From NCBI GenBank assembly GCA_051530055.1, contig CM121343.1, positions 5,736,389-5,800,388 on the forward strand: a stretch of DNA of 64,000 nucleotides, in the 5' to 3' direction. A program made the translations under genes and the position numbers. This DNA comes from Neoechinorhynchus agilis (Eukaryota; Animalia; Acanthocephala). This document shows positions 1 to 64,000 of this stretch, one piece after another. How positions within the stretch are numbered: the stretch's first letter is position 1; the number at the start of each line of letters is the position of its first letter. The notes under the pieces are model-generated. The model worked only from the letters and a program-made list of their open reading frames with translations. It had not been told where the DNA came from and ran no database searches.

Positions 1-46
1 ATCTGGAAGGGCGGGTCCGCGAAATTTAGGTGACCCATCATCCGTT

Positions 47-578
47 GGATGATTCAGACATTTTCTCAAGGATTGTCATTGTTTTCAGGAATAACCGAAA
101 AAAATATCGGGCGAATGTTTAATTCAAGTTCGCCATGTCAAAAATATGAACTGCGATTCGTACCGAATGATAGTCATATTGATTTTTTCTTCTAATAGCT
201 AACTGATTGCCGATATTTCACGTAGGATGATTCCGACATTTTCTCAAGGATTGTCATTATTTTCGGGAAAAACGAAAAAATATCGGGGCGAATGTTTTAT
301 TCAAGTTCGCCATGTCAAAAATATGAAGTGCGATTCGTACCGTACGATAGTCATATTGATTTTTTCTTCTTCTAATAGCTAACGGATTGCCGATATTTCA
401 CGTAGGATGATTCCGACATTTTCTCAAGGTTTGTCATTGTTTTCTGGAAAAAAACGACAAAAAATATCGGGGCGAATGTATAATTCAAGTTCGCCATGTC
501 AAAAATATGAACTGCGATTCATACCGTACGATAGTCATATTGATTTTTTCTTCTTCTAATAGCTAACTGATTGCCGAT
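47..578. repeat. Tandem repeat, 3 copies of a ~180-bp unit
   Basis: GGATGATTC(A/C)GACATTTTCTCAAGG recurs at 47, 225 and 405; the copies are highly similar. Confidence 0.95.
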
Positions 579-1750
579 ACCAAAAAAACTTTTGTGACAA
601 TGTAAATTAAACTTCTATATTATGAAACGATGAACACGTTTCTGCGAACAATCTTCGGGGAAAGGCCGAGATTAAATTTAAGACTTTAAAGCCATTAATT
701 TATATAAAAGAGATGCTATAAAATGATAGACATGGTTGAGAGAAGGTTTTGTCAAGAGAGGAATTTCAGTTAATGAATGCGCTTGTTAATTCGATGATCT
801 TTTCTTATCGTTGCCATCATTTACGCTGACAGTAATTTGTCATTTTCGTATGCGTATAAATCGAACTTAAGTTTGCTATCATTTCAATCCGCCGCCGCCG
901 CCCCATAATGTGTTTTTCAATATTTCCAAAAGAAGTATTTCTTACACATTTTATTGGTCACATAAAAGTTGGCCAACTGAGTTAAACCAATTGTTTCTAG
1001 AGTAAACTGTCATAAAACCACGCAGGTCAATTGGGTCTTAATCCCAACGTACTTTTGGAGACAATGGTACCAAAAATAGTCGATTTGCCGACTTCAGTGA
1101 GTATGCAAGGGATGGATAGACTTCCACTTTGGAGAGACCTTTGGTGGAATACGATGTTCATTGTATATTATAGAACCGGGAAAGGAGAGAATCGAACCGT
1201 ATTGTAGAGTTGTTTTCGCCTGAACGGTTGATATTCGACGCCGAGGTGAGAGATGTTCCATTGATAGAGACGTTCATTTCATATTGATTCAAAAGGGAAC
1301 GGCATTGATGCTGTATAACAAAGACGAGTGCCGATGTTAAAGTAACACAGCAAGTTCAAAAAAAGAAAACTCAGTTTCTAGGTGGTACTCACTAATTTTA
1401 GACATGAGTATAAGATTTGTTGACCTTAAATTTGCCAAAAAGCATTTTTTTTAATTTGCATTGAATCTTGTTTTAGGCGAATAATTGCTTTTGTTGAGCA
1501 AATCGGAATCACTAAAAAGGCTTAAAATTAGATCGCTTCATAAAAAATATTCTGTCCAAAATTCAGGTGGTACTTTATTGAATTAAGATTGGGTTGAATT
1601 TTTATTCGATCCTGTAGATCGCAACTTTTTTCTATTAAATGTCGACCAAGAACGATATTCCGTCTCTTTATTTCTAGTAACACGATAATTAACCTTTAAC
1701 CAAAATACAGGCGTAGGTTTGAAGAATAGCGAGTACCGCTCAAAGGAGTA

Positions 1751-1825
1751 GGAAACTCACTGATGAGTACTACCTCTTCGGAAGGTATCTGAGGATCCGG
1801 AAAAATGTGTACAAACTCGTAACCG
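1751..1825 (+). repeat. Solo, diverged, inverted copy of part of the 193-bp array unit (18.7-20.3 kb), carrying hammerhead-like words
   Basis: GGAAACTCACTGATGAGT...GGTAT(C/T)TGAGGATCCGGA...GTACAAA(A)CTC matches the reverse complement of the array unit at roughly 80% over ~75 nt. Confidence 0.8.
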
Positions 1826-3017
1826 TGATAGTCGAAGATATTCAACAGTTGACTGTTTACCTAAAGGAAAAAGAAGGGACGGGATTGTTGCGACAAAAGC
1901 AAATGAAATTACTGAATATCATCACATCTTTGTACAAATGCAAACCTGGACGTTCTCCACTGAATGGCGGAAGCGAGGATTTGCACATTCCTATGACATC
2001 TTCTTGCTAAAAGCATCTCTGAATCAATATGATTCATGGATCATACGGAAATATCCATGTTCCATAGATGAGATACACAATTTGGAGATGATGGGGTTAT
2101 CTTCAATATGGACTTCGATCTACAGCAAACGATCAAGGGTAATATAATGTCGAAGGCGTATAGTTTCATAAATGCTTTTTTCCCTGAATATCTTTGTTAA
2201 AATTGCTATAAATTATTCACGGGCAACCCAGGATAAAACGACTAATCATTAACATTCTCGAAACACTTTGTTACTACTTCGCTGTGTGGATAAATTTTTT
2301 GGGAACGTTACCTTTTGTAATAGCCATTTACACGCTGAATTCGACTATCTTGTTTGAAAGTATTGTTCAGGAAAAACAAAAACTTCAATAAAGCTCGAGT
2401 ATGTTACAATTCGCCATTTTCATCACGACGTTGCTTCATTAGATACGTGAATGAGAATTGATGGAAATTATCTGTTACTAATGGTTAAAAGACCACATTA
2501 AAATGGGTAAATTGAAGAATGAAGTATTCATAAAGATCCAGAGGTAAACTCACTTTAGATTTGTCCGTTTATGTAGCCCGGTGTTAATATCCTTTGACCG
2601 AGTCGATGTGATTATTGATTCCATGAATGGCGTCAAATCATACGAGACGAACGTTCAATGGGAGAGAGAGAATGTGGGTTGACGGCAAGAATTGAATCTT
2701 TAACGGGCGTACAACGAAATGTTGACCGAAGGTGAAGAAACAGCTCCTAAAAAAACCCAATTACCAAGAAAACTACGTCCATCGAAGACTTTTAAGTTTT
2801 GAACGATCGACCGGTACCGTCGCCTACTTTAATTTTTCAATCGCAACTGATGCGAATTCCAGAGCATCGTTATACAATTTAATATTTGACAACGAAGTGA
2901 AATCGTGAGAAAAATTCGAATTTAAAAAATCGAGATATTCGGACCTCTGCTTAGGACAATCTAAGAAGCATTCATTCTTTTTAGAATCGGTTAAAAATTA
3001 AATCAAAAAGTGTAATG

Positions 3018-3872
3018 TTATTCCTTATACTTGTATTTATCGTCCCATGGATTAGTGTTGGGGACTTTCCGATCTGTTTTGTTAGTGACCTTTTCAACTA
3101 CTGGAGGAAGTTCAAACTGACTGATTGGCACTATAAGGTCGACGGGGCTCAGTTGTTCAATGGGAGAATGAAATTCGTATAGAACGGTTGTTGAAGGTGG
3201 CAAAGCAAGAACGTCCTTAAATTTCCTCCCGATTCTTCGTTGAAGGGCTTCATCGAAGCCATTTCGAGTCCAGAGTGCAATTTTGCACCCATTTTTCCTA
3301 ACCGATAGAACTGCACCTACGAGGCATCCTTCATCCAAATCTCCGAATTGATCTCCTACAATGGCCATAAGTAGATGAAGCCAACAGGCGTCCAGATCGA
3401 CGGCGGTGTGTCGTTTATCGATGAAGAAAACCCATCGGCCACCATTAATATTCATCGGATCTTCCCACATTGGTTGAATTCCACGCTTGAAGACCATCAG
3501 ATCGGTGTTGAAGTGGAGTTTATTGACGGTTTGGAGATGGTTAATCACTGACCAAAACTCTTCGGCAGTTTCGACATTGCTCACGAACACAATGTTATCA
3601 CGCCAAGCACGCGACTGCTCATTCTTCAGAAAGTAAAACGACCAAGCATTCTCGAGAGGAAACATCGATTGCGTACCCCGTGACGTCACACTCACCCGCC
3701 TCGTGCCCACGGCAGCGACAGCTCTAACAGCCGATGTTTTATCACATGGAACATCCATTGTTGTCTGAGACGGATTCACATTGTTCGGCATCGTCGACGG
3801 GCAGTGCTTTTGGTCGTCGAGTGAGGAGCAGGAATGCGCGAACGGCGACGACGATGTACATTGACATGCCAT
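3018..3872 (-). CDS. EIF4E: Cap-binding translation initiation factor eIF4E (class I-like), intronless, with N- and C-terminal extensions
   Basis: PLENAWSFYF...RAW...EEFW...IQPMWED...GGRW...CWL...VR..GCKIALWT aligns with the eIF4E core; W43, W56, W73, W102, E103, R157, K162 and W166 equivalents are retained. Confidence 0.95.
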   Translation of the reverse strand: MACQCTSSSPFAHSCSSLDDQKHCPSTMPNNVNPSQTTMDVPCDKTSAVRAVAAVGTRRVSVTSRGTQSMFPLENAWSFYFLKNEQSRAWRDNIVFVSNVETAEEFWSVINHLQTVNKLHFNTDLMVFKRGIQPMWEDPMNINGGRWVFFIDKRHTAVDLDACWLHLLMAIVGDQFGDLDEGCLVGAVLSVRKNGCKIALWTRNGFDEALQRRIGRKFKDVLALPPSTTVLYEFHSPIEQLSPVDLIVPISQFELPPVVEKVTNKTDRKVPNTNPWDDKYKYKE

Positions 3873-4088
3873 CGGGTCGGAAAGAATCCAAAAGCGATGA
3901 CGCGCTCTATTACGTCTTTTTTTAGCAATTTTATGGAAGCGCTAGAAATATCAAGGCGGCCTATTGTTAAGTGGCTCAAAATTCAACTACCCACCGTTGA
4001 CATGAACTAGATCAAAAATCAATGTTTACTGGATCAAAAAGTGCGATCGCATGGGATATTAAATTTCTCATCTTGGTCTCCGCGCGGT

Positions 4089-4178
4089 TGAAAACGTCTT
4101 CATTAAAGATGTCGGGTTCATCATCAGTTTGGTTGAACTTCAAGAACTCGACGAGGTTCGAAACGTCTTCATTAAAAA
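4089..4178. mobile_element. Scrambled fragment of foldback family A (two half-hammerheads)
   Basis: Contains GTCGGGTTCATCATCAG (reverse complement of CTGATGA-T-GAACCCGAC) and CGACGAGGTTCGAAACGTC, as at 27016-27068; AAACGTCTTCATTAAA is directly repeated. Confidence 0.7.
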
Positions 4179-4446
4179 CGTTCTCTAAAGATCAATGCAA
4201 AAAAATTAATTTGATCATGCGGTTCACGAGATGATTTCTGACTTTTCGCAATATCTCAATAAAAACACTTCGTTCAAGCAAACTCATAATTGGTTCAAAA
4301 ATAATAAACAAAAGAAGATTGAATTGTTCATATTAGTTGTTTTCTGGCCATGCAAACAACATTAATCAAAAGACGTACAAGATTGTGCCGCTACGTAAAC
4401 AATCAACAGTTTAAAAAAAAATTTAAATAAACATTCAATAGTATTC

Positions 4447-4743
4447 TCAATCGTACTTCACCGTCCCCAAGACGCTCGCTGCGTTTCCTCGCTGGATAGC
4501 CAAGGATATGTTCTGCACTAGGAACGAACGAGCCCTCCTATCATTGGTCGAGTCGATCAGTCGATGCCCCAGTTCGAAAACAAAACTCCTCGCCGCACGT
4601 CCGAAAGCTCCTAAGGTTTCCACTGCGAAGGGGACAAAATGATAAGAATTTGTAAAATCGGCGTATTTTGCAACTTTACGAAGCTCAGCTGCTGATGCGG
4701 CTCCCCCAGCCCCGGAGGATGCATCTCGCAGATTGCTGGCTGC
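4447..4743 (-). mobile_element. 3' end of a CRE-type non-LTR retrotransposon (restriction-like endonuclease C-terminus), 5'-truncated
   Basis: Manual translation of a Met-less open frame: ...AELRKVAKYADFTNSYHFVPFAVETLGAFG...DRRARSFLVQNISLAIQRGNAASVLGT, the typical CRE-clade RLE tail. Confidence 0.85.
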
Positions 4744-5248
4744 AAAATAAAATCATTTTAACTCTTTTCTACACGATATATAAAACAACCAACATATAGA
4801 AAGGAACTGAACAAGCGATCGCTGCATTAAAACTTGGGGAATTTGGAAATGTAGCAAACACATATTGCAAATCGTTCCGAGATTTGAAAGTTATGAAGCT
4901 GTTTTTCGCAGTGGGAGTTAGTTAACGCGACTTATTTTCAGTCGTCCCGAAAAGTTACTATAACCAATTTATTCAATGACTCTTTTTAACTTTAAGCATA
5001 ACATATAAGCAGAAACTTTAGACGACATTTTAAATTTTGTTTATTATTTAGATTTTATCTAAAGGAAACAATTCTCAATAGATACAAGACTTTTCCGTTA
5101 GGAACCTTATGGAATGCTCAAGAGGTTAGTCTAGTACTACAGCTTTCAAGAGGTAAATTTAGATTTCTGGATTTTCTCACAACGCTAATGAAGAACATAA
5201 ATCGATTTCATATATCATTTTCCTCGGAGTAAATTTGATTGTACGTTG

Positions 5249-6115
5249 GCGAATCCTGTCCGCGGTGTTATCGATACTCATTTATTTGAGAAATATTTCA
5301 CAAGGTTTTCCTTGCCTCTTCAGTCGCTATTGCTTGTAAGTTTTAAATGTGTGGATTGCGAATCCTGTCTCCGGTGTTATCGATACTCATTTATTTGAGA
5401 AATATTTCACAAGGTTTTCCTTGCTTCTTCAGTCGCTATTGCTTGTAAGTTTTAAATGTGTGGATTGCGAATCCTGTCTCCGGTGTTATCGATACTCATT
5501 TATTTGAGAAATATTTCACAAGGTTTTCCTTGCCTCTTCAGTCGCTATTGCTTGTAAGTTTTAAATGTGTGGATTGCGAATTCTGTCTCCGGTGTTATCG
5601 ATACTCATTTATTTGAGAAATATTTCACAAGGTTTTCCTTGCCTCTTCAGTCGCTATTGCTTGTAAGTTTTAAATGTGTGGATTGCGAATCCTGTCTCCG
5701 GTGTTATCGATACTCATTTATTTGAGAAATATTTCACAAGGTTTTCCTTGCTTCTTCAGTCGCTATTGCTTGTAAGTTTTAAATGTGTGGATTGCGAATC
5801 CTGTCTCCGGTGTTATCGATACTCATTTATTTGAGAAATATTTCACAAGGTTTTCCTTGCTTCTTCAGTCGCTATTGCTTGTAAGTTTTAAATGTGTGGA
5901 TTGCGAATCCTGTCTCCGGTGTTATCGATACTCATTTATTTGAGAAATATTTCACAAGGTTTTCCTTGCCTCTTCAGTCGCTATTGCTTGTAAGTTTTAA
6001 ATGTGTGGATTGCGAATTCTGTCCCCGGTGTTATCGATACTCATTTAATTGAGAAATATTTCACAAGGTTTTCCTTGCCTCTTCAGTCGCTATTGCTTGT
6101 AATTTTTTAAATATG
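5249..6115. repeat. Tandem array, 8 x 109 bp
   Basis: GCGAAT(C/T)CTGTC recurs at 5249, 5358, 5467, 5576, 5685, 5794, 5903 and 6012. Confidence 0.97.
5288..5327 (-). ncRNA. Minimal type I hammerhead ribozyme (one of 8 copies, one per 109-bp unit)
   Basis: GCGA-CUGAAGA-R-GCAAGG-AAAA-CCUUGU-GAAA-UA-UU-UCUC: full core, 6-bp stem II, palindromic GAAAUAUUUC stem III; stem I is weak (3 of 4 pairs). Confidence 0.7.
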
Positions 6116-6273
6116 TAAGTTCGTCATTTAAAAACTTGCGAAACAATAGCGAGCGAAGAGGCAAGGAAAACCTTGTGAAATATTTCTCAAATAAATGAGT
6201 ATCGATAACACTGGGGACATGATTCACCAACGTACAATAAATCGATTTTATCAGGTATACGTCTTATTTGCTC

Positions 6274-9200
6274 TTAATTTTTTACTACAGTGATATAGTC
6301 ATGCATCATTTCATTGAACAATTTGACAGTTATGTCCACGACATCGCTAACGTCTTGGGTCCAGTCAGACTCGGCTATCATGTCCAACAGTTCTGCGTAT
6401 TTTGGGTGATCGGCATCGCCATAGATCAGAACGGACTCGTATAGAATAATGGCGGCTTCTTGCCGAACTCGAGGTAATTCAGACGATAAAAGTTGTTTCA
6501 GCTTTTCTCCGATCGCCAAATCACATGACGTATTAAATTGGATACTTCGTATGACAATAAATGCCGTGCAGTGTAGCACTGAACTGTTCTTCAGCTGCAA
6601 CGCCGTCTCACATATAAAATCAATCATCCTTTTCATCTTGTGTCCTCCAACTTCATCCACAAACTGCTTCAAAACCTCATAGCTCATGAAGACACGAACA
6701 GTGATCAAGTACTTCAGTAACAATGATCCTTTATCTTTCAAAAGCAACATATACGAAAAAATTGAATCGAATATCTTCCCAATAACTTTCATATTATATT
6801 GGTGGCGTAGCGAGAATTCAAGCAAGCAATCTATAATATGAAAATCTTTACAAATTAAGTCAAAAAGATTTCCATATCCTATTCTTGTAATTTTTGATTG
6901 TGAAGATTGAAGGTTGCAAAGATGAGGTATAAGCCAGTTTAGAGGACCATACTCAACGATGCATATATCCATTATCTTATAATAAAAGCAGAGCTCATCT
7001 TGATTTCGGTTTTTAAGGTATTCGTCCCTCATTTTAGCAATCATTTCAATACTTTGAAGGATCGACCCGTACGTAGCGTCCAATTCGAACAAGGAAAACA
7101 AACCGCGAATATGAACCATGGCCGTATGATCGATTATGCATAGTCCTCCAACCAAGGCTGTTTTGAACATCCTCTGAACTTGATTTGGTATAAATTTGTA
7201 ATGTGGATTTATCGTAAGCCACATATTAAGAAAACTCAACAACTCATTGAACGCAGTTTCTCTTATAATTCTACCGACGTCACCGTTGAGTATTCGGGTC
7301 CTATCGTTCATCATATCAATGAAAAAGTCAAACGCGTACTCAAACAATTGAGTATTATCCGCCTGCATCGATTCGCATAAAATCTGACTAACACACTTGA
7401 TGCCCACGGCTCTTGAATTTATATTTTTCTTGTAAGTGAATTTTTCTCCAACAAGAGATACCAATGTTTCGATAACACGAGAATTCGATCGAAGGAAAGT
7501 TACTGGATAAGAATTGAATAATAAGAAATATCCAGCTCTTACGTGATCATCACTTGGAGAAACACTCTTAGTGCGGACCGAGTGATTCTCGAAGAAATCA
7601 GAGCAATGGGCAGTTTGAACGAGATATGCCTTCGCAGCTTTACAAGCTTCCGATTGAGTATCATCAGATTTGCATTCAATTGACTTAATCGGAGGAATCT
7701 TATGATGCAAGAAAATACAACTGTGGTGAATTTTCGCCTTAAAGAACTTCACTAAAGTAGATCATCCTGTAAACAACAGAACTATTCTTCGATAATTTAA
7801 CGAAAAACTAAATATATAATTGTCTATGAAGTGCAAATTTTCGATCAAAGGAATAAATTCAAACCAACCAGTAACTTATTTAATGCCTAAACGCCGCTTT
7901 TCAACGAAATTCATCTTTGAAATACTGAGTTTAAGTATCTGTAAAGCGTGGGATGCAACATGTTAGTCTCAAAAGACCTCTTCCATCCGTAATCGTGAGG
8001 ATATGCAATGAGAAGGAATGAACTTGAAAAGATGTCGTATTCGATTTTTGTGAAAAACATTAACAAAAATTGTAAGATTCCTCGTCGTAAAGATTAGATC
8101 CTCGCAATCAATCTGCAGCGTATTCTCGCGGTCCCAATCAAATCGCCGAAACTCACAAAGTCGTAAGATGAGGTTTGAGGCCGAATATAAGACATGACAA
8201 GCACTTAAGCACATAGCATCGAATGATTGAGCAATTATACGGAGGAGATTTTTCGATTTTAAGAACAAATCCTCGTTTTCATGTGAGCAGCACAAAAGTG
8301 CACCCAAAAGCATGACTCCACCATGCACGAGGGACACATCGCATATATCCAATTTTTCAATATCAAACAACTCATTGAGCAAAGGTTCGGACTTTTGGTA
8401 TACAATTTCGTAGAAATTAGCAGACACTCTAAACAACGACTGGGCAGCGTTAATTCGAACTTTGGGGTGCCAATGTCTGAGACATACGGTTACTAAGTGA
8501 TTTACGATCACCAGTCTGTAAGGATTTCGAAGAGTCAGGGAAACTCCAAAATCAAATGCAGAAGCAAGGGTCTTTACGTGAGCGGCATCAAGGTCCAAGA
8601 CCACATAATCTTCGTCTCGGTTATCGCGCATGCGACCAGCGAGTTCCTGATAAGCAGCAACCGAGGCTAATCGGCATCTTTCCTCCCGGTCAAATGAAGC
8701 AAGACATAGGAGAACGGAGTGCATTCGCTTCAATGTAGTTTTGTTTCTCACGTTGTAGGATCTCGCAATCGACCAAAGTCCAAAACATACACTGTCGCGG
8801 ACTCCTAATCCGCAGGATACATTTATCAATGCCCGCTCATAAAATGCAAAGTCGCACAAACGGTTTACAACAGAAGGTTGTGAAAATGCGTCGGATTCTT
8901 GTATTCAATCAACGACCAATGCTAATTACCTTCGAAGGATTTCTACTTACTAGATTAATAAAATTTAAAGCTGTAGGAAGCCTCAGGTTCTAAATGTGCT
9001 CGCTAGGAATGCAAAATATTCAATAATCGCCGTCTTTTTCACAATCCTCTTATGACAACTGTCTCAAGGGCGAACGGAGGAATCGTCTTGTGATAGCCCA
9101 GCTCCGCCAGGCAAAGACAACCTCCTAGGACTCTATTAACATCGGATTGGTGTGCAGTTAGTGAGTAAATCCTATTTAAGACTTTTGCAATTTCTTCTTT

Positions 9201-10859
9201 ATCCATAAAGGCCACGATACGTGCCAAGCATTCAGCTCCTTTCCACTTACACGTAAAGTCTCCATTTTCGATGTTTGCGAACATTACACTTTTCGCATAA
9301 AGAAGCAAATGGTCGGCACCTGACTTAGAGGTGGTTTTCTCCCCATTGCTTGTGGAAACCTGCGTCGGCAATATTTGTTCATCAAAGTGTTTTTTATGCA
9401 TAATCATTTCACAAAATCGATTAAGTATCTTCATATCGAAAATCTTAGCTTTAAAATTCGTGCTCATTGACCATTCACGTGCTCGCGACACGCATACATA
9501 CTCGTCCATCAAAAGCTTAGCAATATCGTGGTCCATACATCTTAACATTTCATAGAACAAAACCATCGCAGATTCCAACTTCATATTATCGGACGTTTTT
9601 AAATGGGAAAATACGTCCACTGTAACCGAACATAGGCGAGTGATTGAAATGTCAAATCTATTTAAAAAATATCCAAAGGTTCTTGAAGCGCTGTGGATAC
9701 AGACAGCACGATCGCCATTAATGGAAAACAGTGAACATATATTTAGAATCCTGGACGTTAGAGATGTGGTCTCCATTTGATCTTTTACTTCTATTGCACC
9801 AATGGCGAATGGCGCTTGAATAAGGACTGAAAGCCAATCAAATAGAAACGCGAAAATGTCAGCATGAGTCGAAGCGTCCAAATTTTCAATTATGACTAAG
9901 ATGAGCCAACAAAGAAGTGAAAACACATAAAAACCAAGTGCGTTCAAAAATCTATCTTCGAAATTCAATAATTATGCACCAAACATTTCTGAGATTACTC
10001 ATCATGAAAAACAAGGTGGAGATTATAATCCTCCGGGTGGAAAATATTTTTTGGAAATATTTCGATCGTTAAATTATTGAAAAAAAATGCAAATAAAAAA
10101 TATTTTATATTCTGTTCTCTTATTGGAAATACTACTCTTATTTAAGCATTGAGTTTTTGTTTGGCCCTAAATATTATTAGTAATTAGCGGTACAATGTAC
10201 AAACTCCAATAAGTATCGCGCACACGTGATTGTTATTCTGACGCCGATTGGTTGTAAATACCAGCTTACATTTTAATTGCACTTTTGAGGATGCCGAAAA
10301 TCCAAGAAAGATCCTCATTGGGTAGGGACCAATATCATTGGGTGTTTTAGTGGTAAGAAGAGTAAAACATAGGGTTTTAGATATTAACGGGCACGAATAA
10401 AAATCCAGCGTCCAAAAAAAGTGGAAATGCATTAAAATGTTCTATTTTAATTTGGAAGGACTTTGAGAATGGATTCTTTAGTCGGGAAAATGTTGGCTCG
10501 CTTGGGTCTAAATAGACAACTTTTTCTAAATACTGAATTTCCGTCGGTAAGAACGATCTGAAAACGTTGTAAGAAAGTACTCGTTTGACATGATTGAGCA
10601 TAAGACAAGCCACATATTCTTTTTCCTGAAATTTGCGATTTTCATCAATAGCGGAGGAGACTATATAGACCAGCTTTGGGCAGCCGTCGTTGAGAACACT
10701 GATCAATGGTAATTGGTCGTTATTGAACGCCCGAAGATATGATTCAAAGGAAAAAATAAATGTCCTATGATATTTCCCTTGTTCAGCTTGTGATATGGCA
10801 TCTTTAACTGCCGCGACATCCTCCTCAGATACAGGCTCAAACTTGTTTTCACTGATCAT
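6274..10859 (-). CDS. TBCD: Tubulin-specific chaperone D, multi-exon (ORF blocks 10377-10859, ~10184-10430, 9039-9968, 7969-8859, 6274-7752; exact splice sites not resolved)
   Basis: KWKGAECLARI...GGCLCLAELG, VRDSVCFGLWSIARSY...FDREERCRLASVAAYQELAGR and KRVLSYNVFRSFLPTEI match TBCD HEAT-repeat motifs. Confidence 0.9.
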
Positions 10860-12826
10860 CTTAAAAAAAGCGTCAGGCCATTCGATGGGGAATTACCCTG
10901 CAAAAATTAAACTAATTTCAAACTTCGCATTGAGTAATACTTCGATAACGTCAATTGGCTTAATGGAATTCACTAAATTTAGCAGAATCCGCTGTGTCTA
11001 TCCGACAAATGCTTTATTGATTAAGTAGCCAATAAAAAAAGATTTTGCGTTTATTGGTTGTTGAAAAAAGCACCCTAAATTAGTAACATTGATCTTCCAG
11101 CTTTTTCTTGAAGATTTGCACCACAGCTTCATCTACTCGAAGCAGCTCGGAGTGATCGCGAACTGAAACTTTATGATCACAATCAATGACGAAAATGGAC
11201 GCCGAAACGTCCCCATTCCTTAGGGAAACCAAATTTATACTTTAGTGCAAGCGAAGATTCCTGCAGGTAAAAAAGGAATCTTAAGCGTGGACGGTCCAGC
11301 ATTTCTTTCGTATTGGAAACAAATAGCGCCTATGGATATCTAAAATCTTCATTTTGTTTAGAAAGCGGTTATTCTTCGGATTTTTTAGATGACGGTGGAT
11401 TTAAAATGTTAAGTCTCCTTTTTTTGTTGCCAGAGGACGCTTTCTTGGTAAATCAGAGGTTTAGTTTCTTCTCCTTTTGAGAAACAAATAATTTTCAATT
11501 TTGAAATTGTACTAGTAAAGCAATCAGCCAATCATTTGATAACGTAAACATTGTTTTCCCGATTTCTTACTTAAATGTAAGAAGATTGGTCAATTTTGAA
11601 TAACGAACTTTTCCGTCACTTTTTCAAGACAAAGAACAAGGATAAATGAATTCAAACCAATCTATTAATTTCTTCAGTGTTATTTAATTGTTGTGTGGTG
11701 GCGACGAAAATTATGTAAATTTATTAAATCGATATTTCGGCTCAATCAAGAGTCTTTATCAAGATTGTTTCGCAAGTTTTTCACTTCAACGTTTGTCGCC
11801 ACTACACAACAATCACGAGCAGCTTCATTTTTCAAGTTATTTAATTATCGAAACAAATGTCGATCTCCAAATCTTTAGTGTTTACAAGCCCAAGGAACTC
11901 GAGATTTTAAATCCCGAATGAACTGAACCCCTCGAAGGAAAAACTCGATCGAAATAAGATCTTAATTTTGCCGTCGCGTTATCATTTGCCTGAGACCCAA
12001 TTGATCGTTTCATCATGCATTTATTCTATCATCGTTCATTGGTGGATCGATTTCCTATTTACACTGTGGTTGATGTCTGAGCCTAAAAATTAGCCTTTCT
12101 CGTATTGAAACTTAACGAGTCCATCCAGTCTTCGCTGTCTAAATCGGGTTTCATCGCTCGATTCAGTTGATTAATCGAAATAATTGCCATTTAATTGGGG
12201 ATTTGATGTAAGGTTGAAATTTCCGATTTAAAGAAGTTCGCAATTGGATACTTTTAAGGTATAGTAAATTGCCTTTGCCTATTAAGATTCTCCATTACGC
12301 CTCTACCATCTAATTTTGCCGACGTATTTCAAATTATATACATCAGGTCTGATAATATTAGAATATAATAATAATATGCTTTATGTTGTCACAGCATGGT
12401 GATTGATTTTGACATCGTGAAATCCAATAAAAAATTGGAGATTTTACGTAAGTCCTCGTATTCTTTAAAAAATATTCTGACTTTAAAGGCTCCATTTTTA
12501 AAGGAATCACAATGCAATTTCGTAAGACGTTGAAACACATAGTAACAACATGTGAACCACGGCTAATCCAAATTTGAAAGGAATAAAAATTGTATAAAAT
12601 AGGGAAATTTCCTGCTCATGATCGAGTTTGAACAAATATGATAAAAAATGTTGCTTAGTGAAGCGATAAATACCGGCAATCCTCAGAGAAAGTAATGTAG
12701 GGAATCTATTCACGTAACTAAACTGCAATGTCGTCGTTTGGCCGCATCCGATTCAAGGATTGGTCAGGCTTATATTTTATGTGAGTGAATGAGGCCTTTA
12801 AACCCACAGGAGTGTTACCGAGATCT

Positions 12827-12995
12827 TCTCTAGTATGTGGAATTATTGTTTAGAAGTGTACACCCGCGGTAAATGATTATTTCGATTAAAGAGACATTCC
12901 GAACCTTTTCCCGCGAGTGTAGACTTCTAAACAATAATTCTCTAATCACATTCCCCCCGGTACCTCCTCGCACATATCGACATCTCTAGTATGTG
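12827..12995 (+). mobile_element. Foldback element A1 (internally deleted), with 13-bp TSD
   Basis: TCTCTAGTATGTG at 12827-12839 and 12983-12995; arms GAATTATTGTTTAGAAGT / ACTTCTAAACAATAATTC; 42-nt tail ending ...CCTCCTCGCACATATCGACA, shared with A2-A4. Confidence 0.85.
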
Positions 12996-13030
12996 TTCTT
13001 TGGTGATTATAAAAATAGAGACTGATTTAT

Positions 13031-13073
13031 TGATCTCAATATTTCATCCGTCTCATCGGACTTCTTCGGATCA
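13031..13073 (-). ncRNA. Hammerhead relic (U4C) downstream of a PLE GIY-YIG fragment
   Basis: UGAUC-CCGAAGA-A-GUCCG-AUGAGA-CGGAU-GAAA-UA-UU-GAGAUCA. Confidence 0.65.
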
Positions 13074-13149
13074 GGTAGGGCAGGGTGGCTTTATCCTGAG
13101 TTTTAGCCTATAATCCGCCTTATTTGATTAGAGTGTATCATGGTGGTCT

Positions 13150-13642
13150 ATTTACATCGCTCCAATGATCATTATGGAACACCTCCACCAAATAAATAAT
13201 TCAACGATCACCCGTGTATATCGATCGTCACTCCGCATCAGTACACTGGCGTTGTCAAAATCAATCTCGTGGTTTGATGTTGAGTGACTCACCACTGCCG
13301 AGCTTTTGTCCGTTTTCTTGTTGTCAGCGTTTAGATGCTCACCAAACTTGCGTCGTAGATTGTTAGTCTGCCCAATATAGACTTATGGACAGTCTCTGCA
13401 AGGTAACTCATAGACCGATGGTGGGCTCGCCGGAGTTCCACTCTCCGCCTATTGTGGATCACCATTGGGATTTCCACCAGTCCCTGCTGCCTATCAATGT
13501 TCAGGGTTCGTAACAAATCTGCCAGGAAAGCGTAATGGCCCTCGAAGTCCCAACCGACATAGTTCTGCTGGGTAGTCCCGTATTTTAGTTTCCCACTACG
13601 GGGAAGCGTGGTTGGATTTCCGACATCGTCGTCGTTGGCCAC
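13150..13642 (-). mobile_element. Decayed Penelope-like element (linker plus GIY-YIG C-terminal part); a second piece lies at ~13845-13905
   Basis: Frameshifted translation DKSSAV.../SNHEIDFDNASVLMRSDDRYTRVIVELFIW resembles PLE endonuclease ends; an HHR relic follows ~100 nt downstream. Confidence 0.65.
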
Positions 13643-14859
13643 CTCGGATTCGTCAGGGTTTTCTTCTATGTGTTCCTGAGTGGGAGATCAATCCAATTTG
13701 ATTCATTATATTGCTTTCCATCACCAAAGGAAGAGCAGGCTATGATTACCCACGAGTGTTATCGCGATCATCTCCTGTGATCTAGTTGATTAGCAGGAAA
13801 TCATCATGGTCCATTGCAAAACTAGAAGTTGAAACGATGGTGAGCACTCGTCGCCGGAGTCCCAGTCTCCGCAGATTCTAGATCACCATTGGGACCTCGA
13901 AAAGTGCCTCTTATGGATCCCTCATTTTAGCACATAGATTCAATCCAAATGCACATGATCATGATTTTATTTATTTCAAACCCAACCGTCTCTCTCTAAT
14001 ACAACTATTTTATTCTGGGTACAACGCGGATGCATCATTCTAGCTATTTCCTATTTGAATTTAATTTATCTTTATGATTTAATTTTAAATTGTGTTAAAA
14101 GCAACTTCTTAACCCCCTCTTTTATTAAAAGACCTTCTATGTGCAAGGAGGCGAATCTCGTATGCAAAAAGGGCATTAGTTCCAACCTCCTCAGTCACCA
14201 TTAAAAGATTTTATGTCACCAAACTGTATTTCCAAATTGAAAAAATCGAGCTTTCTTTTCTAGGCATGGTTTTTATCCTAGAGACCTTCTTGGATAGGTG
14301 CCTTATTAGTTGGATGGCTAAAGTTGTGAGTTGGATAAGAGAAATTTACTATCCGAAGATTATTGAGCAGATATTACTTTCTTTTTAAAGGAAAAATCAT
14401 TTACTTTGCACTTTAATATGGATGAATTTATTGCAGCTTCGAAACCCAACAAGTGTAGATATTTTAACTGTAGATCTGCAAAAAATTTAAGGCTAAGTTG
14501 GACTTTAAAGACTTCTTAAAGTTCAGTTAAGAACGTAGTTATTCCGAACTAAAATGGTGCAAACAATCAACTCATTTACGTCCTTAAAATAGCAATACAA
14601 AATCGCATCATATCGTTATTAGTCGCAGTTTAGTGCACATTCTCTTTTAGCTTATTATTTCCATTCTATAGATGAGAGGACGAATATAAATAAATTTTTA
14701 ATTCGACTTCGATGTTTTAGACAAGAAGTTTTATTTTTAATTACCTCTTAATATGACTTATAAGATTCAATACTTGGTAGAATCAAAATCTTTTTACTCC
14801 AAATACAGAATTCCGCAGGGATCACTTCTTTCGCCTACACTATTTTTATAGCAACATTT

Positions 14860-15060
14860 TGGGATACATTAATAGTGCCCAATGAGGAAGTGCGAAAGCA
14901 GTTTGCTGTCGAGCCGATCGAGGAAGCAATCGCTAAGAGACGGATACGATGGTACCTACAGGTGACACAATCAGATGAAGACGCAGCTCGAGGGGAAGGC
15001 CCAAGAAGAGGTGGAAGGACAGTGTGAGCAGAGATTTCAAGACGTTGGGAAAGAAAAACA
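14860..15060 (+). mobile_element. 3' remnant of an RTE-like LINE ORF
   Basis: PNEEVRKQFAVEPIEEAIAKRRIRW then, after a frameshift, GRPKKRWKDSVSRD: the characteristic post-RT C-terminal motif of RTE-type LINEs. Confidence 0.75.
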
Positions 15061-15687
15061 AAGACGAAAACCGACAATGCTGAAAAGAACGATCTCTCAA
15101 GTGAGAGAAAAGTTCAAAGAAATGTTGTTAGGATACATTAATGGTCTATTCAGTTTTTGAAATAAAATCAGATAAAGATTCCAATAATGCGCACTATAGA
15201 TCAGTGATGGAGCAGGGATCTATCAACTACAAGAGACAGTGAATACAGAGCGGGATGAAAGGTTGATGGAGTTTTAATTTTTTTCTTTGATCCTTAGCCT
15301 GATTGCGCAGGTTCTTTTTAAATATTTCTAAAGGCAGCACTGAGAAACTGACGGACTTAGTCTTGCTATTCTGCCTCGATCAACCCTTACGAAAATTCCG
15401 ATAAAATCTATATCAGACGAATGACAATGTGTGTGTGTTGTTGAATCAATTTATAATGCGTGTGGCCTTGTTTAAATTAAACGCAAAAGAACTTATTTGA
15501 TACGGTTTAGGTGAAGTAGTCCCAAGATTTCCCAACTATTCTTTAGTTTCATTATTATGAGAACAAAAGTCCTTTCGGTTAAGAACTAACCAAAGTCACA
15601 TCAGGCGACTTAAATAATTAAAAGTGGCAGGGTAAAAAACGAGACTTTCTTATAGCAATATTCCTAAAGGGAGATAGCCAACTAAGA

Positions 15688-15849
15688 GAAAATCCTTCGC
15701 GATGCTGGATATGTGGTGATCATAATACCCCCAGGACAGAGAATGTTTTATTGATTTTAGATGCATTTAAAAACAACAACCAATGAGACTTCTTCTTTCG
15801 AAATATTCAATAAAATATTTTTCATCCGCTGGGATTATGATCACCACGT
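15688..15849. mobile_element. Degenerate foldback element C1 with an HHR relic
   Basis: Inverted arms GTGGTGATCATAAT...TTTTATTGA (15713-15753) and TCAATAAAA...ATTATGATCACCAC (15807-15847); internal ATGAGACTTCTTCTTTCGAAATATT; no TSD found. Confidence 0.6.
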
Positions 15850-15991
15850 CTAGAATTGTATGCTTAATCGTTTGATTTAGTTTGTCATTTCATAGATACA
15901 AAGTACTCACCGGGTCTAACCAAGTATCACAGAAACATTTACTACACCCTTACGAAATTCATTAAGGTCTTGACCGGCTCTTATATTTTGA

Positions 15992-17423
15992 TTAATCTCT
16001 TCTTCGGAACAATACTGCTGGAATTTGTTTGTCCTTGTGGCAGTTATCGCATACCCATATAGCATATCTCTCGGCTTTGAGTGCAAGAGCAGCTTCTTTG
16101 GTTAGACCGACACATTCTCGATGATAAAAAAAATCGCAGCCTCCTTCGCATAGTATTGAGTCATCTGGGTCCCCTTCAGCGGGTTGACGGCATACTCCGC
16201 ACAATAGCACCGGCGGGGCATTTGGGTTCACGGTATTTATCAGCATATTTTGTTTTAACATAAGTTTCAATGGTAAAGAATTATTCATAAGAAACCTATG
16301 TACTGGGCTGTCATAATGTGTCTAGGATACTGCGGGAGATGATGTCTAGCAAACGGTAAAACGTATTGACCGGAAGGGTGCAACTGAACAACGCTATCTT
16401 TGTTCGTAATGCTGCGATCTGGCAGCATTGGTGGTGGCGGTGGCAGTGGTGGTTGTTGTTGCATAGCGTTTTGGTGAGGCGCAAAAGGTGGAGGGATAAA
16501 CGGGATCATTCTAGGAGAGGGCAAAATAGCACTGCTGACTGACCTAAGATGTGGCGTTTGATCAGATAAACAAGGTGGGTTGTTAGCTAACAACATTTCA
16601 GTTCCAACGAAGCACTGCCTTGAATGCTGTTGGTGATTATTAGGATTATACATATCGAAAGTTGCCTGGTAACTGCTATAAGCTGGAGATACACCTCCCG
16701 TGATCAATTGCTGCTCCCGAAGGTTGGCGGATATTACGCAAGGATTCTCGGTTGGATGTTGTTGTTGAATGTGTTGCATCATGTGCCTTGAGTTAGTTGA
16801 CTCGTATATCTGCTCGTTGGGAGCTTCTGACGATGCCACGATGCTCATGGCCTGAGTGTTCATCATATCGGTGGCGTACGTAATATCGCTATTAAAGCAA
16901 GTGCTGTCCTGAGTCATCAAGTGCAAGAAATATCGATTTAGAAAAATCGGAACCACACACCACGAAACTAAATAAGGAGCGCAGACGCACATTCCTATTA
17001 GAAACCACGGAGGTCCTCCTCGGAATGCTTTCGACCATGTACGTCGAGCTGCGTAAAGACGGCACCAGACTAATAATGCTCCCATTATCGATATTCCTTG
17101 ACGAGTATAAAATCCATATGCGAAGCAGAGAGTCCGCCACAAGTAGTGTTGTTGTTGGTCGCCATTGCGTACCGTTGATTGTCGATTCCCGAAAGGGATG
17201 AAACGAATGAAGCCGTACCTATGACGCCCGATAGATTATTGCTTATTGTGATGGTCGTCGCGTTTTGTTCAGCGTAATTCAATTGGGTTTTCTCGTCGTC
17301 TTCTTCGCTGACGGGAGGAAGCGATCCCGACTCTTCTTGAGGACCGTTGCCATCGGATGTGCTAGGACTCGATATACTCGGATCACCTGGCATCCTGAGC
17401 ATTCCAGAAGGGGACGTCGACAA
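15992..17423 (-). CDS. pygo: Pygopus (Pro/Gln-rich N-terminal region plus C-terminal Pygo-type PHD finger); first ATG at 17402; probable intron 17172-16889; junction to the PHD frame unresolved
   Basis: CGVC...DDSILCEGGCDFFYHRECVGLTKEAALALKAERYAIWVCDNC is the Pygo PHD signature, located at the C-terminus. Confidence 0.8.
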
Positions 17424-17550
17424 GTGATAGTCGTTATAATTGTCCCGAGTCTGTGAGGAACCTGTATGTGGTTTGGCAATGTCAAACCGATGATCAACTG
17501 ACGGCTATTGGCGTGTTAAGGAACCTCGACTACTAGCAGAGCCATCGAAA

Positions 17551-17571
17551 CAACAACAACAACAACAACAA
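17551..17571. repeat. (CAA)n microsatellite upstream of pygopus (also in the duplicate at ~35519-35540)
   Basis: Direct reading. Confidence 0.9.
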
Positions 17572-18170
17572 ATTAGCTACTGCAAATAGCTAAAACGAAC
17601 ACAAACACACGTTTTGCCTGAACCAAAAGCAATTAAAGTCGGGGGAGTGGGGCAAACGCATTCCGACGATTTTACCCACACTTCCTCTGGTGCATTTCGG
17701 AGAAAAGCATTTCCGGGGAAATGGAAAACAAAGATGTTCCTCCGTTGAGGGCGATTGGAATACGTTATCGCGTAAGATTCTCAGTATCCGCGAAACATCT
17801 AATTGAGGACCCAAGTACCATCGCCGGAAAACTTAAAGCCTCCTAATGCACGGAACCTTGGCGAAACGGAAATAGCGCAGACAAGCCGTTCCCAATGCTA
17901 TCAATCTTTTCATATGGTGCCAAGCTATCAATTGCCTCTCTCGCTCGCTCCTCTACACTTGGCTAAATAGCTGTCTAATAGGACCATCTATAAAAACAAT
18001 GGGGAACAAGCCTTGAAATTGATAAATTTCGCAAATATTCAGGTCAGATTTCTCAAGGACTCGATCCTGGACGAAATCATCATAAAAACGGTACAAATGG
18101 ATACTTGGTGCTTTGCTCAAAGGTCTACGTTTTCCTTGGAATATTCCAATAATTCCAAAGCGATGGCAAT

Positions 18171-18397
18171 GTCGATATGTGAAAGGAGGTTCCGGGGAAT
18201 GTGATTAGACTTATTTTCTAGAAGTCTTTACCCGGTAAATGGTTTTTTCGATTAAAGACGTTCTGTGAACCTTGTCAGGTTCATCATCCTTGTTCAAAAC
18301 TTACTAACAAACTAAGATGATGAATCCCTTACGAGGTTCGCAGAACGTCTTAAATAAAAACCAATTTTCCAAGTGAAGACTTCCAAACAATAATTCC
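18171..18397 (-). mobile_element. Foldback element A2 (two antiparallel HHR-derived arms with altered cores)
   Basis: Tail GTCGATATG...GGGAATGTGATTAG followed by a ~190-nt imperfect palindrome; flanking direct repeat CAATAATTCCAAAGCG(A/G)TGG at 18147-18166 and 18388-18407. Confidence 0.85.
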
Positions 18398-18733
18398 AAA
18401 GCGGTGGTTAACCTTTTAAAAGTCAAGAAGGCGACTAAGAACAAAAGGCACTCTGGATGCTTCTTACCCGATGTACCGTGCATTTCAGCATCTCCCTCCT
18501 GTGACATTGCGATTAGAACTGAATGAAGCGTTCACGAATCTTAAACCGCTCTCTCGTTCTGAAAATAGTCACATCGCCCGAATTTCAGCGATCAGCGTGT
18601 CTTTCTGACTGCTGCTGTCGTTTTGGTACGTCTATAAAGGTAATGACGGAGAAATCATAGCCGATTTTTCAGTAGGATTAAATCACACAATCGAGATTGT
18701 GCCGGAGAAATATCGATTTTTCAAACTTCATTC

Positions 18734-20258
18734 GGATCCTTAAATACCCCCGAGGAGGCGGGACTCATCAGTGAGTTTCCACTTTTTTAAAGTGTTCAAG
18801 TGACCATAATTAAAAGGCTGATTATTTTGCTTGGACATACAGCCCTCCGATTCATTGGTCAGGGAAACTCATGAAATTACTTGATGCCCTGAACCATGAA
18901 GTTATGAGTTTTGTATGCATCCCTCCGGATCCTTAAATACCCCCGAAGAGGCGGGACTCATCAGTGAGTTTCCACTTTTTAAAATGTTCAAGTGACCATA
19001 ATTAAAAGGCTGATTATTTTGCTTGGACATACCCCCGATTCATTGGTAGGGCTCATGAAATTACTTGATGCTGTGCGGTTATGAGTTTTGTACGCATCCC
19101 TCCGGATCCTTAAATACCCCCGAGGAGGCGGGACTCATCAGTGAGTTTCCACTTTTTTAAAGTGTTCAAGTGATCATAATTAAAAGGCTGATTATTTTGC
19201 TTGGACATACAACCCACCGATTCATTGGTCAGGGAAACTCATGAAATTACTTGATGCCCTGAACCATGCGGTTATGAGTTTTGTACGCATCCCTCCGGAT
19301 CCTCAAATACCCCCGAGGAGGCGGGACTCATCAGTGAGTTTCCACTTTTTTAAAGTGTTCAAGTGATCATAATTAAAAGGCTGATTATTTTGCTTGGACT
19401 CACCCGATTTGGGAAACTCTGAATCTTGATGCCTGACATGTTATGAGTTTTACATCCCGATCCTAAATCGAGGAGGCGGGCTCATCGTGGTTTCCTTTTT
19501 TAGTGTTCAGTGACATTAAAGGCTGATTATTTTGCTTGGACATACAACCCACCGATTTATTGGTCAGGGAAACTCATGAAATTACTTGATGCCCTGAACC
19601 ATGCGGTTATGAGTTTTGTACGCATCCCTCCGGATCCTCAAATACCCCCGAGGAGGCGGGACTCATCAGTGAGTTTCCACTTTTTTAAAGTGTTCAAGTG
19701 ATCATAATTAAAAGGCTGATTATTTTGCTTGGACATACAACCCACCGATTCATTGGTCAGGGAAACTCATGAAATTACTTGATGCCCTGAACCATGCGGT
19801 TATGAGTTTTGTACGCATCCCTCCGGATCCTTAAATACCCCCGAGGAGGCGGGACTCATCAGTGAGTTTCCACTTTTTTAAAGTGTTCAAGTGACCATAA
19901 TTAAAAGGCTGATTATTTTGCTTGGACATACAGCCCTCCGATTCATTGGTAAGGGAAACTCATGAAATTACTTGATGCCCTGAACCATGCGGTTATGAGT
20001 TTTGTACGCATCCCTCCGGATCCTCAAATACCCCCGAGGAGGCGGGACTCATCAGTGAGTTTCCACTTTTTTTATGTGTTCAAGTGATCATAATTAAAAG
20101 GCTGATTATTTTGCTTGGACATACAACCCACCGATTCATTGGTCAGGGAAACTCATGAAATTACTTGATGCCCTGAACCATGCGGTTATGAGTTTTGTAC
20201 GCATCCCTCCGGATCCTTAAATACCTCCAGAGGAGGCGGGACTCATCAATGAGTTTCC
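18734..20258. repeat. Tandem array, ~8 x 193 bp (units 2, 4 and 5 shortened by scattered deletions)
   Basis: GGATCCT(T/C)AAATAC recurs at 18734, 18927, 19104, 19297, ~19459, 19632, 19825, 20018 and 20211. Confidence 0.95.
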
Positions 20259-20770
20259 TCCTCCCGTCAGTTGTATGTCGTCCCCGGCCATTGTCTTAGT
20301 CTGAAGTCTACTGCGTTACGATGTTTTTGTTGACGCTTTCCTAATTTTTTGGACTAGAGTTGTGGAAAAGGCTATCCGAAAAAGAGTAATAAATGTGCTG
20401 CAAAATCAGTAGGATTTAAGGTAAATGGCGAGACGTGACTATTATCTTTCAACTTCCCTTTTTCTAGATTCCCGAAATGCAAATAGTCTTAAAAAGTGAA
20501 CAGGTAGTTCTATAACGATCAAAACGCTGTTTCCCTTTCAGAGATAATTTTTCTTTATAAAATCGCAGTGCTTCAAAGTGCTTTAAGCAGTAGTAAGAGC
20601 TGCAGTCTTTTTCAATAGACCGTTGTTCAATGCAGCTCCTTTGCATGTTAGGGCATTTTAAATTCATTCATTATATTCCGGTACTAAAAAGATCCATTAT
20701 TTTGTACGAAGAGTGTCGAAAAGTGAGCAGGTTACAATCGTAATGTCTTTTAGTTATACACAAGAGTTGC

Positions 20771-22177
20771 TTATTGATTTGACGTTAATTTGGCGCTGCG
20801 TCCCCAAGTTGCTATGACAAAGTCATTGATATTACTGTCGCCCTGTTCAATCTTGAAAAACCCATCTTCGCCCCATTCAGTTCCCCAAGAATTGGCGCAT
20901 AGCCAATACTTCAATCTACTCTCTGATTCTCCCCAACCGACTATCCTGACCGAATGATAATCACAAAGATCATGATCACCCGCAAACATTCTCCTATATA
21001 TGCCTCTGGAGTATTGATAGAAATCAGGACAAACTAACATCGTAGCTTGTACTGGTCCATGATGGTAAAGTTCGTACTGGATCAATTTAGCCTCACTGCT
21101 AACTTTATAGGCTGGACTGAACTTGTACAATTGTTTGTTTGATTCCCCAATGTTGGGACAATGTGAAAGACTTGCATTTTCCTTTAAGGAATCATTATCG
21201 TTTTCATCGACTGCAACATTGCACGATCCGATGTTTTTGGTGTCACCTGATCTATACAGGTAACAATTTTCTTTCAATGTTCCCACATCTTTTAGAAATC
21301 CCCAAGCATGGTCAATGCGGCCTGCTCTGCATCCCTCTTTAGCAGTTCTGTGAGTACAGGAAAGGACGAATTGTAAAGACAAGTCGATATGATGGTGGGA
21401 GTTACTGTCTCTCGTTAAACGGTCAGCTGCAACATCCAGCGCCGATAAGGCCCAACTTGCACCACAACTCTTCTGATCTCTGATATCACCAATGAGCCAG
21501 CCCGCATCTCGGGCATTCCAATGGCTTGGTGGTTCAAATGTGTATATGCGATCATCGGGTTCCGTTAAAGTATACATTTCCATCCTTTTTTTATCTTCGT
21601 CTCTCATGATAGTCCCTAGGGTGTACGTTCTCAGTTCACTCAACTTCTTTTTATTCCACCTGTCATAAGAAACCGCGGTCCATGTTCTTTCTTTAACAAT
21701 GGAAGTATCAGCAATATTATTGATGGAATCAATCAGGAATTGATCATTTGCGCATTTATCCTCTTCACATGTAAGAATATTCTCCCCGTTAAAGTGCTTG
21801 CATGTGCACTTGTTGCAATCGGAGTCAATTGAGGATCCGAGTGGCACCAGCAGCGAACCGTGAGATGCCACGCAAACGTGGTTTGGTGGTATCGTTGGTT
21901 CTTGATATTCTTCAGCGAACACAATGGGATGCTTATGTTGTACGTTTAGACACGTAGAATCGTAATCAGGGCAACAATCGTGATCCTGGGCTGAACGAAA
22001 GCAGAATGAGTCGCAATAGCACTTTGAGTCATAGTACGGCATAAAGGCATCATCGTCTCTACCTTCCACACATTTGACCGCCGCGATTTCGCAGTAAGGT
22101 TGAACCGTCTCCCACTCTGCATACCTGCAGTAAATTCCGCTTAAAAGAAAAGCGCTAATCCACAAAGAAAAAAACAT
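20771..22177 (-). CDS. TINAGL1: Tubulointerstitial nephritis antigen-like secreted protein (SMB domain plus inactive cathepsin-B-like C1A domain), intronless
   Basis: Signal peptide; CYCDSFC...DCCPDY SMB motif; QKSCGASW (catalytic Cys replaced by Ser, as in TINAG/Swim); HSVRIVGWG; ANSWG. Confidence 0.9.
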   Translation of the reverse strand: MFFSLWISAFLLSGIYCRYAEWETVQPYCEIAAVKCVEGRDDDAFMPYYDSKCYCDSFCFRSAQDHDCCPDYDSTCLNVQHKHPIVFAEEYQEPTIPPNHVCVASHGSLLVPLGSSIDSDCNKCTCKHFNGENILTCEEDKCANDQFLIDSINNIADTSIVKERTWTAVSYDRWNKKKLSELRTYTLGTIMRDEDKKRMEMYTLTEPDDRIYTFEPPSHWNARDAGWLIGDIRDQKSCGASWALSALDVAADRLTRDSNSHHHIDLSLQFVLSCTHRTAKEGCRAGRIDHAWGFLKDVGTLKENCYLYRSGDTKNIGSCNVAVDENDNDSLKENASLSHCPNIGESNKQLYKFSPAYKVSSEAKLIQYELYHHGPVQATMLVCPDFYQYSRGIYRRMFAGDHDLCDYHSVRIVGWGESESRLKYWLCANSWGTEWGEDGFFKIEQGDSNINDFVIATWGRSAKLTSNQ

Positions 22178-22535
22178 TCCGCCCGTCTAGTCGACTAAGA
22201 CGTGTGAGGGATTTGAAAGTAGAATCAAGAAACGGTAACTACAATCTTTCTCCCTGTGATGAATATACTCCTTTTCTAAAGTTGACATTTTCGTGCGCAT
22301 ACGTGTTCCTTCGGTCTCTCACTAACAGTCGCGCAAAAAAGGTTGACTCTTCAAGATTTTAATTCATGGAAAACTTTCTGACTAAACGATGACATAAGGC
22401 AAAATAGGCATTTAAATTAAAACATAATTGTTACGCCGAAACTACAACAGCGAGGCTTTAGCGTGTAGTGTAAATATTGCAAGCATTTCAAGCTGTTCAA
22501 TGAAAATACAACCATTTTTTTCGGCAATCTTACAG

Positions 22536-23117
22536 CTAAGATCTTTTGAACATTGGACCGTTTGAAAATTCATACATCATTGCGTTAGCGATGTAAAGAT
22601 CAATGTCACTGGTAACCCGACCTAGTCGAGCAATGTCAGCGAATGGAGGAATCGCTGTAGACTGCTGTGCTGGTACGCGTTGAAACCGTTGAGGAACGGG
22701 TAGCGCATGAGGATTCATCATGAATCGGAATTGATGAGACGCATGATTCCATGGAAATACTGGTTGATTTGGGAATCTGTACCGGTTGAGGAGAGGGTCT
22801 TGAGGATTTATATAAGGCCTTCGTTGGTAGGGTCTTGTCATTATATAGTTGTTGTGGATGAGCAAGTGTCGATGTCGTCGACTGTAGAGTGGTGGTGGTG
22901 GTGGTGGTGGCGGCGATTGGGGTGGCGGCTGCGGTGATCCGAGTCGGTAGCCAAAATTCTTCATTGTTTCTTCAAACTCCACCAATCCAAACACGCATCC
23001 AGCCGCAGCTAGAATTCGAGCGTTCAACCGAGTATGTATATGTGATGCCGCGTCTCTGTAGGAACTAGAGAAACAATATCGGTTCCTCGTCTTACGTTTA
23101 GTCCTCGATATTTTCAA
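22536..23117 (-). CDS. Possible proline-rich protein of unknown function
   Basis: 193-aa ORF with a poly-Pro tract; no recognised domain. Confidence 0.3.
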   Translation of the reverse strand: MKISRTKRKTRNRYCFSSSYRDAASHIHTRLNARILAAAGCVFGLVEFEETMKNFGYRLGSPQPPPQSPPPPPPPPLYSRRHRHLLIHNNYIMTRPYQRRPYINPQDPLLNRYRFPNQPVFPWNHASHQFRFMMNPHALPVPQRFQRVPAQQSTAIPPFADIARLGRVTSDIDLYIANAMMYEFSNGPMFKRS

Positions 23118-23649
23118 ACTGCACTTTTGACAAATACTGCGTGTATATTGTGCGGTGTGCGAGTGACTTGCACAGTTCTTCGATTTGATGACTAGTGCTT
23201 GGCTATGCCATCGGCGGATGAGTAAAATTTTAGTGTCATGCCTACGATTTCAGTTTCGGCAAAAAATCAATCTGCGAAAAACAAACCAAAAATTAAAAAT
23301 ACACAAACAATTGATCAGTCATGCATCCGGGGACGACCCTTCCAGATTTACTATTCGATTTTGTCAAATGGTCTATAAAGTAATCAAGATGATTCAAAGG
23401 CAATAATGGGATCGCTTCTTTGGAGAACATTTCTAACAGAGATTTGGATGTATATTTGATTACAGAAAGACGAATTATCAGTCTAGATAAGATGACGAAT
23501 TAGCTGAAATGGGATTAAGACACGAAATAATGTTATGCCATTGAATGAAGATGGAAACCGGACCTGATACTAAATGGCAAGAAATTTGTATTGAATAATA
23601 TATAATCAAATAAAAATAGTTATGCGCACTGCTCGTTCTACTGGGGCAA

Positions 23650-23815
23650 GGGGTAGAGACGTATGGAGCGCTCGGCAGCTCGGCACTGCTCCAGGATGCC
23701 TCGAAGAAATTGAGAGAGACAACCGGAGACTCAAGAGCAGGCATATTCCTTCGATAAAAATATCTCGCTGGCAGTACAACGAGACAATGCTGCCAGCGTG
23801 ATGGCGACGGTCGAG
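23650..23815 (+). mobile_element. 3' remnant of a CRE-type non-LTR retrotransposon
   Basis: GVETYGALG...LRETTGDSRAGIFLR, then NISLAVQRDNAASV in a shifted frame; inverted similarity to 33470-33620. Confidence 0.8.
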
Positions 23816-24564
23816 GAAGGACAAAAGCTGGAATTCGGCGGGAGGTAATGAGTGTGCTTCAAACAGATTGTTAAAAATATATTATGTTTTCCTTTTAAAA
23901 AAATACGAGAACCCATTTAATCATCTTAATCAAAGAATCCCGGGAAATTTATCTATCGTGCGTGTGTATCAGTTTTATTCGTGTTGACCTAAAAACAAGT
24001 GCAGCGTTGATACAGTCTAAACTGAGTACCGCCACGATTAATCCTTTAACTGGTTCATTAAATTTATTGTGCAGTTCGAAATTTCGGCGTACAGATTTTT
24101 AAAATCATATCAAGAAAATCCTCCGAGATGGTAAATGATGAATGATTTTTGATCATAATCCCCGAAATATTTCGAAGGAGGAAACAACGCCTTATCCGGG
24201 TCATTGCTTCACATATTTAAAGACTTACAAGAAATGGCCCGGACGAGGCGATGTTTTGCTCTTTCGAAATAGTAATAATAAAAGAATCTTGAACCGGGGA
24301 TTATGTTCAGGACCATTCATGATTCTTAAAATTTCTAAGTTCAGCCCTAACAACTCGGTTATAATTGTAGATCAAACGAATTGTCAAGAATGTAAACCCG
24401 AAGACGATTTTAATTACTGCTTCAAAAAACCTCAATCCCTTCTTCGATCGCTTTGAAATTTGAACCATTTTAAGACTGTGGACTCACACATTTAAAACGC
24501 TATGTGAGACCTATTAATAGCAATCTCAATTTAAAGCAAAAATATTATCGTAAAAGTATACATC

Positions 24565-26700
24565 TCAAGTTAGCTCTTCCTCATCAGTAGCTTGGAGTGC
24601 AGAAATCTTACTTCCAAATTTGCCAATACCGACGCTTTCGGCAGATTTACCATCACTTGCGCCGGTATAGTAAGATTGGTTTGTGTCTGTTGATTCGTAA
24701 CTCGTGGACACATCGTTTTCATAATCGCTGACGGCTTTGCACGTCAGGATTATGCATATGAATAACATGAATAACAGTCCAAAGAGCAATCCTAGACTAA
24801 TCTTGAATGCTTTGCCGAACGACAGATTATCTAAGCTCGAATGAAAATGCCTCATATGACCTTTGGTATAAAACGAACCTTTAAACTCTCCAGCAGTATC
24901 TAAACAAGGTTAAGGTGCGAAACGCGTTTTTTATCAAGTAATTTTCTAACCTAAAAAAGTTCCACTTGGCTTTCCTGTAAGAATGTAGGAGAAAAAAGAT
25001 AATGTGTTATTATAATAAGACATGTTCGACCTTACCGCATAATATGGGTTTTTTGATACAACCAATATTCGCGTGGCGATCACAATCGAATTTATGAGCG
25101 GAACAAAATCTATCATGAGCTAAGACAACATTCCTTTATTGCGTTCAATTTCCGTATTATCTGTAAAAACTTACTGCAATCGTATAATTCGCATTTCAGG
25201 CATGCCTCCTTTAGTTTGCTTTCGGAAACGCAAGTATTGTTGTATGCGATCCCGCAATAAACCTCATTTAAAGGACACCTTGGCTTCAACACTAAAACGT
25301 TGCTGTCTTTTGGTCATCAAAATACAAGAAGAGTACTTACATGGAGGCAAACAAGGTTTTTGATTTTCGTCCTTGGTAACCTCAAAAATCTGACAATTTA
25401 TATGAGAATGGCTGTAAGCATCAGAACAATACGCGCAAACTTGGTACTTATCACTGCAATGATGAGTCTTTGGCGAAACAACCATTTCCTTATAAAAAAG
25501 TTTCCATGAGTCATTGAGCTTTTCGTCTTTTAAGGTTGTCACGGAAATGAACTCCGGATAAGGCATGATCGAAATCCTTGTCATCGTTTGAACACACTTC
25601 AATGTATCCGCTGCACAGTACGTGTGACAGGTCACATTCTGGCGAAATACTTCGTTAACTGACAAAGATATACGATCTCGAGAATCGCTGAAAATTAAAG
25701 CTGCTCTGCGGGTTTCCGTTGTCGAAGTAACTCGTAACATAAAAGCAAACGGAACAACACTCATTGGATTGCTTTCTCCGGATCTAAAGTCTTCAGCCAT
25801 GATGGTAAAGTGATATGTCCGGCCAATAAACGTTTTCGGGAAATAAACTGCCAAACTGCAATTGGCAAACAAGTCGACCTTAACCCCATAAAAGCTATTT
25901 AAATAATCGCGTATCGCGCATCCGCTTTCGTCAATCTCATACGATTTGGGATCCCTTGTCGGCGAAAATTCGTCCGGGTGAACGCACTCTGTCAAATTGC
26001 CCAAACGTGTGAACGGCCATCGACACTTTATGGTATCAACCTCGTTGGGATCAAATGCCCTTACAATCAACGGCTCGGTCACACTGTGTGCAACTAGATA
26101 TTGTGGAACGACTCCTATCTGCGGTGAGCTGTTAAGTAATCTATCAGACCTGTATAACGTCTTGATTGTTGTGTAAAGAAATGCAGTACTTTTGCTCATG
26201 TAAGCAGTTACACTTGCATCTTTACCTCCAAAAACATACAGGTTCGTACCCGGCATGAATAATAGCCTAATTGAGCTGTCACACGGTAATTGGTAGTCGA
26301 TTAAGCTAACAAAAGTGAGTTGCCCGAATGCTTCATGACTTTGAACACAAGCCCCGTCGATTTTGATACCATCTTTAATCTTTTTATGAGCGCAAAAATT
26401 TTCATTCACGCACGACAAAATGGGATGCACCACAGGAATCCCGATTTCTTCATAGACCTTTGACATTGTGTAACCATGCTTGCGGTAGTCACCATCACAT
26501 CGTTGGGACGTTTGACCTTCGTCGTTTGCTTGCTCAATGGTGTATTCGACGTTCACGAGAACACGGCACCGGTGATTTAGTATGGCAAATTCGTCGTCGT
26601 ACTTAATCATCCTATAGTTTATATTTCCACTTTTAAAGCGGTTACATTTAACAGCATAAATTATAAAATTTGCGATCTTAAAAATTAAAGCAAGTTGCAT
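24565..26700 (-). CDS. Predicted type I membrane protein with a Sib/'integrin beta-like' extracellular region; exons 26700-25341, 25306-25175 and 24899-24565
   Basis: NSSP...P....V......IVRAFDPNEVDTIKCRW and AEDF...PMSVVPFAF resemble that family (recalled, not searched). GT-AG introns 25340-25307 (34 nt) and 25174-24900 join the three blocks in frame to a Cys-rich exon and a hydrophobic TM segment. Confidence 0.6.
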
Positions 26701-27015
26701 TGCAAAGATCTCTTTTACAATAGTACCAACTTTAGGTTCCCGTACTGAAATCCCGTTGTCATAGCAGCGTCCGCGCCTTTCTCTATCTCCTTAGTGGTCC
26801 ATGCGCTGATCTTCGTCCGACTTTCAAAATTCGTTGCAACGAGCACCAAATTCAAATACCTAGAGAAATCGAATGAAAGCATTCATGAAGCAAACTCAAA
26901 ATGAACAAGCGCCTTACAAAGCAATAAAAGACAATGAAACTATTCAGTGAACTTTAGGTACATTGATTCGGTTTAAAAAATCCGGTGTTGATCTCTCGAT
27001 ATGCGCAAATAAGTA

Positions 27016-27068
27016 TTTATTAAAGACGTTTCGAACCTCGTCGGGTTCATCATCAGTTCTTAAATAAA
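27016..27068 (-). ncRNA. Minimal type I hammerhead ribozyme with a fully canonical core (family A)
   Basis: UUUAUUUAAGAA-CUGAUGA-U-GAACC-CGACGA-GGUUC-GAAA-C-GUC-UUUAAUAAA: 5-bp stem II, bulged 9-bp stem I, loop-less ACGU stem III; predicted cut 3' of 27025. Confidence 0.8.
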
Positions 27069-27114
27069 GTTTAGCTGTGAACAAAGTAGCGTCAATGAGA
27101 CATTGTTCGCACTT

Positions 27115-30100
27115 CACACATTTCATCCCATGTCCGGCACCGCCATGCAACTCGGTTCGAAAAATTAATGTTCTTCGTCGAAAGATGCCTTAACACTGAC
27201 CTATCAAACACATTAATTTGAAGATCGTCCAGACGATTATCGAATTCATGAAAAAGCTATTAAAGTCAAAAGTAGTTCAAGAACATTTGAATAAAGTCAA
27301 AATCGGTTGATTACATTGGCTCAGAAGCGCTCCATTCAGAGCTAAAAGTGTCCAGCGAGCATTTTGGAACCCTTAACCCGGGTTTCGCAGTAGATTTCAC
27401 ACATTTCATCCCATGTCCGGCACCGTTATGCAACTCGGTTGGAAAAATTAATGTTCTTCGTCGAAAGATGCCTTAACACTGACCTATCAAACGTATTAAA
27501 TTGTAGATCGTCCAGGCGATTATCGAATTCATGAAAAAGCTGTTAAAGTAAAAAGTAGTTCAAGAACATTTGAATAAAGTCAAAATCGGTTGATTACATT
27601 GGCTCAGAAGCGCTCCATTCAGAGCTAAAAGTGTCCAGCGAGCATTTTGGAACACTTAACCCGGGTTTCGCAGTAGATTTCACACATTTCATCCCATGTC
27701 CGGCACCGTTATGCAACTCGGTTGGAAAAATTAATGTTCTTCGTCGAAAGATGCCTTAACACTGACCTATCAAACGTATTAAATTGTAGATCGTCCAGGC
27801 GATTATCGAATTCATGAAAAAGCTGTTAAAGTAAAAAGTAGTTCAAGAACATTTGAATAAAGTCAAAATCGGTTGATTACATTGGCTCAGAAGCGCTCCA
27901 TTCAGAGCTAAAAGTGTCCAGCGAGCATTTTGGAACCCTTAACCCGGGTTTCGCAGTAGATTTCACACATTTCATCCCATGTCCGGCACCGTTATGCAAC
28001 TCGGTTGGAAAAATTAATGTTCTTCGTCGAAAGATGCCTTAACACTGACCTATCAAACACATTAATTTGAAGATCGTCCAGGCGATTATCGAATTCATGA
28101 AAAAGCTGTTAAAGTAAAAAGTAGTTCAAGAACATTTGAATAAAGTCAAAATCGGTTGATTACATTGGCTCAGAAGCGCTCCATTCAGAGCTAAAAGTGT
28201 CCAGCGAGCATTTTGGAACCCTTAACCCGGGTTTCGCAGTAGATTTCACACATTTCATCCCATGTCCGGCACCGTTATGCAACTCGGTTGGAAAATTAAT
28301 GTTCTTCGTCGAAAGATGCCTTAACACTGACCTATCAAACGTATTAAATTGTAGATCGTCCAGGCGATTATCGAATTCATGAAAAAGCTGTTAAAGTAAA
28401 AAGTAGTTCAAGAACATTTGAATAAAGTCAAAATCGGTTGATTACATTGGCTCAGAAGCGCTCCATTCAGAGCTAAAAGTGTCCAGCGAGCATTTTGGAA
28501 CCCTTAACCCGGGTTTCGCAGTAGATTTCACACATTTCATCCCATGTCCGGCACCGTTATGCAACTCGGTTGGAAAAATTAATGTTCTTCGTCGAAAGAT
28601 GCCTTAACACTGACCTATCAAACGTATTAAATTGTAGATCGTCCAGGCGATTATCGAATTCATGAAAAAGCTGTTAAAGTAAAAAGTAGTTCAAGAACAT
28701 TTGAATAAAGTCAAAATCGGTTGATTACATTGGCTCAGAAGCGCTCCATTCAGAGCTAAAAGTGTCCAGCGAGCATTTTGGAACCCTTAACCCGGGTTTC
28801 GCAGTAGATTTCACACATTTCATCCCATGTCCGGCACCGTTATGCAACTCGGTTGGAAAAATTAATGTTCTTCGTCGAAAGATGCCTTAACACTGACCTA
28901 TCAAACGTATTAAATTGTAGATCGTCCAGGCGATTATCGAATTCATGAAAAAGCTGTTAAAGTAAAAAGTAGTTCAAGAACATTTGAATAAAGTCAAAAT
29001 CGGTTGATTACATTGGCTCAGAAGCGCTCCATTCAGAGCTAAAAGTGTCCAGCGAGCATTTTGGAACCCTTAACCCGGGTTTCGCAGTAGATTTCACACA
29101 TTTCATCCCATGTCCGGCACCGTTATGCAACTCGGTTCGAAAAATTAATGTTCTTCGTCGAAAGATGCCTTAACACTGACCTATCAAACGTATTAAATTG
29201 TAGATCGTCCAGGCGATTATCGAATTCATGAAAAAGCTGTTAAAGTAAAAAGTAGTTCAAGAACATTTGAATAAAGTCAAAATCGGTTGATTACATTGGC
29301 TCAGAAGCGCTCCATTCAGAGCTAAAAGTGTCCAGCGAGCATTTTGGAACCCTTAACCCGGGTTTCGCAGTAGATTTCACACATTTCATCCCATGTCCGG
29401 CACCGTTATGCAACTCGGTTGGAAAAATTAATGTTCTTCGTCGAAAGATGCCTTAACACTGACCTATCAAACGTATTAAATTGTAGATCGTCCAGGCGAT
29501 TATCGAATTCATGAAAAAGCTGTTAAAGTAAAAAGTAGTTCAAGAACATTTGAATAAAGTCAAAATCGGTTGATTACATTGGCTCAGAAGCGCTCCATTC
29601 AGAGCTAAAAGTGTCCAGCGAGCATTTTGGAACCCTTAACCCGGGTTTCGCAGTAGATTTCACACATTTCATCCCATGTCCGGCACCGTTATGCAACTCG
29701 GTTGGAAAAATTAATGTTCTTCGTCGAAAGATGCTTAACACTGACCTATCAAACGTATTAAATTGTAGATCGTCCAGGCGATTATCGAATTCATGAAAAA
29801 GCTGTTAAAGTCAAAAGTAGTTCAAGAACATTTGAATAAAGTCAAAATCGGTTGATTACATTGGCTCAGAAGCGCTCCATTCAGAGCTAAAGGTGTCCAG
29901 CGAGCATTTTCGAACACTTAACTCGGGTTTCGCAGTAGATTTCACACATTTCATCCCATGTCCGGCACCGTTATGCAACTCGGTTCGAAAAATTAATGTT
30001 CTTCGTCGAAAGATGCCTTAACACTGACCTATCAAACGTATTAAATTGTAGATCGTCCAGGCGATTATCGAATTCATGAAAAAGCTGTTAAAGTAAAAAG

Positions 30101-30522
30101 TAGTTCAAGAACATTTGAATAAAGTCAAAATCGGTTGATTACATTGGCTCAGAAGCGCTCCATTCAGAGCTAAAAGTGTCCAGCGAGCATTTTGGAACCC
30201 TTAACCCGGGTTTCGCAGTAGATTTCACACATTTCATCCCATGTCCGGCACCGTTATGCAACTCGGTTGGAAAAATTAAGTTCTTCGTCGAAAGATGCCT
30301 TAACACTGACCTATCAAACGTATTAAATTGTAGATCGTCCAGGCGATTATCGAATTCATGAAAAAGCTGTTAAAGTCAAAAGTAGTTCAAGAACATTTGA
30401 ATAAAGTCAAAATCGGTTGATTACATTGGCTCAGAAGCGCTCTATTCAGAGCTAAAGGTGTCCAGCGAGCATTTTGGAACCCTTAACCCGGGTTTCGCAG
30501 TAGATTTCACACATTTCATCCC
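27115..30522. repeat. Tandem array, 12 x 283 bp, highly homogeneous
   Basis: CACACATTTCATCCC recurs at 27115, 27398, 27681 and so on to ~30508; the repeated 61-aa ORFs in the track reflect it. Confidence 0.97.
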
Positions 30523-30696
30523 CTTAGCAAAGGTCAGCATTTGAATAAATTCAAAATCGTCAAGAAAAAACTTATGACTGACAAACTCATTGAATGCATT
30601 ACGAACTTATTTGATACGCAATGACGTCACATTTTGTAGAATATTAGGGAGGTGGATGCGAAAGGGCAATAACGCTGGAAGAATCGATATAAGTGG

Positions 30697-32277
30697 ATGT
30701 GTGCATGTGGTTCGAGTGAGGCAAAAAAGTTGAAAGTTGCTGTTTTTTTTGCGATGCCGGAGCGTGAGGCGGATTCTAGTATTGAGGTTACACAGCGCGC
30801 GATTAGGACGGATCATAATTTTGGGCGAGCCGGAAGGTCGGTTGTCAATTGCGACGATGTGGATTTGGTTGTGATTGAGGTGGTAAGGAGCATACTGCGG
30901 TTAGCATCAGGACAAGGCGCGAATAATTCGGTAGTTTTCAGCCGCAGTTCGTCCATTGCTGAGGTTAAAAGCGTTGATGGTAGATCGGCGTTTAGGTCGT
31001 TGGTTGCAAAGTCGAATAGTGGAGATTTGGCTCCTAAGGTAATTGCATTCGAAGATGCGTCATTTTTTATTGAGGAGATTCCAAAGGACCACGAGGACCT
31101 GGGGGGCGACGAGGGCATTGCTAATCGGGTAAAGAATCGTTCACGTGCAGTAAAGCGTGTTATTCCTTGGCAGCCAGTGGTGCCCCAGCGCACTAATGCA
31201 TCTAAGCGGCCAAGATGGGGGGACAATCGCGAGATGGGTTCGAATCAATACAAAATAATAAGATCGACTTCACATATGACAAAGCCCCAGGACTATACAA
31301 TGCATAGGCGATGCGTTGGACTTAAAATGGATATGAGTAGGAGTTTAAGACGTGCCGTCGGAACCATCTACAAATACTTTTGTAATAAGTGTACTTTCGA
31401 AACGAACACGGCTGAAGCATTGACGGAGCATTTATGGAATGTTCATGTGTTCAGATGCTTGTCGTGCACTTTCATGTCTGATACAAGGTACGGTTTGTTA
31501 CAGCATCAAATGAGTCACTGTCCCGTGAGATCGTCCACGAGGGTTCCTCCAATTATCCTTGATACGGTCATTGAGTCATCGGACCACAGAATGTATTTGT
31601 TGAACAATTTCGAACCGGTCTCAGCTTATCCCTCAATTACCACTCAAATATACGCTTGCCAACATTGCGCCTTTGTAAGTGTAAGCGAAGATGAGATGTC
31701 AAAGCATTGTAGTCAACTGTCAACATTCAAGTTCGGATGTTCAAAATGCCATCACTCGAGTGGTAGCAGAAAGGGTCAGATCGAACACCGCAATAAGTAT
31801 CATCGAACTAAATTGAGTCCGAGAAAAGGGAGGCTATCCGAACAATCGATAATTAACGATGATGGCGATGAACAAAGCTGGTGCCATAAAACGATAATGA
31901 TAAGGCAGCAAGTGTCCGGAGATGCTTCTTTTCCACTTACGGAACGATTAGGATTTTATTCTTCAAGAGCACTTTTATCGAAAAACAAGACTCAGTTGGT
32001 TCAGTGCACTCTGCATGGATCTTCCCGTCAGAATTCCGGGAATTTCATTCAACACGAATTGAGGCATATTGGAGAGTCGTTTCCACAAGCAAGCATCAAC
32101 CCGTCTTTCACTCAACTCATGGTTAGATCAGTACCCATCAGGAACGTTCAACCTTCAGTGCCGTATTGCAACACCGCCACAACTACTGATCGAATCGAAC
32201 GCGTTCAAAATCAAGTCAAAAACGATGTACGATGGCAACAGTCGAGTCGGAGGCAGCGATACTTCCTCTTCAACTGA
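30697..32277 (+). CDS. C2H2 zinc-finger protein, intronless
   Basis: YFCNKCTF...EHLWNVH, FRCLSCTF...LQHQMSH, YACQHCAF and FGCSKC...IEHRNKYH finger motifs. Confidence 0.8.
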   Translation: MCACGSSEAKKLKVAVFFAMPEREADSSIEVTQRAIRTDHNFGRAGRSVVNCDDVDLVVIEVVRSILRLASGQGANNSVVFSRSSSIAEVKSVDGRSAFRSLVAKSNSGDLAPKVIAFEDASFFIEEIPKDHEDLGGDEGIANRVKNRSRAVKRVIPWQPVVPQRTNASKRPRWGDNREMGSNQYKIIRSTSHMTKPQDYTMHRRCVGLKMDMSRSLRRAVGTIYKYFCNKCTFETNTAEALTEHLWNVHVFRCLSCTFMSDTRYGLLQHQMSHCPVRSSTRVPPIILDTVIESSDHRMYLLNNFEPVSAYPSITTQIYACQHCAFVSVSEDEMSKHCSQLSTFKFGCSKCHHSSGSRKGQIEHRNKYHRTKLSPRKGRLSEQSIINDDGDEQSWCHKTIMIRQQVSGDASFPLTERLGFYSSRALLSKNKTQLVQCTLHGSSRQNSGNFIQHELRHIGESFPQASINPSFTQLMVRSVPIRNVQPSVPYCNTATTTDRIERVQNQVKNDVRWQQSSRRQRYFLFN

Positions 32278-32822
32278 GTCTCAAGGCTAAAAGTCACAAT
32301 TTGATGGACACCTCCGGCGAACCACGCACTCAGGTATTCTTCAATCGTTCGCTTTTTGTGTGTGTGGATCAATAAAATAGGCATACTGACATGCTGCCAG
32401 GATTTCCATCGCATACGTTAACTTGGATACTCGTCGTCGGATTTCCCCATGAGTGCAGTAGATTTTATTCCACGCGTTTCTTCCGTATATTCAAGGTTCG
32501 CGACGATTCTCCCTTTAATATTTGGACTATTTTTGAATTTCTGCCTTTAATTGATTCAGGATAAAGCTTTATTTTTAGAGCGCCACTGTCCATACGGCCA
32601 GGAAATCGAGATTATCTTAGAAACAATTTTTCGTAAATATCGAGTGCCATAAATACTTTTAAATACACTTTCGTTTGCGTTAATCCGGGAAGCCTTAACG
32701 TTTCCTCTTTGTTCTTGACGTATCTTTTGGATTCTTCCGTATTCGAGTGTCCTTGACAACACCCGCACTGCGCTACTCGCAAGTAGAGGAGGATTGTTTT
32801 TAGTTGTGGTCCCTTTTCAGAT

Positions 32823-33350
32823 ATGAATGCTCTTCAGTGTGCTCTCAGCAGTATAGTAGGCATCTACGCGATCTACATTGGAACGGTTAATTTGTCGCCC
32901 AACTTCGATGGCGAATTGCATATCCAGCACAAAGAGATGTTTGGACATCTCAATCGTGTCTTTCCGTTTTACTCTTTAACAAATTACAGACCTTATGCTA
33001 GAAACTATCGTTGTTCAGTTGGTTTGATCGAGATCATCGCCGGATCCACTCTTTTGACCGGTCAACTTGGATTCAAAAAATTAGCGGCTTTGGTCCTTCT
33101 AGGAGTTCAAATCCTATTACTCAGGTCCGAGCACCAACTCAATCAATATTTTAAGTTTTTTAAACTGGATATGATATCGATTGGAATATTACTTATTTTG
33201 GTTGCATTCGTACTTAACAGCGGAAAAGATGTACGCGAAGAGAGGAAAATACGTACATCTACTAGACGCCGAAGTGTGTCCAGTCGAAGAACTGGCATTG
33301 AAAATGACATCCATGAAAATTCGGAAGCTTCAATCGATGAAGATGATTAG
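32823..33350 (+). CDS. TMEM35: TMEM35/NACHO-like DoxX-family membrane protein
   Basis: Hydrophobic helices with ...F.RVFP......P....Y...VGLIEIIAG..L..G, typical of TMEM35; basic/acidic tail. Confidence 0.75.
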   Translation: MNALQCALSSIVGIYAIYIGTVNLSPNFDGELHIQHKEMFGHLNRVFPFYSLTNYRPYARNYRCSVGLIEIIAGSTLLTGQLGFKKLAALVLLGVQILLLRSEHQLNQYFKFFKLDMISIGILLILVAFVLNSGKDVREERKIRTSTRRRSVSSRRTGIENDIHENSEASIDEDD

Positions 33351-33449
33351 AAGGTGAAAGGGGAATATGCTGATTTTTGTCTTGATCTAATAAAAGTCAT
33401 TCTTTAATCTAACGCACCATGTTCGTTTTTCCCTTATTAAACTTTTATT

Positions 33450-33870
33450 TGTTCCTCAAAATTGGAGTTTCTCTCCTTCCTCCGCTGTCACTATCACGCT
33501 GGCAGCATTGCCTCGTTGTACTGCGAGCGAGATATTTTGTTCTGCTCGTGCGTCGCCGGTCTCTCAATTTCTTCGAGGGATCCCGGAGCAGAGTGCCGAG
33601 GTCTCCGAAGGGGACAAAATAGTGGATCCTTGCTAATTCTCCCGCTGAGAGAGTAGGGAATGTTGCTTACTGCGAGGAACGTGGCGTCCCAGAGAAGGCA
33701 TTTGCTCTCCCACCACGGAAAGACCGAAACCGTCTAGTCGACAATGATGGGCGGGTTCCAAGATGTTGGGAAAGTTCGCCGTTCTCAACGCCCGAGAAAT
33801 TACGCTGTTGATTTGCTTTTTAGATAACAAAAATTGGGCCCATGGACCTTTGGATCCTCTTTGTGGCATT
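33450..33870 (-). mobile_element. 3' remnant of a CRE-type non-LTR retrotransposon (RLE domain, frameshifted)
   Basis: INSVISRALRTANFPNILEP...RLDG / FPWWESKCLLWDAT / YFVPF / NISLAVQRGNAASV. Confidence 0.85.
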
Positions 33871-33948
33871 GTTTTTACATGGTTGTTCTATATATGTGGA
33901 AGTAGGGAAAAATTACATATCCAAGAATCACTTTAATTCCTTATCTGT

Positions 33949-34285
33949 TTGAGCATTCGTGAAGGCCAAAGCGGTGCGGTATATAGAATACCTTGCTCGG
34001 ATTGTGATCGCTGCTATATTGGCCAGACGAATTACTTTGGGAGGAGGATGAAGGAACTCCGCTGTTGTTTCCAGGCCATAAGATCGATATTAACCACGGA
34101 TATTTGTTGGTACGCAAACGTGTTATTATCGAGGCCATGTTCATTCAGGGAGCCAATACTTTCGAAGGAAACAAGACAGATTATTCCCTAAAGTTGAGAA
34201 TACCTCCTGACAATGAGGCTGCAAAATTCCTTTTCAGATAATTGACTGAAGAAGTCCAGCGTGATTAGAAGAAATATTCCAATTA
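33949..34285 (+). mobile_element. Penelope-like element 3' remnant: GIY-YIG endonuclease plus degenerate HHR (34239-34285)
   Basis: GAVYRIPCSDCDRCYIGQT...RRMKE and RKRVIIEAMFI, then UAAUUGA-CUGAAGA-A-GUC...GAAA-UA-UU-CCAAUUA. Confidence 0.85.
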
Positions 34286-34836
34286 AAGTGATTCTTTGAT
34301 TGACGAAGAAATTAAAATGATTTTAAAATCCGTGATAAATTTTTTCGAAAAAGAATCGGCAGTTTTAAAACCAAAATCATCATTTAATTTCTCTACGCCG
34401 TATAAAACAACCCATTTATGAACAATTCAATCTTCAAACATTATTTTCCATGAAGATAGGTTAATCGTTATTTGACCGATTTTGAAACTATGGAATGCGG
34501 ATTTGGTGACGTCGAAGGTATGTCCGTTACGATCTATATCCGTACAATTATGAGGTACGGATTCGTTTTCGTCTCAGGAAATCTACTATTAGCGCTGATC
34601 GGAAATTACGACCTTCCTTTCGATCATTGCGATGATAGAATTTATAATAATAACACATTTTATTGTTGTAAACAGAGAAAACATGTCCTTATCTGGGCCC
34701 TCCTCGTGAGCACTCGAGTTCTGATTTGTCAAACGAATACGGTTGTGGTTGGAGTATCCGGTCATTGGATATCCCTTCCGTTGGCAATTAAAGGTTATTG
34801 TTTGTGAGAGATTTATTTGATTTTGGTTGGTTTTTA

Positions 34837-36280
34837 ATCGAAAAACCCATTTACCGGGTAAAGACTTCTAGAAAATAAGTCTAATCACATTCCCCGGAAC
34901 CTCCTTTCACATATCGACATTGCCATCGCTTTGGAATTATTGGAATATTCCAAGGAAAACGTAGACCTTTGAGCAAAGCACCAAGTATCCATTTGTACCG
35001 TTTTTATGATGATTTCGTCCAGGATCGAGTCCTTGAGAAATCTGACCTGAATATTTGCGAAATTTATCAATTTCAAGGCTTGTTCCCCATTGTTTTTATA
35101 GATGGTCCTATTAGACAGCTATTTAGCCAAGTGTAGAGGAGCGAGCGAGAGAGGCAATTGATAGCTTGGCACCATATGAAAAGATTGATAGCATTGGGAA
35201 CGGCTTGTCTGCGCTATTTCCGTTTCGCCAAGGTTCCGTGCATTAGGAGGCTTTAAGTTTTCCGGCGATGGTACTTGGGTCCTCAATTAGATGTTTCGCG
35301 GATACTGAGAATCTTACGCGATAACGTATTCCAATCGCCCTCAACGGAGGAACATCTTTGTTTTCCATTTCCCCGGAAATGCTTTTCTCCGAAATGCACC
35401 AGAGGAAGTGTGGGTAAAATCGTCGGAATGCGTTTGCCCCACTCCCCCGACTTTAATTGCTTTTGGTTCAGGCAAAACGTGTGTTTGTGTTCGTTTTAGC
35501 TATTTGCAGTAGCTAATTTGTTGTTGTTGTTGTTGTTGTTTCGATGGCTCTGCTAGTAGTCGAGGTTCCTTAACACGCCAATAGCCGTCAGTTGATCATC
35601 GGTTTGACATTGCCAAACCACATACAGGTTCCTCACAGACTCGGGACAATTATAACGACTATCACTTGTCGACGTCCCCTTCTGGAATGCTCAGGATGCC
35701 AGGTGATCCGAGTATATCGAGTCCTAGCACATCCGATGGCAACGGTCCTCAAGAAGAGTCGGGATCGCTTCCTCCCGTCAGCGAAGAAGACGACGAGAAA
35801 ACCCAATTGAATTACGCTGAACAAAACGCGACGACCATCACAATAAGCAATAATCTATCGGGCGTCATAGGTACGGCTTCATTCGTTTCATCCCTTTCGG
35901 GAATCGACAATCAACGGTACGCAATGGCGACCAACAACAACACTACTTGTGGCGGACTCTCTGCTTCGCATATGGATTTTATACTCGTCAAGGAATATCG
36001 ATAATGGGAGCATTATTAGTCTGGTGCCGTCTTTACGCAGCTCGACGTACATGGTCGAAAGCATTCCGAGGAGGACCTCCGTGGTTTCTAATAGGAATGT
36101 GCGTCTGCGCTCCTTATTTAGTTTCGTGGTGTGTGGTTCCGATTTTTCTAAATCGATATTTCTTGCACTTGATGACTCAGGACAGCACTTGCTTTAATAG
36201 CGATATTACGTACGCCACCGATATGATGAACACTCAGGCCATGAGCATCGTGGCATCGTCAGAAGCTCCCAACGAGCAGA
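34837..36280 (+). repeat. Inverted segmental duplication of 16809-18253 (pygopus promoter and 5' part, plus the left end of element A2)
   Basis: All ORFs in the track are identical between the two copies; identity ends after AACGAGCAGA (36280/16809) and after AATCGAAAAA (34837/18253). Confidence 0.95.
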
Positions 36281-36336
36281 AAATACAGCTATTCTTTCCT
36301 CAGATTTTATCAGATTTAAAAAGTTGCAAAACTTAG
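35666..36336 (+). pseudogene. pygo: Truncated pygopus copy lacking the PHD finger
   Basis: Identical N-terminal coding sequence; the frame diverges after APNEQ and stops at 36334-36336. Confidence 0.75.
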
Positions 36337-36687
36337 CAAATGAGCGTTAGATTTCAAGGAAACACAAACGCTCACACTCACATGCACTAACACTCACATA
36401 AACTCATGCTCACATACACTTTGCAATATTTTTTTCAAATCGATTGCTTTCCCGGGTTCCCGCGAGTCAAAACGAAAACAATAATGTCGTTTGTTTTGTG
36501 ACCAGAATTGATAAAATGATTCAAAATCAGTCGAAATATACCTTCGTCTTTAATAGTATCTCTCGGGTGTCGTAGACAAGCGACCTAAATAACAAAAAAT
36601 CTAACCACACCCGAATGTAATCCTCAATAATAATAATAATAATAAAAAGAGCAATCTTTGCTTACTCGATGGCCGTAGACCGGACGG

Positions 36688-39514
36688 CTCAAACTCAGCT
36701 CCTACTCTCCTTCTCTCTCCTATTCTTCATTTAGGATTCAGTGGTCTCAAGAAACTAAATTTATCCGTATAACAGTACAACAGTTTGCATGTGAAATAAA
36801 AAAGGGGTCGTTTACTGGTCTTATTTAGCAAAATGACCGAAACGAACAAAAAGAAATGTATGATTCTCAAACGTAATTTTAAGAGAGGGAGAGAATGGGT
36901 ATTAAGGAGCTTAGAGATCACTCAAAATCAGCTCCTACTCTTCTTCTCTCTCCTATTCTTCATTTAGGATTCAGTAGAGTCTCAAGCAACTAAATTTATC
37001 CGTATAACAGTACAACAGTTTGCATGTGAAATAAAAAAGGGGTCGTTTACTGGTCTTATTTAGCAAAATGACCGAAACGAACAAAAAGAAATGTATGATT
37101 CTCAAACGTAATTTTAAGAGAGGGAGAGAATGGGTATTAAGGAGCTTAGAGATCACTCAAAATCAGCTCCTACTCTTCTTCTATATCCTATTCTTCATTT
37201 AGGATTCAGTAGAGTCTCAAGCAACTAAATTTATCCGTATAACAGTACAACAGTTTGCATGTGAAATAAAAAAGTGGTCGTTTACTGGTCTTATTTAAAA
37301 ATGACCGAAACGAACAAAAAGAAATGTGATTCTCAAACGTAATTTTAAGAGAGGGAGAGAATGGGTATTAAGGAGCTTAGAGATCACTCAAATCAGCTCC
37401 TACTCTTCTTCTCTCTCCTATTCTTCATTTAGGATTCAGTGGTCTCAAGCAACTAAATTTATCCGTATAAAGTACAACAGTTTGCATGTGAAATAAAAAA
37501 AGGGGTCGTTTACTGGTCTTATTTAGCAAAATGACCGAAACGAACAAAAAGATATGATTCTCAAACGTAATTTTAAGAGAGGGAGAGAATGGGTATTAAG
37601 GAGCTTAGAGATCACTCAAAATCAGCTCCTACTCTCCTTCTCTCTCCTATTCTTCATTTAGGATTCAGTAGAGTCTCAAGCAACTAAATTTATCCGTATA
37701 ACAGTACAACAGTTTGCATGTGAAATAAAAAAGGGGTCGTTTACTGGTCTTATTTAGCAAAATGACCGAAACGGACAAAAAGAAATGTATGATTCTCAAA
37801 CGTAATTTTAAGAAAGAGGGAGAGAATGGGTATTAAGGAGCTTAGAGATCACTCAAAATCAGCTCCTACTCTTCTTCTCTCTCCTATTCTTCATTTAGGA
37901 TTCAGTAGAGTCTCAAGCAACTAAATTTATCCGTATAACAGTACAACAGTTTGCATGTGAAATAAAAAAGGGGTCGTTTACTGGTCTTATTTAGCAAAAT
38001 GATCGAAACGGACAAAAAGAAATGTATGATTCTCAAACGTAATTTTAAGAAAGAGGGAGAGAATGGGTATTAAGGAGCTTAGAGATCACTCAAAATCAGC
38101 TCCTACTCTCCTTCTCTCTCCTATTCTTCATTTAGGATTCAGTAGAGTCTCAAGCAACTAAATTTATCCGTATAACAGTACAACAGTTTGCATGTGAAAT
38201 AAAAAAGGGGTCGTTTACTGGTCTTATTTAGCAAAATGATCGAAACGGACAAAAAGAAATGTATGATTCTCAAACGTAATTTTAAGAAAGAGGGAGAGAA
38301 TGGGTATTAAGGAGCTTAGAGATCACTCAAAATCAGCTCCTACTCTCCTTCTCTCTCCTATTCTTCATTTAGGATTCAGTAGTCTCAGGCAACTAAATTT
38401 ATCCGTATAACAGTACAACAGTTTGCATGTGAAATAAAAAAGGGGTCGTTTACTGGTCTTATTTAGCAAAATGACCGAAACGAACAAAAAGAAATGTATG
38501 ATTCTCAAACGTAATTTTAAGAAGAGGGAGAGAATGGGTATTAAGGAGCTTAGAGATCACTCAAAATCAGCTCCTACTCTCCTTCTCTCTCCTATTCTTC
38601 ATTTAGGATTCAGTAGAGTCTCAAGCAACTAAATTTATCCGTATAACAGTACAACAGTTTGCATGTGAAATAAAAAAGGGGTCGTTTACTGGTCTTATTT
38701 AGCAAAATGATCGAAACGGACAAAAAGAAATGTATGATTCTCAAACGTAATTTTAAGAAGAGGGAGAGAATGGGTATTAAGGAGTTTAGAGATCACTCAA
38801 AATCAGCTCCTACTCTCCTTCTCTTCCTATTCTTCATTTAGGATTCAGTGGTCTCAAGCAACTAAATTTATCCGTATAACAGTACAACAGTTTGCATGTG
38901 AAATAAAAAAGGGGTCGTTTACTGGTCTTATTTAGCAAAATGACCGAAACGGACAAAAAGAAATGTATGATTCTCAAACGTAATTTTAAGAGAGGGAGAA
39001 TGGGTATTAAGGAGCTTAGAGATCACTCAAAATCAGCTCCTACTCTCCTTCTCTCTCCTATTCTTCATTTAGGATTCAGTAGAGTCTCAAGCAACTAAAT
39101 TTATCCGTATAACAGTACAACAGTTTGCATGTGAAATAAAAAAGGGGTCGTTTACTGGTCTTATTTAGCAAAATGATCGAAACGGACAAAAAGAAATGTA
39201 TGATTCTCAAACGTAATTTTAAGAAAGAGGGAGAGGATGGGTATTAAGGAGTTTAGAGATCACTCAAAATCAGCTCCTACTCTTCTTCTATATCCTATTC
39301 TTTATTTAGGATTCAGTAGAGTCTCAAGCAACTAAATTTATCCGTATAACAGTACAACAGTTTGCATGTGAAATAAAAAAGGGGTCGTTTACTGGTCTTA
39401 TTTAGCAAAATGATCGAAACGGACAAAAAGAAATGTATGATTCTAAAGGGTAGTTTTAAGAAAGAGAGGGAGAGAATGGGTATTAAAGAGCCTAGACATC
39501 GTTCAAACTCAGCT
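36688..39514. repeat. Tandem array, 12 x ~235 bp
   Basis: CTCAAA(A/C)TCAGCTCCTACTCT recurs every 228-237 bp. Confidence 0.97.
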
Positions 39515-39820
39515 ACGTCAAACGTCCTCGTGGGTTCATTTTTGAGATGGAATGGAGCGCGTGAGAAAGTGTGCGGTTCGTTCGAAGGACATCGACAGGT
39601 TCACATACCTCGGATCATTCATCTCAGTTGAAGGCTATTTACAATACGAAGTGTCATCGAGAATAAGCGCTGCCTGGACTAATTGGTGATCGACAACCGT
39701 TGTACGTTGCGACCGCAGAATAAAAGACGGCCTAAAGTCGAATGTATACAGGAGAGTAATCCGACCTGTAGAAGAGATCCGCTTCATAATGTTATGAGAA
39801 AGGATCACGTCATGGTTGAG

Positions 39821-40545
39821 GACAAGCGATCAATGGCGGCAATATTGACAACAGATTTTCCCAAGGTAAAGAGCAATAATGTTTCAATTAAAAAGTTATC
39901 ATCATTAGTTTTATCGAAAAATACCGCGGGCGCTTCCATAACATCAGGAGTATCCAGAAGATTTTCAAATTGCAGTAATCGCTAAGGGACCGGAAATGAG
40001 ATCAGCTTTAAATGATTATAAAGAATGATAACGTTGTGGGCCAAGACAAGCGACAAATGCGGGCAATATTGACAACAGACTTTACCAAGGTAAAGAGCTA
40101 TAATTTTATAATGGAAAAGTTTGAAAGGCCGATGATTGAATAGGCAAGCCGCACAAAACATTTGTTTAATCGAAAAGGAGCGCGAAATCTCTTATTATCT
40201 AAGGAATGTATAGTAAATTATCGACTCGTAGTAACCGACATGGGGATAGAGAGGAGTCCAACCTTAAATGGCTATAAAAAATGAGTCTTAGATCAAGACA
40301 AGCGACAAATGCGGACAGTCTAAAGAAAAGATTCTCTTACCGGTAAAAGGCCATAATTTTACATTTAGAGAGTTTGACAAGCTGAAAATTTAGTAGAGGA
40401 GCCGCGCAAAACATTTGTTTAATCGAAAAACAGCGCGAAATCTCTTATTATCCAAAGAATGTAGAGTAAATTATCAACTCGTAGTAACCGACATGGGAAA
40501 AGAAATGAGTCCAGCCTTTAATGGTTATAAAAAATGAGTCTTAGG
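39821..40545. repeat. Old, diverged tandem repeat, ~3 x 225-250 bp (a further decayed copy at ~40740-40940)
   Basis: GACAAGCGA at 39821, 40045 and 40297, with collinear downstream similarity. Confidence 0.8.
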
Positions 40546-41161
40546 TACAGCTCACAGGAAAATCTCATATCTACCTCAGGTTCTTTATACTAAATATAAG
40601 GAATTCAAAATTTTGGAAAGTGAGTTCAGGGTATCAATGTTATTTTAATCGCTTTTCTGAACCAGATTGGTAGGCGATGTGCCCAATGAAAAATAAATTA
40701 TCAACCATGAAAATGGCCATTCATAGATAGATACTGAAAAGTTACCGGCTGGCCAGACTTCAAAAATAGATCTCATTTTCCAAAGAAAATAAATTAGTTT
40801 AATCAAAAAGAGCGATCTCTTCTAAAATTTCAGGAATATCCATCAGATTTTAAACAGGTAGTAATCGAAAAAGGGATAGAAAAGAAATCCGTTTCATATT
40901 GTTACAGAAAATGATAACCTCGCAGGTCAAGACAAACGGAATGCTCTCTAAAAAATGACTAAAATGTGAGCAGAAACGTTATTGGTGAATAAGCGGGCGA
41001 ATGGGGGTATAGCGATTGTTTCGCTGTGCACTTAGGCGAGCTAAACGGATTCATTCGATGTCGCGTAATTTTTTGCTATAAAAAATTGCGCTCCGAAAAA
41101 CGATCAAAATAATCAAGATTCCATCGATCCGGGTCCTCCGGATGATCGTGGAGGGAAGAAG

Positions 41162-41990
41162 ATGGATGTGGATAATGTTCAATATAAGGTTAGTGAAGTA
41201 ACAGTTGATGTCGAGAGGTATAACAAGGTTGTGGAAGGTAATAGGGAGGTAATGTTGAAGGATAACGTCATGGAGGAGGTGGTTTTAGAGAGTAATGGGT
41301 CGTCGGCTCCCTCCCACCACGGTGAATGTTCTGATTCAGTATTTAGAGGTGTTTTTTTGGGTTGCCAGAAGGAGAGATGATTTTGTTTTGAAGATTAATA
41401 AAGAGGATTTAGGAGATTTGACGAAGATTTATTTTTCGGAAGGTTTGAAACCTAATAACTTTAGGGGTGACAGAAGGTATTAGATTAAAAAATGTTTTAG
41501 GACCAAGTGGGCGGTGCTAATGATTTTCTTGGAAGTTGAAGGAATGAAACTATTTGAGGAGCTTCTTCGCTGTAAAAATGTTAAGTATAAAAATATATCA
41601 AGGAAAGTATCAGTTTTGGTGTTAAACCCTCCGCCGAATATGTCGAAAGATGAGTTTATATTATTTCAAAACACTTTTGGCCTTGTGCCAATTAAATATT
41701 GGGAAAGGAGTCCTTCTTCTGGGCCTTATGCTTTACTTGTATCGGGCTCGGAGGATGAGGTAGACAAGGTCCAGGGAAGATATTTTGGGTTTATGGTATA
41801 TTGGATTAATTTCGTATCCCGCCAATCGGAGCCGATCTGTGATTACGTTTTAACTCAATGCACAAATTGTTGTATTTCCAATGTGCCAGTCAGGCAGCGC
41901 TGAGTTATTGGAAGATGGCGAAGCCGGGTAATTATAATAGTTGGTTTGAACGGAAGGTGGAAAAGGTGAATTGTAGTAATATGGGGGAAA
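41162..41990 (+). mobile_element. Possible decayed LINE ORF1 (gag-like, RRM / pre-C2HC region)
   Basis: VLNPPPNMSKDEFILFQNTFG...QCTNC resembles the I/Jockey ORF1 pattern; broken into several frames. Confidence 0.3.
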
Positions 41991-42069
41991 ATGGTCTTCA
42001 AGGAGAGGATAAGGTTAGGAGAAATAGTTTTCAGGTCGAAGATAAGGTTAAGGAGAAGTTGGAAATACT

Positions 42070-42395
42070 TAAAGAGAGGGTTGGAACGGCCGTTACATCA
42101 ACGTATCACGGAGCACGTTCGTAGCGCGTTAAATCCGGACGCAAAATCGTACATAGCCACACCCTGGGCAAAGCACCACGCCGAGCACCACCGTGATGGA
42201 AAAGTGGAGATGACCACCCAAGTCAGGTTTGTGGCACGAGACCCCGTAGAGCTCTCGATTGCCGAGGCGTTATTGATATCCCGGGCGGTAGGGAGGGAAA
42301 GAGATAATGGGTCGGTCACCGATGAAGCGAGGAAAGTACCTCGGGAATTGCTCAACAAACGGGACGAGCTATCCGCTTCAATGTCACTGTTATGA
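42070..42395 (+). mobile_element. Penelope-like element 3' remnant: GIY-YIG endonuclease C-terminal half
   Basis: RPLHQRITEH...PWAKHHAEHH...SIAEALLI...LLNKRDEL; abrupt rise in GC relative to upstream sequence. Confidence 0.85.
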
Positions 42396-42424
42396 GTCTC
42401 ACTTCTCCACTTCACCATTGTAGA

Positions 42425-42459
42425 TCCCTGAAGATACCGTTAAACGGCGAAAGCTTGGG
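42425..42459 (+). ncRNA. Minimal type I hammerhead in the PLE 3' pLTR position (A10.1-C11.1 mismatch)
   Basis: UCC-CUGAAGA-U-ACCG-UUAAA-CGGC-GAAA-GC-UU-GGG, about 30 nt after the GIY-YIG stop; palindromic AAGCUU stem III. Confidence 0.75.
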
Positions 42460-43587
42460 AAAACAAAAGACTAATAAATCAGTGCGCCGATTGTCAGACA
42501 AAATTAAAGGGGGAAAAAACTCGAGAAGGATAAAATAATTTGTAATTTATTAAATATGGTTGCTTTGGTCAAGAAGACGGAAGAGAAATTGATGATGGGT
42601 AAGAGGTGTGCTTCAGGTGAAAAAGAGGATGAACCTGGTAATAAGGAGGATGGGTTGTCATCGTCTGGCCCGATTAGAAAGATGGACAGGCATCCCCAAG
42701 AAGCTTCTTGGTCGGATTCAGTTTTTAATGGAATCAAAGGCATATTTTCTAGGTCTTTTTTATTCTAAGTTAGGGGTTCCACCGTTATGTCCGACATAAT
42801 TTTTAATTGGTAAGATTGGTATTCTTAGGAAACTGAAGTTCTTTTTTATTTTTCATAAGAAAAAAGAAGTTTTATGTTGCATAGTGGATTCGGTGCTATG
42901 TAAACTTGACGAGTGCTTAAAGGATGCGAATCTAAGGTCCCTTTGACTGATTCCAATGTGGCTCATAAGCAGTTATATGCTAAATTTTTAGAGGATCCGC
43001 GCCCCCTGAAATGATGAAGGTTGCTTGGGATAAACTTTCCTTCTACTAGAAGAAGAGTTGTCTTCAGGATCTACATTTCTCAAAGTTGCAGTAATTGGGA
43101 AAAGGATCAGGTGGTTGGGATTATGAAGACGATTCTGGCTGGTTCATTCTGCTTTTTTGGGAGACGAAAGTCGCCAGAGTTGCAAATTGATTTTGGGAAC
43201 ATCAATAGGACAATCGTTTTTATGGCGTATTTTTATAACAAAGATCTGAAAATGAGAACTGGAAAAGATATTCTATGAATGATGAACATACGTTCAATGA
43301 GATTGTGAGGCGACTGAAAAGACGAGGCAGGGAGAAAGTGGATTCTTGGAAAAAGAACGGGCTCTGAATTTTTTACACGTATCCCCCCAATATTATTTGT
43401 TCTTTTGGGTTGCTACATAGAAGCCGAGACAGGGAATATCAATTTAGTTACTTCCTGATCTCGAGATTCAGAGATCAGCAATTCATCGGATCAGGGTCAA
43501 ATGGATGGTGTGTGGCAGTGAATATGTGTACGAACCACTAAATAAAAAAAATACGCAAACCCGAACTATGCAATAGTGAATAAAAAA

Positions 43588-43632
43588 ATTAGGTGACTGA
43601 TGAGACTTCCATTTTCGAAATATCTCTTTAAT
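43588..43632 (+). ncRNA. Candidate minimal hammerhead related to the C1 relic
   Basis: AUUAGG(U)GA-CUGAUGA-GA-CUUCCAUUU-UC-GAAA-UA-UC-UCUUUAAU; stem II is only 2 bp; antisense to a 141-aa ORF (43483-43908). Confidence 0.45.
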
Positions 43633-43859
43633 CAACGAAATAAGTTCTGGGATTTCCCAAGGATTTTTCGATATGATTATAGAACAATATCCGGGCGATT
43701 GATGCCATTTTTGGATATAAGAGTTGTTCATTGAGAAGCGAAAGACGTTCATAATTCCGATTGTTCTCAATGGAAGCACTGATCCACAATAAATCCACAC
43801 TGCATTTTTCTTTGGTTGAACAGCTTTTTGGTAACTGGTAAATTGTCCAATAGAAATTC

Positions 43860-46229
43860 TTGAATACCCTTTTACCACTAAAATGGGTCCATGACGTTTT
43901 ATGGCCAATATTTGACGTAAGTGACGAATCGAAGCATCATTCTTCCGGCTACGGGATTGTCAGTTTCGTCCTACTCAAATTCGATTTGAGCGTTTCTCTC
44001 CATTTCCGTAGAGAATCCAAGATGTATTTCGGTCAGAACCCAACTGCGATCGGAGCAGCCGCCGATGGTGGTGATGGTGGTGATGGTTTTAGCGAGCAAG
44101 GATGGGATGAGACTCAGCCGGTACGTGAGTCCCCCCGCCGTAGCCGTCGTGCCCATAACACCGAGATAATAACGAATTATAAGATATGGAAACAATGTAG
44201 TCCTTATTTTTACGATTACATGATGACCCAGTGCCTTTTGACGACCAGTTATACATTTCAGTGGCTGCCAACTCCGGCGCAAAGGGTGACGGATGCAGTC
44301 AGGGACGTTGCGGTGAGTGAGAGTTCCATAAATGTTCCGAAACACGACAGTGAGATGACCTACAGCGTTCAAGAAGGTTTACTTGGCACCAGCTACGATT
44401 CCGCGTCACCATTATCCTCGGCATCAAACGGAGTGCTCAAAGCTAAGTTTATGATTGAAGACGATAGTTATGTTCGGTTACAGGACGTAGCAAGGTACCG
44501 AACGTTTAACCAAGCAAATGCGACCATTCCTGGCTCTGGGGGTGGTATAAACTCATCACTTAGTAAGATGACTGTTCGTTATGTGGCAAAGTGTAAAGAT
44601 AGCATCTCTCTAATTAGATACATGCCCCAGAATCCAAAAATCATATTGGCAAGGACTCAAAAAAAGGAGATTCCGATCTTTGAATTGAGTTCAGACGATG
44701 ATAACAAGAATGAATGCGTTGAAACCCCAACTGCGTATCTCATCGGGCATACCTTGGATGGATATGGTGCTTGTTTTCATCCTTCGGTTACCGGCCAGGT
44801 AGCCGGATGCTCAAGAGATAGGTCGGTCATCGTATGGGATATAAATTCATCAATCCGCCGTAAATGGACTGAAGATTTCACCATGCATACGTCCAACAAT
44901 ACGTCATACATTGAGCCAACGGCTCGATTTTTCAACCACTCAATCGCCGTCTGTGACGTTAAAATCAATCCACTGTGTGCCAGTGTCTTGGGTAGCGTTG
45001 GGGCCGATGGACGATTAGCAATTCAGGATGTAAGGGATCGAGATTACGCTCACGTTACTGTGGCTCATGCATTCTGTGCAAACGCGCTTGACTTTTCGCC
45101 CTTCAACGAATACGTGGTAGCCACCGGATCAAACGATTGCACAGTTGGTGTTTGGGATCTTCGAAACCTCTCTAACGCTCTTGTAAGACTCCGTGGTCAT
45201 GCAGATGACGTTTTGCAGGTCAAGTGGTCCCCTCATATTCCCTGCATACTGATGTCATCATCTGTGGACCGGACCGTTAATCTGTGGAACCTCGGCTCTA
45301 ACAGCCCTGACAACTCTCCATATCAGCAGCAATTTCAACAACAGCAACGACGACAAAAGAACTTGGGAGGTCAGACTGAAGAACAAAGAGCCATCCTTAA
45401 GTTTTCTCGGCATCTCATGTTCGTCCACGGAGGTCACACTGCTCGTGTTAATGACACCGATTTCAATCCAAACATGGAATTCCTGGTAGCAAGTACGTGT
45501 GCTGCTAATATCTTACAAATTTGGAGGATCTCAGATCACTTGTTTGGTAAGAGTTTAATCGATACATATGGTGATCAGTTTCCATGCGTAATGGATTTGC
45601 CCAAAGCTGCCCCAATGATTGGTACCCCGGGAATAAGTCACCAAAAATCCACACAAGTTCATCAAAAGCAGCCGGTACAACCATCAACTCCGCCTATTGT
45701 TTCCCCAACGCGACGGGGGTTCCATTTGGTTCCTATTCAGGCTAGCACTCCGAAAGCCAGTACAAGTACGACAGGACGTTCCCAAATACCGCAATCAGCG
45801 CTAAAACGGCGACGACAAGGAGAAAATACGGAACGTGTAAAGAAATCCGTTAGTTTTAGACTGGAGGTGCCGCGTGAAGGTACAGAGCAATCTGAAACCC
45901 ATAAGATTGTCCGACCTGGTGACGCTTCCCCGATATCCAATGCTCCACCGGGCACCCTAGTTGATGAAGAATACGACGATAGCGTCTTTAGAAGTGAATT
46001 CGGTGGGGAAATTCGAACCGAAGAACGTAATGATACTAGCGAGGATGTACAAGAGGGCTTTGCCGAAAAAGAGCAGTCGGAGGATACTCCTAGACCCGTA
46101 TTTACCGCAGAGGAAGAGCAGCAGATGCTGCTCACTCTGAGTGAGATTGAGACGGATTTAAAGATGGAGCCGACTGACGGAACTGGCAGTGATTCAAAAA
46201 CTGACACAAAAAAGGATGATGCTGTATGA
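43860..46229 (+). CDS. RBBP4: RBBP4/7 (RbAp46/48, CAF-1 p55)-like WD40 protein with a long C-terminal extension, intronless; first ATG at 44022
   Basis: YKIWK..SPYFYD.MMT...FQWLP; FSPFNEYVVATGS.D.TV.VWDLRNL; VHGGHTARVND.DFNPN. Confidence 0.9.
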   Translation: MNTLLPLKWVHDVLWPIFDVSDESKHHSSGYGIVSFVLLKFDLSVSLHFRRESKMYFGQNPTAIGAAADGGDGGDGFSEQGWDETQPVRESPRRSRRAHNTEIITNYKIWKQCSPYFYDYMMTQCLLTTSYTFQWLPTPAQRVTDAVRDVAVSESSINVPKHDSEMTYSVQEGLLGTSYDSASPLSSASNGVLKAKFMIEDDSYVRLQDVARYRTFNQANATIPGSGGGINSSLSKMTVRYVAKCKDSISLIRYMPQNPKIILARTQKKEIPIFELSSDDDNKNECVETPTAYLIGHTLDGYGACFHPSVTGQVAGCSRDRSVIVWDINSSIRRKWTEDFTMHTSNNTSYIEPTARFFNHSIAVCDVKINPLCASVLGSVGADGRLAIQDVRDRDYAHVTVAHAFCANALDFSPFNEYVVATGSNDCTVGVWDLRNLSNALVRLRGHADDVLQVKWSPHIPCILMSSSVDRTVNLWNLGSNSPDNSPYQQQFQQQQRRQKNLGGQTEEQRAILKFSRHLMFVHGGHTARVNDTDFNPNMEFLVASTCAANILQIWRISDHLFGKSLIDTYGDQFPCVMDLPKAAPMIGTPGISHQKSTQVHQKQPVQPSTPPIVSPTRRGFHLVPIQASTPKASTSTTGRSQIPQSALKRRRQGENTERVKKSVSFRLEVPREGTEQSETHKIVRPGDASPISNAPPGTLVDEEYDDSVFRSEFGGEIRTEERNDTSEDVQEGFAEKEQSEDTPRPVFTAEEEQQMLLTLSEIETDLKMEPTDGTGSDSKTDTKKDDAV

Positions 46230-46331
46230 TTGTGACTGAAGAAAAAGGAAGTCAACTGAAAATCAAAGGTGCTCGTATTTATGTTACACATGGGCGATTC
46301 GCTTCTTGAGGTTCGCACGACGCCCGTTTGC

Positions 46332-49300
46332 TCACGATCTCGTTATAGACAATCGCACACTCGTGCCACCGTCGACATATTGATTCTCTCCATGTCCGCA
46401 ATGAACGATTGGATCGGTTAAGTCTACTTGATCTTCGGGAAAGTTCTCTTTTAAAGCCTTCTCAAACACCAAAGCTAGCTGGCGGCTAAGATTGCAAATA
46501 CTCGAGTTGTATTCGTTGTATGCGACGCAGTTAGCGAACATGCGCTCCACATCCGACTTAAATTCACCAATAGAAGCGTACCTAATGGTTTGTTTTTTAA
46601 AAGGTTAATCAGTTGTTCTAGCATATTTGCGAACTCACCCATTTATAACAGCATTTCTCTTGATTTGCCTTAAACTCGTTGGATGTTGAATTATTTTATA
46701 GTAATCAGGATAGGTGTTTGGATCGACAGGATCTCTAAAAGGCAGACTGCTTTCGTTCTTAATCAACCCACGCGCGACTCGTTTAAGTCGATCATTTAGC
46801 TCCATTTGCTCTTCACTGGTTGGACACTTACGCAGTGTTTGCTTCGGTGGTACTGGGGACTCTGTTACTCCACTCCTCGATGATAATCCTCTATTGACGA
46901 ACGTTGCATCAGATGACGATGTAGTTAAATTTATTATGCCATTGTTACTGGCGGATCCCGCACATACCCGGCATAATCTCCGTGGGGATTTAAACACCAA
47001 ACATTGCTGATGGTAATGTTTTGAACAGTATTCGCACACTATAAGTTCACCGTTGCGATCACCGCAAGCGAAACAGCAATCGTACTCTCGGTTTTCGATG
47101 CGGCAACAATAACAATACCAATCGTCGCCTTCCAATGTAGGCCTTTCTTTTTTTGACTTCATGCAATAGGTATGGTACCCGTGGTCACAGTCCTCACAGA
47201 ATAACATTCGGTCGGTGTCTTTATCGCAATTGCAAACTTGACAGCGGAATTTTAGTGAACTCTTATCCCATGCGATTATCGAATGCTCTAGTCGATAGAC
47301 AAGCACGTAGACACATTGGCCCTGAATTTTAAACCAGATTTTTAAATTCAACTATGCTCAGAAATCCGCACAAATTTTACACACGGAAAAAATAAAAGCC
47401 GGCAATAAAATATCCCCCGGCCTTCTATTTGCGAATGGCCACAATTCACGCTATCTTCGCTGCATCTGTAAAATATGCTTCATCAATTAAGCACCCATCG
47501 CAGGATTTATTTAAAAGTCCGCCAGAATGAAAATGCCCATTGTAAATCTACGATAAATGCTTGATTCGATCTAAACGAGACCAAAAGACATACCGAAGAA
47601 TTAAAGATATTCTCAACAGAAACCAAATGAACCGTTATACCGTTCGTAATCGGGTTTCGTTGCTTATCGAGCAAAAAGGAAAGTCGGTAGTTGAAAAGGT
47701 TGCTAATGTATACGATTTTAGACTTTCGCCCCATTTATATTCTGGAACCACAAAAGCATGGCATAATCTTTTGTAAATCATTAAGTCTACTATTTTGGGT
47801 ATGACCTTTCGGATAGAATTGCTGATTTTTTATTTGTCTTTGTGTTTACTAAAATGATCGACCTTTTGTGCTACCTTCCTGTGGTGTAATTAGCTAATTT
47901 GCAAAATTAAGAGATATTAACAAATAGATAATATGAGATCAAATACTCGAAAAAACCTTAATTCCAAACGAACAAAGCGAGTGGCAGTAAGGAGAAAAAC
48001 AGTTTGTAGTGGCTAACCTTCGATCAAAGCTCGCTCTGATATGTTGCGAATTCGCCAGCGCAATATTGGTTTTAAAAATGTAATCAATCCAGAGCACTTA
48101 GGGAAGCAAAACGTATTTCAACTCTATTAAGAAAATTGGAACTTTAGTGAAGAAAGCTTTCGATGGATTTCAATGACTCAGACCGCCGAAAATTGAGATA
48201 GTTCTCACGTTGGTTCATTTGCGATTAAAGAAAATACCCAAATTAGGGTCAATGTTGTAAAGAATGGATACGGAGACGCATTTTGCAACATCCTCTCTCC
48301 ACGTAACGATTTTCGAACGATTTTTTTCATTGAGGTAACGACGCTGTATCGACTCTTCCATTGACAGTAAGCGTTTTAATACAAGTTTCATCGAAGATGG
48401 ATTTTCGGCATTATGTACTATATCCTCGCTTTTCTTCTCACGCCATTTTGATGGACACCATGCTATCTTGGCCAAGTGGATACGGCGTTGAAGTCGTCTT
48501 AATTCTTTACACACGACAAGAAGGCAATAATGATCGAAGTTTGAATTCTGATCCCAGAAGGTTAACAACTTGTCATTCCATTTGGACGATTTCACAACCT
48601 CACCGAAAGTGCCACCGCCAAAATCATCGGTGCAACTGGTCTGTGTATCGTGCTTTAGACAAGAATTTAACAATTCTAGTTCGCGGCTTAGTGACAAATA
48701 CAAGGCACGTTCGCGCTCGCCCTTGTTGCACAGTGAATCCAACAATTTCTTAAGTGTATCTTTATCTTTAAAAATACACCATCGTACTGGGCAAGCATTG
48801 ACTCGTGCCAAGTGGGCTCGATCGTTTTGTAATCTATAATTAACAAGTTCATCCAGTGACGTGGTCGATCGATGATGGCAAGCGTTATTCTCCCAGTTAT
48901 CTGCGGCACTTAGAATGCTTAACAATAATGTTGTTCGTCCGCTAAGGCTCATATCCATTACTCCATCGTCATTGAAATTGCCCTGAATTGCACCATTCGA
49001 TGGATCGTGTAATATGGAACCACTTTTATCGATAACAGGATCAATGAACAAATTTGTTTCTTTGCCATTGGAAGTATTTGAAATTATTGGTAGAAATTCC
49101 GACGAATTTGCACGGGGTTTTGCTTCCACATCACGTAACAATACTTGGTCGTTATTTGGATCCGTTGATTCAATATAAATGGCGTTTTGTCTTGGGACGA
49201 ACCAATACCGACGATAATACCTATCGCTCCCGAAATTCCGCAGTCGAGCCAAATCGAGGCCACCCATCGCAGCTGTACGAAACTGCTCTTGCGGGTGTAA

Positions 49301-51248
49301 TTTTGTATCTTCAGCAGTCTCTGCGCCGCTAAGCTCGTCCATTGCGTCATTTGCTCTACCTTCGCCGCCCGATCCAGAACCAAACGGAATATTATGAGAT
49401 AATCCTAATTTCGCTCGAACGTCGTCTCTAGATGGACGACGCCGAGCTTCATTGAAAGCATTCATATCATCATCAATCCATGAATATGTTAGTCGGTTTG
49501 TAAGAAATTCATCACACAGCCACCTGAGTGCTTGCGATTTATATTTCAAATTTAGACAACGGAACGTAGTGTGAAACAGTTTGTCGTGCAAATTTTTGAA
49601 ACATCTTTGCCCACTTCCACATACATAAAAAAGTACGGCGCTCAAACTGTATTCGTCAATGGGTAAGTCATCGACGATATGATGAAAGTGACCGATACAT
49701 TTCAAGTATTTAACTAGATCCATGCACAGATTTTCGATAATGATCGAATCTTTCATCATCATCAAAGCAGCGGTGAGTGAATCGAACGCAAGCATCGATT
49801 GAGTTGATCGTGATGGTCGATCTGTTTTCCATGTTACAATTCTATCTTTGAACGTTGCTAGAAGTTCGCATGCCATAAAACAGTTACCGAACGCACAGCA
49901 AGCGTCAAACCCTTCTGTGCCGGGTATCGGCTCAAAATCAGGAAGAGGTTTGGCGTCTTTAATAAGTAAATCATTAACACATTCTTTAAAATTGGAGTAA
50001 ATAAATGCGCCCTGCCCCTTTGTCATCAGAGTAGATGCGCCAATATCTTCTTCATGCTGCTTTCTTATAAAGACCGGACAAGAACACCTCTCACTGGTAG
50101 TAGTAGTGCTTAATCTCGGCAACCAGCTAGTGGATACTGGCTCTGAATAATCATAACCAGTATCACCACCATCTGAAGGTCGCTTACAACCATTTTTGTT
50201 GGATGATGCAGTAGATTTGGAGAAAAAAGTCTTCGGAGGTGTAACCCTACGTTGATTGAACAAATTATCGCATGCAATCGATGACATTTTAGGTGCGGCG
50301 AGACCTCTTACCGTTGTACGGTTGATATACCGTTGAACCCGTCGTTCCTTACCATTGCTACTGTAAGAATGCACAACATCAGTGAGTTGCTGTAGCAGAT
50401 TAGTAGTTCCAAAATTTCTAATTGTAGCATTTGATTGAGTTTGCGGCTTCCGTTTAATTGTATTACTGTCAGTTCGTTGAAAGTTAGGATTCTCCTTCCT
50501 GATCAACTTAATCACCTGCTCCTCGGTAAGCTCTTCGGAGCGCGTTCCAGTGTTGTTAGGTGTGAAGGAATGCCTTACAAATGTACCAACCAAGAATTTT
50601 GAGCTGAAAGTAAAATTTTGTCGATTGAGCGCACCACCATTTAGAGCCGTACATGGGTTTTTTAATAAATATCTATCTATTTCTTGAAAACTTTTGAGCT
50701 TCTTATTGTCGGGTGAAAAATATACAACGTCGCCCCTTACGCCAGTTTTGGTGATTAAACGGATATGAGTAATGCGCTTCCAGCCCATTCGGAGGGGAAT
50801 ACGTACCATATTTTCATCCGGTTCTTCGGGTTTTCTTCGTTTTGTGGCAGAAATTAACGACGAAGATTTGTTGCATGCTGTATGTCGATGTGTATGCATA
50901 AAGGTAAGTTTTCCGAATCCTTCAACAATACCAAAATGAGAATATTGGCTCGTCACTTCCGATTTCACCGCTCGTCTTAAATTCGGCGAAGGCGAGGAGG
51001 AAGATGCGAATGTGGCAGGGGTTAAGGATACCGTAGATCGATGACACCACGAATTTGTCTCAATTGGCGGGATGTATGGCCTGAACGAACTAAGGATGTT
51101 TACGTTGAGTCCATTTCCCGATTGGTTTGACGTTCGCGTTAAATAGAGAGGAGGAGGCCGGGTATTCGGAATACTTGGTATCTGATTGGTCGCTGGTGGT
51201 TGTGGTGGTGGTGTTGTGACTGAGGCGACGCCGGTAAGCGGTAGTAGC

Positions 51249-51279
<31 letters not shown>

Positions 51280-51400
51280 GGAGGTGATTGCTGGACAGCG
51301 GGAGTACCGGCAGTTGTGCTTGTTGGTTTGATGAGGACGTTTGAGTCCCCAAAATGCGGTTTTGTTCGAGAGCGTCCACTCCATTCGACCCGGCGGACAT
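46332..51400 (-). CDS. BAZ2: BAZ2/toutatis chromatin factor (MBD/TAM, DDT, WHIM1-3, two PHDs, bromodomain); blocks 51400-~48260, ~47325-46639 and 46581-46332
   Basis: RIPLRMGWKR...YFSPDNKKLK...NFTFSSK (MBD); KPLPDF (DDT); GSDRYYRRYW; KGERERAL; two PHD Cys patterns; PFRDPVD...DYY.II.HP...FANC..YN (bromodomain; 57-nt intron 46638-46582). Confidence 0.92.
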
Positions 51401-51953
51401 TATCTAAAGAAATACTTGATATCAGAAAGACAGAGGAGAAAGTAAAGGCAGGAGGAGATGACGGAGAGCACTGAATAAATGCTAGAGCAATAGCGCCAGC
51501 TTCCAAGTCTGATGCTGCGCATGCCTCGTCGTAGCGTTGAGAAGGTGGAGAGAGAAAACCATGTATGTCTCTTGACGAAATTGTGCCTAGTCTGTCATCC
51601 ACTCTCTCTTACTTTTACGGTCATGTACATGTACGAAATCCCTTGACACACCACCTATTTCCATCATCATCATCATCATCACCACCATCATGAACCCATT
51701 TGATGGTTGGAAGCCTTGAACGTGGCTAATTAACGAACAAAAACCACGTACCAACTCATATTGTGAAAGAACGGCTTCAAATCAGTTTTTTACGTTAGTG
51801 CGCCAGTCCGGAAACCAGTACCGAGGTGCTCGTTATATCGATCTTTTTGCTAAAAATCACTAAAAAGCACAGGAAGCGAGTTAAGCTGCTTTTGTATAAG
51901 ACGCAGACAACATCGTGCACATATTATTTCTATTATCATCACGCTTTCAGCAA

Positions 51954-54900
51954 CTATTCGCTTTCATCACTTCCGTTTTGCCAATGTCCACCGGCTTCAG
52001 CGGTGGTACCAAGTCCATATTCCGGCCTGTATTGTTCGTCCACAACTGTTTCCGATACGTCTTCGTCATCCGGTCGAATCACTGCCGATATGAAATGATC
52101 CATCGCGTTGTTGATGTCGTTGGCACACTTGCAAAGATCCGTAAATGACAACTTTTGCACACTAGACAATTCATTATCCAATTCCCAATGATTTATGTGA
52201 TCCGATGGCATGTCTTTCGCCATGATTGGAGGTGACATTGAGCGTCCCGTCTTATATGATGCACCTTTTGCATTCAAATTTGATGCAGACATAAATCGTA
52301 ACTAATCATGTCGAAAATAACAAAACAATAAGCGAATAGAGTATATACAGACCCCTTCATAAGACCGGTCAACACTTCCGTTACCATAATTATAGGATCT
52401 CGTTTTATTTAGTCGTTGCCGGAGCTGCCGAAGTTGTAAGTCTAATCGCACATTCTGTAGCTCCACAAGCCTCATTCTATTATCTATCTTATCCCTGCAG
52501 TGAACAATGCTTTCCCTATCGACTTTGTTTGTCTGCTGACTATTACTGCTAGCATTGTTGATTAAATCAAAGCAACTGCGGCAGTGTCCGGCTAAAAGCT
52601 TTTTGCATTCGTTCCTTAGTTCTCGGTTTTCGTGCTCTAATTGAAAGATAGTCCTCTCGACCAAAAGATCGTGTGTATTGCAAGTAAGGCGTTCTTCGCA
52701 GTCAGTTGCTTTAGCTCTTGCGTGCTCATTATACAGCTCACCATTTATTTCGGATGTTATGCTCGCTCCGGGTGGAAAGGTACTTCTTGGTGTTATCGCA
52801 CGGACTCATGCATTATGGGTTACAATTAGTAAAAAAACAAGAAATTATTTCCTCAATCTCCATAAGCCCGTGCTTTTATTCGCGCATCATTTCCAGCGAT
52901 TGGTATTTCATCATTGACCAGTGCTGCATCCATTCCCATCAATACGAGCGTTGAATTCCTGCCATCATGGTCAAAATTTCGAGGAAGAGGAAGGTACCCA
53001 AGACGCCGAATTCCGTCAGTGCCGATTCTAGCTCCGCATATGGCAGTAGTCGCGATTGAACCAGCGCACTGGAAATGAGATCCGTTCATGGGACCGGTTT
53101 TTTTTAGCTTATTTAGAATCACACGAACGAAATCTTTAAAATTGTCAGCGGACGTTGTCTAAAGAGGTGTTAGTGTGTACAAAAACGCGGTAAATTTTAC
53201 CTCAATATAATACTCATGGAGTGGATCATCAATCTTGAATCTATTGTTTTGCTTCGCGAATAAAAAGCAGTGCTGGCAAACATCGAAGTTAAACCGCCGA
53301 AGCGATCGGTAACTTTATTCAAAGTAGCACATAGTGAGCTCGTTTCATTCTCCATATCTAACAATGCTTACCGAAAACCAACCATCGGATACTGTTTACA
53401 GACGTTACATTTCGCTTGGTGCATGGTCTGCTCACTGACGACTAAACGATGCATGACCGGTAACCAAACAAGGGATTGTGGCTCCTCTCGCAACCAAGCA
53501 AGAAATTCTTGAATTGTCACACGCATGCAATTGTTTACTATTGGGTCGGATTCACATTTCACCTATACGAAAATTCACTACAAAGAAAAAGCGAGGTGAA
53601 ATACACACGAATTTTATTAAACATCGCAACGATGGCTCGGCTCGACTTCCACCAAACGCGGCAACCTCGCCGAGTAGTTTCGGGATCTACAAATGAGATC
53701 TTTCTGAGCTTCAAGTCGACAAATTGGTTTACAGACTATCAGTGCGCTCTCAATAATAATGCAAAATACATTTATAGAAATGGTCTGTTCCAGTTTATTA
53801 AGACTTGCGGTCTCATATATATCTAGAAAATAATGCCGATGGTTCAGATGAAATAGATAACGGTTGACCTACACTTGTACTTATCGTCCAAATTGGCTTG
53901 GCACATGATTGCTAAAGCTACTTTAAATGAATAGATATTTAAGAATCCGTTCCTATTCCTTAGGTTCATTGAGTAGTATGTGCGGTTCCAAAGATTGCTG
54001 CGAAAATAGAGTTAAATAATGGAGCATGTTTCTGCGTCCTATTCTGCAATATTAATTGTTTATAGGATAATTGTTAAGAATACAAAGGTGAAAAAAAAGA
54101 AATTTCAAAGACTGCCAACATATCCTTAACACCAAAGCTCGAATTGAAAAACTATTGCTAAATAAAATAGATGAAAACGTCGATATGCGAGGAGGTACCG
54201 GGGGAATGTGATTAGAATTATTATTTAGAAGTCTTCACCCGGAAAATTAGTGTTTATTAAAGACGTTCTGCGAACCTCGTAAGAGGTTCATCATCTTAGT
54301 TTGTTAGTAATAGACGCAACCAACAAACTGAGATGATGACCCCTTACGAGGTTCACAGAACGTCTTTAATAAAAACTAATTTTCCAAGTGAAGATTTCCA
54401 AACAATAATTCCAAAATAAGAGCCGAATAACGGATTGAACGTATTGTATCGTTTCCCGCATATGAATATTTTTCGAGTTCAGGTGAATTCGCGTACTTTT
54501 TTACTTCGAAAACAAAAAAAATTACGGTTTTCGCATGATCAGAACCGCATGGATTATTTAAGGGAGATTAATAAAATCGATTTAAGTATAATCAGAGACA
54601 CCGCGATCGGATTTATGTGATTGCGCGACTTAGCAAAAAGGGCAAAAACCAGTGGTAATCGCTTGAAAGATGAAAATCAGCAACCATTTGCCTATTTGGG
54701 CGTCATAGTACGCAGAAATATCATCGATTATTTCACTCAAAATTCAACAAGTGAATTGTCGTACTCATCGTATAAATTTAAAAGCCAATTCAGGCACAAG
54801 TCAGTGGCCAAGGGTACATTGATAGTGGACATTGGATATGCCACTGCAGCCGCTTCATACATTCTTCGTAACACAGTCAATATACGCGTTGCGCTCACGG

Positions 54901-56830
54901 TCGAGTTCAAATTCAGCTTATAATTTGGAAGTAGTTCAGAATTTATTGTAGCTGAGACAGTTTGCAAATCACAAAGGTCGACTAGAGTAGACTGTGTACT
55001 TCGCAGTATTCTAATTGAGATCTTACGGCACAAACGTTTCTGAACAGCCCTCAGCTTTATAGCCGTTCTGTAGGCACAGAAGCGTATTTCGTTAAAGTAA
55101 CTGAGAGATTCCATTAATGAAACCATCTCAGGATGATTCCAACTTGCTTCTGATGTTTCAACACTGAGGAAGATAATTACGAGCTAAGGAAAATCGCTTA
55201 TAAAATGTACTTGATGTAGAGTGGTAGTTCACTTTGGTTTCCTAAAGTGCGCTTCCATGGATATTGTACAGATCCATCCATGTCGTATCCAAAATACTTA
55301 ATAACGGTGTTCGTGGCTTGATCCTTGGGTCCAGCAGTTGAAATTGACGGAATGCGAACACTAACAGTGGGTAAGCTTGGTGAACCGATTCGATCGCAAT
55401 TTTTTTTAGCGTTTTGAATATTAGAAGATATCAGTGCACGTTGAGCATCACTAAGAATAGCTTTTACGGGATTACTGGACTGGTGGTTATCGAAAGTAAG
55501 AAAGTGTTGTAGTAAATTGCAATTGTTAAGATCTCGCCACCTAAAGCATCGACGAGTTTTTAAAGAGTCGAATCACACCGCTCACCCACTATTGTGGATC
55601 CGTTCACGATTCCTCGTTGCGCCGGTGGTAGTATACGCAAAAGTATGCAGCCAACGTCTTTGACTTAGTTGTTGAACTGTCCCATTAAGACGTTTGAGGA
55701 GATTCTCTTGACGCTGAAGAATATCTAAGACCGACTAAATACAGCCAAGTTAATGATGGCACATAACGACACGATGAAAACGGCTGATGCTCGATTCGTG
55801 CACAGAAGAATGGAAATTGCGTGTTCGTTAGGCCCGCCGCTCCATGTCATTTTTACCGTTGTGAATTGTGTCTGATGAGAACCGGAATCTTGCTCGTGAA
55901 GAAGTTCCGGACCAATGCCGCGTCCATTGAAACCTGTAGTCTTTAAGGGAAGAAATGTCTCATGGGACTCGTTGTTGGTCGTGTTTATACCTCCACCAAA
56001 CTATCCAACATATCTTGAAAAATAACCGCCGTTTTGTACAACTCGTTCCAATCGTGTTCTAGGTTCAAAAGATCACTCCTGTCTGTGATAAGAAATGAAA
56101 CATTTCAAAATAAACATCCAATGCTTACTACATTTAGGCTTGATGAACTCATTTAAAACCACATTCACACGGTTCGTAAAGTCCTGATGAGATTGGTGAT
56201 GTTCATCATCGTCCTTCTTCATCATCACTAGCTTGAATGAACAAATACAATGAACAAAAAAAGACCCACCTTAACTCGACCTCCGTCTACCGCCGTTTCA
56301 TCGTTACGCAATAAAATCCAATAGTGCTTAAGTGCGCTTATCCGTCGGTCTAACCAACATGACCAGTTTTGTATAAATGCGTTTATATCAGCCAATTTGC
56401 AGTCGACACGATCATGTTGACTCAAATCGGATCTATGTTTTTCTTCAGCGATTCGATATCTCAACTTCATTTATTAGCTTTCCTAACCTCGTTTCCACCG
56501 TAGTCCTTGAAGCAACTAATGACTTATCCGTAGTGGCACCAGCCAAAATGAAACCTCCATCTTTATGTAAATCCGATTTCTTACCCATTAATCCACATGC
56601 CTCATGATGTTCAATCTATTTTAAAGAAATTTAGATTGTTTAGGAACACAAATTCGTGATGAACATATACCGTGGTTGTTTGGCAAGGAAGCGTGTCATA
56701 TTCGGTAAGATCTTCAGATGGAGTCCCAATCCTCGTATCATCAATTATTAATTGCGAATCGATCGATTCAGTCATTTCGTCACCACTGGTCACCATCATA
56801 ATGATATCACAGGAAAAGAAAGGCACCTAC
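51954..56830 (-). CDS. Dys: Dystrophin-family protein (few spectrin-like repeats, WW, EF-hands, ZZ, coiled coils), multi-exon; 5' end uncertain
   Basis: SVQYPWKR...PLYIN...SWNHP; [22 protein letters not shown]; [13 protein letters not shown]; [14 protein letters not shown]...HQAKCNVCK...GFRYRSL; QLEHENREL. Introns 55210-55164, 55026-54982 and 53371-53313 restore these motifs. Confidence 0.92.
54179..54412 (-). mobile_element. Foldback element A3, inside a dystrophin intron
   Basis: Same tail (GTCGATATGCGAGGAGGTACCGGGGGAATGTGATTAG) and palindromic arms as A2; no clear TSD. Confidence 0.85.
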
Positions 56831-57724
56831 GAAACGGACAGCGAGGATTTATCCAAATGACTCAGCACTTTGCTCATTGTGGTTTGTTTTTGGTTGATAA
56901 GAAAAACGGGGTAACGGCCGTTTCGTGTTTCCTATCTGAATGGGATCATTTCAAAAATTAGGTGCAGCAAAGATTGGCGTGGCGACATCTGACTACAAAG
57001 AGAATAGAAGGTACTCTCCAATGTGTCACATTTTGTGCGATGTGGCACACTTATGCCTCCTCTATGGGCACCGTCCGTTACATGCGTGGCAAGTATGCTG
57101 CATTCATGTCTGGACGAATAAACGACTGATTGACGAGACTTAGAATATGCACTCTTTAAGCAGTGTGGCACACCTTTTAAGCATGTTGAAGCCACAATTC
57201 GGGCGACGTTACATCAACAAATCAAACTTACGAGAAGTTGGCCATCATCCTTCCTCAAGAACAGTTCGCATTCACTAGAAAGTACCAACAGGTCAACCTT
57301 TCAAACCATATCAATCTTCAATTATCGCTCTACAATCTATCTTATCTCAGCGGAAATCTTCTTACTAACGACGATAGATATCACCGCTTAATCTTGAACC
57401 GGAATTTCTCCACCGTAAACCGAATGGATTTGGAAATATTTGTCTCTTTCATTTTAGCTCTGCACAACAGTAGCGACATGGATGCCCACTGGGAATTTGA
57501 AAAAAAATCTCCACTATGCTTTCAATACCTCTTAATATCTGCACTGATAAATTGACGATAATGCGGTTTCAACAAGACATCCCATTTACTTCCCCTTGAT
57601 AAAAAAAGGGGAACTCGGTACTTTAAACTACAGCGCCATCTCTCACCAAGACATAATAGAAACGGGACCTTCACAAGTCTCATTTCATTGGGGATCGTGG
57701 TATTTAGTTGGTTAAATGACGAGT

Positions 57725-57775
57725 AAAGATATTCATCATTTTTTGATCTTCTTCAGTCTATTGCTTGTAAGTTAG
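57725..57775 (-). mobile_element. Solo degenerate relative of the 109-bp HHR unit
   Basis: TCTTCAGTC(G)CTATTGCTTGTAAGTT-like match to the D unit; CUGAAGA is retained and the GAAA side has decayed. Confidence 0.55.
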
Positions 57776-58093
57776 AAACCTTGATGAAAGCAAAAGATTG
57801 TGCCGAAATATCGAATTTAATAAAATTCATTCAATTGTTTCGGGCGTAAAAATTAAAAGAATTTATTAATTCCAAAAAAGTTTCACGAATAATGCCATTA
57901 AAGAAAAAAGTTCTATTAGCGGGTTTTTTTTAAGACGCTTTGTCTCGGAAACCTTACATATTGTTGTGCTCAACACAATGAAAAGAAACAAAACTTTAGC
58001 CTAAGGCGCTACCGGCCAGCGACGGGTTAAAAATTAATGGAAAACGAGCGGATACACAGTTTCGCGTATGGCGATCCCACGAACTCGAGCATT

Positions 58094-58146
58094 AGTTTTA
58101 TATGACTGATGAGGTGAGTTTACATCGTGAAATGTCTCAAATAACT
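58094..58146 (+). ncRNA. Candidate minimal type I hammerhead, solo
   Basis: AGUUUUAUAUGA-CUGAUGA-G-GUGA-GUUUACA-UCGU-GAAA-U-GUC-UCAAAUAACU; stem I is long and stem II is wobble-rich. Confidence 0.6.
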
Positions 58147-59205
58147 AAAAAATGTCATGCCCGGCAGTATACTAGCCACAATTCTAATAAAATAGCATCT
58201 TGGAGAAAAAGGAATACGGAAATAACCTTTTGTTTCATCGCTCGAATGGGATAGCAAAGGTTAAATTTGTCGTTTTTATATTTACGCAAAAGTCGAGCTG
58301 AAAATGTCCTATATGAATAGGATTTGCATACTATTCAGCTAGTTTTTATAGTAGATCATTCCCGATCCTGTATTTATTAAGCTTAGTTGGAAGTTAGCTC
58401 AAAAATGATGAAATTCAATCACAGATTCATATCACCGGTTTTAGTAGCGGCAACAGCTTCATTTTTAACTTGTCACTTAGTGTTAAATCTAGTAACCGTA
58501 GGCCTGTTCCGTAAGCCTAACTCAATGCATTTCATCGTTGCTCTCCACCATGAATGCTATAATAATGAAATGCTCGTTACCACCCTTTCATCGTTTGCTT
58601 TATATCATATTCCACAAACTATAGACATCTTCCACTGAGCACATCTGAAATATCAGGGTGGAAAGATCATTGGTGAATTCGACACGTAGCTGCTATCCAT
58701 TTGGGTTGGTCACTGCTTTCTGAACTTATTGCATTCTTAATATCGATTTGGAAGGAGTCTTCGGTTGCACAGGTTAAAAAGAAAAATTAATTTACAGAAA
58801 AACTTATCCAGGTTATTAGTAGAAAATACGCTATTCTTGCAGTCAAGAACCTGGAAAGCCTTAAAACGGTATACTTATTCACGTTAGCTTCGAGGTAATT
58901 AAATGAGCAAAATAAAAGAGTAGATAAAGTCGTCGCTGGCGATTCAAATCGGTGTCGAAACGTAAATGGTCGATCAAAATTAAAACAAGGTTAATACTAA
59001 ACAAAGAATCAGCTCATCGATTATCATCCGAAGCGACTGTAAGAACCTTTGGTGGTCCGTCTCGTCGGACTTCAAGTTTCTTATAAGTTTTCTACTATAT
59101 AAGCCTGAGAACAATAAATATCTAGTTAAAGATAAAATCCATGAGTATGTGGCGATGCGGGAAAAAATTATATCTCCCTACCACCACAAACCAAAGAACA
59201 CATAA

Positions 59206-60854
59206 ATGAACAACTTTACAAGAACATCTACTGCAGTTGATAGTGTAAAATTACCGCCTGGACGCTCGGTCATGAAATCACTAGACTTCTCGAACTTAAA
59301 GAAGCATACTCCTATAATTGCATGATTGATTGGTTTTGGGAAAAAGATTAGCTGTTTAAAAACGGAGATATTTTCTCAATGGAATCAAACAACCATTACT
59401 GTATCTTCAAGAGAAAATCCTTCGGGGTGATTTTGATGTGGTGATCATAACCCAAGGACGCAGGATTACGAGCGGAAACCTCGAGAATGGCTACAAACTT
59501 CTTAAGTGACTTGGACGAGGCTTCCTAATCTTTCGATGAACAACTTTACAAGAACATCTACTGCAGTTGATAGTGTAAAATTACCGCCTGGACGCTCGGT
59601 CATGAAATCACTAGACTTCTCGAACTTTAAGAAGCATACTCCTATAATTGCATGATTGATTGGTTTTGGGAAAAAGATTAGCTGTTTAAAAACGGAGATA
59701 TTTTCTCAATGGAATCAAACAACCATTACTGTATCTTCAAGAGAAAATCCTTCGGGATGATTTTGATGTGGTGATCATAACCCAAGGATGCAGGATTACG
59801 AGCGGAAACCTCGAGAATGGCTACAAACTTCTTAAGTGACTTGGACGAGGCTTCCTAATCTTTCGATGAACAACTTTACAAGAACATCTACTGCAGTTGA
59901 TAGTGTAAAATTACCGCCTGGACGCTCGGTCATGAAATCACTAGACTTCTCGAACTTTAAGAAGCATACTCCTATAATTGCATGATTGATTGGTTTTGGG
60001 AAAAAGATTAGCTGTTTAAAAACGGAGATATTTTCTCAATGGAATCAAACAACCATTACTGTATCTTCAAGAGAAAATCCTTCGGGATGATTTTGATGTG
60101 GTGATCATAACCCAAGGATGCAGGATTACGAGCGGAAACCTCGAGAATGGCTACAAACTTCTTAAGTGACTTGGACGAGGCTTCCTAATCTTTCGATGAA
60201 CAACTTTACAAGAACATCTACTGCAGTTGATAGTGTAAAATTACCGCCTGGACGCTCGGTCATGAAATCACTAGACTTCTCGAACTTTAAGAAGCATACT
60301 CCTATAATTGCATGATTGATTGGTTTTGGGAAAAAGATTAGCCGTTTAAAAACGGAGATATTTTCTCAATGGAATCAAACAACCATTACTGTATCTTCAA
60401 GAGAAAATCCTTCGGGATGATTTTGATGTGGTGATCATAACCCAAGGATGCAGGATTACGAGCGGAAACCTCGAGAATGGCTACAAACTTCTTAAGTGAC
60501 TTGGACGAGGCTTCCTAATCTTTCGATGAACAACTTTACAAGAACATCTACTGCAGTTGATAGTGTAAATTACCGCCTGGACGCTCGGTCATGAAATCAC
60601 TAGACTTCTCGAACTTTAAGAAGCATACTCCTATAATTGCATGATTGATTGGTTTTGGGAAAAAGATTAGCCGTTTAAAAACGGAGATATTTTCTCAATG
60701 GAATCAAACAACCATTACTGTATCTTCAAGAGAAAATCCTTCGGGATGATTTTGATGTGGTGATCATAACCAAAGGATGCAGCATTACGAGAGGAAACCT
60801 CGAGAATGGCTACAGACTTCTTAAGTGACTTGGACGAGGCTTCCTAATCTTTCG
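59206..60854. repeat. Tandem array, 5 x 330 bp
   Basis: ATGAACAACTTTACAAG at 59206, 59536, 59866, 60196 and 60526. Confidence 0.97.
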
Positions 60855-61872
60855 AACTATCGGATTGTGATTATCATGTCCGTTATCGCACTGTGGACCA
60901 ACATACAGAAGTGACGACCTCATTACCACCCCCCCCTCGCGCGCTCGGATATGTTTGTGGTTCGCTATTTGCGCGCTATTCCACAGCTTCCATCCAGTTT
61001 AGTTACGACTTTGCGGACGGTTTCAGAAAATGGACGCTGATGAAGTATGTGTTTTGTCGGGTATTCAGGACGATCAGAGTACCATTCAACTTTTCGAGAA
61101 GCAGGTTAGATCGTCTTCTGAGGGATTTGTTTGAACTCTTTTTAGGATCATTATCTTTCGTTCGGTTGCAGTGCCATTAAGCTTGCCAAGCACTATTTTA
61201 AATCGCCGACTGCTTTGTCAACCACAAATTTGGAAGGTAACTTCTCCTCATTCGCACAGTGCAACTTAATTTCATACAGGTCAGTCGGTGAAATCGTGTT
61301 GTATCAAAAAATCAGCGCTGGAGAGCGTTTTGCACTTCATATTGAACCGAATGCTGTGTCGGGTGGAGATTTGGAGTGAAACTAAGCAACTGAAAAAGAA
61401 ACTTTTATGTATAGTTAGTTTAATGATCTTTGCCTTATTATGAAGATCATCTACATTATTGGCATCACCCGGAAACATTGGTGAAATCGAGGAGTATTTA
61501 GCCACAATGAATCTTGATTCAACCGACATTCATTCGTTTTATGGAGATGGCGACATTTTGTCGTTTTGCGCTAAAACCGATGATACAGCCAAAGGCCATC
61601 GACATGGAACCGTAAGTTCTGCCTACCTTGTCCTCTTAAATTTCTTACCTTACGTTGATTTGCTCCAAAAAGCAATACTAAAATCCCATCAATTATTGAT
61701 TTTGTAGCACGTCCTAAGAATAATTAGTTTAAAATTTTTTGTCATGGATATATATTTTTTGTTTGGTAATGAGAAATAGAGATTAAAAGGTAGGTCAGGA
61801 GGGTGGCACCCTGTTTCTACCTTTTAGACCTGAAAATGTCTGACGAAATTTTGTGAAAGGAAATCAATAAAT

Positions 61873-62118
61873 TAATCTCTATTTGGAATTATTCTTTAGG
61901 TCGTCACCTAGTAAATAATTGTTTATTGAAGACGTTTCGAACCTCGTCGGGTTCATCATCCATGTGCAAAACTTACTAACAAACTGATGATTATGATGAA
62001 CCCGACGAAGTTCGAAACGTCTTTTTGATAAATAATCATTTACCGCGGGTGTAGACCTAAGCAATAATTCCAATCACATTCCCCGGTACTTCCTCACATA
62101 TTGTCATAATCTCTATTT
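61873..62118 (+). mobile_element. Foldback element A4, with 12-bp TSD
   Basis: TAATCTCTATTT at 61873-61884 and 62107-62118; both arms carry GAACC-CGACGA-(G/A)GTTC-GAAACGTC; 35-nt tail; both CUGAUGA halves are damaged. Confidence 0.88.
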
Positions 62119-62284
62119 CCCATTACCAAACAAGAAATAAGAATAACTGGAAATTCATTAGACCGATTTGACACGCAGTATTCCGAGACCGTTTCTGTTT
62201 ATTCGATTAGGTGTGATTGGAGTTAGGTGATTAGCGATCGATTAGCAATTTCATCCACGAACACTCATTTTACCCCAAATATAC

Positions 62285-62526
62285 ACAAATAAAAATGTTG
62301 CTGAGGTGATTCCTACTCTCCTGACAATAAAGATATTGATTTATTGCGATATTTCGCTGGGCAAATCCAGCATTCTCAAGCAATTTTGGATTAATGCTTG
62401 AGAATGCCGGATTTGCCCAATGAAATATCGCAATAAATCAATATCTTTATTGTCCGGAGAGTAGGAATCACGTCAGCAACACTATAATACCTCCGAGGAA
62501 CCTTTTACATCAGACAAACAAAAATG
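62285..62526 (+). mobile_element. Foldback element B (unrelated in sequence to A): near-perfect 186-nt hairpin, 33-nt tail, 13-bp TSD
   Basis: Arms 62296-~62382 and ~62395-62481 differ at about 5 positions; ACAAA(T/C)AAAAATG at 62285-62297 and 62514-62526. Confidence 0.85.
62343..62384 (-). ncRNA. Minimal type I hammerhead with the U3-A8 core covariant
   Basis: AUUGC-UUGAGAA-U-GCUGG-AUUUGC-CCAGC-GAAA-UA-UC-GCAAU: perfect 5-bp stems I and II, AUC site. Confidence 0.75.
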
Positions 62527-64000
62527 ACTGGTAAATGAGTAGATTTTTAAAGCAGCACAGCGTTTGGGAAATCAGACATTGAAGATCACTTCCTCAAGAT
62601 GAACGAAATTTGATCGAATTTACGTATAGATCGTTGACGTCTGCATTTTCAACGAGAGCGAGCAAATTTTCAAAGTTTCTCGACTGTACGACGATGAAAG
62701 CTTTATCAAATTAGAGGTTCGTTTTCAATTTGTTATTAAATGTATAACTTTTTTGCCAAATTTTGTTGCAGCATTTAATCGTTCAACACTGTATCAAGGA
62801 AATCGTATATACGTGCGACCCTTACTTTTATTCGCGAGTTCGCGAAATGTTGAAGCCCTTCGCTTCTAGCTCCCTTATTGAGGAAGTGAGAAAAAAATCA
62901 TGTATGTCTAAAATCAATATCGATAATCTACAATTCTGTTGTCATCTATCCGTTTAGTCGCTGATTGTTACGACGGCGAAAACTGTGCACTGGCCTCCAT
63001 TTTATCAAGTCATTCTCTTTCTCTCTTAAAGATCGATGGTATGCTGTGGTCTCGCACCACTTCTTCGCTTTAGCATAATTCCGTTTTATTAAGATTCAAT
63101 TGTCCGGAATGCCATCATTCCCATAAGGCTGATTTGTGATAAAAATAAAGTAAGAACCGTTAAATCGCTTTATGCGCTTAGAGTTATCTTTACAAGTTAC
63201 TTACAAGTTGCTCTTCTAACTGCTACGAGATCGAATCCCTAAATACGGAATTATTTGTGAAATTAGAACCTAGGTCATCAAGTGTCGAGGTGACTCCTTA
63301 CCGTCATAGAATTTCAACAAGTTCCGTGAAAATTTGATTTAGGAGTTTCATTGGCACAGTACCCTCTGGCCCTTAAATAGGGATTCGGGTTTAAATCCAC
63401 TTGACCACCTCAACACAACTACGGAATGTACAAACTCAGCCAATTTTATACCTCGGGGAGAAGAGGTCACCACAGTAAAGTTCTGGCACGTGCTAAAAGC
63501 TGAAATTTCTAGAAAATAGAATCATTTTTCATTTGTAATAATTACGATTGACTGTATGAGTGAAATATACTTTCTTTTTGGTGATGTGAAAAAATCTTCA
63601 GTATTCGCCTTGAAACAAAATATAGCAAGTCCACGCAAAAGTCCACTGATTAAATTATTTATCTTCCGACGCTTGCTATAGGCAATAAAATTTGAAAAAT
63701 TTGTTTTTTATTAAGTACACATTGTTTTCTGAGTACTGGTTATTCATTGTAGAACAGTTTGATATAGTCTTTCAAAACAATTGTATTAAACTAAATATTT
63801 GTAAAGATGTTATCTATAGATTGTTTTCGTCAAGACAAAATAAGGAACATTATTTAATTTTATTCATATTTCGTCCTCTAACGTGGGACTTGAAAATTGT
63901 TAAAAAATATTGAGAAATAATAGAGTTACGTAGGTTTCTCCGCAATGGAAGTTCACTCGCGAAAAAAAATATATAAGCTATAAATCTTTGTTATCTTTAC

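Follow-up and report, generated by a model that had tools for sequence, protein, structure and literature searches.

A 109-nt hammerhead repeat array in an acanthocephalan genome, probably derived from the end of a Penelope-like element

Minimal hammerhead ribozymes have been described in the terminal repeats of Penelope-like elements (PLEs). They have one unpaired nucleotide between A9 and position 10.1, a helix II of 6-8 bp, a G10.1-C11.1 pair, a stem I of 4-5 bp and no helix III, in place of which is a palindrome for pairing between two copies, and pairs of motifs on opposite strands are frequent (PMC4209133). In vitro they cleave poorly, and only as dimers (PMC4209133). In PLE insertions, partial tandem copies make up pseudo-LTRs, the 5' end bears a copy that is inverted and 5'-truncated, and a tail of 30-40 bp is confined to one end (PMC8557442); in Adineta vaga the target duplication is 9 bp, the tail is 31 bp and the ORF's first 12 codons fall within the pseudo-LTR (PMC3846280). 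The tail sits between two internal start sites of reverse transcription, and in vitro insertion of an anole PLE needed no hammerhead cleavage and gave no reads that ended at the cut site (PMC11167929). A current question is whether PLEs gave rise to the animal retrozymes and by what means these are mobilised, and a 2026 preprint argues for such a descent from phylogeny alone (Li, Clavereau & Pollet, bioRxiv 10.64898/2026.07.22.740005).

The locus described here lies within a 64,000-nt stretch of DNA from Neoechinorhynchus agilis (the window), and judged by its sequence the array at 5249-6116 is a small member of the class of hammerhead repeats derived from PLEs. It is like the animal non-LTR retrozymes (PMC7229834; bioRxiv 10.64898/2026.07.22.740005) in that its repeats are tandem and non-coding, are low in G+C and carry a type I hammerhead each, and in that its family forms dispersed arrays with target duplications of more than 4 bp, occurs alongside autonomous PLEs and is homologous to PLE terminal repeats. 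It is unlike them in its unit length (109-118 nt here vs 170-400 nt; PMC7229834), in its hammerhead, which is of the minimal PLE type without loop-loop contacts, and in a monomer that is not highly self-paired. The size of 109 nt is not exceptional, since the consensus lengths of retrozymes given in the 2026 preprint range from 51 to 972 bp. What the array adds is a direct link to a coding partner, a copy of a probable spliced leader at the start of every unit, and a set of stem I variants that occur naturally.

The hammerhead motif in each unit and in related families

A 109-bp tandem repeat was reported at 5249-6116 by Tandem Repeats Finder, with 8.0 copies, 98% matches and 0 indels. The first-pass annotation of this DNA had proposed eight head-to-tail units with intact cores, and this was confirmed when the array was read unit by unit; all eight units are on the minus strand and read CUGAAGA, with C3 at 5323, 5432, 5541, 5650, 5759, 5868, 5977 and 6086. 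By unit alignment, each holds a leader-like 5' part, the minimal hammerhead and what corresponds to the start codon of a PLE with about its first 12 codons, and AATAAA is present in each. The order of the motif on the minus strand is GCGA (stem I), CUGAAGA, one extra nucleotide, a hairpin, GAA, AUAU, U and UCUC. The helix II hairpin of every unit is GCAAGG-AAAA-CCUUGU (6 bp, with an AAAA loop) and is followed by GAAAUAUU. The A/G polymorphism between units falls on the nucleotide after A9, where the first-pass annotation had placed it; this nucleotide is A in the units with C3 at 5432, 5759 and 5868, and G in the other five. The first of the eight motifs found by the descriptor search spans 5286-5329 (minus strand), with the rest at steps of +109, and its predicted cut lies between 5292 and 5291, GAAAUAUU^UCUC.

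The motif appears to be a genuine minimal PLE hammerhead in kind, with self-cleavage predicted only. It shares with the published examples (PMC4209133) the type I arrangement, the unpaired nucleotide that separates A9 from 10.1, a helix II of 6 bp, a 4-bp stem I, AUAU at 15.1-16.1, the lack of helix III and loop 3, the location in a PLE terminal repeat and the pairing of motifs on opposite strands. It differs from them at two pairs: 10.1-11.1 is G·U, and stem I (GCGA/UCUC) forms three of its four pairs, with a C·U mismatch at 2.3-1.3. The G·U pair is also present in the autonomous copy, and is G-C in 33 of the 165 units of the repeat family and in all other families. The core CUGANGA ... GAAA, with H17 not G, is found in 8 of 8 window units and in 141 of the 165. 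One unpaired nucleotide between A9 and 10.1 is present in every window unit and in every motif of the other PLE families found in the genome, and the palindrome in place of helix III is AUAU in the array and AAUU, AGCU or ACGU in other families. Two other registers were rejected. An alternative cut at GAGUA^UCG has a better stem I on paper but lacks an acceptable helix III, and both the autonomous copy and the other families favour the AUAU-U register; a second register that the descriptor allows (AU palindrome, A17) is weaker.

The full descriptor demanded the core, a helix II of at least 4 bp, GAAA, the palindrome and H17, with no demand on stem I, and its chance rate was 0.14 matches per dinucleotide-shuffled window, falling to 0.01 when three of the four stem I pairs were added. 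No Rfam hammerhead match was obtained in the window at gathering thresholds, nor on 1401 or 281 bases at E values up to 10, and RF00163 (Hammerhead_1) had no match anywhere in the whole genome. By itself such a result would speak for a motif due to chance, but it is probably because the motifs are minimal, Penelope-type hammerheads that lack helix III, and the silence of Rfam was hence not counted against the motif.

Covariation was determined for an alignment of 18 motifs, taken from fetched loci and representing at least 11 PLE families of this genome with quite different helix sequences. Paired cells made up 84.8% of the total vs 52.5% in shuffles, and the covariation score was 0.76 vs 0.20 (0/500 shuffles reached 0.76, and slid controls gave 0.05-0.21), figures which are partly circular for helix II and the palindrome, as these were demanded beforehand by the descriptor, and which carry some bias from the entry of multi-copy families by their best-paired copy. 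Stem I is the sole unbiased test, and across families each of its four inner pairs forms in 78-100% of cases and comes in 4-5 pair types, while pairs 5-6 are unpaired. The inner pair of the palindrome has 4 pair types. Within the unit family, three fully paired forms of stem I are present, UCGA/UCGA (that of the coding element), GCGA/UCGC and GAGA/UCUC, and the commonest form is the mismatched GCGA/UCUC of the array; double compensatory changes in helix II were found in two units of the family. Within the family the core is no more conserved than N7, loop II or the extra nucleotide, and conservation at this level therefore says nothing on selection. This series of three fully paired forms and one mismatched form suits an experimental test of whether hammerhead cleavage matters for spread.

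Folding of the array sequence is less favourable to cleavage. The double-hammerhead fold of a dimer lies 10.6 kcal/mol above the minimum free energy, and the 3' strand of stem I is also part of a local CUCA/UGAG hairpin. The circular 109-mer folds at -8.3 kcal/mol (z = -0.15 against shuffles), no better than shuffled sequence, and no support for a viroid-like rod was seen in the folds of the monomer or the circle. For the array in the window, cutting into 109-nt monomers and circularisation look weak in these models. As a matter of judgement, and not of calculation, the chance of measurable self-cleavage by transcripts of the array falls a little short of even odds, and abundant circles in vivo seem rather unlikely.

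The insert and its Penelope-like relatives

The array is part of a larger insert, which is flanked by the direct repeat ATAAATCGATTT at 5197-5208 (left copy) and 6237-6248 (right copy). The direct-repeat comparison bears out the earlier description of an element between target-site duplications; the outer AT of ATAAATCGATTT may be derived from the element, which would give a duplication of 10-12 bp. Beside the left copy, at 5209-5237, is a 29-nt PLE 'tail' which forms the minus-strand 3' end of the element, terminates in GATATATG and is found at this end of the insert only. It was recognised by its one-ended conservation in 14 solo foldbacks and by its homology to codons about 14-25 of the autonomous PLE ORF, and it agrees with the tails of 30-40 bp in the literature (PMC8557442, PMC3846280, PMC11167929). 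Next to it, at 5238-5249, the terminal arm ends, with the minus-strand sequence CCAACGTACAAT. This is the 'no-tail' boundary; the inverted arm stops at the same sequence, and one copy of the PLE (at L075) stops at this point as well. The terminal unit has a 40-nt 3' extension, consisting of CGTACAAT and the 29-nt tail, that is missing from the repeat unit. Beyond the direct units, the leader of the 5'-most one (6094-6125, minus strand) is nearer to the genomic spliced-leader sequence than are the leaders of the internal units. Inverted-repeat comparison places the fold point between the direct and inverted copies at 6117-6140, and the inverted, tail-less copy of the unit at 6141-6241 on the plus strand, where it is 101 nt long and 92% complementary to the left end. 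Its core reads GCGAAGA at 6153-6159, and the dead core that had been noticed earlier in the single inverted copy is thus present.

The inverted copy, direct copies, one-ended tail and target duplication together are the insertion signature of PLEs. As in the insertions of Adineta vaga and other animal PLEs (PMC3846280, PMC8557442), the inverted copy is at the 5' end and is followed by direct copies, the tail of about 30 nt is optional and at one end, the target duplications are short (8-10 bp there, 9-14 bp here) and the repeat covers about 12 first codons. Unlike those insertions, there is no ORF here and the direct part consists of 8 x 109-nt units.

The array itself is one more copy of an abundant repeat. 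A query of three units gave at least 118 matches in the 46-Mb assembly, most of which are solo foldbacks, with two inverted arms of about 100 nt set 10-40 nt apart, and about 12 loci hold arrays with periods of 87, 107, 109, 118, 209 or 225 bp. The ends of the foldbacks differ, as one stops at ATTGTACGTTGG and the other runs about 29 conserved nt further to CATATATG; 14 solo copies show conservation of this one-sided tail. More than 20 copies are flanked by target duplications, of 9-14 bp, including the whole arrays L049, L052, L054 and L058 and that of the window. At two loci, L036 (period 225) and L039 (period 209), it is whole foldbacks, together with their own flanking duplication, that are tandemly repeated, which is a second route to arrays in this family.

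A coding partner for this family was found among the GIY-YIG loci of the genome, of which there are at least 150 matches above the curated Pfam cut-off. At L071, L075 and L080, a stretch of 126 nt is 89% identical to the terminal unit and tail of the window. At L071 the 126 nt begin 49 nt upstream of the start codon of a 745-aa ORF, which encodes RVT_1 (E = 4e-12) as well as a C-terminal GIY-YIG domain, and extend 76 nt into it. Because the homology spans the start of the ORF, the ATG in each 109-nt unit corresponds to the start codon of the PLE and the tail to codons about 14-25. The sampled autonomous copies are 11% divergent from the non-coding family, and given this divergence its true source may be another PLE subfamily. 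The evidence for descent is in this case anatomical and comes from one genome, in which a hammerhead repeat matches the terminal module of a coding PLE at 89% identity and bears all the marks of PLE insertion.

A foldback or MITE-type DNA transposon, with one terminal inverted repeat expanded to a satellite and a hammerhead-like motif that is coincidental, was considered first. The inverted arms of about 100 nt with their 92% complementarity, the many solo copies that are plain hairpins and the fact that the only Rfam matches near the array are to generic long-hairpin miRNA-precursor models would all suit such an element, as would the likeness to satellites of foldback or MITE origin, in which a long hairpin-forming insert has one arm tandemly repeated. 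The ends of the window insert are however asymmetric, with the tail on one side, and the element has the features of one derived from RNA, with a copy of the spliced leader at the fold and 89% identity to the region before and into an ORF for reverse transcriptase and GIY-YIG endonuclease. The target duplications also vary between 9 and 14 bp, and the motif class covaries across families. This explanation, which is most improbable, was dropped on account of the asymmetry of the ends, the PLE homology and the joining of the leader to other sequences, and the insert was not counted as a member of that class.

Leader sequences, unit junctions and the origin of the array

The coding PLE lacks the 30-33 nt at the 5' end of the arms and instead has a good 3' splice acceptor, CCATTTTAG, immediately before stem I. 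The same 5' leader turns up fused to hammerheads from other PLE families, and to unrelated sequences as well, and in 23 places in the genome it is followed by a GTAAGT donor. Two of the loci concerned, L088 and L090, have an Sm-like AAUUUGG about 190 nt downstream of the leader. Each unit of the array therefore seems to be headed by a copy of what is probably a trans-spliced leader, a feature that is unmentioned in the PLE papers PMC3846280 and PMC8557442. The presence of this copy at the start of each unit points to a linear, processed RNA and template jumping, not to rolling circles.

Several further observations were made on the leader. L088 (G000:C1:1369280-1369300, minus) and L090 (G000:C1:1422737-1422757, plus) are probable spliced-leader RNA genes, in which the 33-nt leader ends in ACAAGCA and is followed by the GTAAGT donor, and a cluster of a variant with an ACAAACA end is located on C2, at 2.60-2.87 Mb. 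At L081, L082 and L087 the leader is fused to sequences other than PLEs, with an ATG soon after it in some, and these fusions are possible retrocopies of trans-spliced host mRNAs. At the 5' end of the array L056 (G000:C3:5506800-5508600), the leader is replaced by the unspliced acceptor context, CCATTTTAG before stem I, in both the 5'-most unit and the inverted arm, and stem I there has the GCGA form; an unspliced template was therefore also copied.

The junctions between units are shared between loci. The ancestral unit is 118 nt long, and its junction, where the sequence that just precedes the no-tail boundary meets a diverged leader, is present in 10 loci. The 109-nt unit differs by a 9-nt deletion at this junction and was found only in the window and in six consecutive units of the array L058, 720 kb away on the same contig. 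As these two arrays each have their own target duplication, at least one junction has travelled with the template, and arrays beget arrays via RNA.

The best explanation, to which we give a probability of roughly 0.8, is that the insert at 5209-6238 is the product of a single retrotransposition of a short, non-coding derivative of a PLE with a C-terminal GIY-YIG domain. The RNA would have had two parts, a leader of about 33 nt, most likely trans-spliced and added at the AG acceptor before stem I, and the 3' recognition module of the PLE, comprising the minimal hammerhead, the start codon and about 25 first codons, as far as the internal sites at which reverse transcription starts. This linear template would have been copied in trans by the reverse transcriptase and endonuclease of a PLE, giving in order a target duplication, an inverted tail-less copy, direct copies, the tail and a target duplication, which is the usual layout of the family. 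The repeat junction, between the region of the 3' start sites and the 5' end of the leader, would first have been made by a template jump between RNAs and then inherited, since the same derived junction occurs at 10 or more loci. The template would already have held at least 2 units, to which unequal exchange at the site may later have added more. The anatomy, the PLE homology, the covariation of the motif class, the target duplications and the shared junctions are observed; what we infer is the leader's identity, the template jump and the mobilisation in trans. The array is in these terms a concatemer of processed short RNAs from the end of a PLE, and in this sense is retrozyme-like.

The first-pass annotation had proposed a retrozyme-like RNA, with the array as an integrated rolling-circle cDNA. 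The first part stands insofar as there is a family of tandem hammerhead repeats that spreads as multimers; the second is not supported. In a true retrozyme cycle, neighbouring hammerheads would cut the transcripts into 109-nt monomers, these would be ligated to circles, and the array would be a cDNA made by rolling-circle copying. The cores are indeed intact in all eight tandem units and the motif class is real, arrays of the family are present at at least 11 loci with their own target duplications, circular RNAs are known from animal retrozymes (PMC7229834), and these have been proposed to derive from the ends of PLEs (bioRxiv 10.64898/2026.07.22.740005). The terminal 40 nt (CGTACAAT and tail) would nevertheless be absent from any circle of one unit, and neither the inverted arm at the other end nor the distinct, fresher leader of the 5'-most unit is expected from one. 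The order of the variants along the array, G,A,G,G*,A,A,G,G* (where A and G are the states of the polymorphism and the asterisk marks a GAATTC variant), is impossible from a monomer circle, as each variant recurs in non-adjacent units. A rolling-circle origin is unlikely, given that a linear template is indicated by the tail and the inverted arm and that non-adjacent units share variants. The energies given above for the circle, unlike those of the highly self-paired retrozyme RNAs, and for the double hammerhead also count against this cycle, as does the insertion of the anole PLE without a need for cleavage (PMC11167929). Such a variant order could instead come from a multimeric template that was heterogeneous, or from unequal exchange once the insert was in place.

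The possibility of such exchange leads to another explanation, according to which the array is an inert satellite that came in as a dimer or a short multimer and reached its eight units by unequal crossing-over, with the hammerhead as an inactive, decaying relic. The A/G and GAATTC variants of the array form a four-unit higher-order pattern, and two-unit higher-order repeats are present in the arrays L056 and L049; the mismatch in stem I, the unfavourable fold and the low in vitro activity published for minimal PLE hammerheads (PMC4209133) are equally in keeping with a relic. However, 8/8 cores are intact and the units are 98% alike, which indicates a young array. We regard inertness as quite conceivable, at somewhat less than even chances, and it overlaps the retrotransposition of a short PLE derivative, from which it differs only on the mode of growth and on activity.

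A bolder reading takes each unit to be the complete copy of a mature RNA of about 118 nt, capped by the spliced leader and excised from the terminal repeat of a PLE. This is doubtful, and is put forward tentatively. If it were true, the family would catch the birth of a retrozyme, in which trans-splicing just upstream of the hammerhead and internal initiation of reverse transcription set the bounds of a minimal mobile RNA, its copies become linked head to tail through a template jump, and spread then takes place as multimers. Among animal RNAs processed by hammerheads, whether linear or circular, those made from the transcripts of the multimers would be the smallest known.

Genomic surroundings and other hammerheads in the window

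The insert is adjacent to a TBCD-like gene on the same strand. The last long ORF of this gene is at 6274-7752 (minus strand), and was assigned from matches to the ARM_TBCD domain on the next two ORFs upstream. Its stop codon, at 6274-6276, is 25 nt from the insert and the array is in sense orientation to the gene, so that the array is probably in, or at the end of, its 3' UTR. Further afield, nine of the 12 arrays of the family are within 1.4 Mb of G000:C3 (about 5.4-6.8 Mb), each with its own target duplication; this clustering could be due to local reinsertion or to a repeat-rich region.

The other tandem arrays in the window were searched for the motif. No hammerhead core was found on either strand in those at 43-579, 18733-20258, 36688-39514 and 59206-60855 (periods of 184, 193, 237 and 330 bp, respectively), nor in the 283-bp units of a 12-copy array at 27113-30522. 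Adjoining the left side of this last array, at 27019-27062 on the minus strand, is a second, unrelated minimal hammerhead, which has the core CUGAUGA, one extra U, a helix II of 5 bp, an ACGU palindrome and C17.

Follow-up and report, generated by a model that had tools for sequence, protein, structure and literature searches.

Small hammerhead-bearing foldbacks in the genome of the acanthocephalan Neoechinorhynchus agilis are probably ORF-less insertion products of Penelope-like elements (PLEs), neither DNA transposons nor self-copying hairpins. This grading applies to our explanation as a whole, in which short PLE RNAs, mostly leader-tagged, serve as templates and inverted dimers form at integration. 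The PLE origin of the elements and their RNA-mediated insertion are each well supported. The window, a stretch of 64,000 nucleotides of contig CM121343.1, holds six such elements from three families (A1–A4, B and D), all at the places given by the original prediction, and each family has tens to hundreds of copies in the genome.

Anatomy of the foldbacks

All three families have the layout direct repeat, inverted arm, arm, one-sided tail of 29–42 nt, direct repeat. The features in the window are as follows (positions are those of the window; strand is given where one applies).

5197–5208: D left target-site duplication, ATAAATCGATTT; second copy at 6238–6249
5209–6237: D element, between exact 12-bp repeats (5197–5208 and 6238–6249)
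5209–5237, minus: D tail, 29 nt
5238–6116, minus: D 3′-terminal arm segment (5238–5248) and eight 109-bp head-to-tail units (5249–6116)
6094–6124, minus: full-length 31-nt leader-D fossil at the element centre, joined to the hammerhead exon
6125–6237, plus: D inverted arm, tail-less; hammerhead core mutated
6238–6249: D right target-site duplication
12827–12839: A1 left target-site duplication, TCTCTAGTATGTG, an exact 13-mer; second copy at 12983–12995
12840–12982: A1 element, between exact 13-bp repeats (12827–12839 and 12983–12995)
12840–12905, minus: A1 inverted arm, tail-less, 66 nt, placed by sequence reading and inverted repeat; does not extend beyond the hammerhead's 3′ half
12906–12940, plus: A1 direct arm, 5′-truncated, 35 nt
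12941–12982, plus: A1 tail, 42 nt, aligning with the family A tail in a 30-copy alignment
12983–12995: A1 right target-site duplication
18157–18166 and 18398–18407: A2 flanking repeats, AAAGCGRTGG, only 10 bp with 1 mismatch
18170–18397, minus: A2 foldback in reverse orientation, tail at 18170–18210
18301–18312, plus: A2 partial leader fossil
54179–54412, minus: A3 foldback in reverse orientation, tail at 54179–54215; flanking repeat weak, 6–7 bp
54299–54317, minus: A3 leader fossil, 19 nt identical to the 3′ portion of leader A (21 nt)
61873–61884: A4 left target-site duplication, TAATCTCTATTT
61885–62106: A4 element, between exact 12-bp repeats
61885–62071: A4 arms and centre (inverted arm 61885–61959, direct arm 61993–62071)
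61973–61984: A4 partial leader fossil, in the centre
62072–62106, plus: A4 tail, 35 nt
62107–62118: A4 right target-site duplication
62285–62297: B left target-site duplication, ACAAATAAAAATG
62298–62513: B element, arms 91% complementary, between 13-bp repeats with 1 mismatch
62298–62382, minus: B inverted arm, tail-less, with an intact minimal hammerhead of U3-A8 core at 62348–62379, minus strand
62383–62479, plus: B spacer (62383–62394) and direct arm, contiguous with the 3′ UTR of PLE copy L057 (1501–1599)
62480–62513, plus: B tail, 34 nt, equal to L057 1600–1633 and missing from the inverted arm
62514–62526: B right target-site duplication, 1 mismatch

The tails of A1, A4, B and D, predicted at 42, 35, 33 and 29 nt, are one-sided as claimed and measure 42, 35, 34 and 29 nt by the present boundaries. 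Direct repeats of 12–13 bp hold for A1, A4, B and D, whereas those of A2 and A3 are shorter or weaker. The two-arm layout proposed for D has to be given up: the order there is inverted arm, eight tandem 109-bp units, tail, each unit consisting of a leader-D fossil (~27 nt), a minimal hammerhead and about 50 nt. The families were also said to be unrelated in sequence, which is true of their arms but not of their tails; these have a common motif, and the B and D tails share the exact 10-mer CTCCGAGGAA.

Origin from Penelope-like elements

In all three families, arm plus tail equals the last ~110–135 nt of PLE copies that carry a GIY-YIG ORF just upstream, which bears out the proposal that the foldbacks are PLE derivatives reduced to their ends. 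For B it is the final 133 nt of L057, 3′ of GIY-YIG ORF pieces; L054 is a further PLE copy with the family B end. The family A arm and tail are preceded by GIY-YIG coding sequence in L070/L082, L073, L077, L086, L107 and L130. In the Atlas, the L086 ORF falls among HTH_animal plus GIY-YIG clusters with very high confidence, and the piece upstream of that ORF among rotifer clusters carrying RVT_1. In D, arm and tail follow the end of a PLE-type ORF in L132 and L136–139. PLEs sharing these ends thus exist for every family, but all reverse transcriptase/endonuclease copies examined are decayed by stops and frameshifts, and no intact full-length partner is present among them. A genome-wide search with the family A tail gave 250 matches at ≤3 mismatches, versus 0 for the reversed control.

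The layout also fits the published insertion signature of PLEs, that is, pseudo-LTRs with an adjacent inverted 5′-truncated copy and a 30–40 bp tail at one end (Arkhipova 2013, PMC3846280; Craig 2021, PMC8557442; Frangieh 2024, PMC11167929). As in such canonical insertions, an inverted copy lies beside a direct one, the tail is one-sided, the target duplications are short, the repeat contains a hammerhead and the junctions are palindromic or show microhomology. Two features differ: both copies here are reduced to ~110 nt or less, so that only the ends remain, and many units start with an exon resembling a spliced leader.

Minimal hammerhead ribozymes

An Rfam model search found no hammerhead in these elements; the minimal type escapes Rfam models. 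Using a minimal-hammerhead descriptor built from PMC4209133, we find 11 matches in the window versus 0 in 100 shuffles, which supports the claim of hammerhead-bearing arms in general but not for every arm. The strict descriptor is passed only by the B left arm, by all eight units of D and by a fragment spanning 27025–27056. A1, with both arms truncated (66 and 35 nt), has no complete hammerhead, the cores of A2–A4 are mutated and the B direct arm has a mutated helix II. The arms otherwise show the features of the published PLE ribozymes, including the absence of helix III, a palindromic 15.2–16.2, an extra nucleotide after A9 and a G10.1–C11.1 pair. Helix II varies in sequence among families yet keeps its pairing by covariation, and family B has the U3-A8 covariant.

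Leader exons at the inner arm ends

Arms of families A and D have a leader of 21–31 nt at their inner ends. GTAAGT follows both leaders elsewhere in the genome: the 21-mer leader A in >230 copies of a 309-bp tandem repeat, and the 31-mer leader D at about 20 dispersed loci. Leader and hammerhead meet precisely at the position of TTTTAG| in the unspliced PLE copies. Among the family A hammerhead 5′ halves, 57/118 are joined to the leader and 18 are unspliced, and two independent D foldbacks terminate at the same first leader nucleotide. Both leaders resemble the spliced leader (SL) of bdelloid rotifers, GGCTTATTACAACTTACCAAGAG (PMC3795323).

These fossils indicate that the elements were copied from processed sense RNA and provide candidate SL genes for an acanthocephalan: each leader is a short conserved exon with a GT donor and is multicopy, leader A in a tandem array. 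The putative SL RNA folds no better than shuffled sequences (z = 0.64), a small stem pairing the exon with the donor, and an Rfam search with it gave no match. On the sequence pattern, we consider it quite likely that the exons are spliced leaders. The leader is not required for insertion, because family B foldbacks and some of family A (L009, L010, L081 and L129) carry unspliced sequence.

The same junctions could arise by ordinary cis-splicing from an upstream exon of one or a few master genes to the hammerhead exon, with the rest of the explanation unchanged. A precedent is Drosophila virilis Penelope, whose cis intron ends at helix I of its own hammerhead. Moreover, leader A followed by C or T occurs at only one duplicated locus, while partners starting with A or G are indistinguishable from family A's own sequence or that of the leader array. 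We regard cis-splicing as unlikely, given two distinct leaders that each precede GTAAGT in many copies, a tandem array of a kind typical of SL RNA genes, the junction of the leader D 3′ end to at least 12 other, unrelated downstream sequences, and the resemblance of both leaders to the rotifer SL.

Insertion signature and centre junctions

Flanking repeats score above the 95th percentile of shuffled flank pairs in 43/65 family A copies; their tabulated lengths span 7–16 bp, most often 12 bp. Of 51 loci sampled by anchoring on the tail, ~34 are foldbacks, ~12 solo copies and 5 PLE-linked copies, and minimal units outnumber longer copies ~9 to 1. In 26/33 cases, no more than 5 nt separate the start of the tail-less arm from the arm/tail boundary. 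Right arms are 0–107 nt long, with a gap before the next lengths, at ≥137 nt. No empty-site allele of A4 or B was seen in one whole-genome run.

The foldback itself is not the replicating unit but is built de novo at each integration from short RNAs, since arm length varies from 0 to ~107 nt. In the strong form of the original prediction, hairpin and tail together would pass through transcription and reverse transcription by PLE enzymes as a single unit. Several observations favour it: L009 and L010, at separate loci, have the same unusual centre, dispersed B copies fall into two junction types, each seen more than once, and many copies have private variants common to both arms, although this would also fit snap-back copying of a single cDNA. 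A4 and B are located in a transcribed intron, so read-through RNA of both exists. Nevertheless, ~28/30 family A centres are unique, nearly every copy having its own junction. The arm lengths are continuous and independent of each other, and the arms belong to different subtypes in 5/26 copies. Both arms have leader fossils at their inner ends, where separate copying of each arm from a short RNA would place them. A heritable, self-copying hairpin is improbable on this evidence. Central deletions after insertion could contribute to the variety of junctions.

Solo 5′-truncated PLE 3′ ends might instead have inserted first and become palindromes later by inverted duplication at the DNA level. Foldbacks do coincide with rearrangements, a 1.45-kb inverted duplication terminating inside A2, and satellites arise from foldback units. 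This history is nonetheless very unlikely: the flanking repeats bracket inverted arm, arm and tail together in those 43/65 copies, so that the foldback entered in one event, and the internal start of the tail-less arm is fixed.

Finally, a MITE or foldback DNA transposon moved by a transposase that recognises terminal inverted repeats, with which the elements have in common small size, the lack of an ORF, long inverted repeats and flanking direct repeats with a clear 12-bp mode, is already contradicted by the one-sided tail, flanking repeats of 7–16 bp, variable inner junctions, tail-only and solo copies, arms identical to retrotransposon 3′ UTRs and spliced exon junctions within them. The elements therefore fall outside that class, and the prediction that they are retro-inserted rather than MITEs stands; insertion by way of RNA follows from the leader-like exons fossilised in the arms.

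A model for foldback formation

In our preferred explanation, the template would be a short RNA of the PLE 3′ end, comprising the minimal hammerhead, about 50 nt and the ~30-nt tail, and in families A and D mostly starting with a spliced-leader exon of 21–31 nt. Trans-splicing would attach the leader at the 3′ splice site that immediately precedes the hammerhead, which would explain why the arms end 20–35 nt 5′ of the ribozyme. The PLE enzymes, reverse transcriptase and GIY-YIG endonuclease, would make a staggered cut of about 12 bp in the target, and cDNA would be primed on both DNA strands. One cDNA, begun at the 3′-most start site, would include the tail; the other, begun at an internal site, would lack it. 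Microhomology would then join the two antiparallel cDNAs head to head, close to the 5′ ends of the RNAs, to give the product repeat, inverted arm, arm, tail, repeat. A PLE studied in vitro has two reverse-transcription start sites and two-strand extension, and the sampled arm/tail geometry matches. Template jumping from RNA to RNA may have produced the head-to-tail 109-bp units of D, and later unequal recombination could turn single insertions into satellites.

Relation to known systems

As a bare observation, the layout is not new: the literature already contains both opposite-strand pairs of hammerheads and tailed, inverted pLTRs. Minimal hammerhead pairs on opposite strands, 100–700 bp apart, were reported from Schistosoma mansoni in 2014 and called truncated PLEs, and the U3-A8 core variant was described with them (Cervera and de la Peña 2014, PMC4209133). 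The elements here share with those pairs the ribozyme type, the opposite-strand pairing and, in family B, the U3-A8 covariant; that paper gives no anatomy, in the sense of tail, target duplications, junctions and template.

Animal retrozymes are likewise known: these non-LTR elements consist of tandem hammerhead repeats and count as non-autonomous derivatives of PLEs (Cervera and de la Peña 2020, PMC7229834; bioRxiv 10.64898/2026.07.22.740005). The foldbacks are similarly ORF-less, hammerhead-bearing and PLE-dependent, and family D has head-to-tail units of 109 bp. Retrozymes, however, are direct tandem repeats of 170–400 nt that yield circular RNA, whereas A and B have one ribozyme per strand and therefore cannot release a unit-length RNA. 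We do not place the foldbacks among them, as direct repeats occur only in the D array and the class has direct-orientation hammerheads bounding an excisable unit. The leader exon in the D units suggests concatenated cDNAs of a spliced RNA as opposed to rolling-circle copies.

What is new here is the leader exon at the inner arm ends in families A and D. We lean towards an acanthocephalan with SL trans-splicing and at least two leader families (one of them the >230-copy, 309-bp array), PLEs with a trans-splice acceptor immediately upstream of their hammerhead, and ~140-nt RNAs of leader, hammerhead and tail as the main PLE templates. Our literature search found no paper connecting PLEs to spliced leaders and no SL report for acanthocephalans. 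If this reading is right, the leader fossils at foldback centres directly prove, at the level of the genome, that PLEs use processed sense-strand RNA as template. They would further suggest that any one integration can draw on two RNA molecules, and both points would bear on the replication mechanism of PLEs and the puzzle of intron retention.

In L1 twin priming, both strands of a staggered break are primed, giving inverted structures joined by microhomology; the two L1 segments are adjacent parts of one RNA, whereas both arms here are the same 3′ segment. SINEs share 3′ ends with LINEs, so that short RNAs are copied in trans by virtue of carrying an autonomous element's recognition end, but the short RNA here comes from the element's own transcript and not from a tRNA or 7SL gene. 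In retroposed gene copies with spliced-leader relics, for example those of dinoflagellates, a fossil leader exon proves that trans-spliced RNA was reverse-transcribed. The foldbacks likewise have a leader exon fossilised in genomic DNA, except that here a retrotransposon 3′ end serves as acceptor RNA and a PLE enzyme does the copying.

Six foldbacks with related tails

All six foldbacks of the original prediction are present in the window, part of a 46.2-Mb assembly: family A at 12840, 18171, 54179 and 61885 (A1–A4), family B at 62298 and family D at 5209. Every element has a one-sided tail, of 29–42 nt. The rest of the proposed layout, two hammerhead-bearing arms between direct repeats of 12–13 bp, holds in part. 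Such repeats flank A1, A4 and D exactly and B with 1 mismatch, whereas A2 has 10 bp with 1 mismatch and A3 has 6–7 bp. A1 is formed by arms of 66 nt and 35 nt without a complete ribozyme, and D is an inverted arm followed by eight 109-bp head-to-tail units and then the tail. The families had been described as unrelated in sequence, which is true of the arms but not of the tails: CTCCGAGGAA is common to the B and D tails, and CCGG.ACCT...ACAT to those of A and B.

The genome holds 850 first-look candidates for family A, 276 for family D and 34 for family B, tandem arrays among the last. A genome-wide search with the family A tail, as originally proposed, gives 250 matches at ≤3 mismatches versus 0 for the control, and whole-genome read depth over family A arms is approximately 100-fold above that of the flanks. 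A4 and B both lie within one 1018-nt GT..AG intron (window 61612–62629) of an expressed plus-strand gene; this intron is skipped in RNA-derived contigs, and the other introns of the gene are 47–56 nt long. Neither A4 nor B has an empty-site joint in the whole-genome reads, which come from one individual and say little.

Penelope-like origin of arms and tails

The arms and tails had been read as the 3′ ends of Penelope-like elements (PLEs), and PLE copies sharing these ends are found for A, B and D. The right arm and tail of B are 93% identical to positions 1501–1633 of a genomic locus, L057, a stretch that starts 27 nt past the stop codon closing ORF pieces that carry the GIY-YIG signature GVYRIPCKDCKASYIGQT. 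For the inverted arm of B the match is limited to L057 1514–1600, and the last 33 nt are therefore the tail. In family A, contiguous PLE copies among the tail-anchored loci (L070/L082, L073, L077, L086, L107 and L130) run through endonuclease coding sequence, a 3′ UTR of about 110 nt, the ribozyme, 48 nt and the tail; approximately 113 genomic candidates have the same upstream region, with variable 5′ truncation. The ORF of L086 clusters with HTH_animal + GIY-YIG clusters at 0.98, an upstream piece of the family A PLE clusters with rotifer clusters carrying RVT_1, and the protein clusters nearest to the PLE ORF piece are from Rotifera. Family D loci L132 and L136–139 show an ORF end (RLILEAIHI...), a UTR of about 150 nt, the ribozyme and the tail. 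The window itself has a remnant of another decayed PLE:

33949–34191 (+): GIY-YIG endonuclease remnant, the sole Pfam result on decayed ORF pieces (hit at 33949–34188, E = 0.002, below the cut-off)

A Pol III origin of family A was dropped, the B-box-like GGTTCGAAAC in the ribozyme and the T-run that often follows the tail both being absent in B and D. A 792-aa ORF near a family A copy was rejected as a PLE partner, as it belongs to a LINE with AP-endonuclease and RT; the two LINE copies (C2:740500–745500 and 11409600–11414600) have this ORF intact and are unrelated to the foldbacks.

Hammerhead motif

Rfam, at the gathering score and at E up to 10, reports no hammerhead in the window elements. 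This is no evidence of absence, because its models do not cover PLE ribozymes that lack helix III. The only Rfam matches are chance ones, of long hairpins to miRNA models, and the warning that such units would be mistaken for MITEs applies equally to microRNA-like hairpins. The published metazoan PLE ribozyme has a core of CUGANGA or covariant UUGANAA (Cervera and de la Pena 2014, PMC4209133), one unpaired nucleotide after A9, a helix II opening with G10.1–C11.1, and GAAA running straight into a palindromic dinucleotide and UH; helix III is missing, and cleavage is therefore possible only in a dimer (PMC4209133). Despite the Rfam result, the foldback arms fit this motif. A descriptor written from the text of PMC4209133 finds 11 sites in the window and 0 in 100 shuffles:

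Family D element: one site in each of the eight units
Family B: left arm (U3–A8)
27025–27056: family A fragment
58106–58136 (+): a fourth family

The core is constant throughout the fetched DNA, and helix II varies among families yet stays paired (GAACC/GGTTC, GCTGG/CCAGC, GCAAGG/CCTTGT and GGCACA/TGTGCC). The family A majority sequence has the intact motif, and the A copies of the window are mutated. A sizeable subfamily of A, with PLE-linked copies among its members, has GCAGAAC instead of GAAAC in the core (L070, L078, L094, window A2 and A3, and others); this subfamily is still copied, and self-cleavage may thus not be needed for such insertions.

Foldbacks as probable products of integration

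Inverted PLE copies and a one-sided tail, previously taken as established, are indeed documented in the literature: an inverted 5′-truncated copy often adjoins a direct copy, and a tail of 30–40 bp occurs at one end only. In vitro, PLE protein extends both strands of a cut target, and reverse transcription uses two adjacent internal start sites whose spacing equals the tail.

Among 58 loci picked solely by a near-exact family A tail, approximately 51 are independent; these comprise about 34 with an inverted arm, about 12 solo copies and 5 that run on into PLE sequence. In 26 of 33 family A copies, the start of the tail-less arm lies ≤5 nt from the arm/tail boundary. Direct arms, which continue into the tail, range from 0 to 107 nt, with 77–107 nt in 21 of 46; none measures 108–136 nt and five run beyond 137 nt. 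In 43 of 65 copies the flanking repeats lie above the 95th percentile for mismatched flank pairs; they are 7–16 bp long, with a mode of 12 (14 cases). Between tail end and repeat there are often 0–5 T. Most family A copies genome-wide read TTTT(T)A after the tail, as seen also in a read pile-up at window 62089, and target duplications are often T-initial. Either T-rich targets are preferred or the RNA carries a 3′-terminal U-run.

If the hairpin were a self-copying unit, its copies would share one centre, the junction between the arms, and matched arms. Neither is borne out. Among approximately 30 family A centres, the only junction in common is that of L009 and L010, besides the duplicate loci L019 and L025; usually a complete arm is paired with one cut at some other point, often with 2–3 nt of microhomology. 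Contigs of another run add a dozen further centre types, and family B has at least 3 junction types. There are two recurrent arm subtypes, and 5 of 26 copies have one arm of each, against approximately 8.6 predicted by independent drawing of the arms and 0 by copying of both from a single molecule. Given this variety of junctions and the discordant subtypes, we think that the foldback is a product of integration and not the replicating unit. In many copies both arms have private variants in common, possibly through same-source templates or snap-back copying.

Candidate leader exons at the inner arm ends

The inner arm ends of families A and D carry spliced-leader (SL)-like exons:

Leader A: AGCGTYYATTACTAACAAACA (21 nt)
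Leader D: ACGAACTCGAATATTTAAAAACTTACAAGCA (31 nt)
C2:13877800–13880200 and C2:13907000–13913600 (L089, L090): leader A arrays, unit 305–309 bp
C1:1369265, 1422738, 1446104, 1463315 and 2308564; C2:2599972–2864644; contigs C34 and C101: leader D followed by a donor
Window 6094–6124 (−): leader D 31-mer at the centre of the D element

In most family A arms AGCGTCTATTACTAACAAACA precedes the ribozyme, whereas PLE-linked copies have ...TATTTTAG there; the two forms part exactly before AACTGATGATG. Of 118 family A ribozyme 5′ halves, 57 bear the leader and 18 are unspliced; the remaining 43 are either truncated or unclear. The leader A 21-mer followed by GTAAGT occurs more than 230 times, in a 309-bp tandem array on C2 (13.89–13.93 Mb) and on contig C21, each array unit containing AGCGTYCATTACTAACAAACA then GTAAGT and also a tail-like CTCCGAGGGAAC motif. 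Leader A is followed by C or T at one duplicated locus only, and partners that begin with A or G are indistinguishable from family A or the leader array. In family D, foldbacks and arrays read ...ATTTAAAACTTACAAGCA joined to ATAGCGACTGAAGA, against ...CTCCATTTTAG joined to ATAGAGACTGAAGA in PLE-linked copies, and leader D is found at approximately 20 dispersed loci with GTAAGTATTGGCG directly after it (35-nt windows). Locus L141 ends at the same first nucleotide as the leader in the D element. At least 12 other sequences are fused to the final 14 nt of leader D, which gave 42 matches in total versus 2 for the control. The leader D end is also fused to a repeated GCCTTYATAAAA...GAGAT in arrays with a spacing of 161–400 bp (C1:2287473–2445343, C3:1270806–1271487 and contig C39), which may be a further leader-tagged retro-family.

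Compared with the bdelloid rotifer SL, GGCTTATTACAACTTACCAAGAG (PMC3795323), leader A has GC.TT.ATTAC.AAC in common and leader D AACTTAC.AAG. A short exon, a consensus donor, a large tandem array and fusion at an acceptor together look like a spliced-leader gene, for which these loci are candidates; the putative SL RNA folds no better than shuffled sequence. Leader A does not derive from a cis mini-intron in the PLE 3′ UTR, as L130 would then yield a different junction, and trans- rather than cis-splicing is the candidate reading. The cis intron of D. virilis Penelope ends at helix I of the ribozyme, so PLEs may have a conserved acceptor immediately ahead of the hammerhead, which the SL would use in this host. 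Our literature search returned no acanthocephalan SL and no link between PLEs and spliced leaders.

A model for assembly at the target

Trans-splicing at the acceptor of any PLE 3′ end would give short RNAs formed by leader, hammerhead, about 50 nt and tail. These would be copied in trans by PLE enzymes on both sides of a staggered cut of about 12 bp, and the cDNAs joined head to head near the RNA 5′ end; template jumps would give the 109-bp concatemers of D. Here the two-strand priming and the joining of the cDNAs are inferred. Unspliced templates are also used, by B and some A copies.

Of the retrotransposition mechanisms, PLE integration is the least understood: the origin of the inverted and tandem repeats and of the tail is unsettled, and sense and antisense templates are debated. 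The antisense-template hypothesis was raised to explain intron retention. The leader fossils bear on it because, on their sequence, sense, processed RNA can serve as a PLE template, their apparent exon–exon junctions being explicable only by such RNA. The hundreds of minimal insertions are natural records of single integration events, showing a fixed internal start of the tail-less arm, head-to-head joining and occasional arms of two subtypes. The class is less novel than first proposed, as earlier papers already describe the architecture and the opposite-strand ribozyme pairs, and retrozymes are a known kind of PLE-dependent element without an ORF. What appears new is that minimal two-end units predominate, that there is evidence for their being made afresh whenever integration occurs, and the leader exon at the foldback core with the candidate SL genes that it indicates, which supply candidate SL sequences and genes for Acanthocephala.

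Satellites and rearrangements

Foldback units also seed satellites and occur at rearrangement breakpoints:

C3:5693662–5694320 (L032) and C3:6454849–6457325 (L037): family B arrays
C1:450096–452776 (L064): 127-bp satellite of approximately 25 units
Window 16809–18259 and 34830–36280: inverted duplication of 1451 bp, 99.86% identity, one boundary inside A2

Family B foldbacks give rise to satellites with a 16-nt target-derived spacer, ACGAATATTTGTTCTG, which lies before, between and after the units, an arrangement that unequal recombination of target duplications would produce. The spacer is the same at two distant loci. Each unit of the 127-bp satellite combines a family A unit truncated within the ribozyme with the tail and with about 30 nt of other sequence; such a 5′-truncated unit has no complete ribozyme, and the array was rejected as a source gene. 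The duplication boundary in A2 is ≤3 nt from the hammerhead cleavage site (GTC/TTTAAT). It was rejected as evidence of ribozyme cleavage, the A2 core being mutated. Four more tandem arrays lie in the window, at 27113–30522 (~283 bp), 36688–39514 (~235 bp), 59206–60855 (~330 bp) and 18733–20258 (~193 bp), the first beginning approximately 60 bp past a family A ribozyme fragment at 27007–27056.

Follow-up and report, generated by a model that had tools for sequence, protein, structure and literature searches.

A U3-A8 hammerhead motif in a probable Penelope-type foldback within an intron of the acanthocephalan Neoechinorhynchus agilis

The closest described relatives of the motif reported here are the minimal hammerhead ribozymes (min-HHRs) of metazoan Penelope-like elements (PLEs). 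They are type I hammerheads without helix III, in which helix I measures 4-5 bp and helix II usually 6-8 bp, and dimers are their expected active form (Cervera & De la Peña 2014, PMC4209133). Their consensus includes an extra nucleotide between A9 and 10.1, a G10.1-C11.1 pair and palindromic positions 15.x-16.x, and their cleavage in vitro is weak (PMC4209133). Covariation of the core pair to U3-A8 was described in the same study for the Cercyon PLEs of Schistosoma mansoni, as were dual min-HHRs lying near each other on opposite strands; solo truncated PLE copies are the rule in the literature (PMC4209133). Among acanthocephalans, HHR-bearing PLEs are also on record for Pomphorhynchus laevis (Craig et al. 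2021, PMC8557442).

PLE insertions leave a recognizable signature. Strong 5' truncation is typical, an inverted truncated copy sits beside the sense copy, a tail of 30-40 bp is often present at one end only and the hammerhead is found near the 3' end (PMC8557442). The Poseidon enzyme of Anolis cuts and extends both DNA strands, and its reverse transcription has two start sites, a tail-length apart (PMC11167929). In the same system, insertion in vitro persists when the HHR of the element is mutated, and RNA ends at the cut site were not observed (PMC11167929). Metazoan non-LTR retrozymes form another class of hammerhead-bearing repeats; their units of about 170-400 nt stand in direct tandem, bear type I HHRs and are expressed as circular RNA (Cervera & De la Peña 2020, PMC7229834). 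They have been proposed to derive from the pLTRs of PLEs, and in most of those described the HHR is canonical, with loop-loop contacts (PMC7229834; Li et al. 2026, 10.64898/2026.07.22.740005).

Architecture of the intronic foldback

The window analysed here is a stretch of 64,000 nucleotides of N. agilis DNA, with positions counted from its first letter. Its large ORFs are host genes (TBCD, WD40, MBD/WSD and eIF4E). RNA contigs join 61611 to 62630, which marks a precisely spliced GT-AG intron, 1,018 nt long, within a plus-strand gene that is expressed; a further join, from 62714 to 62770, bounds the next intron (62715-62769), which is only 55 nt long. Two foldbacks, A and B, occupy 439 nt, or 43%, of the longer intron. 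The intron and the parts of element B are as follows, with the evidence for each in parentheses.

61612-62629, plus strand: host intron, GTAAGT...TATAG, containing foldbacks A and B (RNA contigs, splice sites)
62286-62297, unstranded: left copy of the target-site duplication (TSD), 12 bp, CAAATAAAAATG (direct repeat)
62298-62382, minus strand: left arm, a 5'-truncated copy with its sense on the minus strand, without tail (inverted repeat; nhmmer)
62343-62384, minus strand: intact minimal type I hammerhead motif; core pair U3-A8 (parse, scan, shuffles)
62383-62394, unstranded: head-to-head junction, the loop of the hairpin (overlaps the 5' strand of helix I of both copies)
62393-62434, plus strand: decayed second copy of the hammerhead, which retains its U3-A8 core (parse, fold, reads)
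62395-62481, plus strand: right arm, a 5'-truncated copy with its sense on the plus strand (inverted repeat; nhmmer)
62482-62514, plus strand: one-sided tail of 33 nt (read depth; alignment to the inter-unit part of family C)
62515-62526, unstranded: right copy of the TSD, 12 bp, CAAACAAAAATG (direct repeat)

Element B is an insertion unit of 217 bp (62298-62514). Its arms, whose limits were set after trimming AT-rich chance matches, form a near-perfect inverted repeat with 5 mismatches and a 12-nt spacer (left versus right arm, nhmmer E=5e-21), and as RNA either strand is predicted to form one long hairpin (MFE -146/-140 kcal/mol, z about -24). Family-level read depth begins at the left TSD copy (62286-62297) and extends beyond the inverted repeat as far as about 62515. 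The TSD copies are identical at 11 of 12 positions, CAAA(T/C)AAAAATG, and exactly flank the repeated unit. Inverted 5'-truncated copies, a tail at one end and a TSD together reproduce the PLE insertion signature. Furthermore, one arm with a tail and the other without is what two reverse-transcription start sites combined with extension of both strands would leave behind (PMC11167929). The assignment to PLEs rests on this architecture and on the type of motif, as a PLE RT/GIY-YIG ORF was not found in the window; nor did nhmmer find family B copies in the window besides the two arms.

Element B can be compared with both kinds of published repeat. Like PLE insertions (PMC8557442, PMC11167929), it combines an inverted truncated copy with a sense copy, has a one-sided tail and carries its HHR near the 3' end; the cut site lies 52 and 85 nt from the ends, distances comparable to the 85-92 nt or so implied by the PAc description. 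Unlike them, it holds only the terminal 87-120 nt per copy, and no parent element was seen. With retrozymes it shares a short, ORF-less repeat bearing a type I hammerhead, and some family B copies occur as neighbouring units. However, its HHR is minimal, and at this locus the arrangement is an inverted pair instead of the direct tandem repeats of about 170-400 nt that characterize retrozymes.

Sequence and fold of the motif

An earlier note on this DNA had drawn attention to UUGAGAA in place of CUGANGA in both arms, and the heptamer is indeed present at 62398-62404 on the plus strand and at 62379-62373 on the minus strand (ttctcaa at 62373-62379 when read on the plus strand). Because the two arms belong to one palindrome, its occurrence on both strands is automatic and does not constitute two independent observations. 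The core boxes are complete in both arms (UUGAGAA / GAA / A...U / C17, with a U3-A8 pair), and a single unpaired U (62372 on the minus strand, 62405 on the plus strand) stands after A9 and before 10.1.

The minus-strand copy, read from 62384 to 62343, parses into AUUGC, UUGAGAA, U, GCUGG-AUUUGC-CCAGC, GAA, AUAU, C and GCAAU, and is antisense to the host gene. Helix I (AUUGC/GCAAU) has all 5 of its 5 bp paired and is open-ended, as in type I hammerheads, and helix II (GCUGG/CCAGC) is a perfect 5-bp stem closed by the pair G10.1-C11.1, in line with the perfect stems I and II that the note had described. GAA provides G12-A14, and A15.1 and U16.1 fall inside the loop-less palindrome AUAU, which corresponds to helix III; C17 comes next and leads into the 3' strand of helix I. 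The cut is predicted to fall 3' of C17, between positions 62348 and 62347 of the minus strand. Each of helices I and II is contained within one arm, so neither owes its pairing to the palindrome. The plus-strand copy has the broken stem II that had been reported for it (GCCGG/CCAAU, with 2 of 5 pairs lost), and its helix I retains 4 of 5 pairs, with one internal mismatch.

Folded in isolation, the minus-strand 42-mer adopts helices I and II as its MFE structure (-11.8 kcal/mol), and the plus-strand copy gives no hammerhead fold (-0.7 kcal/mol). The MFE homodimer pairs the AUAU segments at -24.6 versus 2 x -11.8 kcal/mol, a computed dimerisation gain of only about 1 kcal/mol for a helix III that, in the dimer, would comprise four A-U pairs. 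When the whole arm is folded, a downstream 8-bp hairpin takes the 3' strand of helix I.

Much of this recalls the min-HHRs of PLEs (PMC4209133): a type I topology, a palindrome for helix III, a short helix I, a U3-A8 pair as in Cercyon, the unpaired nucleotide between A9 and 10.1 and the G10.1-C11.1 pair, together with many dispersed, mostly truncated copies and paired motifs on opposite strands. Element B departs from them in its acanthocephalan host, in a helix II of 5 bp versus 6-8 bp, in having no RT/EN ORF nearby and in the truncation of both of its copies right at the 5' edge of the motif. A further parallel exists with the double hammerheads of newt satellite 2 and ASBVd which use pairing of two copies to compensate for an unstable helix III (Forster et al. 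1988, as cited in PMC4209133). Helix III of those RNAs is 2-3 bp plus a loop, whereas in element B AUAU alone lies between A14 and C17. Sequence, structure and family context support a natural U3-A8 hammerhead motif at 62384 to 62343, as the note had proposed. The U3-A8 pair is isosteric with the C3-G8 pair that it replaces, and the motif fits the PLE min-HHR consensus in three features that had not been used in that proposal.

Related families and genomic copies

A profile built from the arms finds a homologous family, C, at the other end of the window, where eight tandem 109-nt units (5249-6116, minus strand) are accompanied by one inverted unit (6134-6242, plus strand). The tandem units are 98% alike and read AGCGA, CUGAAGA, G, GCAAGG-AAAA-CCUUGU, GAA, AUAU and U, with a C3-G8 core, a fully paired 6-bp helix II, U17 and a weak helix I. 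At the 5' end of the array stands the inverted unit, in head-to-head orientation and with a degenerate core, GCGAAGA. The outermost two units have a common 3' end, unlike the internal unit junctions, and the array adjoins TBCD-like ORFs (7969-9968, minus strand).

The plus arm and tail of element B align with two family C units at z=6.3, with 0 of 2000 shuffles as good. The alignment spans a GAAA box, the arm and then the tail, such that homology lies 3' of the GAAA box and the tail of B falls on the inter-unit part of family C. The 3-8 pair is U-A in family B and C-G in family C, and the letters of helix II differ between them with pairing intact. From this comparison, and from the intact helix II of the family B read majority, selection on the fold in the source lineage has modest support, the change in the core pair counting as one event. 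A stringent local alignment of the left arm of B with a foldback at 6014-6225 was also tried and was set aside as unconvincing (62 of 2000 shuffles as good), and alignment of family B with family A did not reach significance.

Family A is represented in the same intron by foldback A (61885-62106), which is built on the plan of B, with a 33-nt one-sided tail (62074-62106) and a perfect 12-bp TSD, TAATCTCTATTT, at 61873-61884 and 62107-62118. The family carries a canonical C3-G8 min-HHR and numbers about 170-260 copies by depth; its junction differs from copy to copy, and the reads show a large number of distinct joints and loose ends. In foldback A the right-arm hammerhead is interrupted near 61987 by 6 extra letters, which are absent in 68% of the family reads. 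A solo intact motif of this family at 27061-27020 on the minus strand parses into AAGAA, CUGAUGA, U, GAACC-CGACGA-GGUUC, GAA, ACGU and C. More family A foldbacks lie at 12840-12940, 18246-18360 and 54212-54414; their cores are degenerate, for instance CAGAACGUC versus CGAAACGUC. A 33-nt inverted repeat (94%; 61753-61785 and 62107-62139) brackets foldback A. Once A and one TSD copy are subtracted, this repeat would make an older hairpin with a spacer of about 87 nt, and foldback A seems to have landed in an arm of that earlier foldback.

The extent of family B was estimated from WGS reads laid on the locus at 80% likeness. Depth is about 14 over the single-copy flank, about 400 over the arms and about 690 over 62444-62511, a ratio that suggests about 30-50 copies. 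At the plus-strand copy, the read majority is T at 62408 (82%), G at 62420 (68%) and C at 62421 (93%); helix II of the family is therefore the intact GCUGG/CCAGC, of which the local plus copy is a decayed version. Judged by read majorities, the right arm has 4 changes and the left arm 1, at 62322; the only other difference of the left arm, at 62380, is one on which the family itself is divided. Chance could account for a 42-nt motif left unchanged in that arm.

Among the variants listed from the reads, 62380 G>A (58%) in helix I and 62370 G>A (36%) in helix II of the minus motif convert G-C to G-U pairs, the sites 62362 and 62415 belong to loop 2, and 62359 G>C (25%) would break a pair unless compensated. 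Core positions, 3 and 8 included, have no variant among those listed, although minority variation at 3 and 8 may exist and the family is young enough for shared ancestry alone to explain an unchanged core. The idea that host selection had disabled the sense-strand copy was considered, as helix II takes 3 of its 4 changes (nominal P about 0.006, rising to about 0.04 with the adjacent pair taken as one event). It was left aside as unsupported: the idea is post hoc, folding would in any case be prevented by the hairpin, and some plus-copy letters are common to other family B copies in the reads.

Origin, activity and significance

Element B is probably the scar of an insertion by a PLE, or by a relative that uses PLE machinery, carrying a min-HHR with a U3-A8 core. 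A single insertion by such a retroelement, or by a non-autonomous relative dependent on the PLE machinery, would have produced the unit at 62298-62514. Two severely 5'-truncated cDNA copies of the 3' region of its RNA would have been joined head to head, one of them keeping the extra 33-nt tail, with the 12-bp target duplication flanking the whole. Each copy would start with the minimal type I hammerhead of the element, whose core pair is U3-A8 in place of C3-G8. By analogy with the published PLE min-HHRs, such a motif, without a helix III of its own, would be active only when two sense copies share an AUAU-paired helix III. Tandem or multimeric transcripts of the source element could supply these two copies, with a cut after C17, and we infer that the motif would be catalytic and would have a role in processing the source transcript. 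A helix II of 5 bp, a helix III of four A-U pairs and the small gain on dimerisation count against this explanation, as do the low activity of PLE HHRs in vitro and the fact that insertion in vitro can dispense with them.

The strongest competitor, which we nevertheless regard as unlikely, holds that foldback B is itself the multiplying unit, an ORF-less and PLE-dependent hairpin element resembling a SINE or a retrozyme. No less doubtful is its fuller form, a self-contained hairpin with a U3-A8 hammerhead on each strand, as in viroid-like RNAs, which PLE enzymes would copy as a unit. Both derive from the junction shared among paralogues and from read joints between neighbouring units. Depth across the B junction bin (62376-62409) is about 80% of arm depth, as against about a third at the family A junction, and two paralogous DNA contigs span the centre of B, at 62339-62430 (5 differences) and 62343-62447. 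In addition, a joint from 62515 back to 62296, with the 12 letters TAATATTTGTTC in between, occurs in about 113 WGS reads as well as in a DNA contig and an RNA contig, and some family B foldback units are therefore adjacent or in tandem elsewhere in the genome. An arm with its tail (about 122 nt) is also about one unit of the homologous 109-nt tandem family C. However, the PLE mechanism, with its two RT start sites and extension of both strands, fully accounts for the one-sided tail and the TSD, and shared centres would also result from a short RNA template whose 5' end is fixed or from later segmental duplication. The depth bins are coarse, moreover, and a read from one arm can be placed on the other. 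Two origins may thus be envisaged for the foldbacks of family B, multiplication as units or formation on a short fixed-end template; if the foldback is the unit, the hammerhead is still real.

A chance resemblance in an ordinary, MITE-like inverted-repeat DNA element was the view taken at first and was dropped in light of the parse, the shuffles and the PLE literature; we now consider it improbable by a wide measure. It draws on the fact that a palindrome brings stems free and that the core boxes are short. Both strands of the window were scanned for cores that pair (C3G8, U3A8) and for cores that do not (C3A8, U3G8). The minus copy was the sole U3-A8 motif, and no non-pairing C3/A8 or U3/G8 motif passed the scan on either strand of the window. 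With a relaxed descriptor, 0.04 matches are found per shuffled 64-kb window, which implies many chance matches per genome. In contrast, a strict descriptor (helix I of at least 5 bp, helix II of at least 5 bp and a palindromic helix III) gave one U3-A8 match in the window versus none in 300 dinucleotide shuffles of it. Coincidence must also contend with helices that are local to one arm, with the additional PLE-consensus features of the motif and with a 33-nt tail that makes element B asymmetric, unlike a TIR element. Furthermore, two other foldback or tandem families in the window have the same motif plan with C3-G8, and one of them, family C, keeps the fold with other letters.

The stability of the hairpin, far greater than that of the ribozyme fold, and the silence of Rfam would also fit coincidence. 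No hammerhead was matched across the whole window at the gathering threshold or around element B at E<=10. The positive control fails as well, as the canonical C3-G8 min-HHR at 27061-27020 is likewise missed by the Rfam models at E<=10. This silence is therefore uninformative and is not evidence against the motif; the Rfam hammerhead models do not reach motifs without helix III. The last alternative, in which the long hairpin RNA matters as a source of small RNAs (hpRNA/siRNA directed at the family) and the ribozyme motif is incidental, appears very improbable. In its favour are the near-perfect hairpin with arms of about 85 bp, its transcription within the intron and, around element B, sub-threshold matches to many generic miRNA-precursor models that reflect its shape. 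Against it, all these matches score far under gathering values (best 75 versus 245 bits, another 54 versus 83, the rest below as well), and RNA contig depth over it is low (about 7-40 versus 99 for exons) and comes partly from paralogues.

On the preferred reading of a PLE-type insertion scar, the copy in the intron is most likely an inert relic, being intronic, locked in a long hairpin and present as one sense copy per transcript, with its plus copy decayed. A transcript of the foldback contains one sense and one antisense copy, so that no dimer can form in cis at the locus. By the computed energies, the 85-bp hairpin would outcompete the ribozyme fold and sequester the motif. Action at the locus is unlikely given this competition, the single sense copy, a dimer gain of about 1 kcal/mol and the loss of a helix I strand to the 8-bp hairpin.

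These considerations bear on two broader claims of the note that are not supported. Selection for catalysis cannot be read from this locus, as the arms stem from one insertion event, the plus copy has decayed, the hairpin would sequester the motif and no dimer can form in cis. Nor is rarity of the double change in nature supported, a U3-A8 descriptor having about 1,300 matches in the S. mansoni genome (PMC4209133). The accompanying point that CUGANGA-only descriptors miss the motif is sound and is also in print (PMC4209133). Indeed, the U3-A8 variant, its PLE carrier and its escape from CUGANGA searches were all published in 2014 (PMC4209133), and element B is a new example, not a new kind.

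Taken together, these observations leave the general understanding of hammerheads and Penelope-like elements unchanged, and they add a thorny-headed worm to the animals with a U3-A8 hammerhead core in Penelope-type repeats. Family B, with its U-A pair, and family C, with C-G and a compensated helix II, offer a clean natural comparison by which the 3-8 base pair can be tested. In the host, a correctly spliced intron can consist to 43% of two such insertions.
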